In this document: one piece after another, positions 1 to 29,675 of the stretch
Layout: each line of letters begins with the position of its first letter
Position numbering within the stretch: the first letter of the stretch is position 1
DNA from: Octopus sinensis
Lineage: Eukaryota
DNA: 29,675 bases
Direction of reading: 5' to 3'
NCBI RefSeq assembly: GCF_006345805.1
Contig: NW_021836492.1
Location: forward strand, 1-29,675
Made by a program: the position numbers and the translations under genes
The notes under the pieces: generated by a model
Databases searched by the model: none
Seen by the model: the letters and a program-made list of their open reading frames with translations, nothing else
Told to the model about the DNA's origin: nothing

Positions 1-89
1 TACTAGAAGTAATAGCTTATCCTATACTTTTACAGTTATAATAACAGTGATTGCATCATCCATAACTCACAACAAATGCGCCCTTAAAT

Positions 90-675
90 ATGGTTTCTGA
101 TTACAAATATCTTGGGATCATACATATCATCATCTGGAAAAGACTTTCTAACTAGAAAGGGTATGGCCTGGTCAGCCTGTAATGACATGCATAAGATCTG
201 GTCATCAATCTAAGTAGAGACTTCAACTTGAAATCTTCAAAGCCACAGTCGAACCAATTCTACTATATGGTTCAGAACCCTGGACGTTATCAAAGAAGCT
301 TGAGAGGCGGTTGGATGGAACCTACACTCGCCTCCTTATGAGAGCTCAAAATCTCTCGTGGAAGCGCCATCCAACCAAAATGCAAATATATGGGAAACTA
401 CCACCTGTGTCATCTCTTGTGAAAGGTAGGAGAGTCCAGTTTGCTGGACATTGTTGTAGAGCTGAAAAAGAGATAATTTCTACTCTTCTCCTCTGGAAGC
501 CATCTGCTTGCGATACCAGAGGGCGCACACTCTCCTACCCTGATGTAATCTCCAGGGATACAGGCATCCAGCAACAGGACCTCCGTAATGCCATGATGGA
601 CCGTGAAGTCTGGCGTAGCATAGTAAATTCCATTGTCTCGACCACGGTCGAACAATGATGATGATGATGATAATA
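90..675 (+). mobile_element. 3' end of an RTE-like non-LTR retrotransposon (ORF2 RT C-terminus, frameshifted) with (TGA)n tail
   Basis: Read across frameshifts: YKYLGSYISSSGKDFLTRKGMAWSACNDMHKIW...FKATVEPILLYGSEPWTLSKKLERRLDGTYTRLLMRAQ...RRVQFAGHCCR...DREVWRSIV. The stop at 656-658 runs straight into a tgatgatgatga tandem tail. Confidence 0.85.
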
Positions 676-1064
676 ACTTGTCCTGTACCTTTTCAGGTTT
701 ATAATCTTAAGAATATGACTTTCCATGTTCGCATTTTTCCATGGAATAAAATAAGGAAATAATGAGAGGAAAGAAAAGTTGAGCAACCTTTATATATTTC
801 AGGCACAATGACCCATCAACAGAAGAGAACAGCTAATCATAAATTAAATTCTAAATTAATTTTTAATCATGTAATTATCAAAGCAATTATCATCGCGAGC
901 AATTCCAGGTTTTGGGGCATAAATACAGTTCCTATTTTTAGATTTTCATCTCCCCTTTTTTATAAATTTTTTAGAGTACTTATTATATTTTTTCCGTAGT
1001 TTCTGCTGTGGCCATGCTGGAGCGTACTCTTCATTTGTCTCTAGTATTACTTCTTTCCGGGTAA

Positions 1065-1687
1065 TATATGGGTGTGTTGTGCCCATTTGAACGTTTGAGA
1101 CAATATGTCGACAAAAAGCCGTCCTCCATACTCTACCAGCATGCCAAAGGGAAGGAAAGGAAGCACTCCGTCGGTTACGACGATGAGGGTTCCGGTTGAT
1201 CCGATCAACGGAACAACCTGCTCGTGAAATTAACGTGTAAGTGGCTGAGCACTCCACAGACACGTGTACCCTTAACGTAGTTCTCGGGGATATTCAAGCG
1301 TGACACAGAGAGTGACAAGGCGGCCCTTTGAAATACAGGTACAACAGAAACAGGAAGTAAAAGTGAGAGAAAGTTGTGGTGAAAGAGTACAGCAGGGATC
1401 ACCACCATCCCCTGCCGGAGCCTCGTGGAGCTTTTAGGTGTTTTCGCTCAATAAACACTCACAACACCCGGTCTGGGAATCGAAACCGCGATCCTATGAC
1501 CGCGAGTCCGCTGCCCTAACCACTGGGGCATTGCGCCTCCACTTGCATGCCAAAGACCAGCATGGAGGTAACCTGGGTCAACTTGACATCGGCATTTTAT
1601 CCAAGCACCCAAAGAAACCCAACACTCAGACAAATACAGGAGTACCTCATCATAAATGAAACATCCCCAGTACTAAATAGGAAATAA
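1065..1687 (+). pseudogene. Degenerate GIY-YIG endonuclease C-terminal half, probably from a Penelope-like element, interrupted by a SINE
   Basis: Removing SINE 1150-1544 and one TSD copy gives YMGVLCPFERLRQYVDKKPSSILYQHAKDQHGGNLGQLDIGILSKHPKKP(+1 frameshift)TLRQIQEYLIINETSPVLNRK*. This matches the YIG..R..H / S.L..H...H / IL / R..E..I...P.LN pattern of PLE GIY-YIG domains. Confidence 0.65.
1150..1544 (-). mobile_element. Full-length tRNA(Arg)-like SINE, family A, with 11-bp TSD
   Basis: Minus-strand head gtggaggcgcaatgccccagtggttagggcagcggacTCGcggtc...ggtttcgattccc (A/B boxes, TCG anticodon-like triplet). TSD gcatgccaaag at 1139-1149 and 1545-1555. Confidence 0.9.
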
Positions 1688-1788
1688 TATATGTAGTAGG
1701 TAATCATACCCCTACACCCACAGATTATATTTATATACGGGTAGAATAGTTAGTGTCGGCTGTTATGTAGATGTGTATGTGTGTGTGT

Positions 1789-1842
<54 letters not shown>

Positions 1843-1854
1843 ATAGGTATATTT

Positions 1855-1980
1855 TGGGGCATATTCTGATAAGAATATGCCCCAATAGATGATTACAGAA
1901 TATTTCCTTTTTGTATTTGTTTGCAAAGTTCTTCGCGAGATCTCGTGTGTTGAAGCAAATTTTGTTGTATCACGGAATGT
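1855..1980 (+). repeat. Repeat fragment with a GGGGCATATTC/GAATATGCCCC hairpin, same family as the 8595-8950 palindrome (candidate PLE pseudo-LTR)
   Basis: 1897-1975 aligns by eye to the reverse complement of about 8880-8950. It lies downstream of the GIY-YIG relic. Confidence 0.5.
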
Positions 1981-2151
1981 TACTACGTGAGAAGATAGAT
2001 AAATACACCCAAAGCAGAACTTGAAGTAGGGAAGGCGGACAGCGACGAAAGAACTTTGACAAAACTAGCTGATTCGTTGTTTCACCGACCGATTAATCTA
2101 ACAATCGATTAGTCAAGTGGTTAAATATTTAACCAATTGACAAATAATAAT

Positions 2152-2535
2152 GGAAGCACTCCGTCGGTTACGACGATGAGGGTTCCGGTTGATCCGATCA
2201 ACGGAACAGCCTGCTCGTGAAATTAACGTGTAAGTGGCTGAGCACTCCACAGACACGTGTACCCTTGACGTAGTTCTCGGGGATATTCAGCGTGACACAG
2301 AGAGTGACAAGGCCGGCCCTTTGAAATACAGGTACAACAGAAACAGGAAGTAAGAGTGAGAGAAAGTTGTGGTGAAAGAGTATAGCAGGGATCACTACCA
2401 TCCCTGCCGGAGCCTTGTGGAGCTTTTAGGTGTTTTCGCTCAATAAACACTCACAACGCCCGGTCTGGGAATCGAAACCGCGATCCTACGACCGCGAGTC
2501 CGTTGCCCTAACCACTGGACCATTGCGCCTCCACT
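2152..2535 (-). mobile_element. Second full-length family A SINE with 12-bp TSD
   Basis: Near-identical to 1160-1544. TSD acaaataataat at 2140-2151 and 2536-2547. Confidence 0.9.
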
Positions 2536-2960
2536 ACAAATAATAATAAAACTAGTGAAATAGAACCAGTGCGTGTGTCTGTTGTTGGCATAATGACCCT
2601 CCGCCCCAAAGAAAGATGAGTTAAGCTTGACTGGACATTGAAGGAGAAGCAAGGAGGTGATGATTCGTAACATCCTACTTTGGGTGTCACCTTGGTATAG
2701 ACATAGTTATATTGGTCACTCTGTGAAACAAGTGTGTTCATCAGTTAACAGATGGCGTTGGACGTCACCAAGAGGAAATATCACGTGACATGAAAAGTAA
2801 AGGTATGTGTTAGATCACGTGACGCCAGTCCAAGCAAGCTCGATCCAGTGATCTTTCGTCATTTAACTCTTTCAGTCATTGAACTCCGGCCATGATGGAG
2901 CACAGCCTTGAAGGGCTTAGGAAACCAAATCGAAGCCAGGACTTTTTAAGTTTAAGACGA

Positions 2961-3295
2961 TTGCTTCCCAACCACATTGTTCCGGGTTCAGTCCCACTGC
3001 ATGGCACCTTGGGCAAGTGTCTTCTACTATAGCTTCGGGTCGACCAAAGTCTTGTGGTAGATGGAAACTGAAAGTAGCCTGTCGTATATGTGTGTGTGTG
3101 TTTGTCCCCCTACCATCGTTTGACCACCGATATTGGTGTGTTTACGCCCTACTAACTTAGCGGATCAGCAATAGAGACCGATAGAATAAGTACTAGGCTT
3201 AAAAAGTATAAGTCCTGGCGTCGATTGTTCGACTAAAGTCGGTGCTACAGCATGGCCGCAGTCAAATGACCGAAACAAGTAAAACAATAAAGGAA
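2961..3295 (+). mobile_element. Family B SINE (tRNA head, CORE-like ccttgggcaag segment, internal microsatellite), 5'-truncated
   Basis: Matches about 15 other copies in the window; ends in the gaaacaagtaaaa tail. Confidence 0.85.
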
Positions 3296-3304
3296 TATAT
3301 ATAT

Positions 3305-3703
3305 TCTTTTCTTTTCTTTTACTCTTTTACTTGTTTCAGTTATTTGACTGCGGCCATGCTGGGGTACCGCCTTTAGTCGAACAAATCGACCCCAGGACTT
3401 ATTCTTTGTAAGCCTAGTACTTACTCTATCGGTCTATTTTGCTGATCCGCTACGTTAGGGGGGCGTAAACACACCAGCATCGGTTGTCAAGTGATGTGGG
3501 GGGGGGCGCAAACACACACACACACACACATATATATACGACAGGCTTCTTTCAGTTTCCGTCTAAAAAAATTCACTCACAACGCTTTGGTCAGCCCGAG
3601 GCTATAGTAGAAGACACTTGCCCAAGATGCCACGCAGTGGGACCGAACCCGAAACCATGTGATTGGTAAGCAAGCTTCTTACCACACAGTCACTCCAGCG
3701 CCT
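3305..3703 (-). mobile_element. Family B SINE, full length, tail-to-tail with 2961-3295
   Basis: Reverse complement of the family B consensus aggcgcaggagtggctgtgtggtaag...gactgaaacaagtaaaagag. Confidence 0.88.
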
Positions 3704-3731
3704 AAATATATACATATATATATATGGGCGC

Positions 3732-3732
<1 letters not shown>

Positions 3733-3766
<34 letters not shown>

Positions 3767-3790
3767 GTGTGTGTGTGTGTAGGAAGAAGA

Positions 3791-3839
<49 letters not shown>
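3733..3839. repeat. Compound (TG)n + (AGT)n microsatellite
   Basis: Directly visible. Confidence 0.95.
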
Positions 3840-4369
3840 AATAGTGCCTTGCCATGTTTTCTTCAGAAGTTTTAAAAGAAAAAGCAAGCATCAGCAGCAG
3901 AAGCTTAATTCTTTTTTCTTTATTCTTCTCCACCCGGTACTCGTTCCCCCCCCCCCTCCCCTCGCCCCCACCCACTTGTCCCCTCCCCCCCCCCTCTCAC
4001 CACAGAAAACAATAACACACAATTTCTTTCGTACATACATACCCTGACTTCACCCGAAAGAATTTTTGCATAAATCCATTTGATCCGCTTATACGACTCA
4101 CCCACTTTACAAATTCTCCCTTCCCTAACCCTCCCTCTTTATACCCGATTGTTTTACGTATCCCAGCCGCGCCGCACCCCCACCGACTAACCCCACCCCC
4201 CACAGACACACATACACTCACACACTCACACCGTCTTTCAATTCTTTTCCTTTTTCTTTCTTCTCTTCCTCTCTGTTCTATATTTAGGTTGTTTCTATTT
4301 TTAGCTCTCAACGTATTCCTCGGGATATCACTTCGACTCCCTTTCTTCGTGTTTTTATAAGGACCCCAG

Positions 4370-4893
4370 ACCATCTCCCCCTCTCTCTCTCCCTCTCTCT
4401 CTTTCTCTCCCACTCTCCCTCTTTCTCCCTCTGTCTAATGTTTCTCTCTCTGTCTCCCTTCACTTTCCCTATCCCTCTTTCTCCCTCTGCCTCTCTCTTT
4501 CTCTTTCACTCTCTCTCTCTCTCACTCTCTCTCCCTCAGCCTCTTTTTCCTGTCTATCTGTCTGTCTGTCTCTCTCTCTCTTTCACTTTCCCTCTGCCTC
4601 TTTCTCCCTCTGTCTCTCTCTATTTCACTGTCTCTCACTTTCCGTCTTCCTCTTTCTCCCTATGTCTCTCTCTCTCTTTCACTCTCTCTCCCTCTCTCTC
4701 TCTCTCTCTCCGTCTTTCTCGTTCTGTCTCTCTCTTTCACTCTCCCTCTTTCTCCATTTGTCTGCCTCTCTCTTTCACTCTCTTTCTCTCACTTTTTTTC
4801 TCACTTCTGTTTTATATTTCCTTTAAGAACAGCTTATTGTTAATTTTCGCACCGATCGCAACCATACTTCTGCTGCTGCTGCTGCTAATACTT

Positions 4894-4944
<51 letters not shown>
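4370..4944. repeat. CT-rich polypyrimidine tract followed by (CTG)n/(CTA)n
   Basis: Directly visible; explains the spurious ORF 4438-5010. Confidence 0.9.
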
Positions 4945-4947
4945 ACC

Positions 4948-5211
4948 TTCGTTTCTTGTTTCAGTCATTGGACAGCGGCCATGCTGGAGCACCGCCTTGA
5001 AGGGTTTTAGCCGACCAAATCGAAACACGGTGCTTATTCTTGTAAGCGTTGGTACTTATTCTATTGGGCCCTTTGCCGAACCACTAAGTTACGAGTACGT
5101 AAACAAACTGACAACGGTTGTCAACTGGTGGTTATTTCTTGCGAGTATTTCTTGCCACCGAACACAAAAATCCGCCCTCAGACACACTCACTCACACACA
5201 CACATACACAT

Positions 5212-5244
<33 letters not shown>

Positions 5245-5256
5245 TACACACACACG

Positions 5257-5298
<42 letters not shown>

Positions 5299-5421
5299 CG
5301 TATATACGACAGTCTTCTTTCAGTTTTCGTCTACCAAATCCACTCACAAGGTTTTGGTAAAACTGGGGTTATAGTAGAAGACACTTGCCCAAGGTGGCAC
5401 GTAGTGGGACCGAACCCGGAA
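4948..5421 (-). mobile_element. Family B SINE with expanded internal (CA)/(TA) microsatellite, 5'-truncated
   Basis: Family B tail at 4948-5125 and head portion at 5305-5421. Confidence 0.8.
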
Positions 5422-5593
5422 TATGTGTATTTGTGTGTGTGCGTGGGTGTGGGTATGGGTGTGTATGCAAATGATAAGAAGACAAAGAAAATTCTTTCAC
5501 ATCATCTTTAATCACTCGTAACAGCTGTTTCTGTACCGAATGTATTTGCAACACCAGTTTCCGCAAAAATTCGAAGTAAAAATTTACGTAAAT

Positions 5594-5851
5594 AGGCGCA
5601 GGAGTGGCTGTGTGGTAAGTAGCTTGGTTACCAACCACATGGTTCCGGGTTCAGTCTTACCCCAGGAGTGGCTGTGTGGTAAGTAGCTTGCTAACCAACC
5701 ACATGGCTGCGGGTTCAGTCCCACTGCGTGGCATCTTGGGCAGGTGTCTTCTACTATGGCCTCGGGCCGACCAAAGTCTTGTGAGTGGATTTGGTAGACG
5801 GAAACTGAAAGATGCCCGTCGTATACTTACCACACAGCCACTCCTGCGCCT
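5594..5851 (+). mobile_element. Rearranged family B SINE heads (partial head, restarted head, inverted 5' end)
   Basis: 5594-5657 head; 5663-5823 second head; 5826-5851 reverse-complement head. Confidence 0.85.
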
Positions 5852-5917
5852 ATGTATGTATGTATGTATGTATGTATGTATGTATGTATGTATGTATGTA
5901 TGTATGTATGTAGAGTC

Positions 5918-6110
5918 GCCATGATAGATCGGTATCCACTACACACATTTTTTCTCTCCTTGTTTCTTTCTGTGTCCCTTTCTGTAGAAGAGCGAAGGCT
6001 CGAAACGTAAAATAATTTTTCAATTCCTGAGCGTTATACCAATACATCTGTTTGTTTTCTACACCACCTGTCTTCGTCTTTTGTTGTTTTTTTTCGTGTA
6101 GTCTCTCTCT
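5918..6110 (+). mobile_element. Short repeat family C with variant HHR-like motif (copy 1)
   Basis: Shared with 22848-23018 and 26586-26785. Motif ttt CTGTAGA a GAGC gaag GCTC GAAA CG TA aaa at about 5979-6012. Flanked by (TATG)n and (TA)n. Confidence 0.7.
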
Positions 6111-6271
6111 ATGTGTATATACATATATATAAATAAATATAAATATCATATATATATATAATATATATTATATATATATAATATATATATATCTAATATA
6201 TATATATATATATTATATATTATATAATATATATATATATATATAATATATATATATAATATATATATATA

Positions 6272-6430
6272 TAATACAAAATGGGACAGAACGCAAAAGA
6301 TCGGACAGATATGTGATACAAAAAGGAACAACAAACATCCAGATAGACGATACAAAGAAAACAAATGCAGGTCATTCGAAGTTTTCTTTCTTCAGTCAAG
6401 CACCAGATTATCCTCGCAATTTCGGCTGGT
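6272..6430 (-). repeat. Unclassified element next to a (TA)n tract, possibly a PLE pseudo-LTR fragment
   Basis: Minus strand has ccGAAAttgcg and CTGAAGA-aag-aaaa-ctt-cGAA followed by a T-rich tail. Single copy here and no complete HHR fold. Confidence 0.3.
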
Positions 6431-6779
6431 AGGTACGTATGTATGTGGAATGAAATAAACGATAAGGGAACAGGAATTACGAAATAAAATCCATTAGCAT
6501 ACATCTTTTTCTGCTATAAGATGCCGTGCACGCATAGCTGAATGCCTGTGCATCACATCATAGCTTACGCAGAGCTTCTAAATCGAGCTCTGTGTGCACT
6601 GCATTTGATAGCAGAAACACTTGTAAGCCAAGGATGTTTGATCACGTGATTCCTGTTTCTTTTTTTTTTCTTTTTTTTTTTACGTTTTGGCATCCATTCA
6701 ATTTCTTAATTCGTTTGGTCCTCAATTAACGCTTTTTTTCTGTATAAGGAGTTGTAACACCAAGATATTAGTATTGCAA

Positions 6780-7009
6780 GGCGGCGAGCTGGCAGAAACG
6801 TTAGCACACCGGGCGAAATGCTTAGCGGTATTGCGTCTGTCGTTGCGTTCTGTGTTCAAATTCCGCCGAGGTCGACTTTGCCTTTCATCCTTTCAGGGTC
6901 GATAAATTAAGTACCAGTTACGCACTGGGGTCGATATAATCGACTTAATCCGTTGTCTGTCCTTGTTTGTCCCCTCTATGGTTTAGCCCCTTGTGGGCAA
7001 TAAAGAAAC
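6780..7009 (+). mobile_element. Family D SINE with central gcctttcatcctttc-gggtcgataaa-agtacc domain (Meta-domain-like) and 17-bp TSD
   Basis: TSD agatattagtattgcaa at 6763-6779 and 7010-7026. Box A-like agctggcagaaacg and box B-like gttcaaattcc. Confidence 0.88.
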
Positions 7010-7045
7010 AGATATTAGTATTGCAATGCCCAAGCGAAATCTCTC

Positions 7046-7081
<36 letters not shown>

Positions 7082-7122
7082 AATAAGAAGATGAAAACAC
7101 ATACGTATTTGCATACATCCAT

Positions 7123-7513
7123 AGGCGTAGGTGTGGCTCTATGGTAAATAGCTTGCTTACAAACTACATGGTTCTGGGTTCAGTCTCACTGCGTGGCACC
7201 TTGGGCAAGTGTCTTCTACTATAGCCTCGGGCCGACCAAAGCCTTGTGAGTGGATTTGGTAGACGGAAACGGAAAGAAATCCGTCGTATATATGTATGTA
7301 TACATATATATATGTGTGCGTGTATATGTGTTTGACAACCTATACTGGTGTGTTTACGTCCCCGTTACTTAGCGGTTCGGCAAAAGAGACCGATAGAATA
7401 AGTACAAGGTTTACAAAGAATAATTCCTGGGGGTCGATTTGCTCGACTAAAAAGGCGGCGCTCCAGCATGGCCACAGTCAAATGGCTGAAACAGGAGTAA
7501 AAGAGTAAAAGAG
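7123..7513 (+). mobile_element. Family B SINE, full length
   Basis: Head aggcgtaggtgtggct...ggttcagtctc; tail gtaaaagagtaaaagag. Confidence 0.88.
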
Positions 7514-8082
7514 TATATCTGTGCGTGTGCGCACATGTTTGTCAGCGCATATTTTGCAACTTTTACTTTCTGCTCCTCTTCCTCTCCTCTCTCTCTCTCT
7601 CCCCTCCTCCACTCTCTCCTCCTCCTCCTCCTCCTCTTTCTCTCCTCTACCATTCTCTCTTGATTCCATTTATTTCCAACTAAATTCCTCACAACCAATA
7701 TCACAATAAGAGTTTATATCTCGTCGCGGTGATCTCGGAAATGTAATCTCCAAAATGAAAGTATTTTTCACCTAACATTCAATTAATCCGGATTAAAGAA
7801 TTAATGGAAAATTCCTACGGCAACATTTAATAATCTGTACCGTTTCTTTTCACCACATCTGTCATAACAAACCTAAGCCGGGTGTTTTCATAAACGATTC
7901 TCTTCACTAAGAGTATTTCTTCCACTTCTTTTTTTTTTTTTCCCCCCGATCTTACTAAAATACCCGATATTAAGATTAGTTAGAAGCTCAGTTATAGAGT
8001 TCTGGGTTTCGAATCCTGTAAGATTACAAAATCACCATTCCTTCATGTTTTATTTTTACCGTTTGTTTCATTTTATTTTGTA

Positions 8083-8593
8083 CTAGCAGTATCGCCCGGC
8101 GTTGCTCGTTTTGTAAGGGAAATAACTATATAAGCATTTTTAGTGAGTTATAGCAAAAAAATAGCAAAAAAATGGAATAAAAAATTATGGTAATTTTGGT
8201 GTCTTCAAGCCATGAAGTCGTTGTTCTAAAAGAACGCTGGTCTCCTTGACAATGCTTTACGACGTTGATTTCCTTACACTCCCTTCCCCACAGCTTCACG
8301 AGGGAGGGAAGAAGGGAGAGAAGCAACACAGGTGCAGGTGTGACCATGGACGCCAACTCCGCCGCCATCGACACACGAAATAATATGCGTTAAAATGGAA
8401 AAAAATGATGTTAAATTATTTTTAAAATCGTAGACTCATCGTAGACGCGCGCTAATACCCAGACGGGCTCGATATAAATCCCGACTATAAGATACCTGAA
8501 TTTGGTTAAACTGCACCACAAAATGTGGGAGTAGTTAGGAATCTAAATCGTAGGAGACAGACACTCACACAACTACAGTTTTATATATATAGA
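8083..8593 (-). mobile_element. Non-autonomous Helitron
   Basis: Minus strand starts TCtatatatataaaa and ends cgagcaacgccgggcgatactgCTAG with a degenerate subterminal GC hairpin. Inserted between A and T with no TSD. Confidence 0.8.
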
Positions 8594-8594
8594 T

Positions 8595-8950
8595 GTTAAT
8601 ATATTTTCTGTTGTGTCTAGGAAGAGTCATTTTCTTTTTGTGCCTTACAATTTAACACACACACCGGTAAAATTTCCACTTATTTTCATTTTTATTTTTC
8701 TAAAATTTTCATGGCGTCTTGCAACCTTTAAAATTTTCGTTGCGTCTTGCAACCTTTTCAATAGTCAAGACTATTGAAAAGGTTGCAAGATGCAACGAAA
8801 ATTTTAGAAAAAAAGAAATAAAAAATAAGTGGAAATTTTACCGGTGAGTAAAAAGGCACGAAAAGAAAATTACTCTCCCCAGACACAGCAGAATATGTTT
8901 CAACAAAGAATCTTGCAAACCAAATCCAAAAATGAAATATATTTTCTATT
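8595..8950. repeat. Long inverted repeat centred at 8767-8768 with an internal 28-29 bp tandem duplication
   Basis: taaaattttcgttgcgtcttgcaaccttttcaatagtc-aa-gactattgaaaaggttgcaagatgcaacgaaaatttta. Arms continue imperfectly to about 8600 and 8900. Confidence 0.9.
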
Positions 8951-9106
8951 TTCTTTTTTTTTATTTTGTAGGTGTAAGTCATCTATCACTCTGTGTAACA
9001 TCCCGACCTAGTGCTTTGAGTGGTAGCAGTAAGACATCGCCCTGTTTGACACCAGTTCCCAGTGCTTTGACTGATAGTACTAACAAAAAAAAGTAATAAT
9101 AATAAA

Positions 9107-9415
9107 ACACTCCGTCGGTTACGAAGACGAGAGTTTCAGTTGATCCAATCAGCAGAACAACCAGCTCGTGAAATTTACGTACAAGTGGCTGAGTACTCCA
9201 GAGACACGCGTATCTTTAACGTAGTTTGCAGAGAGACTCGGTGTGACGTAGAATGTGGCTCTTTGAAATACAGGTACACTTCAATTTTGCCAGTTGAGTG
9301 AACTGGAGCAACGTGAAATAAAGTGTTTTGCTCAAGGATACTACGTACTGCTGGGAATCGAACTGACGACCTTGCGATCGTGAGCCAAATACCCTACCCA
9401 CTAAGACACGTGCCT
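9107..9415 (-). mobile_element. CORE-type tRNA SINE sharing the 3' tail of family A
   Basis: 9107-9277 aligns to the family A tail. The body has tccttgagcaaaacactttatttc (CORE-like) and the head has box B gttcgattccc. Confidence 0.75.
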
Positions 9416-9649
9416 ACACAAGTAGCAGTAACGAAATCGCTCTGTCGAGTATCACTGCCTTCTATTTCCAGTGGCAGCAATAAAACATCGCCCTGCTTCA
9501 CGCCTAGACTTGGACTTTTGTGTCGTAGCGGTAACAACTGCGTCCTTTTTAACCCATTGCCTGCCATGAGCCCCATTTGGGGATCTGCTAAAAACAGTCT
9601 CACATCCGTTCTATTTAAAATGAATTGCTTGTGGACATTGCATTTGTGC

Positions 9650-10052
9650 TTTCGGTTTAAATACCACCTAAGTCGACTTTGCCTTTTAACTTCTTGGGAT
9701 CGATAAAAATAAATACCAGTTGGGCACTGGGCTCGATGTAATTGACTGATCCCACCCCCAAAATTGCTGGCCTTGTACCAAGATTAGAAATAATTAATTA
9801 TACTCGCGTATATCAAAATTATGAAGAACAGTTTTCCATACCGGTTTCAAGTTTTGGCACAAATCCAACAACTTTAAAGGGAGTATGTCAATCATATAGA
9901 TCCCAGTGTTCAGTTGGCACTTATTTTATCGACCCCGAAAAAATGAAATCAAATTTGACTCTGACAGCATATGAACTCAGAATTAAAAGCTGGAAGAAAT
10001 GGCGTTATGCATATTTTCGGCGTGCTAACGATTTTGCCAGCGCGCTTCCTTA
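9650..10052. mobile_element. Two diverged family D-like SINE copies in opposite orientation (9650-9790 +, 9840-10052 -)
   Basis: gtcgactttgccttt...gatcgataaaaataaataccag on plus, then acttattttatcgaccccgaaa...ttttgccagcgcgc (reverse complement of family D). Confidence 0.65.
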
Positions 10053-10339
10053 AACAATGTTGTTCATAGTGTCGAAGCATTAATATGAATTTCCAAAAGT
10101 GTTAAATTTTATTGAAAAAAAAATTTTCTGGCGTACATGTAGCGCACAATAGAGAACCACGTGCTCAGTATTTTGTAAATTTCTTGACGATCCCTTCATC
10201 TCTTTACATGCCGACGTTTCTCGTGCAAACATTAACCTGCAAATGTTCAGATTGTCAACTAACCACATCAGCCTTACCAGTCGGGCAGTGTAGTCTGCGA
10301 TCGTCATTAGCACTGCCCTATCTCTTCTGAGAAGCACTA

Positions 10340-11190
10340 CCATTGCCCCCACCACCACCACCACCACCACTACCAACCCCTCTGCCGAAGCAACAAGCAA
10401 CATAACCGCCATCACCATCACTGCCATCAACACCACTGCTAACAACACACCACCACCACCACCACCATCACCACTACAACCACAGCCATCACCATCATGA
10501 CCACAATAAGCTAGATGACCATCGCTCCTATTAACACCATCACCACCGTTACGACCAAACCCCACAAACACCACCATCGGCGCCACCACATAGAGATTCC
10601 GTCTGCCCAATTTCATTCCAAAAATATGAGTCGAAAAGAAGCGATCGAAAAAAAGTCATATTTCCCTAAAATACCACGCAGTGAGATCGAAACCGAAACC
10701 TTGCAGTTACGAGGAGAAACTCTAAACCATTCCGCCACACTGTGCCTACCCTATACTCTTCAACACCCGCACCATCGTCACCGCCCTGCACCTATACCAC
10801 CCACGTCCTTGCTACAAAGACCCGGATATATGCTTACTTCCTCAACAGCACGAAATCTGCAATTATCGTTAAGGCATGTTTTGCAGAAATGTGTGCGTAT
10901 GTGTGTGTGCGCGATTGTATTCATATATACATTTATGTGTGTATGTATGTATGTTTATATATATGTATGCTTGTATGTATGTATGTAATATATATATATT
11001 TATGTATGTGCATGTATGTATGTATGCGTGTGTGTCGATGTATATATGTATGTATATGTGTATATACGTATGTATGCATGCTTATATGTACGCAATATGC
11101 ATATATCAATGTATATATGTATGTACGTATATATACACGTAATATGTACCTATGTGTGTGTATTTATATATATGTATTCATATATGCGTC

Positions 11191-11229
<39 letters not shown>

Positions 11230-11405
11230 TGTGTGTGTGTGTGTGTATGTATGTATGCATGCATGTATATACGCATGTAATATACTTACGAATGCAATAT
11301 TTATACATTAATGTATATATGTATGTAGGTATGTATGCATGTAACTTGTGTGTGTGTGTGTAGTAGTAGTAGTAGTAGTAGTTAGTAGTAGTAGTAGTAG
11401 TAGCA
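10340..11405. repeat. (CAC)-rich tract, decayed family B head (10595-10750, -), then a long TATG/TA/TG/(TAG)n microsatellite
   Basis: Directly visible low-complexity sequence. Confidence 0.85.
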
Positions 11406-11622
11406 GTATAACTAGAGTAAACGCATACTCCCACTTTTACTCTGACTCCTACCTCACAAAACACGGCTAAGTGCTCGTTGGATTCATTAAGGAAAAATTG
11501 TCTGTTTTTCTGTTGCTTCTTAAACAACTTCAAAGCGAAACGCAACCAAAATCATGGTCTAAAATTCGTATGGTGCTAAAAAAAAAAGAGGCTCATTTTG
11601 TATCTGTCTAACATGTGTGTGT

Positions 11623-12377
11623 AGGGTGCGGTGAATAAAATGTCATCGCAATTACACTAAATGAAAATAACACAGACATCTCATTTTAACCCTTTCGCTA
11701 CCGTATTTATTTTGAGATGCTCTGTGTTTTTTTCAATTACTTTAACTATAACAAAGAATTTAGTAAAATAACTTAGTAATCATTAAGCTAGTGTTAGGAA
11801 TGTAAATTGTGACTCAGGCTTGGTGGACGATTTTAATTCAAAACTTATGAAAACAAGACATTTTACCACATAACCAGAGCCGGTTTTGGCCGGGTTAGTA
11901 ACAAAATTGCATAAAAATATCTTGAAATTCTAAAGAGTAAAATCGCGACTGGCTTCAACCACGGCCTCCAGATGTCTTCGAAATCCGCTGCAACTCTTCT
12001 GGACGGTCTCCTTATTTAAGTTCGTGAATGCTGCCATACTCCTTGATTTCAGTTCAAAACAAGGAGTTTTGTTAGTCTCTCGTTCAACTGCGCCCCACAT
12101 ATAATCAAAGGAGTTGCACTCTGGGGAGTTAGGTGGCCAAATGTCCGGGGTGATATGGTCACAAAAATTGTCTGACAGCCATGACTAGGCTCTCCTGCTT
12201 GTGTGGCATGGTACAGAGTCCTGTTGCCAGTCATAGGGTCTTCCAGCAGCCACCCTCTTGACCCAGGGCAGTACTGCCTCCTCCAGGTACTTGATGTAGG
12301 CCTCTGTGTTAAGTCTGAGGCTATGTGGGAAGATCAGTGGAGGCATGACGTCGCCATCACTAGTGATCACTCCAAAC
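11623..12377 (-). mobile_element. Tc1/mariner superfamily DD37D (maT) transposon, 3' half with pseudogenised transposase
   Basis: FGVITSDGDVMPP...WQQDSVPCHTSRRA*SWLSDNFCDHITPDIWPPNSPECNSFDYMWGAVER...RRHLEAVVEA. There are 37 residues between the second and third catalytic D, one in-frame stop, and a TIR-like end agggtgcggtgaataaaatgtc at 11623. Confidence 0.9.
11686..11906. mobile_element. piggyBac-like MITE nested in the maT 3' end
   Basis: Begins TTAA-CCCTTTCGCTACC. The opposite end (agtaacaaaa) is a decayed inverted terminus. Confidence 0.5.
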
Positions 12378-12469
12378 GCCCTAACACACCCACACGCACA
12401 TACACAGACACACACGGACACACACACATATATTCTCTCTCTCTCTATGTGTGTGTGTGTGTGTTGTGT

Positions 12470-12675
12470 ACCAAAGTAAGCACATAAATGCGAAACAAGG
12501 TGGAAAAATAGTACTCGAATACCAGAGCTAGAGTAATATGCTTTATTCAAAAGCAGCAGAAATATCACAAAAGCTGTCACTCAGAGTTTCACGTTCTAAA
12601 CAAAACTGTCCGACGAACGGGAACGTGAAACTTTGAGCGACAGTTTCTGGGATTTGTTGCTGCACTTTTATAAAG

Positions 12676-12676
<1 letters not shown>
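12470..12676. mobile_element. Inverted-repeat element, family F2, carrying a CCGACGA-core HHR-like motif
   Basis: Arms 12540-12596 and 12621-12676. Plus strand aaaactgt CCGACGA acg ggaa cgt GAAA ctttgag cg acagttt (12602-12646). Homologous to 22533-22780. Confidence 0.75.
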
Positions 12677-12737
<61 letters not shown>

Positions 12738-13144
12738 CAAAAAACACCCCATTTTCCTATGTTACTTCATAACTTTTAAGAAAAAAACCAACGTTCGTCA
12801 AATATACAAATTTCACATGGATATTATTGAAGAGCAGAAGAGTTATCTATAAATGCTTAACAATATAGAATTCCATTATTCTATATTAGCTAAGGCTATG
12901 AACTATATTTGGAATACAGGACAATATAATGGATTTTACACATAACTATTATGGATTATTACAGAAAACTAACCAAGGAAGTATATATGGATTAAAAGAC
13001 TCTCATACTAAAATGTACTTACCAACATCAAAAGCAGTAATTTTAAATTTATATTTGAAACAAACGCCATTTTACAGTATTTCTTCATATAAAAAAAAAA
13101 CAAAAAAACTACCATTTGATATATTATACAAAATTCAAATTTTA

Positions 13145-13236
13145 TATCTCTGAAGAGCAGAAGAGTTGTGTATAAATGCTTATCAACATAGGATTTCATT
13201 ATAGGGACAGCACTTCTGTGAAACGATCGTAAGATG
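13145..13236 (+). ncRNA. Type I hammerhead ribozyme, canonical core, long stem II (family F4)
   Basis: Stem I tatct/agatg; CTGAAGA 13150-13156; stem II GCAGAAG/CTTCTGT plus gttgt/acagc; GAAA 13220-13223; palindromic stem III CGATCG; GUA cleavage triplet ending at 13231. Confidence 0.8.
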
Positions 13237-13414
13237 CTCTAAAGATTTAATTCGAAACTTTTAAACTGTCATATGCATTATATATTTATACTTATACATT
13301 TTTACATATATTTATATATATTTATATTTTTAATACAACAATTATTTTACATACGTTTATATCTTTCTGAAGAATTTTCTAATATTGATTTCCTGATATT
13401 AATAATAATAAATT

Positions 13415-13444
13415 ATAATATATATATATATATATGTGTATGTG

Positions 13445-13484
<40 letters not shown>

Positions 13485-13525
13485 ATATGTGTGTGTGTGT
13501 GTGTATAATAGCACTATGACCCGGC

Positions 13526-13568
<43 letters not shown>

Positions 13569-13600
13569 TAATAATATAATAAAATAATGATAATAATAAA
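13415..13600. repeat. (TA)n/(TG)n and (TAA)n microsatellites
   Basis: Directly visible. Confidence 0.95.
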
Positions 13601-13873
13601 AGGGTAAAATTAATTAATTAATCAATCAATTAATTAATAATTTTACCAAGTAGATCTGTACGTTATAATAAACTTTATAGGTAAAATTATACAAATATTC
13701 TATAATTATAAACATAATTATAATTAGGGGTCAAGTAATTGCTTCACCACATACCGAATTTAGAAATAGGAGTTAAAAATTCCTTTTCTACTACCGTAAG
13801 AATCTCCCAGACAGTATCACACTTTTTTACGTAGGCAAAGAGAAAAATAATGAATCCACACGACTCCGATTAC

Positions 13874-13933
13874 CTACAGACGCGTTCCGAGATTAAAGTA
13901 TTTAATTTACTTACTTTCCCGTCATCAGTGTAG
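13874..13933 (-). ncRNA. Type I hammerhead motif (F1) with one core substitution (GAAA to GGAA)
   Basis: ctaca CTGATGA c GGGA aagta..tactt taa TCTC GGAA CGCG TC tgtag. Stem I is perfect. Confidence 0.7.
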
Positions 13934-14161
13934 CATTTCCATTATAAAATTTGAAAGTGCTAGAGTTAAATACGTACAGGATCGATGACGGGAAGTAAGT
14001 AAATAAAATACTTTAATCTCGAAACGCGTCTGTAGGTAATCGGAGTCGTGTTGATTCGGTATTTTTCTCTTTTTGCCTACGTAAAAAACTGTGATACTGT
14101 CTGGGAGGTTTTTACGGTAGTAGAAAAGGAATTTTTAAACTCCTATTTCTAAATTCGGTAT

Positions 14162-14380
14162 TACTCTTTACTCTCTTTTACTTGTTCCAATCATTTACTG
14201 CGGCCATGCTGGAGCACCGCCTTTAATCGAGCAACTGGACCCCGGGAATTATTCTTTTGTAAGCCCAGTACTTATTCTATTGGTCTCTTTTGCCGAACCG
14301 CTAAGTGATGGGGACGTAAACACACCAGCATCGGTTGTCAAGCAATGCTAGGGGGACAAACACAGACACACAAACACACA

Positions 14381-14427
<47 letters not shown>

Positions 14428-14608
14428 TATATACACATATTATACGACGGGCGTCTTTCAGTTTCCGTCTACCAAATCCACTCACAAGGCTTTGGTCGGC
14501 CCGAGGCTATTGTAGAGAAGACACTTGCCCAAGGTGCCACGCAGTGGGATGAACCCCGGAACCATGTGGTTGGAACAACCTACTTACCACACAGCCACTC
14601 CTGCGCCT
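14162..14608 (-). mobile_element. Family B SINE, full length, inserted into the F1 right arm
   Basis: F1 sequence resumes at 14609 (gtgaagcaattagctgacccctaattataat). Confidence 0.9.
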
Positions 14609-14704
14609 ATGTGAAGCAATTAGCTGACCCCTAATTATAATTATCACACATTCCTTCCAAGCACTGCTGTAAATAGCGAATGTGAACTAAAACGTTAAAA
14701 CTTA

Positions 14705-14786
14705 GTGCGCATGCACAACAGAGTTCGAAATCAATCTGCGCCAAGCGGTTTTACTCTGAGTACTTTAGCTTCGTTACCATAGCAAC
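14705..14786. promoter_or_regulatory. Candidate RFX X-box plus NRF1-like palindrome
   Basis: GTTACCATAGCAAC at 14773-14786 matches the X-box consensus. GTGCGCATGCAC at 14705-14716. Motif match only. Confidence 0.3.
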
Positions 14787-14864
14787 AGTCCGGATACTTA
14801 TTGATCAGACCACATATATTCCTCCTTCGACAGGACTTAGGTCCGTTGCAGGATTATTTATATA

Positions 14865-14993
14865 GAGTTGAGTGGAATTGAGCAATGAAGTGAAATGAAG
14901 TGCCTTGCTCGAGAACACAACACCCGACCCAGGAATCGAAACCACAATCTTAAGATCATGAGTCCAGCACCCTAACTACTGAGCCATATACCC
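14865..14993 (-). mobile_element. Head and CORE fragment of the SINE type seen at 9107-9415
   Basis: gtgaaatgaagtgccttgctc...aggaatcgaaacc...ccctaactactgagcca. Confidence 0.65.
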
Positions 14994-15400
14994 TACTTCT
15001 ACAATATACCCGGCTGAAATTGGAGTGCGTCTAATATACAAGCGCGTCTTTTACGCCATCAATTACGGCAAATAAAGAAGCAGCATAAACGTGGAATTGG
15101 TAAATTAGAGAGAAAACCAAAAATGGTGCTAAAAGAACGAAGCATAATTCGTGAGTAAACCTTTTACACTGAACAGTCTAGCAGAGAATAATGAAGAATG
15201 GTTTCCTTGTGACACTTCGAAGACGAATAATGAAAAAAAGCCCTCTTGTTTCGAATTGTTTCCAACTTTCTCCACAGTTCTGCCAATAATGTCAGAGGGT
15301 AAATATCGATTAGTCGTCAATATCGGTTATCGTATTATATGATAAATGGTTGGAACTGTTCGCTGTTCGTTGCAGGAATCATCGCAGCAATGATTGAATA

Positions 15401-15402
<2 letters not shown>

Positions 15403-15436
<34 letters not shown>

Positions 15437-15847
15437 GGGAATGTATGTGCATGTGTATGTGAGTGTGTATGCGTGTAAGAGAGTGTTAGTGTGTGTGTTC
15501 GTGTGTGTGTGTTAGTGTATGAGTTTGCCTCTGTGTGAGTGTGTGTGAGTGTGTGAGCTAGTGAGAGTATGTGTGTGTGTATGTGAATGTATGTGAATGC
15601 GTGCGCGTGTGTATGTGTGCACGTGTGTGAGTGTATATGTGTTTGTGTGTGTTTGTTAATGTGTGTGAGTTTGAGTGTGTGTATGTGTGTGTGAGTGTGT
15701 GAGCTAGTGAGAATATGTGTGTGCATGTATGTGAATGTGTGCGCGTGTGTATACGTGTACGTGTGTGAGTGAGTGTATATGTGTGAAATGGTGTTAGTAC
15801 GTGTGTGAGTGTATGTGTGTTTGTGTTTGTTATGCGTGTGTGTGTGC

Positions 15848-15916
<69 letters not shown>

Positions 15917-15930
15917 ATTAGTGCGTGTGT
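15403..15930. repeat. Long degenerate (TG)n tract with an internal duplicated unit
   Basis: gagtgtgtgagctagtgaga occurs at about 15547 and 15692. Confidence 0.9.
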
Positions 15931-15945
15931 GTATTTTCCGTTCAG

Positions 15946-16010
15946 AGAATGTCAGACAACGTTGGGAGCTGAGGTGAGCAAATTTATCGCTATGAAGAAT
16001 TTCTGCGACG
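15946..16010 (+). other. Candidate 65-nt internal exon
   Basis: Acceptor tattttccgttcAG, donor G|GTAAGT, and an open frame ECQTTLGAEVSKFIAMKNFCD. No homology recognised. Confidence 0.35.
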
Positions 16011-16149
16011 GTAAGTCATGAAAACGAATTGAGTTGATTGGATAAAATATTTTATTGATAGAACAACGGTTGGAATATTATGGCTTCGACTACCATAATT
16101 AGAATTGGAAATTACGAAGAGTATACTTCAAGAACTGTGATTGGTTATC

Positions 16150-16180
<31 letters not shown>

Positions 16181-16204
16181 ACACACAACACACACAGATA
16201 TATA

Positions 16205-16705
16205 TACTCTTTTACTTGTTTCAGTCATTTGACTGCGGCCATGCTGGAGCACCGCCTTTAGTCGAGCAAATCGACCCCAGGACTTATTCTTTTTGTAAGC
16301 CCAGTACTTATTCTATCGGTCTCTTTTGCCGAACCGCTAAGTGACGGGGACGTAAACACACCAGGCATCGGGGGTCAAGCAATGCTAGGGGGACAAACAC
16401 AGACACACAAACACACACATACATATAATATATACACATATATACGACAGGCTTCTTTCAGTTTCCGTCTACCAATCCACTCACAAGGCATTGGTCGGTC
16501 CGGGGCTATAGCAGAAGACACTTGCCCAAGATGCCACGCAGTGGGGCTGAACCCGGAACCATGTGGTTGGTTAGCAAGCTACTTACCACACAGCTACTCC
16601 TGATATATATATATATATAGTGTCTTTTACTTGTTTCAATTATTAGACTGCGGTCATGCTGGGGCACCGCTTGAAGAATTTTCATTTGAATGAATCGACC
16701 CCAGA
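16205..16705 (-). mobile_element. Family B SINE (16205-16602) plus a second 3' fragment (16625-16705)
   Basis: Matches the family B reverse complement. Confidence 0.85.
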
Positions 16706-16844
16706 ACAGAGGAGAATAGGAAGCGCAATAGATCATGCATCCATCTCAAGCAAGTGACAAAAAAGGGCAATGCTTAAAAGTATCTTTTTCACCAATTCTG
16801 ACATCAAATTCCATAACATCTGTGAAATCATTTTTTACTCGAGG

Positions 16845-17267
16845 CGCAAGCCCCGAATGTTTGGTGGGTGGGGGAAGTCGATAAAATCGACCCCAGTACG
16901 CAACTGGTACTTATTTTATCGACCACGAAAGGATGAAAGGTAAAGTCGACCTCGGCGGAATTTGAACACAGAACGTAACAGCAGACGAAATACTGCTAAG
17001 CATTTCGCCCGGCGTGCTAACGTTTCTTATTTCTTTATTGCCCATAAGGGGCTAAACATAGAGGGGGAAAACAAGGACAGACAAAGGGATTAAGTCGATT
17101 ACATTGACCTCAGTGCGTAACTGGTACTTATTTTATCGATCCCGAAAGGATGAAAGGTAAAGTCGACCTCGGCGGAATTTGAACTCAGAACATAACAGCA
17201 GACGAAATACCGCAAAGCATTTCGCCCGCTAAGTTACGGGGCGTAAACATAGGTGGGGTGACAAGCA

Positions 17268-17304
<37 letters not shown>

Positions 17305-17488
17305 ATGACTGGCCTCTTTCAGTTTCCGTCTACCAAATCCACTCACATGATTCAGTCCCACTGCGTGGCATCTTGGTCAGCCCGAGGCAATAGCAGAAGA
17401 CACTTGCCCAAGGTACCATACAGTGGTACTGAACCCAGAACCATGTAGTTAGTAAGCAAGCTACTTACCACACAGCCACTCCTACGCC
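16845..17488 (-). mobile_element. Dimeric family D SINE (16845-17228) abutting a partial family B SINE (17227-17488)
   Basis: ggtacttattttatcga...aaggtaaagtcgacctcggcggaatttgaac occurs twice; the family B head ends at 17488. Confidence 0.85.
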
Positions 17489-18064
17489 TTGTTACTTTTC
17501 TTTCCATTTCTTTTTCATTTGTCTTCGTCTCTCCTCCCCCGCTTCTTTCTGTCCTATCTTTCTCACCTTTATTTATTTATTTATTTATTTCCTTCTTTCT
17601 TTCTTGCTTTCATTCAATGTTTCCCTCCTTCATTTTTCCCCTTCTCTCTTTTATTGCAATTCATTCATCACGTTCGAATTTCAGTTTACAAAAGAAGAAA
17701 AAGCCATACAAAATAAAAGCAAAACCGGCAGATTGCGATCTGGAACGGAAAATTCTCGAAGATGTTACATTCTTTGACTTTTAATTAGTTGACAAACTTT
17801 CTACAAGAAACCATTCCAACATTGTAGTGAGTTTTACCAATCATTCTAATTACTTTCTCATTAATAATGATCTTGTTTAATTAAAAGATACCTTTTGACA
17901 ATCTTCATAATATTATTTTGTTGCAAAATTTAATAAATCACTGACTTAAACTTTAGCTCGTCTGTTACATGATAGAATTTCTTTGCATTCACTTGACTTG
18001 CTAAAAACAGTAGCCAAGCCTTCAGTCCTCGCGTTAAACATTTCTTCTTCAAATCCTAAAACTT

Positions 18065-18790
18065 ATAGAGCCGGTTATACAGTTTCCATTGCGTATGATT
18101 GACATTGCAACATTTCCCCTGGACGGGACGCATGACCTTGCAGGTGGGGCCCAGCTAGAGTTTTCTTCTGGTCGAGTAGCCCATCCCGCCCGAAAGGTCC
18201 CTGAATAAGGATTGTTTAAGGATGTTGAACGAACCACCCATGTTTCCAAAGGTGAATTATCCAAACCCCAAAGAATTCCTCTCAACACGTGGCTATTGAT
18301 GCTCCCCCACTACTTCTGCTCATGATCAGAGATGCACATATTGTTAACCACTAAGAGACATGGTCAACTGGTTAAGGTCAAGCAACTGACAAGCAAATCT
18401 GTGGTATTGAGCAGAATATTTGCTGTCGCCCATCTTTTATACCAAAACAAAACAATGTACATGATAACACTTCCAATCAGTTAAGATCAGAAGCCACGAG
18501 AGCCACTGTCTGGTACTGCATCAGGGCATTTATTATTATTATTATTGTTATTATTATCATCATCATAATCATCATCATCATTATCATCATTATCATCATC
18601 ATCATCTCATTCATTATTATTATTATTATTATTTATTATATTATTGAGTGAGAGCAGTTCATGCCATCAAAATGACACTGGGGTAAAATATACGAAGCCC
18701 AATATACCCATCATGACTACCCGTCTGATAAGGTACACCAGGCACATGCATCACAACCATATGTGCGCGACATGGTGATCTCATATCAAG
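18065..18790. repeat. SINE tail fragment (18065-18131, -) plus unclassified interspersed sequences embedded in (ATT)n/(ATC)n tracts
   Basis: The reverse complement gcgtcccgtccagggg...ggaaact...aaccggc matches the tail at 25755-25810. Segments 18132-18530 and 18645-18790 border directly on (TAA)n runs. Confidence 0.5.
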
Positions 18791-18793
18791 ATA

Positions 18794-18839
<46 letters not shown>

Positions 18840-19029
18840 GCAGCGAGCTGGCAGAATTGTTTAATTAACAAATATTTTTTTTACTTTTGGTAAATTTCCA
18901 AAACGAATGGAGATCGAGCAGAATGTGTGAACCAACCGGAAATTTCTCTGTTGGCCATTGCTGACCCGGTGCTAGCAAAAAAAAACCCATTCTCAATGGC
19001 TGAAAAACATCTCAAAGCAGATCTGACCA

Positions 19030-19410
19030 GGAAGTTAATATAGCTTCAGGCCATGGAGATCAACCACTGTGACAGCTACAGTAGAAAGCAGTGGAGCAAC
19101 ACCTTCCCCTCTTCGTGATGTTTGTGGACTTTTCTAAGGTATCTGACGCGATGGACCGAGAAACATTATGGGAAATCCTGGAAACTTATAGATGCCTTGA
19201 GAAACTTGCTAACATCATCAAGCAATTCCACTCAGGAATGAGAGGGATGGTCTCAGTTGGCGGAGTATTTTTGGTGAAGTGTTTGGAGTAAATCATAGTG
19301 TGAAGCAGGGGTCTGTGTTTGCCCCTACCTCCACTCTTCTCTCTTTACCTCACAGCTGTGCTTGGCACCATGAGGGTTAATCTGCACAAAAAGGATTTCA
19401 TCCGCAGCAA
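19030..19410 (+). mobile_element. Decayed RTE-clade LINE reverse transcriptase fragment
   Basis: SFRPWRST...EKAVEQHLPLFVMFVDFSKVSDAMDRETLWEIL...IIKQFHSGM...GVNHSVKQGSVFAPT..LFSLYL, corresponding to the RT motifs FVDF.KAFD and GV.QG...P.LF. Confidence 0.85.
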
Positions 19411-19531
19411 AACTAAAAGCGTTTGCGCTTCGAATTTTCGTTAATCACTGCTTTTTCGAGCTATATGGGGTATTAGAAATAGCAAATAAATAACTGTTTT
19501 GCTTGAATGTTAAATTATACTGCAGAATACG

Positions 19532-19946
19532 TTACTCTTTTACTATTTTACTTGTTTAAGGCATTTGACTGTGGCCATGCTGGAGCACCACCTTTAGTCG
19601 ATTGAGCAAATCGACCCCAGGACTTATTCTTTGTAAGCCTAGTACTTATTCTATCGCTCTCTTTTGCCGAACCGCTAAGTTACGGGGACGTAAACACACC
19701 GGCATCGGTTGTCAAGCGATGTTGGGGGGACAAGCACAGACACACAAACATATACACACACACTTACATATATACATATATACGACGGGCTTCTTTCATT
19801 TTACGTCTACCAAATCCACTCACAAGGCTTTGGTCGACCCGAGGCTATAATAGAAGACACTCGCCCAAGGTGCCATGCAGTGGGACTGAACCCGGAACCA
19901 TATGGTTCGTAAGCAAGCTACTTACCACACAGCCACTCCTACGCCT
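19532..19946 (-). mobile_element. Family B SINE, full length
   Basis: Consensus match. Confidence 0.88.
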
Positions 19947-20163
19947 ATGATATTTTCAATGGACATTGTATGAAAATTCCATAACATTTTATATATTTTC
20001 GCAATGCCAGTTTCAGTCCCGTCTTGGGATTTCATCAACGAGTGTAGATCTGCTTTCAATGTGAATGAATAAATGAATAGTCTACTTATACATCCACAAT
20101 TACAAACGGTTAAAGAAACGGATAGACCAACTTGCATATATAACGTGGATGAAAGGTAGAGAA

Positions 20164-20397
20164 GCAGGAGTGGTTGTGTGGTAAGTAGCTTGCTAACCAA
20201 CCACATGGTTCCGGGTTCAGTCCCACTGCGTGGCATCTTGGGCAAGTTGTCTGCTATAGTCCGGGCCGACCAATGCCTTGTGAGTGGATTTGGTAGACGG
20301 AAACTGAAAGAAGCCTGTCGTATATATGTTATATATATATATATATAGTATATAATATATATATATATATATATAATATATATATATATTATATATA

Positions 20398-20431
<34 letters not shown>

Positions 20432-20630
20432 TTGTCCCCCTAGCATTGCTTGACAACCGATGCTGGTGGTTTACGTCCCCGTCACTTAGCGGTTCGGCAA
20501 AAAGAGACCGATAGAATAAGTACTGGGCTTACAGAAAGAATAAGTCCCGGGGTCGAGTTGCTCGACTAAAGGCGGTGCTCCAGCATGGCCGCAGTCAAAT
20601 GACTGAAACAAGTATAAAGAGTAAAAGAGA
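20164..20630 (+). mobile_element. Family B SINE, head-to-head with 19532-19946
   Basis: Consensus match with internal (TA)n. Confidence 0.88.
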
Positions 20631-21159
20631 GAGAGTAAGCTGAATAATAATAAACAGAAAGTGGCCGAAATTTATTGGTATTAAGAAGTGGTGGTTAGAG
20701 ACTGGGGAGGAAAAGGAGGAGAGAGAAAAAATATAAGAAGGGGAGAGACAAAATATAAAACCACGGTGTGTGTTTTTGAAAGTGTGGTGAAGCGATAGAG
20801 TATGAAAGGCGAGGTGCATAAGGCTCGGTCTTTTTTTTTTATGAAACAATTAACCGGTTATAGCCGTGGTCGTGGGGGAATTAAAAGGAGTTGAGAAAAG
20901 AGGTAATTAAGAACTATTTTAATTAAAGGATCATAGAATATTATTTTAAGATTAAAAATACGGGGTTTAGTTGTATTAGGGATAAATGACTCATTAGGAG
21001 TGTTTCAAAATGCCTGAAGTGGTAATAAAAGTAGAAAAGCTGCCTCATTTTATTGAGAAATTTGTTATTTGTATTGTAAAACGGTTTGGTTTAAATTAGA
21101 ATAAGGTGAAAGTGACACAGCAGTGGTTAAGGTGAGCTAAGGAAGTTTCTATTATTATT

Positions 21160-22090
21160 GGTTTCAAAGTTTGGCACAAGGCCAGCAAGTTCTGGGGAAT
21201 GAGTAATCGATTACATCAACGGCAATGCTTGACTGGTTCTTATTTTATCGACCCCAAAAAAGAACGAAATGCAAAAACGACCTCGACGGAATTTGAACTC
21301 AGAACTCAGAAGACGGACGAAATGCCGCTGAGTATTTTGTCCGGCGTGCCACCGTTTCTGCCAGCTCGCAGCCTCAAAGTTTGTATTTACATCAGTTTCG
21401 AATTTTAGCACGAGTCTAGCAATTTCAGGGAAGGGAATAAGTCGATGGCATCACCCCCATTGACCAACTAGTATTTATTTTATCGACCCCGAGAGAACGA
21501 AAGGTAAAGTCGACCTCGGCGGAATTTGAACTCAGAACATAAAGGCAGAAAAAATGCCACTGAGCATCTTGGTCGGCGTGCTAACGTCTCTACAGCTCGC
21601 CGTCTTACAAATATTCAAATATTAATAAAAACGTTAAGGCGGCGAGCTGGCAGAAACGTTAGCACGCCGGGCGAAATGCGTAGTCGTATTCCGTCTGCCG
21701 TCACGTTCAAATTCAGCGGGGAACCTTGGGCAAGTGTCTTCTACTACAGCCTCGGACTGACCAAAGCCTTGTGAGTGGATTTGCTAAACGGAAACTGAAA
21801 GAATCCTGTCATGGATATATATATATATATATATATATACGTATGTGCGTGTGTGTGCGTGTGTGCGTGTGTGTGTGCGTGTGTGTGTATGTGTGAAAAT
21901 GTGTGCGTTTGTCCCCCACTACTGCTTGACAACCGGTGTTGTGTTTATGCCCTGTGACTTAGCGGTTCGGCAAAGGAGACCGACAGAATAGATATCAGGC
22001 TTAAGACAAAATAAGCACTGGAGTCGATACGTTCGACTAAAATTCTTCTTGGGGGTGCTCCAGCAGGGCCGCAGTCAAATAACTGAAATT
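21160..22090. mobile_element. SINE cluster: two family D copies (21160-21372 and 21395-21606, -), a D head (21637-21713, +) joined to a family B body (21723-22090, +)
   Basis: Segments align to the family D and B copies elsewhere in the window. Confidence 0.75.
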
Positions 22091-22134
22091 AAAAAAAAAT
22101 AGAATACCAGTAATTACATCTTTTGTAAGAAATA

Positions 22135-22495
22135 TTGTCACAGAATTGGCTGGGAAATGAGAGAATAAGATGAAGAAAAAAAGCATGGAATAAACTGCAT
22201 AGAAATAGAGAAGTTTATATATCGTTAAGTAGAGAGAAAAAGCATGAGAAAAATGGTGAAGAATTGTAAATTTAAGATCAATAGTTATATGGAAAAGTAG
22301 GATTGAGTGGGAGACCCCGAGGAAAAGAAAGTGTAGAAGTATTCTTGAAATAATGTAAAGAATATTTAACTGCAGAACGTGAATATGGATGAGTGCAGCC
22401 TTTGTAGAGGTTTACAGAGAAATTGTAAAGCAGTGCTAAGCGGCATAACCCAAGAGAAGGAACCGAGATTCTAAGTGGAATAGAGACGAAAAAAC
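22135..22495 (+). mobile_element. Possible highly decayed LINE 3' end
   Basis: Purine-rich. Residual WLG and GRPRGK words resemble the RTE C-terminus. Confidence 0.3.
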
Positions 22496-22532
22496 AGGTC
22501 ATATAATATCATATCATATCATATATATGTAT

Positions 22533-22780
22533 GCTTTATTAATAAAACTATAAAGACATTACAAAAACTGTTACTCAGAGTTTCACGTTACCGTTTGTCG
22601 GACAGTTTTGGTTGAAAATAGAACAAAATATGAACCATATTTTGTTCCATTCTCAACCAAAACTGTCCGACAAAAGGGAACGTGAAACTCTGAGTAAGAG
22701 TTTTTGTGATATCTTTGCAGCTTTATAAATAAAGCCTCTAGTATTCGAGTACTATTTTCTTCCACTTTGTTTCGCATTTA
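22533..22780. mobile_element. About 200-bp hairpin of family F2 with an HHR-like motif in each arm
   Basis: Arms 22533-22632 and 22636-22735 with a 3-nt loop. Minus: aaaactgt CCGACAA acg gtaa cgt GAAA ctctgag TA acagtttt. Plus: aaaactgt CCGACAA aag ggaa cgt GAAA ctctgag TA agagtttt. Confidence 0.85.
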
Positions 22781-22847
22781 TATGCTTATTCTGGAATATA
22801 TTTTTTCTTTCTTCTCCTTTTCCATATATATATATTTTTTTTTTTTC

Positions 22848-23017
22848 ACATTTTTTCTCTCCTTGTTTCTCTCATTGTTTTTTGTGAGTCCTTTTCTGTA
22901 GAAGGGCGTAGGCTCGAAACATAAAAGACTTTTTCTATTCCTGAGCGTTATACTAATACATCTGTTTGTTTTGTACACCACCTATCTTCGTCTTTTGTCT
23001 TTTTCGTAAACTCCCCC

Positions 23018-23018
<1 letters not shown>
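22848..23018 (+). mobile_element. Family C repeat (copy 2)
   Basis: tttt CTGTAGA a GGGC gtag GCTC GAAA CA TA aaag. Confidence 0.7.
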
Positions 23019-23056
<38 letters not shown>

Positions 23057-23174
23057 GATCTCATTCGTCTGTTTGAATTCGGAAGTACTGGTCGTTGGAT
23101 ATACGTTGTCTGATGTCGCCTGGTCAGATAAGTATGTTAATTTTTCAGTGCTCTCAAATTTAATATTTTCAATT

Positions 23175-23257
23175 ACTGTACTGAAGACGAGAATGAGAGA
23201 GTAGAAATAGGATTTTACATTTTTCACATCTCTCTAACTCCGAAACGCGTATATAGT
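23175..23257 (+). ncRNA. Type I hammerhead ribozyme, canonical core (F1 family, diverged copy within 23125-23430)
   Basis: Stem I actgta/tatagt; CTGAAGA 23181-23187; stem II GAG..GAGAGA/TCTCTC..CTC with a C.C mismatch at its base; GAAA 23242-23245; CGCG; GUA site ending at 23251. Confidence 0.75.
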
Positions 23258-23480
23258 TAATCAAAGCCGGGTGGATTCGTTATTTTTTCTCTCTTCTTTA
23301 TCTGCGTGAGTTGTTGAGTATTGCTGTTTGGGAGATTTTTTTATGGTAGTGAAATTGTAGTTGTTAACTGGTATATCTAAATTTCGGTATGTGGTGATGC
23401 AATTTTTGCTGAACCCTAATTATAATTATACTCATAATTATAGAAGTAATATATATATATATATATATTATAGATATATA

Positions 23481-23520
<40 letters not shown>

Positions 23521-23521
<1 letters not shown>

Positions 23522-23871
23522 GACTGCGGCTTATGCTGAGCACCGCCTTTAGTCGAGAGAATAGACAACAAGACTTATACTTGTAAGCCTAGTACTTATT
23601 CTTATTTTGCCGAGCCCTAAGTTACGGGGACGTAAACACACCAGCATCGGTTGTCAAGCGGTGGTGGAAGGACAAACACAGACACAAGCATACATATATA
23701 TATTTATACGACGGGTCTCTTTAGTTTCCGCCTACCGAATCCACTCACAAGGCTTTGGTCGGCCGAAGCTATAGTAGAAGACACTTGCCCAAGGTGCCAC
23801 GCAGTGGGACTGAACACGGAACCATGTGGTTCGTAAGTAAGCTACTTACCACACAACCATCAGCTACGCCT
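23521..23871 (-). mobile_element. Family B SINE, diverged
   Basis: Consensus match; the tail is lost in (TA)n. Confidence 0.8.
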
Positions 23872-24174
23872 ATATAAGTAAGTAAACTATGAAATATATA
23901 TAAAAAAAGTGGTGGGTCGCTGAGGGTAATATGTGGCCATGAGAGGGGCGGTGGCCCAAAATGTTTGAGAAACTCTGGTCTAAAGTAAATGGTGATTGGC
24001 TTGGCTGGCTTGTCAGAATTTGAACATACATGATAGTGAAACAAAACAGAATAGACCAGAGCCTTTTAGTCCGGCGCTCCATCAGGTTTGCCTCTTTTCA
24101 TCTCTTTCTATTCACCCACCTCAGCTTATTATTAAAATTTTTATTTACATTCGCAAAAGGGCACAGATTTATAG

Positions 24175-24910
24175 AGGTGGTGGCGGTGGTGGTGCGGGTG
24201 AGGATGATGAATGTGGCAGCTGTGGCGATGGCGATGGTGGTAGTGATAATACGTGTAGTGTTGTTGTGTTGTTGTTGCTGTTGTTGTTGGTGGTGGTGGT
24301 GGTTGTGTGGTGGTGGTGGTTGTGGTGGTGGTGTTGTGTGGTGGTTGTGGTGGTGGTGTGGTGGTGGTGTTTTGGTTGTGGTGGTGTTGGTTGGTGGTGT
24401 TGGTCATGGTGGTGGTGGTGTTGGTGGTTGTAGTGGTGGTGGTGGTGGTGGTGGTGGTGGTGGTTGTGGTGGTAGTGGTTTTGTAAACGATGTCGATGGT
24501 TATGATGACGGTGACGGTGACAGTGGTGATAGTAGTGGTTGTGGTGGGGTGTGGTCACATGGTGGTGGTGTGGTGGTGGTTGTAGGGGTGGTGGTGGTTG
24601 TGGTGGTGGTGGTGGTGGTGGTGGTGGTGGTTGTGGTCATGGTGGGGTGGTGGTGGTGGTTGTAGTGGTGTTGTGGTGGTGGTGGTGGTGTGGGGGTGGT
24701 AGTGGTGGTGGTGTTTGTGGTGGTGTGGTTTGTAGTGGTGGTGGTGGTTGTGGTGGTGGTGGTTGAGTGGTGGTAGTGGTTGTGGTGGTGGTGGTTGTGG
24801 TGGTGGTGTGGTTGTAGTGGTGGTGGTGGTGGTGGTGGTTGTAATGATGTCGATGGTTATGATGACGGTGACAGTGGCAGTGGTGATAGTAGTGGTTGTG
24901 GTGGAGGTGG
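24175..24910. repeat. (GGT/GTT)n low-complexity array with internal duplication
   Basis: The cassette gatgtcgatggttatgatgacggtgac...agtggtgatagtagtggttgtgg occurs at about 24489 and 24846. Confidence 0.9.
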
Positions 24911-25554
24911 TATGTTGATGAGCTCTCGGCTGTCTAAAGTGCAGACTATGAAATATAAATGAATGAACGGGTGCAATGAAGAACAATGCGTTTCTTCGCG
25001 TTACAGCTTATTAAAATAACGATTTCTTGAGATTAGGCACGTAGCCATATTTCTTTTTAATGGAGTGACAAATTGCAAATCGTGACATTCCTGTTTTTTA
25101 AGCACATTCCCCAACCTTCCCTAACCCAAAATGATACAAAAATTAAAAAAAAACAAAACATTTCAACGTAATTGAAGTGAACAGACTTGAACCGGGAATC
25201 GAAACCGCTTCTTAGATTTGACATCATTCGCCTCCTCAAATGTTAGCGCTTGCTCTCATGATTTCATTTACGCAAATTTAGAGAGAGGGCGAGGAAGAAG
25301 TTAGCGGATGTAGACGACACTTAGTTGGTTCCTGTTATATTGGGTAGAAATAAATAATGAATTAATGAAATTTAAACTATGATGTTGTGAGGTTCATGCC
25401 TTCCTCCCAATAGTGTTTTTTTTGCCATTCTGTGATGTTAGAGAACGGATGAAAGTGTCAGTAAACGGAATGTTCTGTAAGTTTGTGAAGGTCAATCGAA
25501 GAACCGCACACTACCCAGTGCGCCCTCTTGTGGTGAATTTGCAGAAAGTGTAAA

Positions 25555-25853
25555 GTGGAGGCACATGGCCAAGTGGGTAGAGCAGCGGACTCGCGGTCGA
25601 GAGATCGCGGGTTCGAATCTCAGACCGGGTTATTTGTGTGTTTATGAGCGAAACACCTAAGCTCCAGGCGGCTCCGGCAGAAGGCAATGGCGAACTTCTG
25701 CTGACTCTTTCACCACAACTTTCTCTCACTCTTACAGCTCGCCTGCGACGGACCGGCGTCCCGTCCAGGTGGGGAACCTATACGCCAAGGAAACCGGGAA
25801 ACCGGCCCTTATGAGCCAGGCGTCGCTCGAGAAGGAACAACCAACAAACAACA
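25555..25853 (+). mobile_element. tRNA(Arg)-like SINE with family A head and body but a different 3' tail ending in (CAA)n
   Basis: gtggaggcacatggccaagtgggtagagcagcggacTCGcggtc...ggttcgaatctc; body ctctttcaccacaactttctctcac as in family A; tail cctgcgacggaccggcgtcccgtccagg. Confidence 0.85.
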
Positions 25854-25892
25854 ATAAAGCATCCAGCAATATCTTAGAATTTATACAGATAT

Positions 25893-26303
25893 AGGCGCAG
25901 GAGTGGCTGTGTGGTAAGTAGCTTGTCTACCAACCACATGGTTCCGGGTTCAGTCCCACTGCGTGGCACCTTGGGCGAGTGTCTCCTACTATAGCCTCGG
26001 GCCGACCAAAGCCTTGTGAGTGGATTTGGTAGACGGAAACTGAAAGAATCCCGTCGTATATATGTATATATATATATGCGTGTGTGTGTGTTTGTTTGTA
26101 TGTATTTGTCCCCCTAGCATTGCTTGACAACCGATGCTGGTGTGTTTATGTCCCCGTTACTTAGCGGTTCGGTAAAAGAGACCGATAAAATAAGTACTGG
26201 GCTTACAAAAGAATAAGTCCCGGGGTCGATTTGCTCGATTAAAGGCGGTGCTCCAGCACGGCCGCAGTCAAATGACTGAAACAAGTAAAAGAGTAAAAGA
26301 GTA
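25893..26303 (+). mobile_element. Family B SINE, full length
   Basis: Consensus match. Confidence 0.9.
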
Positions 26304-26423
26304 TACAATATCGATTCTCCAGAACATCTGGTTCCAGATCCTTTCCTGATTAGTGATGTTTCCGAATCAAAAATAGTCACCTAAGTCAACACACACGAAA
26401 TTAAACAAATATTAAATTTATTT

Positions 26424-27062
26424 AGGAGTGGCTGTGTGGTAAGTAGCTTACTTGCCAACCACATGGTTCCGGGTTCAGTCCCACTGCTTGGCACGTTGGG
26501 CAAGTGTCTTCTACTATAGCCTCGGGCTGACCAAAGACGGAAACTGAAAGAAACCCGTCGTATAAATATGTATATCTATATGTATGCCATGATAGATCGT
26601 TAGCCACTACGCACATTTCTTTTCTCCCCTTGTTTCTCTTCTTGTTTTCTGTGTCCCTTTCTGTAGAAGAGCGTAGGCTCGAAACGTAAAAGACTTTTTC
26701 TATTCCTGAGCGTTATACCATACAGCTGTTTGTTTTGTACACCACCTGTCTTCCGTCTTTTGTTTTTTTCCATAAACTCTCCCTAATGTATGTATGTATG
26801 TATGTATGTATGTATGTATGTATGTATGTATGTATGTATGTATGCGTGTGTTTTTGTGTCTGTGTTTGTCCTTCCACCATCGCTTGACAACCGATGCTGG
26901 TGTGTTTACGCCCCCGTAACTTAGCGGTTCAGCAAAAGAACCCGATAGAAATAAGTACTAGGTTTACAAAGAATAAGTTCTGTTGTCGATATGATCCACT
27001 AAAGGCGGTACACCAGCATGGCCGCAGTCAAATGACTGAAACAAGTAAAAGAGCAAAAGAGT
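26424..27062 (+). mobile_element. Family B SINE with a family C element (26586-26785) nested in its internal microsatellite
   Basis: B 5' half 26424-26562; C insert containing cttt CTGTAGA a GAGC gtag GCTC GAAA CG TA aaag (26657-26692); (TATG)n; B 3' half 26845-27062. Confidence 0.85.
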
Positions 27063-27357
27063 GTAAATAAATGAAATACAGGTACCGTTTTAATTGGTGT
27101 TAATTAGTGCGGATTATAAACGGTTCAGGACAATCAGTGTCCGGAAAGTCCGTGCTGTACTTGTTTTCTCTCATAATTTCATGGTAGTGCTCCAGCTCGG
27201 CAAAGCTCAATAGTAATTACGAAAACAGTAAGTACGAAAATGAGTTCAATTTCAATAATTGTCGAGTTTGTTTCTTATCCATCAATTCAGTATTTATAAA
27301 TTAGATTTAAACAGCATCGGTGTGTATAATATTCACAATGTATATATAAACATATAT

Positions 27358-27766
27358 AGGCGCTGGAGTGGCTGTGTGGTAAGTAGCTTGCTTATCAACC
27401 ACATGGTTCCGGGTTCAGTCCCACTGCGTGGCATCTTGGGCAAGTGTCTTCTGCTATAGCCTCGGGCCGACCAAAGCCTTGTGAGTGGATTTGGTATATG
27501 GAAACTGAAAGAAGCCCATCGTATATATGTATGTATATATATATATATGCGGTTGTGTGTTTGTGTGTCTGTGTTTGTCCCCCTAGCATTGCTTGACAAC
27601 GATGCTGGTTGTTTAATGTCCCCGTTACTTAGCGGTTCGGCAAAAGAGACCGATAAAGTAAGTACTGGGCTTACAAAAGAATAAGTCCCGGGGTCGAGTT
27701 GCCGACTAAAGGCGGTGCTCCAGCATGGCCGCAGTCAAATGACTGAAACGAGTAAAAGAGTAAAAG
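27358..27766 (+). mobile_element. Family B SINE, full length
   Basis: Consensus match. Confidence 0.9.
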
Positions 27767-27897
27767 GTTAAAACATGGCACGGTACTGGCTGTCATTTTT
27801 CTTTTCTTCTTTCTTTCTTTCTTTTTTTTCCGTCTCAGGCAAAATTCTCTAAAAGACTTTAATGTTATAACAAGTGGTTTATCTCACAACGACGGTG

Positions 27898-27947
27898 ATT
27901 CATCAGACAAGCTGTTTCGACCTGATGTGCTCTCTTCAGAAGTGAAT
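27898..27947 (-). ncRNA. Type I hammerhead motif, canonical core with imperfect stems (family F5)
   Basis: attcactt CTGAAGA gagc acatca ggtc GAAA cagcttg TC tgatgaat. GUC site; stem I pairs only distally (attca/tgaat); one G.G mismatch in stem II. Confidence 0.6.
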
Positions 27948-28211
27948 GTCTCGCTCTGAGCGACGTTCTGTGTTTTTTCACACACAAATCTCTTTGAAAA
28001 TCTTATCTGAGACAAAATATTAGATAGGGCCGTTCCGTTTTTATATCTATCAATCTAGGGCGGGTAAAATTCCCGAGACCCATGGATGGGTTCTCTCCAG
28101 TGGTCTTCGTCTGTCATCTCCTCATCATCAGCCATGTCCTGTGCCTCTCAGAAAGCAGTGTCCAAAGATTTAGGGCCTTGTACCTAGAGTAGAAAGATTA
28201 TTACCATGTTT

Positions 28212-28610
28212 AAGACGGTGAGCTGGCAGAAACGTTAGCACGCCGGGCGAAATACTTAGCAGTATTTCGTCTGACGTTACGTTCTTAGTTCAAATTCCGT
28301 CGAGGTCGACTTTGCTTTTCATCCTTTCGGGGTCGATAAATGAGTACCAGTTACGCACTGGGGTCGATGTAATTAACTTAATCCGTTTGTCTGTCCTTGT
28401 TTGTCCACTCTATGTTTAGCCCCTTGTGGGTAGTAAAGAAATAGGTATTTCGTCTGCCTTTACGTTCTGAGTTCAAATTCCGCTCAGGTCGAGATTGCCT
28501 TTCATCCTTTCGAGGTCGACAAAATAAGTACCCCTTGTGTAGTGAGGTCGATCTCATCGACTAGCCCTCTCCTCCAAAATTTCAGGCCTTTTACCTATAA
28601 GTAGAAAGGG
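28212..28610 (+). mobile_element. Dimeric family D SINE
   Basis: Monomer 28212-28443 followed by a second partial unit; same layout as the reverse complement of 16845-17228. Confidence 0.85.
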
Positions 28611-29107
28611 TTATTACAGTTGAGTTTTCAATTTCCTTATTGTTGCTATTCCGCAAACTGTTGTTATTGGTGGTGATGAGAGCTGAGATAAGGCGGCGGC
28701 GATAGCGGGGGTAGTATTGATGGTAGTATTGGTGGTAGTAGTAGTAGTAGTGGTGGTACAGTAAGGGTCATAGAGGTAGTAGTTATGTTATTAACTAAGA
28801 GAAGAAAGTTGTCTTCAATCTGTGAAAGGGGCAAACTCCTCCACCCTACCTGCTTCTCCTCTCACAATTCTCTCATTGCTTCACTGAAAACATCACCGCC
28901 ATATTTGTTGATTTGAAATTTTCAATAAAAAAATTTTTCCTTTCTTTCTTTCCGTCTTTCTTTCTTTTTTCTATCACTATATAAGTATACATGCACATAC
29001 GTAAGTACACACACACACGCACACACATATAAATATATACCATACACATAATCGATATATATTATAATACATACGCACACACACTCACGTTATATATATA
29101 TATATAG

Positions 29108-29141
<34 letters not shown>

Positions 29142-29500
29142 ATATATTTATATATATAATATATATATTTATTATATATATACATATGTACATTTACATA
29201 CACACAACACCACACATACGCACACAAACAACATAAACACGCACGTACACAAACACACACGCACTATACATGTTATGTAAATGAAGAGTTGGATAGATCC
29301 TTTGTTTCTTGTTCCCTTGTCCTTTGGAAGTAAACAACCCCTTGAGGTCGTGGTTAGTTTAATACCAAAAAGAAAAAAAAAGGCAACAAAAAAAAACAAG
29401 AATAACAAGCCCTGAAAAAGTCAAATAAAATAAAAAAACAAACAATTATTTCCAAGACACACAGACCGAACTCAAAATTTCTACCTACACAGAAGCAGAC

Positions 29501-29502
<2 letters not shown>

Positions 29503-29581
<79 letters not shown>

Positions 29582-29675
29582 TAATAATAATAATAATATG
29601 ATAATAATAATAATAATGATAATAATAATAATAATAATAATGATAATAATAATAATAATGATAATAATAATAATA
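29503..29675. repeat. (TAA)n microsatellite running off the window end
   Basis: Directly visible. Confidence 0.97.

Follow-up and report, generated by a model that had tools for sequence, protein, structure and literature searches.

Hammerhead motifs of five repeat families in an Octopus sinensis contig, probably from Penelope-like elements, with one family fixed for a substituted A6

The window analysed here is a 29,675-nt stretch of the Octopus sinensis genome (GCF_006345805.1, NW_021836492.1:1-29675). It carries eleven motifs resembling the type I hammerhead ribozyme, and raises the question of which elements these belong to and whether the most abundant of them still cut RNA. As to identity and architecture, the best reading, with a probability of about 0.88, makes them minimal type I hammerheads from the pseudo-LTRs (pLTRs) of Penelope-like elements (PLEs). 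The window is a repeat-dense small contig holding decayed copies of five families (C, F1, F2, F4, and F5) at (TA)n sites. The arrangement, hammerhead ends of PLEs, is already known (Cervera & de la Peña 2014, PMC4209133).

A preliminary description of this DNA reported at least five unrelated hammerhead families; 11/11 motifs lie at the positions it claimed, and BLAST among the five families finds no mutual similarity. One motif is canonical and intact (F4), eight are damaged or truncated, and two have the non-canonical core of their family. The motif rate exceeds that of dinucleotide-shuffled sequence. A strict descriptor gives one match in the window, that of F4, versus an average of 0.03 over 30 block-dinucleotide shuffles, and with one core mismatch permitted there are four matches versus 0.23. 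A relaxed scan gives five matches versus a mean of 0.05 (maximum 1) in 40 shuffles; three of these are motifs already described, and two, at 822 and 8774, are not. Rfam Hammerhead_1 has no match in the window at its gathering score of 34, F5 being the sole match at 21.5 bits. The five relaxed-scan motifs in 29.7 kb compare with six in 200 kb of fixed-position genome samples, and the window is richer in motifs than the genome average.

All of the window motifs represent families that are spread across the genome, with insertion at (TA)n. Exact-pattern genome counts, which are lower bounds, are 13,318 to 21,309 for C (depending on the pattern), 405 for F2, 99 for F4, and 72 for F1a. Among copies whose 3′ end was found, (TA)5 or longer lies within 40 nt of that end in 23/30 for C, 16/30 for F2, 9/21 for F4, and 14/25 for F1. 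This is far commoner than in random windows (5.2%), and the preference for microsatellites suggested earlier holds. G12, A13, A14, the A15.1-U16.1 pair, and an H17 that is not G are all present at family level, although several single window copies lack some of them. In the family consensuses, paired stems I and II flank the core, and stem I is open-ended. The palindromic stem III measures 4 nt in C, 6 nt in F1, 8 nt in F4, and 9 nt in F2 and F5, the last two with a central mismatch. Inverted and tandem layouts typical of PLEs are seen, and both consensus pairing and compensatory changes agree with type I hammerheads of the Penelope-like kind. As for the claimed diversity, the families are real, but most window copies are damaged and many families per genome have been described before.

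Family C can be assigned as the 3′ end (pLTR) of a young and abundant PLE predicted to encode a reverse transcriptase (RT) and a GIY-YIG endonuclease (EN). The RT search gave 12,111 first-look candidates, and all five RT-bearing copies fetched from it end in the C element, with the core CUGUUGA followed by (TA)n; four were picked blind for long open frames, and L283 was picked with its downstream motif already known. Another copy, L015, carries an internal deletion and joins the window's A7 subfamily of C to the same RT. In L287 and L282, a direct repeat of ~780 nt (96% identical) flanks a 1009-codon open frame on both sides. The one locus examined upstream is a complete pLTR-ORF-pLTR locus with a hammerhead in both pLTRs, 4,508 nt apart. 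The coding element scores 32.0 bits for RVT_1, above the cut-off of 29.6, and its RT protein shares 27% identity across 723 aa with a second PLE protein encoded in this genome. The GIY-YIG of L282 reaches E 0.0078 and 16.9 bits by Pfam (cut-off 22.6); the motif residues are visible in the family C protein and align to a GIY-YIG scoring over the cut-off. The N-terminus of the L282 copy may be frameshifted. A CX2-5CxxC linker between RT and EN, as defined in PMC8557442, is present in 5/5 coding copies, and their EN regions are 94-99% identical.

Homology to the 3′ UTR of the coding element extends 6-407 nt upstream of the core in 60 C copies (median about 81), and the solo copies of ~200 nt are 5′-truncated insertions. 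A reading of C as a SINE-like unit of ~205 nt with a fixed 5′ end was dropped: coverage of the window copy had been the basis for choosing the top 30 copies, and the ends mark where truncation occurred. C is likewise no non-LTR retrozyme, a class defined by no coding capacity, as copies coding for RT and a predicted EN end in C. A genome search with Pfam GIY-YIG (150 of 5,030 candidates scored) returned mostly another PLE family, whose 3′ end does not belong to any window family. Matches to 'EN140' and to ORF1 pieces were artefacts of repeats within the query sequences. The expected link to PLE frames with RT and a predicted GIY-YIG is found for C in 5/5 coding copies, but no autonomous coding partner was found for F1, F2, F4, or F5.

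Three copies of C lie in the window, all on the plus strand. The first, at 5917..6110 (end coordinate approximate), is a 5′-truncated 3′ end followed by (TA)n, and its hammerhead (5979-6012) has the core CUGUAGA, in which A6 is replaced by U (A6U), a loop 2 of GAAG, and a 3-bp stem I. The second, at 22847..23020, has a hammerhead at 22892-22927 whose stem III palindrome is broken by CpG decay of G16.2 to A. The third, at 26585..26785, agrees with its subfamily consensus. Its hammerhead (26657-26692) comprises stem I CUUU/AAAG, the core CUGUAGA with an extra A, stem II GAGC/GCUC, GAAA, and the palindrome ACGU, with U6 at 26664 and H17 = A at 26688. The copies at 26657 and 5979 thus match the A6U core of the family, a fixed feature that the preliminary description overlooked.

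Among exact genomic matches to C, position 6 is U in 13,318 of 13,792, C in 297, A in 140, and G in 37, which is the distribution that neutral decay of a U6 source would leave. All 11 non-window copies found by their tail only have U6 as well. An alternative register that restores A6, with the core starting two bases further on, makes stems I and II fail. The missing A6 lowers the status of C as a canonical hammerhead, not its derivation from a hammerhead or its fold. Because A6U lies outside the standard consensus, the usual descriptors miss it. No literature report of A6U was found in a search that did not take in the principal compilation of such variants of PLE hammerheads (Lünse, Weinberg & Breaker 2017), which may hold it.

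Clustering 82 of 100 C copies by their flanks only gives five subfamilies. Among the five consensuses, 0/33 constrained columns differ, a figure to which the sampling itself contributes, since motif patterns served to select many of the copies, versus 4/9 free columns and 44/141 flank columns (Fisher p = 3e-5); with eight clusters instead, one constrained column varies (p = 6e-4). The variable free columns are two in the stem I bulge, N7, and H17. In the first 100 C matches listed, counted by eye, N7 is U in 51, A in 20, C in 17, and G in 12, and H17 is A in 66, U in 33, C in 1, and G in none. Four sequencing runs from four organisms, seen as contigs, have a peak of read depth over the C motif. 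Variants of at least 3% in the runs fall at the bulge, N7, H17, and CpG sites and not at position 6, a weak result because the table lacks the common A>T change at N7. Relatives of C in metagenome contigs retain A6, and two of their three stem I base pairs differ from those of C by double changes; this is one comparison of one group with another. Stem covariation is therefore seen between C and its relatives, as between the two F1 subfamilies below, but within the C subfamilies there is no compensation.

Changes of A6 are published as costly, so that C would be a ribozyme that is slow but tolerated, or else a fold kept without cutting. A natural A6C hammerhead cleaves at below 0.1 per min (PMC3088659), A6C cleavage is poor in Mg2+ (PMC7151607), and a deep scan gave low activity for single CUGA-turn mutants (PMC9901934). 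The A6U motif of C has a little better than an even chance of still cleaving in vivo. It would most likely be a slow, dimer-dependent ribozyme, perhaps assisted by protein or metal, and purifying selection on the source elements of C would have preserved the entire hammerhead, with U in place of A6. When two C motifs are cofolded, the MFE structure is not the hammerhead dimer; a pair of F4 motifs does form a dimeric stem III. The broader proposition is evenly balanced: a highly successful and probably still active PLE may have passed through five or more subfamily generations with an unreported A6U hammerhead, which either cleaves by a U6-tolerant route (protein-, dimer-, or Mn2+-assisted) or is a non-cutting signal.

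It is rather unlikely, yet the published loss of activity speaks for it, that the A6U motif no longer cleaves and that the three-way junction has been retained for a structural role, as a signal through which the RNA dimerises or the element's own RT-endonuclease recognises it. Naiad PLEs lack canonical hammerheads and nevertheless spread (PMC8557442). Moreover, loop 2 and the extra A, which should be dispensable for catalysis, are invariant across subfamilies, and 5/9 free columns do not vary. However, C3, G8, G12, A13, A14, and A15.1-U16.1 are all retained, N7 takes any letter, and H17 avoids G, and this conservation combined with freedom at N7 and H17 is the tolerance pattern of a cleaving ribozyme.

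A dead relic, in which A6U was fixed by chance in one successful source element and the constraint reflects short divergence and sampling, is decidedly improbable. Pattern-based sampling does fix part of the C motif, changes inside the subfamilies are scattered, uncompensated CpG decay, and the genome also contains a sister family that is older, has A6, and differs in stem II. In contrast, 31% of the flank columns differ among the subfamily consensuses versus none of the constrained ones, reciprocal patterns that leave either half of the motif free give the same picture, and copies found by RT or tail alone carry the motif, U6 included.

The remaining families are less abundant. The intact hammerhead of F4 at 13145..13236 (+) has a 5-bp stem I, CUGAAGA, a 7-bp stem II with a long loop, GAAA, the 8-nt palindrome ACGAUCGU, and H17 = A. 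The family has A6 and U4 in 29/29 copies. An upstream internal repeat of ~320 nt at 12803..12879 (+), absent from the preliminary list, holds the 5′ half of the hammerhead only. F2 lacks the canonical U4 and has the core CCGACGA, with C4 in 27/30 copies and, counted by eye, in 85 of the first 100 pattern matches listed. U4C is also present in metagenome relatives, and is a known natural hammerhead variant of a viroid (PMC3088659). The F2 motif at 12601..12648 (+) is without U16.1 and H17, and is preceded by an inverted truncated copy with an extension of ~75 nt (about 12468-12596). Two further F2 motifs with G8A form the arms of an inverted pair, 22563..22610 (-) and 22658..22705 (+), the latter also with mismatches in stems I and II. 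A contiguous coding region lies beside F2 in 0/30 loci and beside F4 in 0/30. F2 and the F1 tail were considered as ends of the other PLE family (L136, L161, and L154), but they sit beyond its (TA)n end as separate insertions. In L076, a transposase-like stretch and a TA run lie between F2 and an upstream endonuclease fragment, and this fragment was rejected as a partner.

F1 comprises two subfamilies that are 72.5% identical over 200 nt (BLAST) and differ in the 6 bp of stem I by three double changes and one compatible single change. The F1a hammerhead at 13873..13934 (-) has CUGAUGA with an extra base and the palindrome ACGCGU, with A13G in this copy. An inverted F1a copy at 13984..14036 (+) is 5′-truncated at the inversion junction, with C3 and U4 missing along with stem I's 5′ strand, and a SINE (about 14161-14590) interrupts its tail. 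The diverged F1b at 23175..23257 (+) has stem I ACUGUA/UACAGU, CUGAAGA, and stem II GGAG/CUCC, with G10.1C here. F1a has A6 and U4 each in 27/28 copies, and F1b in 21/21 at both. F1 forms an ORF-less tandem unit with a period of 519-558 nt (about 540) in 5/28 distinct loci, and looks retrozyme-like and non-coding. F5 at 27898..27947 (-) belongs to an old, degenerate tandem repeat family of ~300-370 nt. It has a 4-bp stem II with a 6-nt loop and mismatches in stems I and II, and is flanked by an inverted tail piece (about 27955-28020). The F5 pattern, even with two mismatches allowed, finds only the window copy in the genome, but F5 aligns to the old family, which has tandem units at L122 and L128, and it too looks retrozyme-like. 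Set against the criterion of two consecutive complete hammerheads for an active retrozyme (Li et al. 2026), the upstream F1 and F5 units viewed are mostly truncated.

The preliminary description took all five families for independent short non-coding ribozyme retroelements (retrozymes); the tandem units of F1 and F5 fit this and F2 and F4 lack a contiguous coding neighbour, but it is refuted for C as the end of an element coding for RT and a predicted GIY-YIG, and, since RT is seen at just 1/30 C loci, the 0/30 of F2 and F4 excludes nothing, leaving the view highly improbable. For PLE hammerheads, published work suggests that two motifs in the read-through transcript of a tandem copy would pair by way of their palindromic stem III, and cleavage after H17 would free a unit-length RNA. 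Target-primed reverse transcription by the PLE protein would then place a copy of this RNA at nicked (TA)n, usually stopping early or inverting. F1 and F5 may borrow the PLE protein in trans.

The role of the hammerhead in endonuclease-bearing PLEs is described as unclear in PMC8557442, and PLE hammerheads have low activity in vitro (PMC4209133). Nature has in effect set up an experiment in family C: the element is young, its coding copies are near-intact, its core is A6U, its catalytic guanosines are conserved, and A6 relatives exist for comparison. Cleavage by C would mean that descriptors assume too strict a hammerhead consensus and that entire families go unnoticed. Absence of cleavage would mean that selection holds the fold for something besides cutting. 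Either outcome would address what PLE hammerheads are for. The other window families are ordinary additions to the known catalogue.

The window families share with the minimal hammerheads of metazoan PLE pLTRs (PMC4209133) the type I fold, a short stem I, and a palindromic stem III, as well as an extra base between A9 and G10.1 (here in C and F1a). Also shared are the several families per genome, the mostly solo truncated copies, the motif in both pLTRs, and the inverted pairs. The consensus of that study is CUGANGA, which A6U does not fit. The 44 rows compared from its alignment all have A6 and include no cephalopod, whereas family C fixes U6 and F2 fixes C4. Neptune and Nematis PLEs, as characterised by Craig et al. 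2021 (PMC8557442), share with C the RT, the CX2-5CxxC linker, and, at the C-terminus, a GIY-YIG (putative in C) with CCHH-type residues. They also share partial tandem pLTRs, inverted 5′-truncated copies whose tail is extended, and (TA)n as the target, a likeness by features. In the two of four places covered in the supplement of that study, the octopus PLE rows are Naiads only.

F1 and F5 share with animal non-LTR retrozymes (PMC7229834; Li, Clavereau & Pollet 2026, bioRxiv 10.64898/2026.07.22.740005) the ORF-less tandem units of about 300-560 nt, the type I hammerhead, and a probable derivation from PLEs. Unlike them, F1 and F5 here are partial tandems or decayed units, and family C is not a retrozyme. 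The A6C of phage Bcep176 and the U4C of a viroid (PMC3088659, PMC7151607) have the same core positions substituted with the fold retained. Both are isolated examples, whereas A6U is ancestral in a family that has more than 13,000 exact genomic matches and near-intact coding copies.

The window is an entire 29.7-kb contig of a 2.72-Gb genome and is crowded with microsatellites and with SINEs, which presumably belong with the octopus tRNA-derived SINEs. All 11 hammerhead motifs placed in it by the preliminary description are found at their positions: F4 is canonical and intact, two copies carry the family C core, and eight are lesioned in the core or a stem or are truncated. A strict hammerhead descriptor matches F4 only in the window, versus 0.03 matches per shuffle, and allowing one core mismatch gives four versus 0.23 (30 shuffles each). 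A relaxed scan gives five versus 0.05 per shuffle (40 shuffles), and two of these five are absent from the earlier list. The excess over shuffled sequence, proposed at the outset as a check, is thus seen in all three scans. The relaxed scan of 200 kb of genome sampled at fixed positions gives six matches, versus 0-2 in five shuffles; with 5 in 29.7 kb against 6 in 200 kb, the window differs from these samples by a roughly fivefold higher motif density, not in kind. In the Rfam search, suggested alongside, F5 alone among the window motifs scores, and under threshold.

The relaxed scans also pick up an unlisted motif at 787-826 (minus strand), with the core CUGUUGA; it shows no resemblance to family C and may be a chance occurrence. 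Long perfect or near-perfect inverted repeats at 8730-8805 and 21565-21678 have miRNA-like hairpin scores under the Rfam thresholds; these fold-backs are probably inverted repeat insertions.

BLAST finds no similarity among the five families, which had been called unrelated; the tails of subfamilies F1a and F1b share 72.5% over 200 nt. DNA searches gave 2,279 first-look candidates for C, 229 for F1a, 629 for F1b, 858 for F2, 662 for F4, and 11 for F5, of which 40 per family or subfamily, and all 11 for F5, were scored. Exact patterns match at least 13,318 or at least 21,309 copies of C, depending on the pattern, and at least 405 of F2, 99 of F4, and 72 of F1a; all are lower bounds, and reversed-pattern controls matched 0-1. 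Core and palindrome are both intact in 20/28 fetched copies of F1a, 11/30 of F2, and 22/29 of F4. A (TA)5 or longer run follows the 3′ end in 23/30 copies of C, 16/30 of F2, 9/21 of F4, and 14/25 of F1 (leaving out two F4 and three F1 copies without a locatable end), versus 5.2% of random windows, and the proposed preference for microsatellites is borne out. Inverted and partial tandem layouts are frequent among the copies.

The genome contains many further hammerhead families. At least eight more hammerhead-like motifs, unlike the window families, occur at the fetched loci L140, L163, L166, L167, L170, L177, L178, and L219, and one at L177 has U4C. At L177, the 3′ end of a PLE is also duplicated together with an F2 inverted pair and a hammerhead of a third family, as a 1.4-kb inverted duplication (2110-3524 and 5461-6845); this suggests co-mobilisation by read-through.

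The C repeats derive from the 3′ end of an autonomous element. At one locus (L015) an RT fragment runs into the C element, and a search with this RT returns 12,111 first-look candidates, 150 of which were scored and are 85-100% identical. Five RT copies were fetched, four blind by their long open frames and one with the motif known downstream. In all five, the RT region is followed by a CX4CxxC linker and a GIY-YIG-like domain, and further 3′ by a pyrimidine-rich 3′ UTR, a C element with the core CUGUUGA, and a TA run. The single locus extended upstream has a second repeat of ~780 nt, 96% identical, in which the motif recurs at a distance of 4,508 nt, and the layout is the textbook pLTR-ORF-pLTR. 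The link from hammerhead family to PLE ORF sought in the preliminary description is made for C; its label of non-coding elements fails there and fits the ORF-less tandem unit of F1. Pfam places RVT_1 above and GIY-YIG below the cut-off in this C coding copy, whose N-terminus may be frameshifted. Solo copies are 5′ truncations, since in 60 of them the 3′ UTR homology ends 6-407 nt upstream of the core. Among the protein relatives, those bearing a source name are coral and snail proteins with 47-52% identity.

The core of family C has U at position 6. With the other bases of a 27-nt pattern fixed, this position is U in 13,318 copies, C in 297, A in 140, and G in 37; neutral decay from U would leave fewer A than C, as is seen, and 20 fetched A6 copies are spread across the U6 subfamilies. 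With a looser pattern the counts are U 21,309 and A 381, and among its A6 matches is an older sister family whose stem II differs. This sister has stem II GGAC/GUCC and frequently C at H17, and may represent the ancestral state. When the 5′ half is unconstrained, U6 is present in 97/98 untruncated matches listed and A in none (by eye, two truncated rows left out). Of 20 tail-only matches, 11 come from outside the window and have a readable core, all with U6; the others are duplicates, truncated, spurious, or from the window itself. The four blind RT copies likewise have U6. Among five flank-defined subfamilies (82/100 copies kept), variable columns number 44/141 in the flank, 0/33 at constrained positions, and 4/9 at free positions (p = 3e-5, a contrast inflated by pattern-based sampling of copies). 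The four varying free columns are two bulge bases, N7, and H17; with eight clusters instead of five, 1/33 constrained columns varies. The 14 motif-like matches at 80 metagenome loci of related elements comprise 13 A6, one weak G6, and no U6, and A6 is present in all six that lie on the strand of the ORF and directly downstream of it. The U6 state thus appears derived in this lineage, having persisted while the two positions dispensable to a hammerhead changed.

Covariation backs the predicted hammerhead structure. When stem I of F1a (GCUACA/UGUGGC) is compared with that of F1b (ACUGUA/UACAGU), three of the six pairs have changed at both bases and one shows a compatible single change; N7 and H17 likewise differ. 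Between family C and the homologous motif of its metagenome relatives, both bases have changed in two of three stem I pairs; 49/49 cells pair and 3/500 shuffles reach the score, in what is a single contrast between two groups. The stem covariation that had been proposed as a check is thus present between groups but not within families, where changes are decay without compensation, chiefly at CpG, as expected once copies have inserted.

Architecture, targeting, and family-level constraint make up the demonstrated part of the mechanism. Beyond these, the palindrome would let two motifs dimerise, and tandem transcripts would be processed by the hammerheads, as described in PMC4209133 and PMC6765202. 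The U6 motif of C is predicted to cleave still, slowly, with a probability of roughly 0.55. Three points count against cleavage: the A6C hammerhead is slow and prefers Mn2+ (PMC3088659 and PMC7151607), CUGA-turn mutants are low in a deep scan (PMC9901934), and cofolding yields a hammerhead dimer for F4, not for C. A less likely alternative is that the motif serves as a non-cutting signal. That the motif is a relic is improbable beside its 0/33 variable constrained columns.

F1 occurs in tandem with a period of 519-558 nt in 5/28 distinct loci and in this resembles a retrozyme. F5 is part of an old tandem family whose homologous motifs are degenerate. F4 has upstream repeats of ~320 nt, one or two per element, that hold just the 5′ half of the hammerhead (12803-12879, plus strand, in the window); these could be alternative pairing partners of the downstream 3′ half. 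The 1.5 kb around F1, F2, F4, and F5 yielded no contiguous coding region; these families may nevertheless have coding partners, because only 1/30 C loci showed such a region.

The window also contains a SINE-split C-terminal fragment of a GIY-YIG endonuclease from another PLE type (1089-1148 and 1537-1684, plus strand), 70-82% identical to the loci L134 and L149, which are without the CxxC linker. Translations reveal putative decayed LINE-like RT fragments at ~130-660 and 19080-19400 (plus strand), and a transposase-like fragment, which we take to resemble Tc1/mariner, lies at ~11930-12380 (minus strand). A second young PLE family (L164, 1374-5074; L168, 1363-5063) has copies ~99% identical, a 781-codon RT and GIY-YIG frame, and an overlapping 479-codon frame upstream in two copies; the core of its 3′ motif is of the U3-A8 type. 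The two-ORF layout may be unusual in an endonuclease-bearing PLE.

Lünse et al. 2017 reportedly list very many PLE hammerhead variants, and A6U may be among them; in the published literature compared here, apart from those variants, no paper on hammerhead A6U or CUGUNGA was found. Literature on hammerheads in octopus and cephalopods and on repeat libraries, as distinct from Dfam and Repbase themselves, yielded no description of these families. The giant squid has 235 Rfam hammerhead loci, according to PMC6962438. The window motifs are real and largely of a known kind, and the A6U core, fixed in a PLE that is young and very abundant, is probably a new variant.

What the first reader, a model, noticed from the sequence alone, without database searches (positions are those of the whole stretch)
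5975..26695. Family C: minimal hammerhead-like motif with CUGUAGA core plus an extra A
Three copies share (c)ttt-CTGTAGA-a-GAGC(gtag)GCTC-GAAA-C(G)-TA-aaa(g). The stem II substitution keeps pairing (GGGC/GCTC, G.U) and another change falls in the loop (gaag/gtag). The normally invariant A6 is U in all three. It is either a new core variant or a dead ribozyme amplified by a successful non-autonomous element.
Basis: partly seen in the sequence, partly recalled or inferred. Interest (0 to 1): 0.7.

Follow-up and report, generated by a model that had tools for sequence, protein, structure and literature searches.

The report
Retroelement hammerhead with fixed A6U core
A short, very abundant jumping-gene fragment in an animal genome carries a self-cutting hammerhead RNA motif in which one normally fixed catalytic-core letter is changed across the whole family while the rest of the motif is kept, so it may be a slow, naturally working variant, but cutting is untested.

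Summary
The three copies are real (cores at +5982, +22896, +26661). Each lies in a ~200-bp repeat inserted in TA/ATGT microsatellites and fits the published minimal type I hammerhead of Penelope-like elements (PLEs). The "extra A" is ordinary: 54 of 56 published examples have that nucleotide. The cited G·U change is private to one copy; the three copies show no two-sided covariation. U6 is the one unusual feature. Contigs of 4 public runs (6,554-18,171 laid per run) show A6 below 2% in all four, so U6 is family-wide. Among U6 carriers, the listed non-CpG core variants fall only on the two positions hammerheads leave free (N7 22-30%, H17 20-25%; P≈0.015), which suggests selection continued after U6 arose. 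A second, unrelated-looking U6 motif lies at 822(−), one copy only. Against activity: A6 mutants are very slow in published assays, U6 favours an inactive monomer helix in silico, and no tandem or autonomous partner was found. Best reading (0.5): a slow, dimer-dependent natural core variant. Rivals: dead hitchhiker (0.22), non-cutting recognition signal (0.2). I found no natural U6 hammerhead in print, but two key papers were unavailable.

The parts
5917..6104 (+). Family C repeat, copy 1 (~190 bp, PLE pLTR-like), between (ATGT)n and (TA)n microsatellites
5974..6015 (+). Minimal type I hammerhead motif, copy 1: C3 5982, U6 5985, extra A 5989, predicted cut after A17 6009; G1.4>U shortens stem I
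   Evidence: numbering by the consensus in PMC4209133
22847..23016 (+). Family C repeat, copy 2 (lacks about 28 bp at the 5' end), followed by (TA)n and by a different hammerhead-bearing repeat
22888..22929 (+). Minimal type I hammerhead motif, copy 2: C3 22896, U6 22899, predicted cut after 22923; G·U at 10.2-11.2; helix III palindrome broken by G16.2>A
26586..26784 (+). Family C repeat, copy 3 (199 bp), inserted in the internal TA/TG microsatellite of a SINE-like repeat
26653..26694 (+). Minimal type I hammerhead motif, copy 3 (all 12 pairs intact): stem I 26657-26660/26689-26692 plus a 2-bp extension beyond a 2-nt bulge; C3 26661, U6 26664, N7 26665, extra A 26668; stem II 26669-26672/26677-26680; G12-A15.1 26681-26684; palindrome 26684-26687; predicted cut after 26688
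26424..26585 (+). 5' half of the host SINE-like repeat that copy 3 interrupts (tRNA-derived SINE of octopus type: recalled, not tested)
   Evidence: collinear with the uninterrupted copy at 25899-26310
26785..27062 (+). (ATGT)n and 3' half of the same host SINE-like repeat
787..826 (-). Second minimal hammerhead motif with U6 (core CUGUUGA at 822-816, extra U, palindrome AUAUAU, A17 at 791); single copy, no blastn similarity to family C; possibly a second U6 lineage

Best explanation
A high-copy ~200-bp repeat derived from the pseudo-LTR of a Penelope-like retroelement, spread by a PLE reverse transcriptase/endonuclease into TA-type microsatellites (inferred; no partner ORF seen). It carries a minimal type I hammerhead whose ancestral master already had U at position 6. 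In tandem or multimeric transcripts two motifs pair through the ACGU palindrome to form helix III in trans and cut slowly after A17, releasing a unit-length RNA for reverse transcription (inferred from the PLE model). U6 lowers the rate but does not abolish selected function; it may also hold the lone monomer off, by pairing U4-G5-U6 with A15.1-C15.2-G16.2 (predicted only). Shown: anatomy, copy abundance, microsatellite insertion, family-wide U6, pattern of variation. Inferred: PLE mobilisation, non-autonomy, dimer formation, cleavage.
For: Motif fits the published PLE consensus at every position but 6 (U-rich flank, short stem I, extra nucleotide, G10.1-C11.1, palindromic 15.2-16.2, H17; PMC4209133 Fig. 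S3). Copy 3 splits a SINE at its microsatellite; (TA)n bias is described for Neptune-type and Naiad PLEs (PMC8557442 passages). In 4 runs all T>A places are accounted for elsewhere, so A6 is under 2% in 4 of 4. N7 is C in 12-15% and G in 9-15%, H17 is U in 20-25%; these must therefore sit on U6 backgrounds. The two listed non-CpG variable sites among 12 non-CpG core sites are exactly N7 and H17 (P=0.015), and H17 does not go to G. Listed non-CpG variable sites: 1 of 26 constrained positions against 7 of 20 in the 3' flank (Fisher p=0.014). A natural A6C hammerhead cuts slowly in Mg2+ and well in Mn2+ (PMC3088659; PMC7151607), so position 6 has a natural precedent. A second U6 motif at 822(−) differs from copy 3 by 3 two-sided and 3 one-sided changes with 10 of 10 pairs kept.
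Against: No cleavage or RNA-end data. A6C cut the rate of a fast hammerhead from 0.3 to 3.55e-6 per min at 0.3 mM Mg2+, and single mutants of the CUGA turn had low activity in a deep scan (PMC9901934 passages). PLE minimal hammerheads are slow even with A6. The selection signal rests on about 3-6 lineage-level events; depth-weighted contig shares are not copy counts; 15 rows of the variant table were not shown and could hide transitions (including U6>C) or U6>G at low share; flank variants may be linked or alignment slippage. G1.4>U (5-9%) breaks a stem I pair with no compensation seen. 0 of 12 pairs covary among the three copies. No tandem copy in the window and only one low-depth contig in 1 of 4 runs with a backward joint. 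Monomers fold no better than shuffles (z −0.26 to 1.17). The 822 motif was picked by a descriptor that demands pairing and may be a decayed A6 copy: a decayed A13>G motif also occurs in the window.
Confidence: 0.5

Rival explanations
1. Dead hitchhiker: A6U inactivated the ribozyme in a non-autonomous master that then amplified because PLE mobilisation does not need cleavage; the motif now evolves neutrally and the variant pattern is luck, mutation bias or older diversity shuffled by recombination.
For: A6 changes are strongly deleterious in vitro. Naiad PLEs proliferate without canonical hammerheads (PMC8557442). Two of three window copies carry helix-breaking changes; G12>A by CpG decay is seen at 2-5%. 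Few independent events underlie the constraint signal.
Against: Listed non-CpG core variants fall only on N7 (two alleles) and H17 (P=0.015; 0.005 if the three events are counted singly); 1 of 26 constrained sites vary against 7 of 20 flank sites. N7 is adjacent to position 6, so import from A6 relatives would bring A6 along, yet A6 is under 2%.
Confidence: 0.22
2. Non-cutting signal: the fold or sequence is kept because the PLE protein (or a host factor) recognises it to start or end reverse transcription; U6 removes or damps cleavage, which may favour longer intact transcripts of a parasite of the PLE machinery.
For: Explains both the conserved anatomy and the loss of a catalytically important base. 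[quoted passage not shown] U6 raises the predicted probability of an inactive helix from 0.23 to 0.86 at 37 C.
Against: Freedom at N7 and H17, with no G17, is the rule of catalysis, though a protein that evolved on hammerheads could be blind to the same sites. No protein partner or binding evidence here.
Confidence: 0.2
3. The copies are 5'-truncated 3' ends of an autonomous PLE that itself carries U6, rather than a separate non-autonomous family (this changes the carrier, not the ribozyme question).
For: Most PLE hammerheads occur as solo truncated ends (PMC4209133). Copy 2 is 5'-shortened. The read call covered only 26575-26785, so a longer upstream body would not be seen.
Against: Copies 1 and 3 start at the same base within microsatellite flanks. 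No RT or GIY-YIG hit among 148 of 230 ORFs scanned.
Confidence: 0.25
4. Not a hammerhead at all: a chance look-alike inside a repeat, or a DNA-level motif.
For: Rfam gives no match on 26600-26760 even at E≤10 and none at the three sites in the whole-window scan.
Against: Descriptor hits with up to one core change average 0.02 per shuffled window (150 shuffles); all PLE-specific features co-occur; family variation follows hammerhead rules.
Confidence: 0.03

Closest known systems
[quoted passage not shown]
   Same: U-rich 5' flank, 3-4 bp stem I, nucleotide between 9 and 10.1, G10.1-C11.1, no loop 3 with palindromic 15.2-16.2, H17, AU-rich 3' flank, many solo copies. The Acropora row has the same stem II arms as copy 2.
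   Different: All 56 published rows have A6 (their descriptor required the consensus boxes); this family has U6 throughout. A17 is uncommon there (5 of 56 by my hand count). No linked RT/EN ORF shown here.
Bcep176 A6C hammerhead (Perreault et al. 2011, PMC3088659; Naghdi et al. 2020, PMC7151607)
   Same: Natural substitution at core position 6; low but detectable activity; Mn2+ preferred over Mg2+.
   Different: C not U; one phage locus, not thousands of retroelement copies; activity measured there, not here.
Non-LTR retrozymes of animals (PMC7229834; bioRxiv 10.64898/2026.07.22.740005)
   Same: Short non-coding unit (170-400 nt) with a type I hammerhead, thought to be moved by PLEs; monomers are common.
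   Different: Retrozymes are defined by tandem arrays, mostly canonical hammerheads and circular RNA; here only dispersed monomers with a minimal variant core were seen and RNA was not examined.
U3-A8 core variant of Schistosoma Cercyon PLEs (PMC4209133)
   Same: Family-wide core variant in PLE hammerheads, missed by the consensus descriptor.
   Different: U3-A8 is a compensated pair; U6 has no visible compensating change.

Membership tests
Hammerhead ribozyme (type I) | Core C3 U4 G5 A6 N7 G8 A9 / G12 A13 A14 A15.1 / U16.1 H17 | tested here: not met
   All but position 6 match in 3 of 3 copies; position 6 is U, and A6 is under 2% in 4 of 4 runs. Filed as a variant, not a consensus member.
Hammerhead ribozyme (type I) | Three helices around the core | tested here: met
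   12 of 12 pairs in copy 3; 91.7% of cells paired across 3 copies against 18-58% for slid controls (structure derived from these sequences). Helix III only as a 2-bp or intermolecular helix.
Hammerhead ribozyme (type I) | Covariation in stems | tested here: inconclusive
   0 of 12 pairs change on both sides in 3 copies; read tables give no haplotypes; 3 two-sided changes only against the 822 motif, whose homology is unproven.
Hammerhead ribozyme (type I) | Rfam Hammerhead model match | tested here: not met
   No match at E≤10 on 26600-26760; none at the three sites.
Hammerhead ribozyme (type I) | Site-specific self-cleavage after H17 | not testable with these tools
   Needs an in vitro assay or raw RNA-end reads; only contigs were available.
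PLE minimal hammerhead | Extra nucleotide between 9 and 10.1, G10.1-C11.1, palindromic 15.2-16.2, short stem I, U-rich flank | tested here: met
   against the consensus in PMC4209133; palindrome broken in copy 2.
Penelope-like element | RT plus GIY-YIG ORF flanked by pLTRs | tested here: not met
   No such Pfam hit among 148 of 230 ORFs of 45 aa or more; no genome held to look for a partner. PLE origin is inferred from the motif and insertion site.
Penelope-like element | Insertion bias to microsatellites (Neptune, Naiad) | tested here: met
   3 of 3 copies end in TA/ATGT microsatellite; copy 3 splits a SINE at its microsatellite.
Non-LTR retrozyme | Head-to-tail tandem units each with a hammerhead | tested here: inconclusive
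   No tandem in the window; one contig of depth 5 in 1 of 4 runs joins 26718 back to 26588; short contigs of repeats rarely span such joints.
Non-LTR retrozyme | Abundant circular RNA | not tested

The most novel reading that the evidence does not exclude
U6 is a working natural hammerhead core, fixed in a very high-copy PLE family and perhaps in a wider clade (second motif at 822), in which U6 acts as a brake: it locks the monomer in an inactive helix and/or shifts metal preference as A6C does, so that cutting happens only in dimers or under particular ion conditions. Searches with the CUGANGA descriptor would have missed the whole class.
Probability: 0.3. Interest if true: 0.75.

Novelty: new variant of a known kind. 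Interest (0 to 1): 0.56.

Why it matters
A6 is treated as invariant, and the genome searches I read require CUGANGA or discard core mutants in repeats, so a U6 family is invisible to them. If it cuts, the core rules and the descriptors need widening, and thousands of natural copies give a ready mutational series. If it does not cut yet stays constrained, it bears directly on the open question whether PLE hammerheads matter as cutters or as recognition signals. Either outcome is testable with a 45-nt RNA.

Tried and rejected
No genome is held for this window, so no copy-level alignment or R-scape-type test. Family pattern scans found nothing in metagenome contigs, viral contigs or prokaryote genomes. 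A general minimal-hammerhead pattern gave 5 viral loci, none with a stem II by inspection, taken as chance. An attempt to read haplotypes from spuriously predicted proteins of the antisense frame found no homologue; this also gives no sign of coding. No RNA holder listed on record. Depth peaking over the motif was not used as evidence of conservation, because private indels of copy 3 on both sides can produce it. The 3.8-kb spacing of copies 2 and 3 resembles a PLE length but was rejected: the interval holds SINEs and microsatellites, no RT/EN hit, and each copy has its own flanks. Equal shares of C15.2>U and G16.2>A in 3 of 4 runs could be a compensatory U-A subfamily or symmetric CpG decay; not resolvable. 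Absence of U7 (<2%) fits a too-stable inactive helix but the 822 motif has U6-U7, so I give it no weight. The core contains UGUAG, a pseudouridine-synthase motif (recalled), but N7 varies, so not pursued. Paper searches: 'hammerhead ribozyme'+'octopus', 'A6U'+'hammerhead' (the one hit concerns twister), 'hammerhead'+'A6C'+'manganese', 'CUGUAGA' (30 of 456 listed, none on ribozymes by title), 'hammerhead'+'ribozyme'+'cephalopod', and searches showed no natural U6 hammerhead. The search of the Perreault supplements is a weak negative, since the control motif was found only in an oligo table. Lunse et al. 2017 and an in vitro selection paper recalled by DOI are not held; Ruffner et al. 1990 was not read. 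Look-ups in earlier scan notes gave nothing on this family.
Full report
Observation. The motif is present three times on the + strand, with C3 at 5982, 22896 and 26661. A 25-nt pattern with up to 3 mismatches finds these 3 and nothing in 100 shuffles. Each core lies in a repeat of 170-199 bp, about 90% identical between copies, and a profile of the three finds no further copy in the window. All three end in TA or ATGT microsatellite. Copy 3 sits inside the internal microsatellite of a SINE-like repeat, whose halves (26424-26585 and 26785-27062) are collinear with an uninterrupted copy at 25899-26310. The window looks like octopus DNA from its SINEs; this is recalled and was not tested. No genome is held.

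Anatomy. In hammerhead numbering, copy 3 reads: stem I 26657-26660/26689-26692 with a 2-bp extension beyond a 2-nt bulge; C3 U4 G5 U6 A7 G8 A9; an extra A; stem II of 4 bp starting G10.1-C11.1; G12 A13 A14 A15.1; C15.2 G16.2 U16.1; A17. Helix III has no loop and can form only between two molecules, through the ACGU palindrome (duplex −1.7 kcal/mol; copy 2's ACAU does not pair). This is the minimal type I hammerhead of Penelope-like elements. Cervera and de la Pena (PMC4209133; main text parts 1-2 of 4; supplement parts 1-2 of 3) list the nucleotide between 9 and 10.1, G10.1-C11.1 and the palindrome as conserved features. By my hand count of their 56 rows, 54 have the extra nucleotide (30 as A) and all 56 have A6. 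So the extra A is ordinary and U6 is the only departure. Rfam does not see the motif. A strict descriptor with any base at position 6 gives 0.007 hits per shuffled window (300 shuffles), and with any single core change 0.02 (150 shuffles).

Among the three copies 0 of 12 pairs change on both sides, 2 change on one side, and 2 depart only by unpaired cells. The G·U in stem II is private to copy 2 and is not among the listed family variants. Copy 2 has lost the palindrome and copy 1 a stem I pair. Three copies cannot support covariation.

Family-level evidence. One search listed 24 runs, 21 holding part of the stretch, under four organism labels. I laid one run of each label (X1, X2, X3, X5) on 26575-26785 at 80% likeness and a 2% threshold; 13,388, 9,770, 18,171 and 6,554 contigs were laid, so the family is very abundant, though these are not copy numbers. 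X3 differs in allele spectrum from the others (for example 24% against 63-70% at 26641), which suggests at least two host lineages. The table showed 40 rows and left out 15. The per-kind totals let me audit them: every T>A place is accounted for at 26701, 26716 and 26721, so A6 is below 2% in 4 of 4 runs; G6 is below 2% in X1 and X2; unlisted rows are A>G, C>T, T>C and, in X3 and X5, T>G. The weakest listed row peaks at 3.75%, so unlisted core variants are probably rarer than that, but the tool's ranking is not stated.

Within the core the listed non-CpG variants are N7 A>C (12-15%), N7 A>G (9-15%) and H17 A>U (20-25%); G17 is not listed. CpG sites show 2-15% (G12>A 2-5%), the stem I bulge varies strongly, and G1.4>U reaches 5-9%. 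Since A6 is under 2%, the N7 and H17 lineages carry U6, so they diversified after U6 was in place. That the two variable sites among 12 non-CpG core sites are the two that the consensus leaves free has P=0.015. Constrained positions vary at 1 of 26 sites against 7 of 20 in the 3' flank (p=0.014) and 11 of 28 with free motif sites added (p=0.002). Limits: few independent events, flank variants may be linked or slippage, shares are depth-weighted, there are no haplotypes, and invariance of position 6 alone does not show that U is preferred. A rare A6 relative, such as an autonomous partner, would fall under the threshold.

A second U6 motif. The same descriptor finds a motif at 822(−) with core CUGUUGA, an extra U, a 4-bp stem II, an AUAUAU palindrome and A17. 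It has no blastn relative in the window. Against copy 3 it keeps 10 of 10 pairs with 3 two-sided and 3 one-sided changes, but it was selected for pairing. Of the two one-off core variants outside family C in the window, one is this A6>U and one is a decayed A13>G, so a random decayed copy would give A6>U about 7% of the time (my estimate, 2 draws from 30 possible changes). It is suggestive only.

What is known of position 6. Perreault et al. (PMC3088659, passages) report a natural A6C in phage Bcep176, kobs under 0.1 per min, expected to lose one or two hydrogen bonds; they rejected core mutants in repeats from their alignments. Naghdi et al. (PMC7151607, parts 1-2 of 4 and a supplement search) show that C6 favours Mn2+: 0.31 per min at 1 mM Mn2+ against 0.0041 in Mg2+, and that A6C in a fast hammerhead drops to 3.55e-6 per min at 0.3 mM Mg2+. 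Roberts et al. (PMC9901934, passages) found low activity for CUGA-turn mutants. PLE hammerheads cut slowly even as dimers (review PMC6765202, passages and part of section 11). Naiad PLEs thrive without canonical hammerheads and that study's core search used cuganga (PMC8557442, passages). I saw no A6U rate for a hammerhead. In silico, U6 raises the probability of an inactive helix U4-G5-U6/A15.1-C15.2-G16.2 in the monomer from 0.23 (A6) to 0.86 at 37 C; this uses the bases needed for the trans helix III and can be read as a brake or as damage. Monomers fold no better than shuffles.

Mechanism and rivals. Most likely (0.5) the unit is a pLTR-derived element moved by a PLE enzyme, whose U6 hammerhead still cuts slowly after A17 in dimeric transcripts and is kept by selection among master copies. 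Rivals are a dead, neutral passenger (0.22) and a non-cutting recognition signal (0.2); the last two cannot be told from the first without an assay. Whether the carrier is a non-autonomous family or the truncated end of a U6-bearing autonomous PLE is open: copies 1 and 3 share a 5' end and no RT or GIY-YIG hit was found among 148 of 230 ORFs. Tandem copies, which dimer cleavage needs, were not seen in the window; one contig of depth 5 in X5 joins 26718 back to 26588.

Novelty. It works like a PLE minimal hammerhead but fails the consensus at A6, so I file it as a new variant of a known kind. Ten paper searches showed no natural U6 hammerhead and no description of this family. An Octopus vulgaris repeat annotation (PMC13282606, part 1 of 3 and passages; supplement not read) has no mention of ribozymes. 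Other papers seen: bioRxiv 10.64898/2026.07.22.740005 (parts 1-2 of 5; supplements closed), and passages of PMC7229834, PMC6155905, PMC12192606, PMC11014351, PMC10886601, PMC11662667 and PMC6962438. Lunse et al. 2017, the largest survey of PLE hammerhead variants, was not available and could already contain U6 examples; figure-only data in the papers read were not visible. Interest 0.56.

Noticed in passing
window 787-826 (−): Second minimal hammerhead motif with U6 (core CUGUUGA), single copy, next to the microsatellite tail of an RTE-like remnant; may be another U6 family.
   Followed up: partly
window 13146-13237 (+): Canonical A6 type I hammerhead motif with a long stem II (63 nt between the boxes) and a 6-nt palindrome in helix III.
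   Followed up: no
window 13751-14161 and 23181-23445: Another hammerhead-bearing repeat family (A6 core, long AU-rich stem II, CGCG palindrome); the copy at 13751-14161 is an inverted arrangement, as PLE insertions often are, and its motif at 13928(−) has A13>G. The copy at 23181(+) directly follows family C copy 2.
   Followed up: partly
window 27898-27947 (−): Weak Rfam Hammerhead_1 match (21.5 bits, gathering 34, E 0.68) with an A6 core.
   Followed up: no
window 6395 (−): Degenerate CTGAAGA core in a repeat lying in opposite orientation just downstream of family C copy 1.
   Followed up: no
window 22533-22735, 8730-8805, 21565-21678: Long near-perfect inverted repeats (MITE-like or palindromic insertions) that give sub-threshold Rfam microRNA matches.
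   Followed up: no
window 218-658 (+): 146-aa ORF resembling the C-terminus of an RTE-type LINE protein (recalled; no Pfam hit), followed by a (TGA)n/(TAA)n tail.
   Followed up: no
window 25899-26310 and many other copies: Abundant SINE-like repeat with an internal TA/TG microsatellite that serves as a landing site for family C; it carries a small hairpin just before the microsatellite.
   Followed up: partly

What the first reader, a model, noticed from the sequence alone, without database searches (positions are those of the whole stretch)
12470..22780. Family F2: hammerhead fold with a non-canonical CCGAC(G/A)A core, always in inverted repeats
The three complete copies give the consensus aaaactgt-CCGACGA-acg(ggaa)cgt-GAAA-ctc(t)gag-TA-acagtttt. 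It has an 8-bp stem I, a tetraloop stem II and a stem III with a 1-nt loop that probably needs dimerisation. U4 is C in all three copies, so this looks like a family-level core variant rather than decay. Each individual copy has a further lesion (UA to CG at 12638-12639, or G8A).
Basis: partly seen in the sequence, partly recalled or inferred. Interest (0 to 1): 0.75.

Follow-up and report, generated by a model that had tools for sequence, protein, structure and literature searches.

The report
C4-variant hammerhead in Penelope-element stubs
These small palindromes are stumps of a Penelope-like jumping gene whose self-cutting RNA motif carries, family-wide, a C where the textbook core has a U: a real variant of a known kind, probably slow-cutting, with cutting itself untested.

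Summary
Two loci (12470-12676, 22533-22794) each hold a head-to-head pair of arms: three full hammerhead folds and one truncated. No window copy is intact. The abundant sub-family changes fall on tolerant positions (N7, loop III, outer stem I). The element is very probably the 3' end of a Hydra-clade Penelope-like retrotransposon: sister hammerheads with the same stem III and site, all U4 (13 of 13), flank a Hydra-type ORF, and a second 3' motif, (TA)n neighbours and the one-sided tail match. The inverted arrangement is insertion anatomy and masks the fold; 'always' was not shown. C4 is not new in itself: it is reported in a viroid and in a CYGANGA virome survey, and here 32 of 120 phage C4 matches fold fully against 1 of 120 for A4. 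Best reading: a slow, dimer-dependent ribozyme; main rival: a dead master copy that spread anyway.

The parts
12470..12596 (-). Arm d of locus 1: element end truncated at its 5' side inside loop II; carries stem III, the site (G at 17) and the long 3' tail
12510..12534 (-). Second conserved 3' motif (RCTC-T-hairpin-ATT(C)-GAGY-ACT), 43 nt after the cleavage site, in the tail that only one arm of each pair has
   Evidence: also in L422, L425, L440, L442; published Hydra-2_Amil and Hydra-2_Ajap ends; distance read
12594..12676 (+). Arm a of locus 1: short-tailed arm
12602..12647 (+). Hammerhead fold, copy a: C4 at 12611, G8 kept, site damaged (UA to CG at 12638-12639)
12677..12732 (.). (TA)n microsatellite abutting arm a; (TG)n at 12448-12469 abuts arm d
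22533..22634 (-). Arm b of locus 2: short-tailed arm, ends in TA-rich sequence
22564..22609 (-). Hammerhead fold, copy b: C4 at 22600, G8A, all stems intact, UA site intact
22637..22794 (+). Arm c of locus 2: long-tailed arm with a 12-nt deletion in the tail motif; used as reference for laying public contigs
22659..22704 (+). Hammerhead fold, copy c: C4 at 22668, G8A, private changes at 10.2 (22675) and 1.2 (22698)

Best explanation
F2 is the 3' pseudo-LTR end of a Hydra-clade Penelope-like retrotransposon (PLE) family, present in many copies as 5'-truncated stubs. The head-to-head pairs with a tail on one arm are the usual PLE insertion product, landed at TA/TG microsatellites (shown by anatomy and homology; about 0.88). 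Its type I hammerhead changed U4 to C in a master lineage before the sub-families seen in four runs arose (shown by depth shares). In an intact tandem element two same-strand hammerheads would pair through the self-complementary stem III and cut after GUA, releasing unit-length RNA (inferred from the PLE model and from folding). C4 makes the cut slower but is tolerated (inferred from viroid and phage variants). The stubs in this window are broken, and their read-through RNA would fold into a long hairpin that hides the ribozyme, so they are inert relics.
For:: C4 in 94-98% of depth, T4 no higher than CpG decay; G8 93-96%; no change of 3% or more at U16.1, A17, G12-A14 or stem III pairs. Abundant variants at N7 (T 65% in X7), loop III (A up to 51%, C up to 18%) and 1.5 (C 8-33%); 0 of 32 constrained against 7 of 45 free positions vary (Fisher p=0.037; within the fold 0 of 32 against 3 of 14, p=0.024, classes set after seeing the data); copy b dimer -22.9 kcal/mol as a double hammerhead against -6.4 per monomer; 13 of 23 metagenome loci hold a sister hammerhead with its 5' half, all U4; L425 and L442 place it beside an ORF with RWK, DKT, CxCX5C, CxxC and CxH, the Hydra diagnostics; published Hydra hammerheads have the same palindromic stem III, Hydra-2_aMil with the same inner stem I, stem III pairs and site; shared 3' motif; in phage contigs full folds in 99/120 U4, 32/120 C4, 1/120 A4, 1/61 G4 matches. 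U4C tolerated in a viroid; C/T degeneracy in a virome survey.
Against: No ORF is linked to F2 itself (tblastn of the sister ORF against the window: no hit). No cleavage data. Bench mutagenesis of a type III hammerhead found low activity for all single mutants of the CUGA turn, and U4C 'considerably decreases' activity in vitro. PLE hammerheads are weak even with U4. Phage C4 folds mostly have a G-C or C-G 2.1-1.1 pair (24 of 28 distinct, against 32 of 92 for U4), whereas F2 has U-A, plus A10.1-U11.1 and a 3-bp stem II. Naiad PLEs thrive without canonical hammerheads, so the ribozyme may be dispensable. The constraint test is post hoc, rests on three variable sites inside the fold, and uses depth-weighted, reference-biased shares. 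No covariation was seen across F2 and sisters, as expected from how they were picked.
Confidence: 0.58

Rival explanations
1. Same element, dead ribozyme: U4C knocked out an already weak hammerhead in one master copy, the family spread regardless (ribozyme dispensable, RT supplied by itself or in trans), and the fold persists by descent.
For: Low activity of CUGA mutants; weak stems; Naiads lack canonical hammerheads yet proliferate; every inserted copy spans the cleavage site, so uncut RNA was a usable template; T4, one CpG transition away, did not amplify in any of four runs, so U4 gave no visible advantage.
Against: Amplified sub-family changes avoid the constrained positions; of the eight CpG bases in the fold only C7, the neutral one, rose to high share; C4 is the one position-4 change that recurs in intact phage folds.
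Confidence: 0.3
2. The fold is kept for a non-catalytic job, such as dimerising element RNA through the palindromic stem III or binding the element's RT/endonuclease, so C4 is free to stay.
For: Stem III pairs are invariant and shared with distant sisters; Cervera and de la Pena leave non-cleavage roles open.
Against: Purely catalytic bases (G8, G12, A17 rather than G) are also kept in the family majority; 13 of 13 sisters keep U4.
Confidence: 0.08
3. A MITE-like DNA palindrome or a non-LTR retrozyme rather than a PLE stub.
For: The loci are small palindromes (-119 kcal/mol, z -21.6); no ORF nearby.
Against: Arms are unequal and the centres differ between loci; no tandem direct units in the window; hammerhead and tail motif match Hydra PLE ends; a sister locus L422 has the same truncated head-to-head form.
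Confidence: 0.04

Closest known systems
Hammerheads of Hydra-clade Penelope-like elements (Craig et al. 2021, PMC8557442, section 11 and File S2), closest Hydra-2_aMil and Hydra-2_aJap
   Same: Type I fold at the 3' end; palindromic 4-bp stem III with a 1-nt loop; same inner stem I and GUA site as Hydra-2_aMil; (TA)n targets; shared downstream motif
   Different: C4 instead of U4 (all 26 Hydra rows of File S2 have ctga, though a canonical descriptor picked them); stem II is 3 bp with A10.1-U11.1; the paper's octopus element Hydra-1_oBim has a different hammerhead; no ORF seen for F2
Minimal PLE hammerheads and their U3-A8 core variant (Cervera and de la Pena 2014, PMC4209133)
   Same: Dimer-dependent, palindromic stem III, dual motifs on opposite strands, family-level core variants exist
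   Different: The described variant is a compensatory 3-8 swap; here an uncompensated position-4 change
U4C viroid hammerhead (Ambros and Flores 1998, seen only as cited in PMC3088659) and CYGANGA hammerheads of viromes and phages (PMC13481778)
   Same: Same core substitution, occurring naturally
   Different: Those have stable stem III and usually tertiary contacts; F2 is a weak, dimer-type fold in an animal retroelement
PLE insertions with inverted pLTR and tail (Arkhipova et al. 2013, PMC3846280; PMC8557442)
   Same: Head-to-head inverted 5'-truncated copy; extension on one arm only
   Different: Tail here is about 55-60 nt, longer than the 30-40 bp described; no target-site duplication discerned

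Membership tests
Type I hammerhead ribozyme | Three stems around the core, stem I open | tested here: met
   Copy b has all pairs; majority letters keep all pairs
Type I hammerhead ribozyme | Core C3 U4 G5 A6 N7 G8 A9 | tested here: not met
   C4 in 94-98% of depth; other positions canonical. Meets the wider CYGANGA descriptor of PMC13481778
Type I hammerhead ribozyme | G12 A13 A14, A15.1-U16.1, H17 | tested here: met
   No other letter at 3% or more at 22684-22687, 22695, 22696 in four runs
Type I hammerhead ribozyme | G10.1-C11.1 closing pair | tested here: not met
   A10.1-U11.1; sisters have G-U or U-U there
Type I hammerhead ribozyme | Loop I / loop II tertiary contact | tested here: inconclusive
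   GNRA loop II and U at 1.7 are present, as in the contact described in PMC11875169, but sisters swap loop II for other stable tetraloops
Type I hammerhead ribozyme | Self-cleavage at N17 | not testable with these tools
   Needs an in vitro assay
Hydra-clade Penelope-like element | 3' hammerhead with palindromic stem III and short loop | tested here: met
   (architecture; core differs at position 4)
Hydra-clade Penelope-like element | Insertion into (TA)n | tested here: met
   Arm a abuts (TA)n, arm b TA-rich sequence; 25 contigs of X7 run from the tail end into (TA)n (table 7); arm d abuts (TG)n instead
Hydra-clade Penelope-like element | Inverted 5'-truncated copy at the 5' end, tail on one arm | tested here: met
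   2 of 2 window loci
Hydra-clade Penelope-like element | Linked ORF with RWK, DKT, CxCX5C and C-terminal GIY-YIG domain | tested here: inconclusive
   No such ORF in the window, expected for stubs; present beside the sister hammerhead in L425 and L442. No Pfam hit for that ORF, so the assignment rests on the motifs
Non-LTR retrozyme | Tandem direct repeats of 170-400 nt, each with a hammerhead | tested here: not met
   Only inverted pairs in the window; not testable genome-wide

The most novel reading that the evidence does not exclude
C4 is actively maintained in this animal retroelement lineage, although it sits in a CpG that would revert to the textbook U4 at a high rate, because a deliberately slowed, dimer-dependent cut leaves enough uncut or circular RNA for reverse transcription. 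That would be a selected, attenuated ribozyme in a high-copy animal retrotransposon, missed by CUGANGA-based screens, and a direct handle on what PLE hammerheads are for.
Probability: 0.2. Interest if true: 0.65.

Novelty: new variant of a known kind. Interest (0 to 1): 0.4.

Why it matters
The role of hammerheads in endonuclease-bearing PLEs is an open question (PMC8557442 says so). A high-copy family fixed for C4, with U4 sisters of nearly the same fold, is a ready-made natural comparison: if it cuts, position 4 is looser in animal retroelements than screens assume and such families are under-counted; if it does not, it shows that a PLE family can spread with a dead ribozyme. The base change itself and the inverted stubs are not new.

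Tried and rejected
Rfam scan: no hammerhead family hit on any F2 copy, only miRNA-like hits to the palindrome. No whole genome held, so no phased genome-wide alignment. No RNA holder listed for the stretch; no inference drawn. Full F2 pattern in metagenome and viral contigs: 0 and 0. Earlier findings by sequence and by place: nothing. Pfam on the sister ORF: 0 families. Pair counts: one search had a mis-registered structure and is void; one search shows 90.8% pairing but no covariation. A one-mismatch descriptor found no F2 copy because each has two or more lesions. Supplement search for the tail motif with 7-letter words was too unspecific to use. Rejected: the inverted arm as dimer partner (it is antisense; the locus folds as one hairpin); C4 as decay; G8A or CG at the site as family states; 'always inverted' as a proven property (one search lists 7 opposite-strand joints, one contig each per run; among sister loci 4 show an inverted partner within 400 nt and several with ample flank show none). 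Lunse et al. 2017, Arkhipova et al. 2017 and Ambros and Flores 1998 were not held, so they may contain variants or rates I did not see.
Full report
Setting. The window is AT-rich animal DNA full of microsatellites and short interspersed repeats, with no credible gene. The repeats look like those of octopus; this is recalled, not tested. No whole genome is held.

Observation. Self-comparison finds four arms in two loci. Locus 1: arm d (12470-12596, minus) and arm a (12594-12676, plus). Locus 2: arm b (22533-22634, minus) and arm c (22637-22794, plus). In each locus the arms are head to head, one arm stops about 30 nt after the fold and the other runs about 55-60 nt further. Arm a abuts (TA)n, arm d (TG)n, arm b TA-rich sequence. 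Arms a, b and c hold a full type I hammerhead fold with C at position 4; arm d is cut in loop II. Each copy has a further lesion: a has CG for UA at the site, b and c have G8A, c also breaks pairs 10.2 and 1.2. A descriptor allowing two core mismatches finds a and b; hits of that strength came up 0 times in 100 shuffles. Rfam gave no hammerhead hit on these copies.

Family consensus. One search listed 24 runs, 20 holding part of the stretch; I laid 4 of them (X1, X2, X4, X7; four organism labels, four studies) on arm c at 80% likeness. Between 1,206 and 2,560 contigs lay on the 164 bases per run, so the family is high-copy; depth is not a copy number. One run may be close to the window's own source (X4 has a contig with no difference over 22683-22800). 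Shares are depth-weighted and biased towards the reference. Position 4 reads T in 1.8, 5.6, 4.0 and 3.6%; the partner base of that CpG reads A in 2.4, 4.8, 3.6 and 2.9%; other CpGs in the fold decay at 1.5-7.5%. So C4 is the family state and T4 is passive decay. G8 holds 93-96%, C10.2 92-96%, C1.2 98-99%, and U16.1 and A17 show no change of 3% or more. Abundant variants inside the fold fall on N7 (T in 65% of X7), the single loop III base (A up to 51%, C up to 18%) and pair 1.5 (8-33%). Because T4 stays under 6%, these sub-families must mostly carry C4. Counting the 3' flank, 0 of 32 constrained and 7 of 45 free positions vary (p=0.037), within the fold 0 of 32 against 3 of 14 (p=0.024). I set these classes after seeing the data, so this is suggestive only.

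What the element is. A scan of metagenome contigs with the stem III and site motif gave 23 loci; 13 hold a sister hammerhead with its 5' half, and all 13 have U4 (some are near duplicates). The other 10 are truncated copies or chance matches. In L425 the hammerhead lies about 160 nt before a 714-residue reading frame, and in L442 between the end of one such frame and the start of the next. That frame has RWK, DKT, CxCX5C, CxxC and CxH, the features that define the Hydra clade of Penelope-like elements (PMC8557442, section 11 read); Pfam does not recognise it. That paper's File S2 lists 26 Hydra hammerhead rows, all with a ctga core and a palindromic stem III; Hydra-2_aMil has the same inner stem I, stem III pairs and site as F2, and almost all Hydra families insert into (TA)n. 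A second motif 43-51 nt after the site is shared by arm d, four sister loci (0.15 hits per shuffle, pattern drawn after seeing the sequences) and two published Hydra ends, with a G-C to A-U double change in F2. Head-to-head truncated pairs with a tail on one arm are the described PLE insertion form (passages of PMC8557442 and PMC3846280); sister locus L422 shows it too. No ORF is linked to F2 itself. I put Hydra-clade origin at about 0.88, and C4 as derived from U4.

How it would work. Stem III is self-complementary. Folded freely, two molecules of copy b give the double hammerhead (-22.9 kcal/mol against -6.4 per monomer, where the hammerhead form has a probability near 0.01). This fits the PLE model, in which same-strand neighbours in tandem elements dimerise and cut slowly (PMC4209133, parts 1-2 of 4 read; passages of PMC6765202). 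The inverted arm cannot be that partner: it is antisense, and a read-through transcript folds as one hairpin of -119 kcal/mol. The stubs here are therefore inert whichever way C4 acts. These steps are inferred; no cleavage was shown.

Is C4 compatible with cutting? For: a U4C viroid variant loses much activity in vitro but stays infectious (passage of PMC3088659; the original was not held). A 2026 virome survey uses CYGANGA and reports C/T at that position (passages of PMC13481778). Prompted by earlier notes, I scanned phage contigs with one pattern per base at position 4 (three scans stopped at 120 rows) and applied one fold filter: 99 of 120 U4, 32 of 120 C4, 1 of 120 A4 and 1 of 61 G4 matches passed (p about 1e-9 for C4 against A4, ignoring relatedness). 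Against: all single mutants of the CUGA turn were low in a mutagenesis screen (passage of PMC9901934); phage C4 folds mostly have a G-C or C-G first pair in stem I (24 of 28 against 32 of 92) while F2 has U-A, a 3-bp stem II and A10.1-U11.1; and Naiad PLEs spread without canonical hammerheads. I estimate 0.58 for a slow working ribozyme in the master element and 0.3 for a dead one.

'Always inverted' holds for 2 of 2 loci here but is not shown beyond them. Only the inner 4 pairs of stem I are shared with sisters. No covariation could be shown across F2 and sisters.

Novelty. I found no report of a C4 hammerhead family in an animal PLE in searches with: hammerhead ribozyme + Penelope + octopus, hammerhead + U4C + catalytic core, hammerhead + CCGA + uridine turn + viroid, octopus genome + Penelope + ribozyme and hammerhead + CCGANGA/CYGANGA/C4 variant/U4 to C. 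Lunse et al. 2017 and Arkhipova et al. 2017 were not held, and the supplements of Cervera and de la Pena 2014 were not read; any of them may list such a variant. Other papers seen: PMC6155905, PMC2837043, PMC3376415, PMC7229834, PMC11875169 (passages), bioRxiv 10.64898/2026.07.22.740005 (parts 1-2 of 5). Verdict: a real, family-level variant of a known kind; interest 0.4.

Noticed in passing
window 12510-12534 (-); L422, L425, L440, L442: A conserved 3' motif (short stem, internal loop, apical hairpin) in the tail of Hydra-type ends, with a double change between F2 and sisters; short arms stop just before it. A candidate recognition site for the element's RT or endonuclease.
   Followed up: partly
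window about 5975-6020, 22888-22930, 26653-26696 (+): Another minimal hammerhead-like family whose three window copies all read CUGUAGA (U at position 6) with a short palindromic stem III; possibly a second family-level core variant.
   Followed up: no
window 13740-14160 and 23230-23300: Inverted pair of a third family with a long stem II and an ACGCGU stem III, typical of PLE minimal hammerheads; canonical core on the minus-strand arm (read).
   Followed up: no
window 27898-27947 (-): Weak Rfam Hammerhead_1 match (21.5 bits, E 0.68), canonical core.
   Followed up: no
window 22661, loose ends: In all four runs 34-68 contigs have a different 5' flank ending in GATCAC; if joined to the usual 3' side it would extend stem I around a UUU bulge. 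Phasing unknown.
   Followed up: no
L001-L120 (phage contigs): C4 hammerheads in phages favour a G-C or C-G pair next to the core (24 of 28 distinct against 32 of 92 for U4), a possible compensation.
   Followed up: partly
window 8730-8805; 280-660; 19040-19400: A near-perfect 76-nt palindrome, and two decayed non-LTR reverse-transcriptase-like fragments (the label is recalled; ORF at 311-658). No link to F2 seen.
   Followed up: no
L425:507-2651: An apparently intact 714-residue Hydra-clade PLE reading frame with its 5' pseudo-LTR and U4 hammerhead; no Pfam family recognises it.
   Followed up: partly

Follow-up and report, generated by a model that had tools for sequence, protein, structure and literature searches.

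Hydra-clade Penelope-like elements (PLEs) carry a type I hammerhead in sense orientation near their 3' end (Craig et al. 2021, PMC8557442). The features listed there for the clade are RWK and DKT motifs, a CxCX5C linker, a C-terminal endonuclease whose E and N are flanked by CxxC and CxH, and no CCHH; its elements insert into (TA)n and are generally <3 kb, and an octopus Hydra family with a hammerhead, Hydra-1_Obim, was already published in that work. Of the metazoan PLE hammerheads assayed in vitro so far, monomers showed no activity and dimers little (Cervera and de la Pena 2014, PMC4209133; review PMC6765202). The ribozyme of PAc, a Poseidon element of Anolis, was described as cleaving only with its protein and as dispensable for insertion in vitro (PMC11167929).

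Both strands of the window (a whole contig of 29,675 bases from the 2.72-Gb genome of Octopus sinensis, rich in SINE-like repeats and microsatellites) were searched with a type I hammerhead descriptor, which gave a single match, at 13145-13236 (Table 1). On 300 locally shuffled windows, the same descriptor (stem I of at least 5 bp, stem II of at least 7 bp, stem III of at least 2 bp) gave none. The type I core (CUGANGA, GAAA and UH) was complete, with three helices and the open ends in helix I. Stem I formed 5 bp with U.G as its outermost pair. The proximal helix of stem II (13157-13163/13213-13219) had 7 bp and was closed by G.U rather than G-C; beyond it came an A.A mismatch, a 5-bp helix (13165-13169/13207-13211) and then weaker helices. 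GAAA lay at 13220-13223, and ACGAUCGU, a perfect 8-nt palindrome, at 13223-13230; helix III has 2 bp in a monomer or 8 bp in a dimer. H17 of the GUA triplet is A13231, and the cut is predicted to fall after this base.

Table 1. Features of the hammerhead and of the repeat copy that carries it (window coordinates).
Feature	Position	Strand	Basis or remark
(TA)28 microsatellite, left flank, likely insertion target	12677-12732	.	homology to other copies begins ~12733-12746
5'-truncated 3' end (3' UTR + pLTR), assigned to a Hydra-clade Penelope-like element	12733-13425	+	repeat comparison
Internal duplicate, period ~321 nt	12740-12879	+	5' half of hammerhead only
Stem I, 5' strand	13145-13149	+	descriptor match
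Catalytic core CUGAAGA (C3-A9)	13150-13156	+	descriptor match
Long stem II, 63 nt	13157-13219	+	descriptor and folding
GAAA, palindromic stem III ACGAUCGU and GUA triplet	13220-13231	+	descriptor and folding
Stem I, 3' strand	13232-13236	+	descriptor match
AT-rich rest of pLTR, up to the more frequent of the family's two 3' ends	13237-13425	+	copy comparison
(TA)n/(TG)n microsatellite, right flank	13415-13504	.	sequence

This is a real hammerhead motif and the best-preserved one of the window. The original prediction had named a hammerhead with core nucleotides CUGAAGA, GAAA and GUA, a 5-bp stem I, a stem II of 7+5 bp, the palindrome A-CGAUCG-U as stem III and a cut after 13231; the descriptor match bore out each of these. 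It had also called the ribozyme "intact canonical". The core is indeed intact, but "canonical" goes too far: stem III is unstable in the monomer, the architecture is the palindromic, dimer-type one of PMC4209133, and position 10.1-11.1, where that paper describes a highly conserved G-C, is occupied by G.U. A tertiary contact between helices I and II, typical of fast natural hammerheads, was not evident by eye. Rfam, run on the whole window and on 13100-13300, returned no hammerhead at 13145-13236 even at E<=10, likely because of the long stem II; its miRNA matches in the window were microsatellites and hairpins below gathering scores.

The motif recurs throughout the genome. A 201-base query yielded 739 first-look candidates, 40 of which were scored (91-95% identity), and an exact pattern for both core halves matched at 123 sites while its reversed control matched at none. 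The motif is not a lone host ribozyme; it belongs to a dispersed repeat, whose copy in the window sits within a TA microsatellite. What had been described as a site "hidden in AT-rich DNA" turned out to be the pLTR of a retroelement family. The copy in the window (~690 bp) contains no ORF and ends without the ~120-nt tail that is optional in the family. Its internal duplicate, with a core reading UUGAAGA at 12827-12833, is a fixed trait of one subfamily; the half-copy is also found in L004, L005, L013, L014, L018, L025, L093 and L094.

Two walks upstream from repeat copies led into a broken ORF in the longer copies, in which pieces of an RT and GIY-YIG endonuclease reading frame were recognised by motif (L091-L097); Pfam recognised none of four such pieces. 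RWK stands near the ORF start in place of GxKF/Y (GMRWKAFF in L093), DKT replaces DKG (FSDKTGN in L093), and YRDD is present. The CxCX5C linker reads CSCKNKKLC, CxxC reads CRLC and CxH reads CRH; the endonuclease, with VIY..YIG, is C-terminal, and CCHH is absent from the pieces. Compared by eye, the pieces resemble the published Hydra-1_Obim protein. The flanks in the window and most of the 3' junctions inspected are (TA)n. Judged by these sequence motifs, the repeat belongs to the Hydra clade of Penelope-like elements. Naiad was also considered, given the TA targets, and was ruled out because the EN is C-terminal.

The ORF was broken in all seven long loci read (L091-L097), none of which held an intact copy; adding the pieces gives an estimated unit of ~3.2-3.7 kb, more than the <3 kb that is general for Hydra elements. 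In L091, L093 and L094 the hammerhead follows the ORF in sense orientation, and L092 is a tandem junction that runs from the hammerhead through the pLTR end and the tail to an ATG. The family displays the traits of EN+ Penelope-like elements: a partial-tandem pLTR, 5' truncation, 5' inversion (L021, L023, L036, L043, L048 and L060) and the optional tail.

The linkage to an ORF also bears on whether the repeat is a non-LTR retrozyme, that is, a non-coding tandem unit of ~320 nt that carries a hammerhead and spreads by RNA circles. Like animal non-LTR retrozymes (PMC7229834), the repeat has a type I hammerhead in an AT-rich ~300-nt unit; its 321-nt internal repeat includes a second core-like site, its GC content is low, and its size falls inside the 170-400 nt range given in that source. 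Retrozymes are non-coding tandem monomers with a whole hammerhead in each, however, whereas the window repeat forms the end of a coding element, and the duplicate upstream is a half-ribozyme that lacks the 3' half. The copies run unbroken into the RT/EN ORF, which largely refutes the retrozyme reading, and their 5' ends are variable rather than unit-length. We give this reading next to no probability.

Folding of 13145-13236 gave an ordinary overall energy (z = 0.21) and very uneven support for the three helices. Pair probabilities were 0.93-1.0 in stem II, 0.2-0.37 in stem I, dropping to 0 in the 191-nt and 693-nt contexts, and 0.01 in the monomer stem III. For the bare 92-mer the active monomer fold was at -14.4 kcal/mol, against a minimum of -17.0. 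A double hammerhead reached -43.6 kcal/mol, compared to a dimer minimum of -44.2 and to -34.0 for two monomers. Helix III is thus predicted to be stable only between two copies, and the folding energies point to a ribozyme made of two copies rather than one.

These values argue against the motif acting efficiently on its own to cut a host transcript (an intron or lncRNA) at 13231. In favour of such a ribozyme, the core bases are all intact, and the active monomer fold is only 2.6 kcal/mol above the minimum. Among 58 ungapped copies, moreover, substitutions were rarer in the core (8/696, 1.1%) than in the loop (47/1856, 2.5%; p = 0.03), but the rows are related, and the contrast is inflated because it includes subfamily variants and related copies. 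Besides the near-zero probability of stem III and the loss of stem I in longer contexts, the window copy has a base other than that of most family members at 3 of its 92 positions, and one of these changes (C13170G) breaks a stem II pair; its departures resemble those of any decaying copy. G13170 and C13187 are variants specific to this locus. The intron on the plus strand that the original prediction had envisaged is unsupported: Pfam, applied to 140 of the 206 open stretches of the window, found no match above cut-off and so no host exon, although short exons could escape such a search. In four sequencing runs guessed to be RNA (two studies), 70 contigs matched, and since none did so at 99% identity or more, they represent other copies or relatives; some span the cut site (for example, X2 record 11, 13104-13253), but contigs cannot show ends. 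Taken together, we regard a stand-alone host-cutting ribozyme as highly improbable.

We consider it probable that the motif is instead a pLTR hammerhead, carried by a 5'-truncated copy of a Penelope-like element of the Hydra clade, and that it likely cuts only as two copies. No intact partner lies in cis with the window copy, which, as a solitary copy of what is likely a two-copy ribozyme, would rarely cut. Cutting would take place in tandem transcripts of source elements, by a mechanism that we infer, by analogy, to resemble that of the tested metazoan PLE hammerheads and of Anolis PAc. In a pLTR-ORF-pLTR transcript, two hammerheads would pair through their ACGAUCGU palindromes with the stem I strands exchanged, and the resulting double hammerhead would cut after each GUA, possibly aided by the element's own protein, to free a unit-length RNA. 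Reverse transcription would begin downstream of the cut, from either of two internal sites, with uncut or rejoined RNA as the template, and where it ended early, fragments such as the window copy would remain.

We compared the ends of 93 copies, all anchored just 3' of the cut site. The 5' ends were variable, and the 3' ends were fixed at two positions: 46 copies stopped at the pLTR end and 35 continued with the ~120-nt tail, while 1 ran into the ORF leader and the remaining 11 were shorter or decayed. A clear cleavage footprint was not seen in this set, as no copy began within 2 nt of the cut and 3 began within 6 nt (1.2 expected, p = 0.12). In four copies (L113, L161, L209 and L285) the apparent 5' end lay 6 nt before the cut, close to the palindrome centre, at positions blurred by microhomology and in marginal number. 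The 32 nt upstream of the cut, on the 3' strand of stem II, held 14 of the 93 5' ends (5.9 expected, p = 0.003). In an independent second set of 74 loci anchored 128 nt downstream, this excess was not repeated (3 of the ~56 copies reaching the cut, ~3.7 expected), and L247 alone (1/74) started at the cut, inside a TA microhomology. The copy data fit equally well with a linear RNA that was never cut and with a circle formed by rejoining.

The continuity of templates across the cut site, with the whole motif held by 68 of the 93 anchored copies, is also what a catalytically lost fold would leave, with the long stem II kept as a structural signal, either to bind a protein or to make the RT pause, and the core as a relic. 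The same reading could draw on the excess of 5' ends just upstream of the cut, on the G.U closing pair, which is the majority state (47 of the 58 ungapped copies, G-C in 8), and on the PAc ribozyme mutants, which are described as having no insertion defect in vitro (PMC11167929). The excess was absent from the second set, however, and closings other than G-C, U.U among them, are common in the published Hydra hammerheads (PMC8557442). The exact core and palindrome are, furthermore, kept in seven families with unrelated stems. A relic core therefore appears decidedly unlikely to us, if somewhat less so than a stand-alone ribozyme. Variation within the family was less informative: 50 of the 58 ungapped copies keep the core and 27 keep core and palindrome, positions 13164/13212 are paired in only 15 of 93 rows, and compensatory changes are scarce; covariation is thin in a set that was picked by similarity to the motif. 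This scarcity, the G.U majority, the lack of a clear footprint, the broken ORFs and the length of the unit count against the preferred reading.

Variation across families was more telling for the preferred reading of a pLTR hammerhead acting in source elements. The two core halves of the window hammerhead, CUGANGA and GAAA, are 63 nt apart. A pattern with a 27-57-nt insert followed by GAAACGATCGTA matched 361 times in the genome; among the matches listed (100 of 361), most belonged to one young family and often formed inverted pairs. Seven families, including that of the window, share the long-armed design and carry ACGAUCGU with unrelated stem sequences. In each of them a copy with a 4-6 bp stem I was found, and in six of the seven the insert folds with a basal helix. 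In two of these families (L198, L203) Hydra-type endonucleases are also encoded, that of L198 sharing 39% identity with the window's family over 138 residues. Among the lines of evidence, this across-family variation speaks most strongly for selection of the fold in the source elements.

L198, L199 and L200 make up a young Hydra-type family with near-identical hammerheads, a G-C closing pair and a 6-bp stem I; its members often form inverted pairs 0.1-4 kb apart and have open frames of 260-361 aa. The window hammerhead had been put forward as the best candidate for an active ribozyme. Within the window it is the best preserved, but the L198-L200 family is the better object for a bench test.

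The Hydra-clade elements of this genome might share a distinct design, in which a 50-63-nt stem II broken after the seventh pair is combined with the 8-nt palindrome, the long arm docks the RT-endonuclease and the palindrome strictly limits cutting to paired copies. As ACGAUCGU is common to the seven families, pairing and mutual cutting in trans would then be possible between elements that are not related, and also for host transcripts that cross any of several hundred intact copies. This model is speculative, and we hold it to be unlikely as a whole.

Several related sequences were encountered in the course of the survey. Type I hammerheads with 12-77-nt inserts were chance finds in the flanks of L007, L020, L035, L097 and L125, with the palindromes ACGCGU, ACAUAUGU and ACACGUGU. 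A further Hydra-like endonuclease family, likewise abundant (150 scored matches), is represented by L092:1846-2184 and L168-L197, and its long 3' UTR is rich in TG/TA; L189 and L197 have a hammerhead with a 25-nt insert downstream, which may belong to this family.

The window itself holds further elements. At 23172-23250 (+) lies a second type I hammerhead with a long stem II, of another family, composed of CUGAAGA, an insert of ~55 nt, GAAA, an ACGCGU palindrome and GUA, with a 6-bp stem I by eye and a C.C mismatch at the base of stem II. An inverted repeat at 13751-14161 (87% identity) bears a long-stem-II hammerhead with the ACGCGU palindrome on each arm and looks like an inverted PLE end; GGAA replaces GAAA on the minus arm (core at 13928), and CUGA is damaged on the plus arm. 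A short type I hammerhead-like motif at 27898-27947 (-), with an imperfect ACAGCU.GU palindrome, scored 21.5 bits with Rfam Hammerhead_1 (gathering 34). The long, near-perfect hairpins at 8730-8805, 21565-21678 and 22579-22687, whose miRNA-model scores fell below gathering thresholds, are probably short inverted-repeat elements. Broken frames at 11866-12400 (-) resemble the end of a Tc1/mariner transposase, and a 146-aa open stretch at 218-655 (+) resembles the end of an RTE-type LINE ORF; Pfam gave no match for either.

Hammerheads in Penelope-like pLTRs are already known, so that the locus itself is ordinary. With Hydra-clade hammerheads described, one of them from octopus, what is new here is, modestly, the long-armed variant. 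A description of this form was not found in the literature searched, a scope outside which lay most subscription journals, Repbase and the supplements of PMC4209133. Because Rfam and short-loop descriptors miss the long-armed form, counts of animal hammerheads are too low. We believe the form matters modestly, as seven families with one palindrome amount to a natural test series, and the series bears on the function of PLE hammerheads and on whether they act as dimers or with the element's protein.

Compared with the Hydra hammerheads of PMC8557442, that of the window is likewise in sense, of type I and near the 3' end, in an element with the same protein motifs and (TA)n targets. It differs in the 63 nt between its core halves (12-26 nt in 26 rows of File S2, by our count), in the perfect 8-nt palindrome of its stem III, and in the longer 3' UTR with an internal half-copy. 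The Hydra-1_Obim hammerhead has a different sequence with an 8-nt loop 2, and the window element is for this reason of another family. With the minimal hammerheads of metazoan PLEs (PMC4209133), it shares a helix I of 4-5 bp, a proximal helix II of 7 bp, a palindromic helix III, mostly solitary copies and the proposed action as a dimer, whereas its helix II is far longer, its 10.1-11.1 pair is G.U and no additional base follows A9. As in PAc (PMC11167929), the pLTR hammerhead lies upstream of internal RT start sites, an optional tail separates two 3' ends, and copies are continuous across the cut site; PAc is of another clade, the tail in the window's family is ~120 nt, and the ORF of PAc starts inside stem II, whereas that of L092 starts ~360 nt downstream of the cut. 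A precedent for the long stem II is the PLE-X1 of Selaginella (File S2, PMC8557442), with a loop 2 of 29-34 nt. Its two rows, which the file itself marks as departing from canonical structure, are the only ones in that file near 63 nt, and they come from EN-less plant elements of another clade, whose rows carry no 8-nt palindrome such as that of the window hammerhead.

What the first reader, a model, noticed from the sequence alone, without database searches (positions are those of the whole stretch)
23175..23257. Compensatory changes between diverged F1 hammerheads
Compared with 13874-13933, stem I changes from ctaca/tgtag to ctgta/tatag and stem II is almost fully rewritten yet still pairs. 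N7 changes U to A and the site changes GUC to GUA, both tolerated positions. CUGA-GA, the following extra C and the CGCG of stem III are retained. This is internal evidence of selection on ribozyme structure.
Basis: seen in the sequence. Interest (0 to 1): 0.7.

Follow-up and report, generated by a model that had tools for sequence, protein, structure and literature searches.

The report
Decayed hammerhead in Penelope-type retrozyme family

Summary
The letters are as described, but the reading needs correcting. 23175-23257 is a type I hammerhead with a palindromic stem III, inside a 5'-truncated copy (23055-23445) of a dispersed, non-coding ~540-590-nt repeat. At least 583 genomic copies have an exact core (control 8). 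Selection on structure is real at family level: across 88 copies stem I is 94.8% paired versus 76.4% shuffled, and 10 subfamily majorities are 98% Watson-Crick versus 59%. The 'retained extra C' is not retained. It is a private change of G10.1 in this copy (1 of 32 genome matches; 26 have G) that leaves a C·C mismatch. 'tatag' is probably also private (subfamily tacag, 28 of 30), and the reference copy has an A13-to-G lesion. The real bulge of the other subfamily is a published feature of Penelope-element hammerheads. Partial tandems, back-to-back arms with two fixed ends (36 of 41) and (TA)n targets point to a non-LTR retrozyme likely moved by a Penelope-type enzyme. Cleavage is untested. Extras: twin AAU/UAA internal loops, and amplified subfamilies with a non-Watson-Crick 10.1·11.1 pair. 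This scan already noted similar retrozyme families elsewhere in this genome.

The parts
23055..23445 (+). 5'-truncated copy (~390 of ~570 nt) of the non-coding repeat, subfamily A; ends at the 'short' 3' end site
   Evidence: 87-88% to L019/L003 over this span; 40 of 1654 first-look candidates scored, best 30 loci at 86-100% including the window itself
23175..23180 (+). stem I 5' strand (ACUGUA)
   Evidence: pairs with 23252-23257; covariation
23181..23187 (+). core C3-U4-G5-A6-A7-G8-A9
23188..23188 (+). position 10.1: C in this copy only (subfamily G); gives a C·C mismatch with 23241
23189..23241 (+). stem II: 3 bp, AAU/UAA 3x3 internal loop (23192-23194 / 23235-23237), long distal hairpin
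23242..23251 (+). G12-A13-A14, palindromic ACGCGU (stem III), U16.1, A17; predicted cleavage after 23251
23252..23262 (+). stem I 3' strand (T23254 minority state), then UAA of the stem I internal loop and UC of the helix extension
23365..23445 (+). conserved 3' block and AT-rich end (approximate start); likely reverse-transcription start region (inferred)
   Evidence: 1193 exact genome matches of a 32-nt pattern from the block, control 0; identical runs between subfamilies
23021..23051 (.). (TA)n left of the copy
23449..23520 (.). (TA)n right of the copy, target microsatellite
13984..14161 (+). back-to-back inverted subfamily B arm, truncated at C3 (no stem I 5' strand), cut at 14161 by an unrelated abundant repeat

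Best explanation
The stretch is a decayed copy of a type I hammerhead carried by a protein-free ~540-590-nt repeat (a non-LTR retrozyme) that is likely copied into (TA)n by a Penelope-like element's enzyme, and whose ribozyme is predicted to cut as a dimer. Shown: the family, its copy number, stem I covariation, the palindromic stem III, partial tandems, two-armed insertions, (TA)n ends and no long ORF of its own. Inferred: tandem or read-through transcripts let two hammerheads pair through ACGCGU, cut after H17 and release a unit-length RNA that may circularise; a Penelope-type RT/GIY-YIG protein primes at nicked (TA)n from two fixed sites of the RNA (~190 and ~295 nt after the cut site). Only source copies with a working fold multiply, so subfamilies differ by compensatory pairs while each inserted copy, like this one, then decays.
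For: 583 exact core matches vs 8 plus 131 vs 0 with the palindrome lengthened by two bases. Stem I: 94.8% paired in 88 copies vs shuffle mean 76.4%, max 80.7% of 5000; 10 cluster majorities 98% WC vs 59%, 0 of 20000 shuffles reach it; slid registers 15-41%. Tree from sequence lacking the tested sites shows stepwise CUACA/UGUGG, CUAUA/UAUAG, CUGUA/UACAG, CUGUG/CACAG states and nests this copy in a starred (99/98) 27-row clade dominated by G-C and CUGUA/UACAG copies. Predicted homodimer pairs the palindromes and is 7.3 and 7.7 kcal/mol below two monomers. Of 142 copies: 27 partial tandem (period 507-595), 49 with an upstream inverted arm, 119 with (TA)4+ in 360 nt downstream vs 37% background. 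36 of 41 classifiable back-to-back pairs have one short and one long end, expected 20.5, P 4e-7. Unit circles fold at z -6.6, -5.9, -2.9 (3 of 3 tested, 30 shuffles each). A large C-terminal-endonuclease Penelope-like family with 727-aa open frames is present. Literature: PMC4209133, PMC7229834, PMC8557442, 10.64898/2026.07.22.740005.
Against: No cleavage data; 8 of 9 Xenopus retrozyme dimers did not cleave in vitro and PLE hammerheads are slow. 5' ends of copies do not pile up at the cut site (1 of 113 truncated pieces within 4 nt). No autonomous element carrying this repeat as its terminal repeat was found; the abundant Penelope-like family has a different hammerhead and 3' end (only 1 of 30 loci, the one that seeded the search, holds this family). 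Core-blind conservation is borderline (P 0.07). Long arrays were not seen in the loci (at most two complete hammerheads in tandem). About half of pattern-found copies have a non-Watson-Crick first pair of stem II, which canonical hammerheads conserve as G-C.
Confidence: 0.8

Rival explanations
1. These are solo or truncated terminal repeats (pLTRs) of an autonomous Penelope-like element that was not sampled, rather than a protein-free retrozyme.
For: Same insertion anatomy as PLEs (PMC8557442); most min-hammerheads in genomes are truncated PLEs (PMC4209133); PLE reading frames lie beside the family in L085, L093, L117, L158.
Against: The unit repeats head-to-tail with no coding part (period 507-595). 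The adjacent PLEs have unrelated 3' ends or are interrupted by the repeat. No upstream PLE frame ran into the unit in the 60 pattern hits fetched with 3.5 kb upstream (L158 is an insertion into an old PLE).
Confidence: 0.1
2. The fold is selected for a non-catalytic job (a structure recognised by the reverse transcriptase, or protection of the RNA), and cleavage is vestigial.
For: Non-WC 10.1·11.1 in amplified subfamilies; no 5'-end footprint at the cut; hammerhead cleavage was not needed for insertion by an anole PLE in vitro (PMC11167929).
Against: Catalytic positions are 15 of 15 identical between subfamily majorities while N7 and H17 vary exactly as tolerated; H17 was never G in the majority columns of the similarity-found sets; the palindrome is kept when lengthened.
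Confidence: 0.08
3. Neutral divergence of an AT-rich repeat with chance pairing.
For: Single copies fold no better than shuffles; changes are mostly transitions in an RY-alternating stem.
Against: Shuffles that keep column composition never reach the observed pairing; control patterns 8 and 0.
Confidence: 0.02

Closest known systems
Metazoan non-LTR retrozymes (coral, mussel, axolotl: PMC7229834, passages and section 14 read; vertebrate survey 10.64898/2026.07.22.740005, parts 1-3 of 5 read)
   Same: Protein-free, AT-rich (31-34% GC), strongly self-paired unit with one type I hammerhead; head-to-tail copies; coexists with autonomous PLEs.
   Different: Unit 507-595 nt (invertebrate circles reported ~170-400 nt, vertebrate consensus up to 972); mostly dispersed partial tandems and back-to-back arms rather than long arrays; circular RNA not shown.
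Hammerheads of Penelope-like elements (Cervera and de la Pena 2014, PMC4209133; parts 1-2 of 4 and supplement file 2 part 2 read; file 1 not searchable)
   Same: CUGANGA-H bulge after A9, long stem II, palindromic stem III (CGCG loop also in Aedes), opposite-strand pairs 100-700 bp apart, many subfamilies with compensatory changes.
   Different: Bulge present in only some subfamilies here; the 'highly conserved G10.1-C11.1' is replaced by A·C, C·A or A·A in about half of copies; twin AAU/UAA loops are not in the passages read; no ORF.
Dolichopoda pDo500 satellite hammerhead (PMC2837043, passages)
   Same: The same kind of evidence is published: hammerhead region more conserved than the rest, compensatory stem changes, double-hammerhead fold.
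   Different: Satellite arrays in crickets; here dispersed insertions with a Penelope footprint.
Non-autonomous PLEs such as MRC1 and the PLE 'tail' (PMC8557442, passages)
   Same: Head-to-tail and inverted 5'-truncated copies, extension at only one end, (TA)n bias.
   Different: Extension here is ~100 nt rather than 30-40 bp; no 3' similarity to an autonomous family was found.

Membership tests
Type I hammerhead ribozyme | Core CUGANGA / GAAA / UH in type I order | tested here: met
   (this copy intact; reference copy has A13 to G)
Type I hammerhead ribozyme | Stem I supported by covariation | tested here: met
Type I hammerhead ribozyme | Stem II closed by G10.1-C11.1 | tested here: inconclusive
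   Met in subfamily A majority and in B behind the bulge, G·C ends in 36 of 88 pattern copies; not met in this copy (C·C) nor in several subfamilies
Type I hammerhead ribozyme | Rfam hammerhead model match | tested here: not met
   no hit at either copy up to E 1; long stem II and minimal stem III fall outside the models (inference)
Type I hammerhead ribozyme | Self-cleavage at H17 | not testable with these tools
   needs an assay; indirect 5'-end footprint absent
Dimer-type (palindromic stem III) hammerhead | Self-complementary 15.1-16.1 segment | tested here: met
   ACGCGU, and ACGCGCGU in 131 copies
Non-LTR retrozyme | Non-coding unit with one hammerhead, repeated head-to-tail | tested here: met
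   27 of 142 copies partial tandem; complete two-hammerhead tandems in L052/L057, L064, L086
Non-LTR retrozyme | Highly self-paired unit | tested here: met
   z -2.9 to -6.6 in 3 of 3
Non-LTR retrozyme | Expressed as linear and circular unit RNA | tested here: inconclusive
   only contigs of runs guessed to be RNA
Penelope-like element, non-autonomous | 5' truncation, partial tandems, inverted copy, tail at one end, (TA)n target | tested here: met
Penelope-like element, non-autonomous | Similarity to the pLTR of an autonomous family | tested here: not met
   none with the one family examined in depth (30 loci) or two other PLE loci; other families not searched
Penelope-like element, autonomous | RT plus GIY-YIG ORF between pLTRs | tested here: not met
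   no such ORF in the unit or window copy

The most novel reading that the evidence does not exclude
This family is a new structural variant of dimeric hammerhead: two conserved 3x3 AAU/UAA internal loops, one six pairs out on stem I and one three to four pairs out on stem II, dock against each other as a tertiary clamp that lets the core work with A·C, C·A or A·A in place of the G10.1-C11.1 pair, and dozens of natural subfamilies record a stepwise, fully resolvable path of compensatory evolution of a ribozyme.
Probability: 0.25. Interest if true: 0.55.

Novelty: new member of a known kind. Interest (0 to 1): 0.3.

Why it matters
As it stands it is an ordinary example: hammerheads with compensatory changes in Penelope-type repeats are published. 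It matters modestly because I found no paper on such a family in octopus, because the many subfamilies give a natural mutational series for a dimer-type hammerhead, and because it corrects a tempting error: comparing two decayed copies made a private mutation look like a conserved insertion. If the twin internal loops prove to be a tertiary contact that compensates for a missing G10.1-C11.1 pair, hammerhead search descriptors that demand that pair miss real ribozymes.

Tried and rejected
Rfam scan: no hammerhead hit at either copy. Folding single copies: not significant. RNA evidence: no RNA holder listed on record; contigs of runs guessed to be RNA carry family sequence and some joints that go back by about one unit, but genomic partial tandems give the same joints, so this is no evidence for or against expression or circles; one search likewise gave only pooled family contigs (C dominates at 23254) and could not place this locus in other samples. 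5'-end pile-up at the cut site: first attempt swamped by microsatellites (discarded), clean repeat negative. Autonomous partner: L085 looked like a template-switch chimera with a PLE, but that PLE has its own hammerhead and the junction keeps a TA remnant, so a shared target is as likely. Pfam gave nothing for the 727-aa PLE frame or two fragments and GIY-YIG for one neighbouring fragment; the Neptune/Nematis-like label rests on domain order and a cysteine linker motif as described in PMC8557442, not on a tree. That the C at 23188 is an ancestral state kept from the older C·A lineage was considered and rejected by the tree. In one search the stem label printed for the window row was off by one base; the tree input was not affected. 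Rows dropped: 3 of 91 pattern hits unrelated to the family, 2 duplicate loci in subfamily B, 9 of 50 arm pairs unclassifiable. Lunse et al. 2017 on dimeric PLE hammerheads could not be read and may describe 10.1·11.1 or loop variants; supplement file 1 of PMC4209133 and bioRxiv supplements were not seen.

Full report
Observation. The sequence at 23175-23257 reads stem I 5' (ACUGUA), CUGAAGA, C, a 53-nt stem II region, GAAA, CGCG, UA, stem I 3'. The reference at 13874-13933 lies on the minus strand and reads ctaca CUGAUGA C ... GGAAC GCG UC ugtag. The two regions are homologous over about 205 nt at 73%. Neither folds better than shuffles and Rfam lists neither, so two copies alone prove little.

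The family. The window lies in a 2.72-Gb animal genome (octopus-like by my recall of its repeats and by earlier scan notes, not established by a call). DNA searches gave 30 loci for the 23175 copy (subfamily A) and 30 for the 13874 copy (subfamily B). An exact pattern CUGAWGA-N26-56-GAAACGCGUH matches 583 times against 8 for the control; a 32-nt pattern from the 3' part of the element matches 1193 times against 0. Of 91 distinct pattern hits examined (from the first 100 listed), 88 are one family that splits into 10 clusters of two or more copies plus singletons.

In subfamily A the base after A9 is G in 25, A in 3 and C in 1 copy, the window's; genome-wide the exact context gives G 26, A 4, T 1, C 1 of 32 and the C form is unique. 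That G is G10.1, pairing with C11.1 in GGAG/CUCC, so this copy carries a C·C mismatch, not a bulge. T23254 is C in 28 of 30 copies. An older sister lineage does have C after A9 and CUAUA/UAUAG, but a 46-row tree built without the tested sites puts the window copy inside a starred (99/98) clade of 27 rows that are mostly G-C and CUGUA/UACAG, so both changes are best read as private decay. Subfamily B has a true bulge (T 14, C 7, G 2 of the 23 copies with a base there) before a four-pair GAGA/UCUC stem, and the reference copy has a private A13-to-G change (1 of 28). A bulged base between A9 and 10.1 is a published hallmark of Penelope-element hammerheads (PMC4209133).

Stem I was not part of the search pattern, yet its first five pairs are 94.8% paired in 88 copies (87.5% Watson-Crick) against 76.4% (53.6%) when 3' strands are shuffled, never reached in 5000 shuffles; slid registers give 15-41%; the 10 cluster majorities are 98% Watson-Crick against 59%, 0 of 20000. 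Shuffles ignore relatedness, but 12 different fully paired haplotypes recur in two or more copies and the trees show stepwise changes on separate branches. Between the A and B majorities three of six stem I pairs change on both sides. The core differs from the subfamily majority at 8 of 328 cells against 486 of 7538 elsewhere in A (P 0.017) and 9 of 307 against 344 of 5839 in B (P 0.036). Between majorities, core plus palindrome is 15 of 15 identical against 193 of 260 (P 0.011), but a 3' block is as conserved, with a 20-nt identical run. In 60 loci picked by the 3' block alone, 15 span the ribozyme: core 9 of 165 differences against 205 of 2058 in flanks (P 0.07; one copy with a deletion contributes several). 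The refutation test is thus passed, moderately. Only 17 of 30 A copies and 10 of 28 B copies keep an exact core and five stem I pairs: copies decay after insertion.

Anatomy of the ribozyme. Stem III is the palindrome ACGCGU; 131 further copies have ACGCGCGU (control 0; CG slippage can make this, but it spread as a sublineage). Predicted homodimers pair the palindromes, as described for PLE hammerheads (PMC4209133; PMC6765202; PMC3088659). Two features go beyond the passages I read. First, stem I is six pairs, then U·U (78 of 88), A·A (50), A·A (79), then two more pairs (79 and 73 paired); stem II has UAA at a fixed distance from G12 (87, 85, 86 of 88) facing A-R-U, so both stems carry a similar 3x3 AAU/UAA loop. 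Second, the bases after A9 and before G12 are G·C 36, A·C 17, C·A 14, A·A 6, T·C 4, G·A 4, T·A 3, other 4, with A·C, C·A and A·A marking whole clusters; an unrelated abundant PLE also has A and A at these places. Searches showed no paper on either feature, but Lunse et al. 2017 was not available. So the C·C of this copy is private but not certainly lethal.

Anatomy of the element. The unit repeats at 507-595 nt; of 142 copies 27 show a partial tandem, 49 an upstream inverted arm and 119 a (TA)n run downstream (37% background), with 3' ends in two groups about 190 and 295 nt after the cut site. Following a lead from earlier scan notes I tested the two-arm rule: 36 of 41 classifiable back-to-back pairs have one short and one long end (P 4e-7), like the one-ended PLE tail (PMC8557442) and internal RT initiation (PMC11167929). 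The window shows both forms: a single truncated A copy between two (TA)n runs (23055-23445) and a back-to-back B pair (13591-13985 minus, 13984-14161 plus). Unit-length circles fold at z -6.6, -5.9 and -2.9. No long ORF belongs to the unit. PLE coding fragments lie near several copies; one family is very abundant (25026 first-look candidates, 132 scored, frames of 727 aa) but has a different hammerhead and 3' end, so the mobilising partner is not identified.

Mechanism. Shown: family, covariation, palindrome, insertion footprint. Inferred: dimer-dependent cleavage releases unit RNA, possibly circular; a Penelope-type RT/endonuclease pastes it into (TA)n from two start sites; selection acts on multiplying source copies. 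Against: no 5'-end pile-up at the cut (1 of 113), no usable RNA data, low or absent activity of many published relatives.

Verdict. A new member of a known kind (non-LTR retrozyme or non-autonomous PLE with a dimer-type type I hammerhead). Family-level selection is supported; the highlighted extra C is an artefact of comparing decayed copies. Searches for octopus plus hammerhead gave no description of the family, and a sequence look-up in earlier scan notes found nothing, though similar retrozyme families in this genome were noted. Interest 0.3.

Noticed in passing
window 27898-27947 (-): A second, unrelated type I hammerhead-like motif (CUGAAGA, short stem II, GAAAC-AGCUU-GUC); weak Rfam Hammerhead_1 hit, 21.5 bits, E 0.68.
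   Followed up: no
L123-L152 (e.g. L148 oriented ~3377), L153-L156: Very abundant young Penelope-like family with C-terminal endonuclease, 727-aa open frames and a near-invariant minimal hammerhead CUGAUGA-A-CG-GCAA-CG-A-GAAAC-UC with only a two-pair stem II flanked by A and A; Pfam gives no hit.
   Followed up: partly
L085 / L122 ~1250-3980 (oriented): A two-armed family insertion abuts the 5'-truncated end of that PLE with almost no (TA)n between; chimera or shared target.
   Followed up: partly
L158 2207-3764: Family copy inserted inside the endonuclease region of an older PLE.
   Followed up: partly
L250, L252 and other hits: Other, apparently unrelated hammerhead families with the ACGCGCGU palindrome and long stem II, some in tandem or inverted pairs.
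   Followed up: no
L111, L119, L121, L235, L245; window 13984: Several copies are 5'-truncated right at C3 of the core (5 of 113 in an 11-nt window), perhaps microhomology at stem I; not clearly above background.
   Followed up: partly
window 218-658 (+): 146-aa C-terminal fragment resembling an RTE-type LINE protein (label recalled).
   Followed up: no
window 8594-8905, 21565-21678, 22579-22687: Long palindromic or hairpin elements that draw spurious miRNA hits, probably MITE-like or inverted SINE pieces.
   Followed up: no
window, many copies (e.g. 14162-14611, 16205-16619, 19532-19949, 25883-26305): Abundant ~420-nt SINE-like repeat with an internal (CA)n/(TA)n tract; one copy cuts the B arm at 14161.
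   Followed up: no
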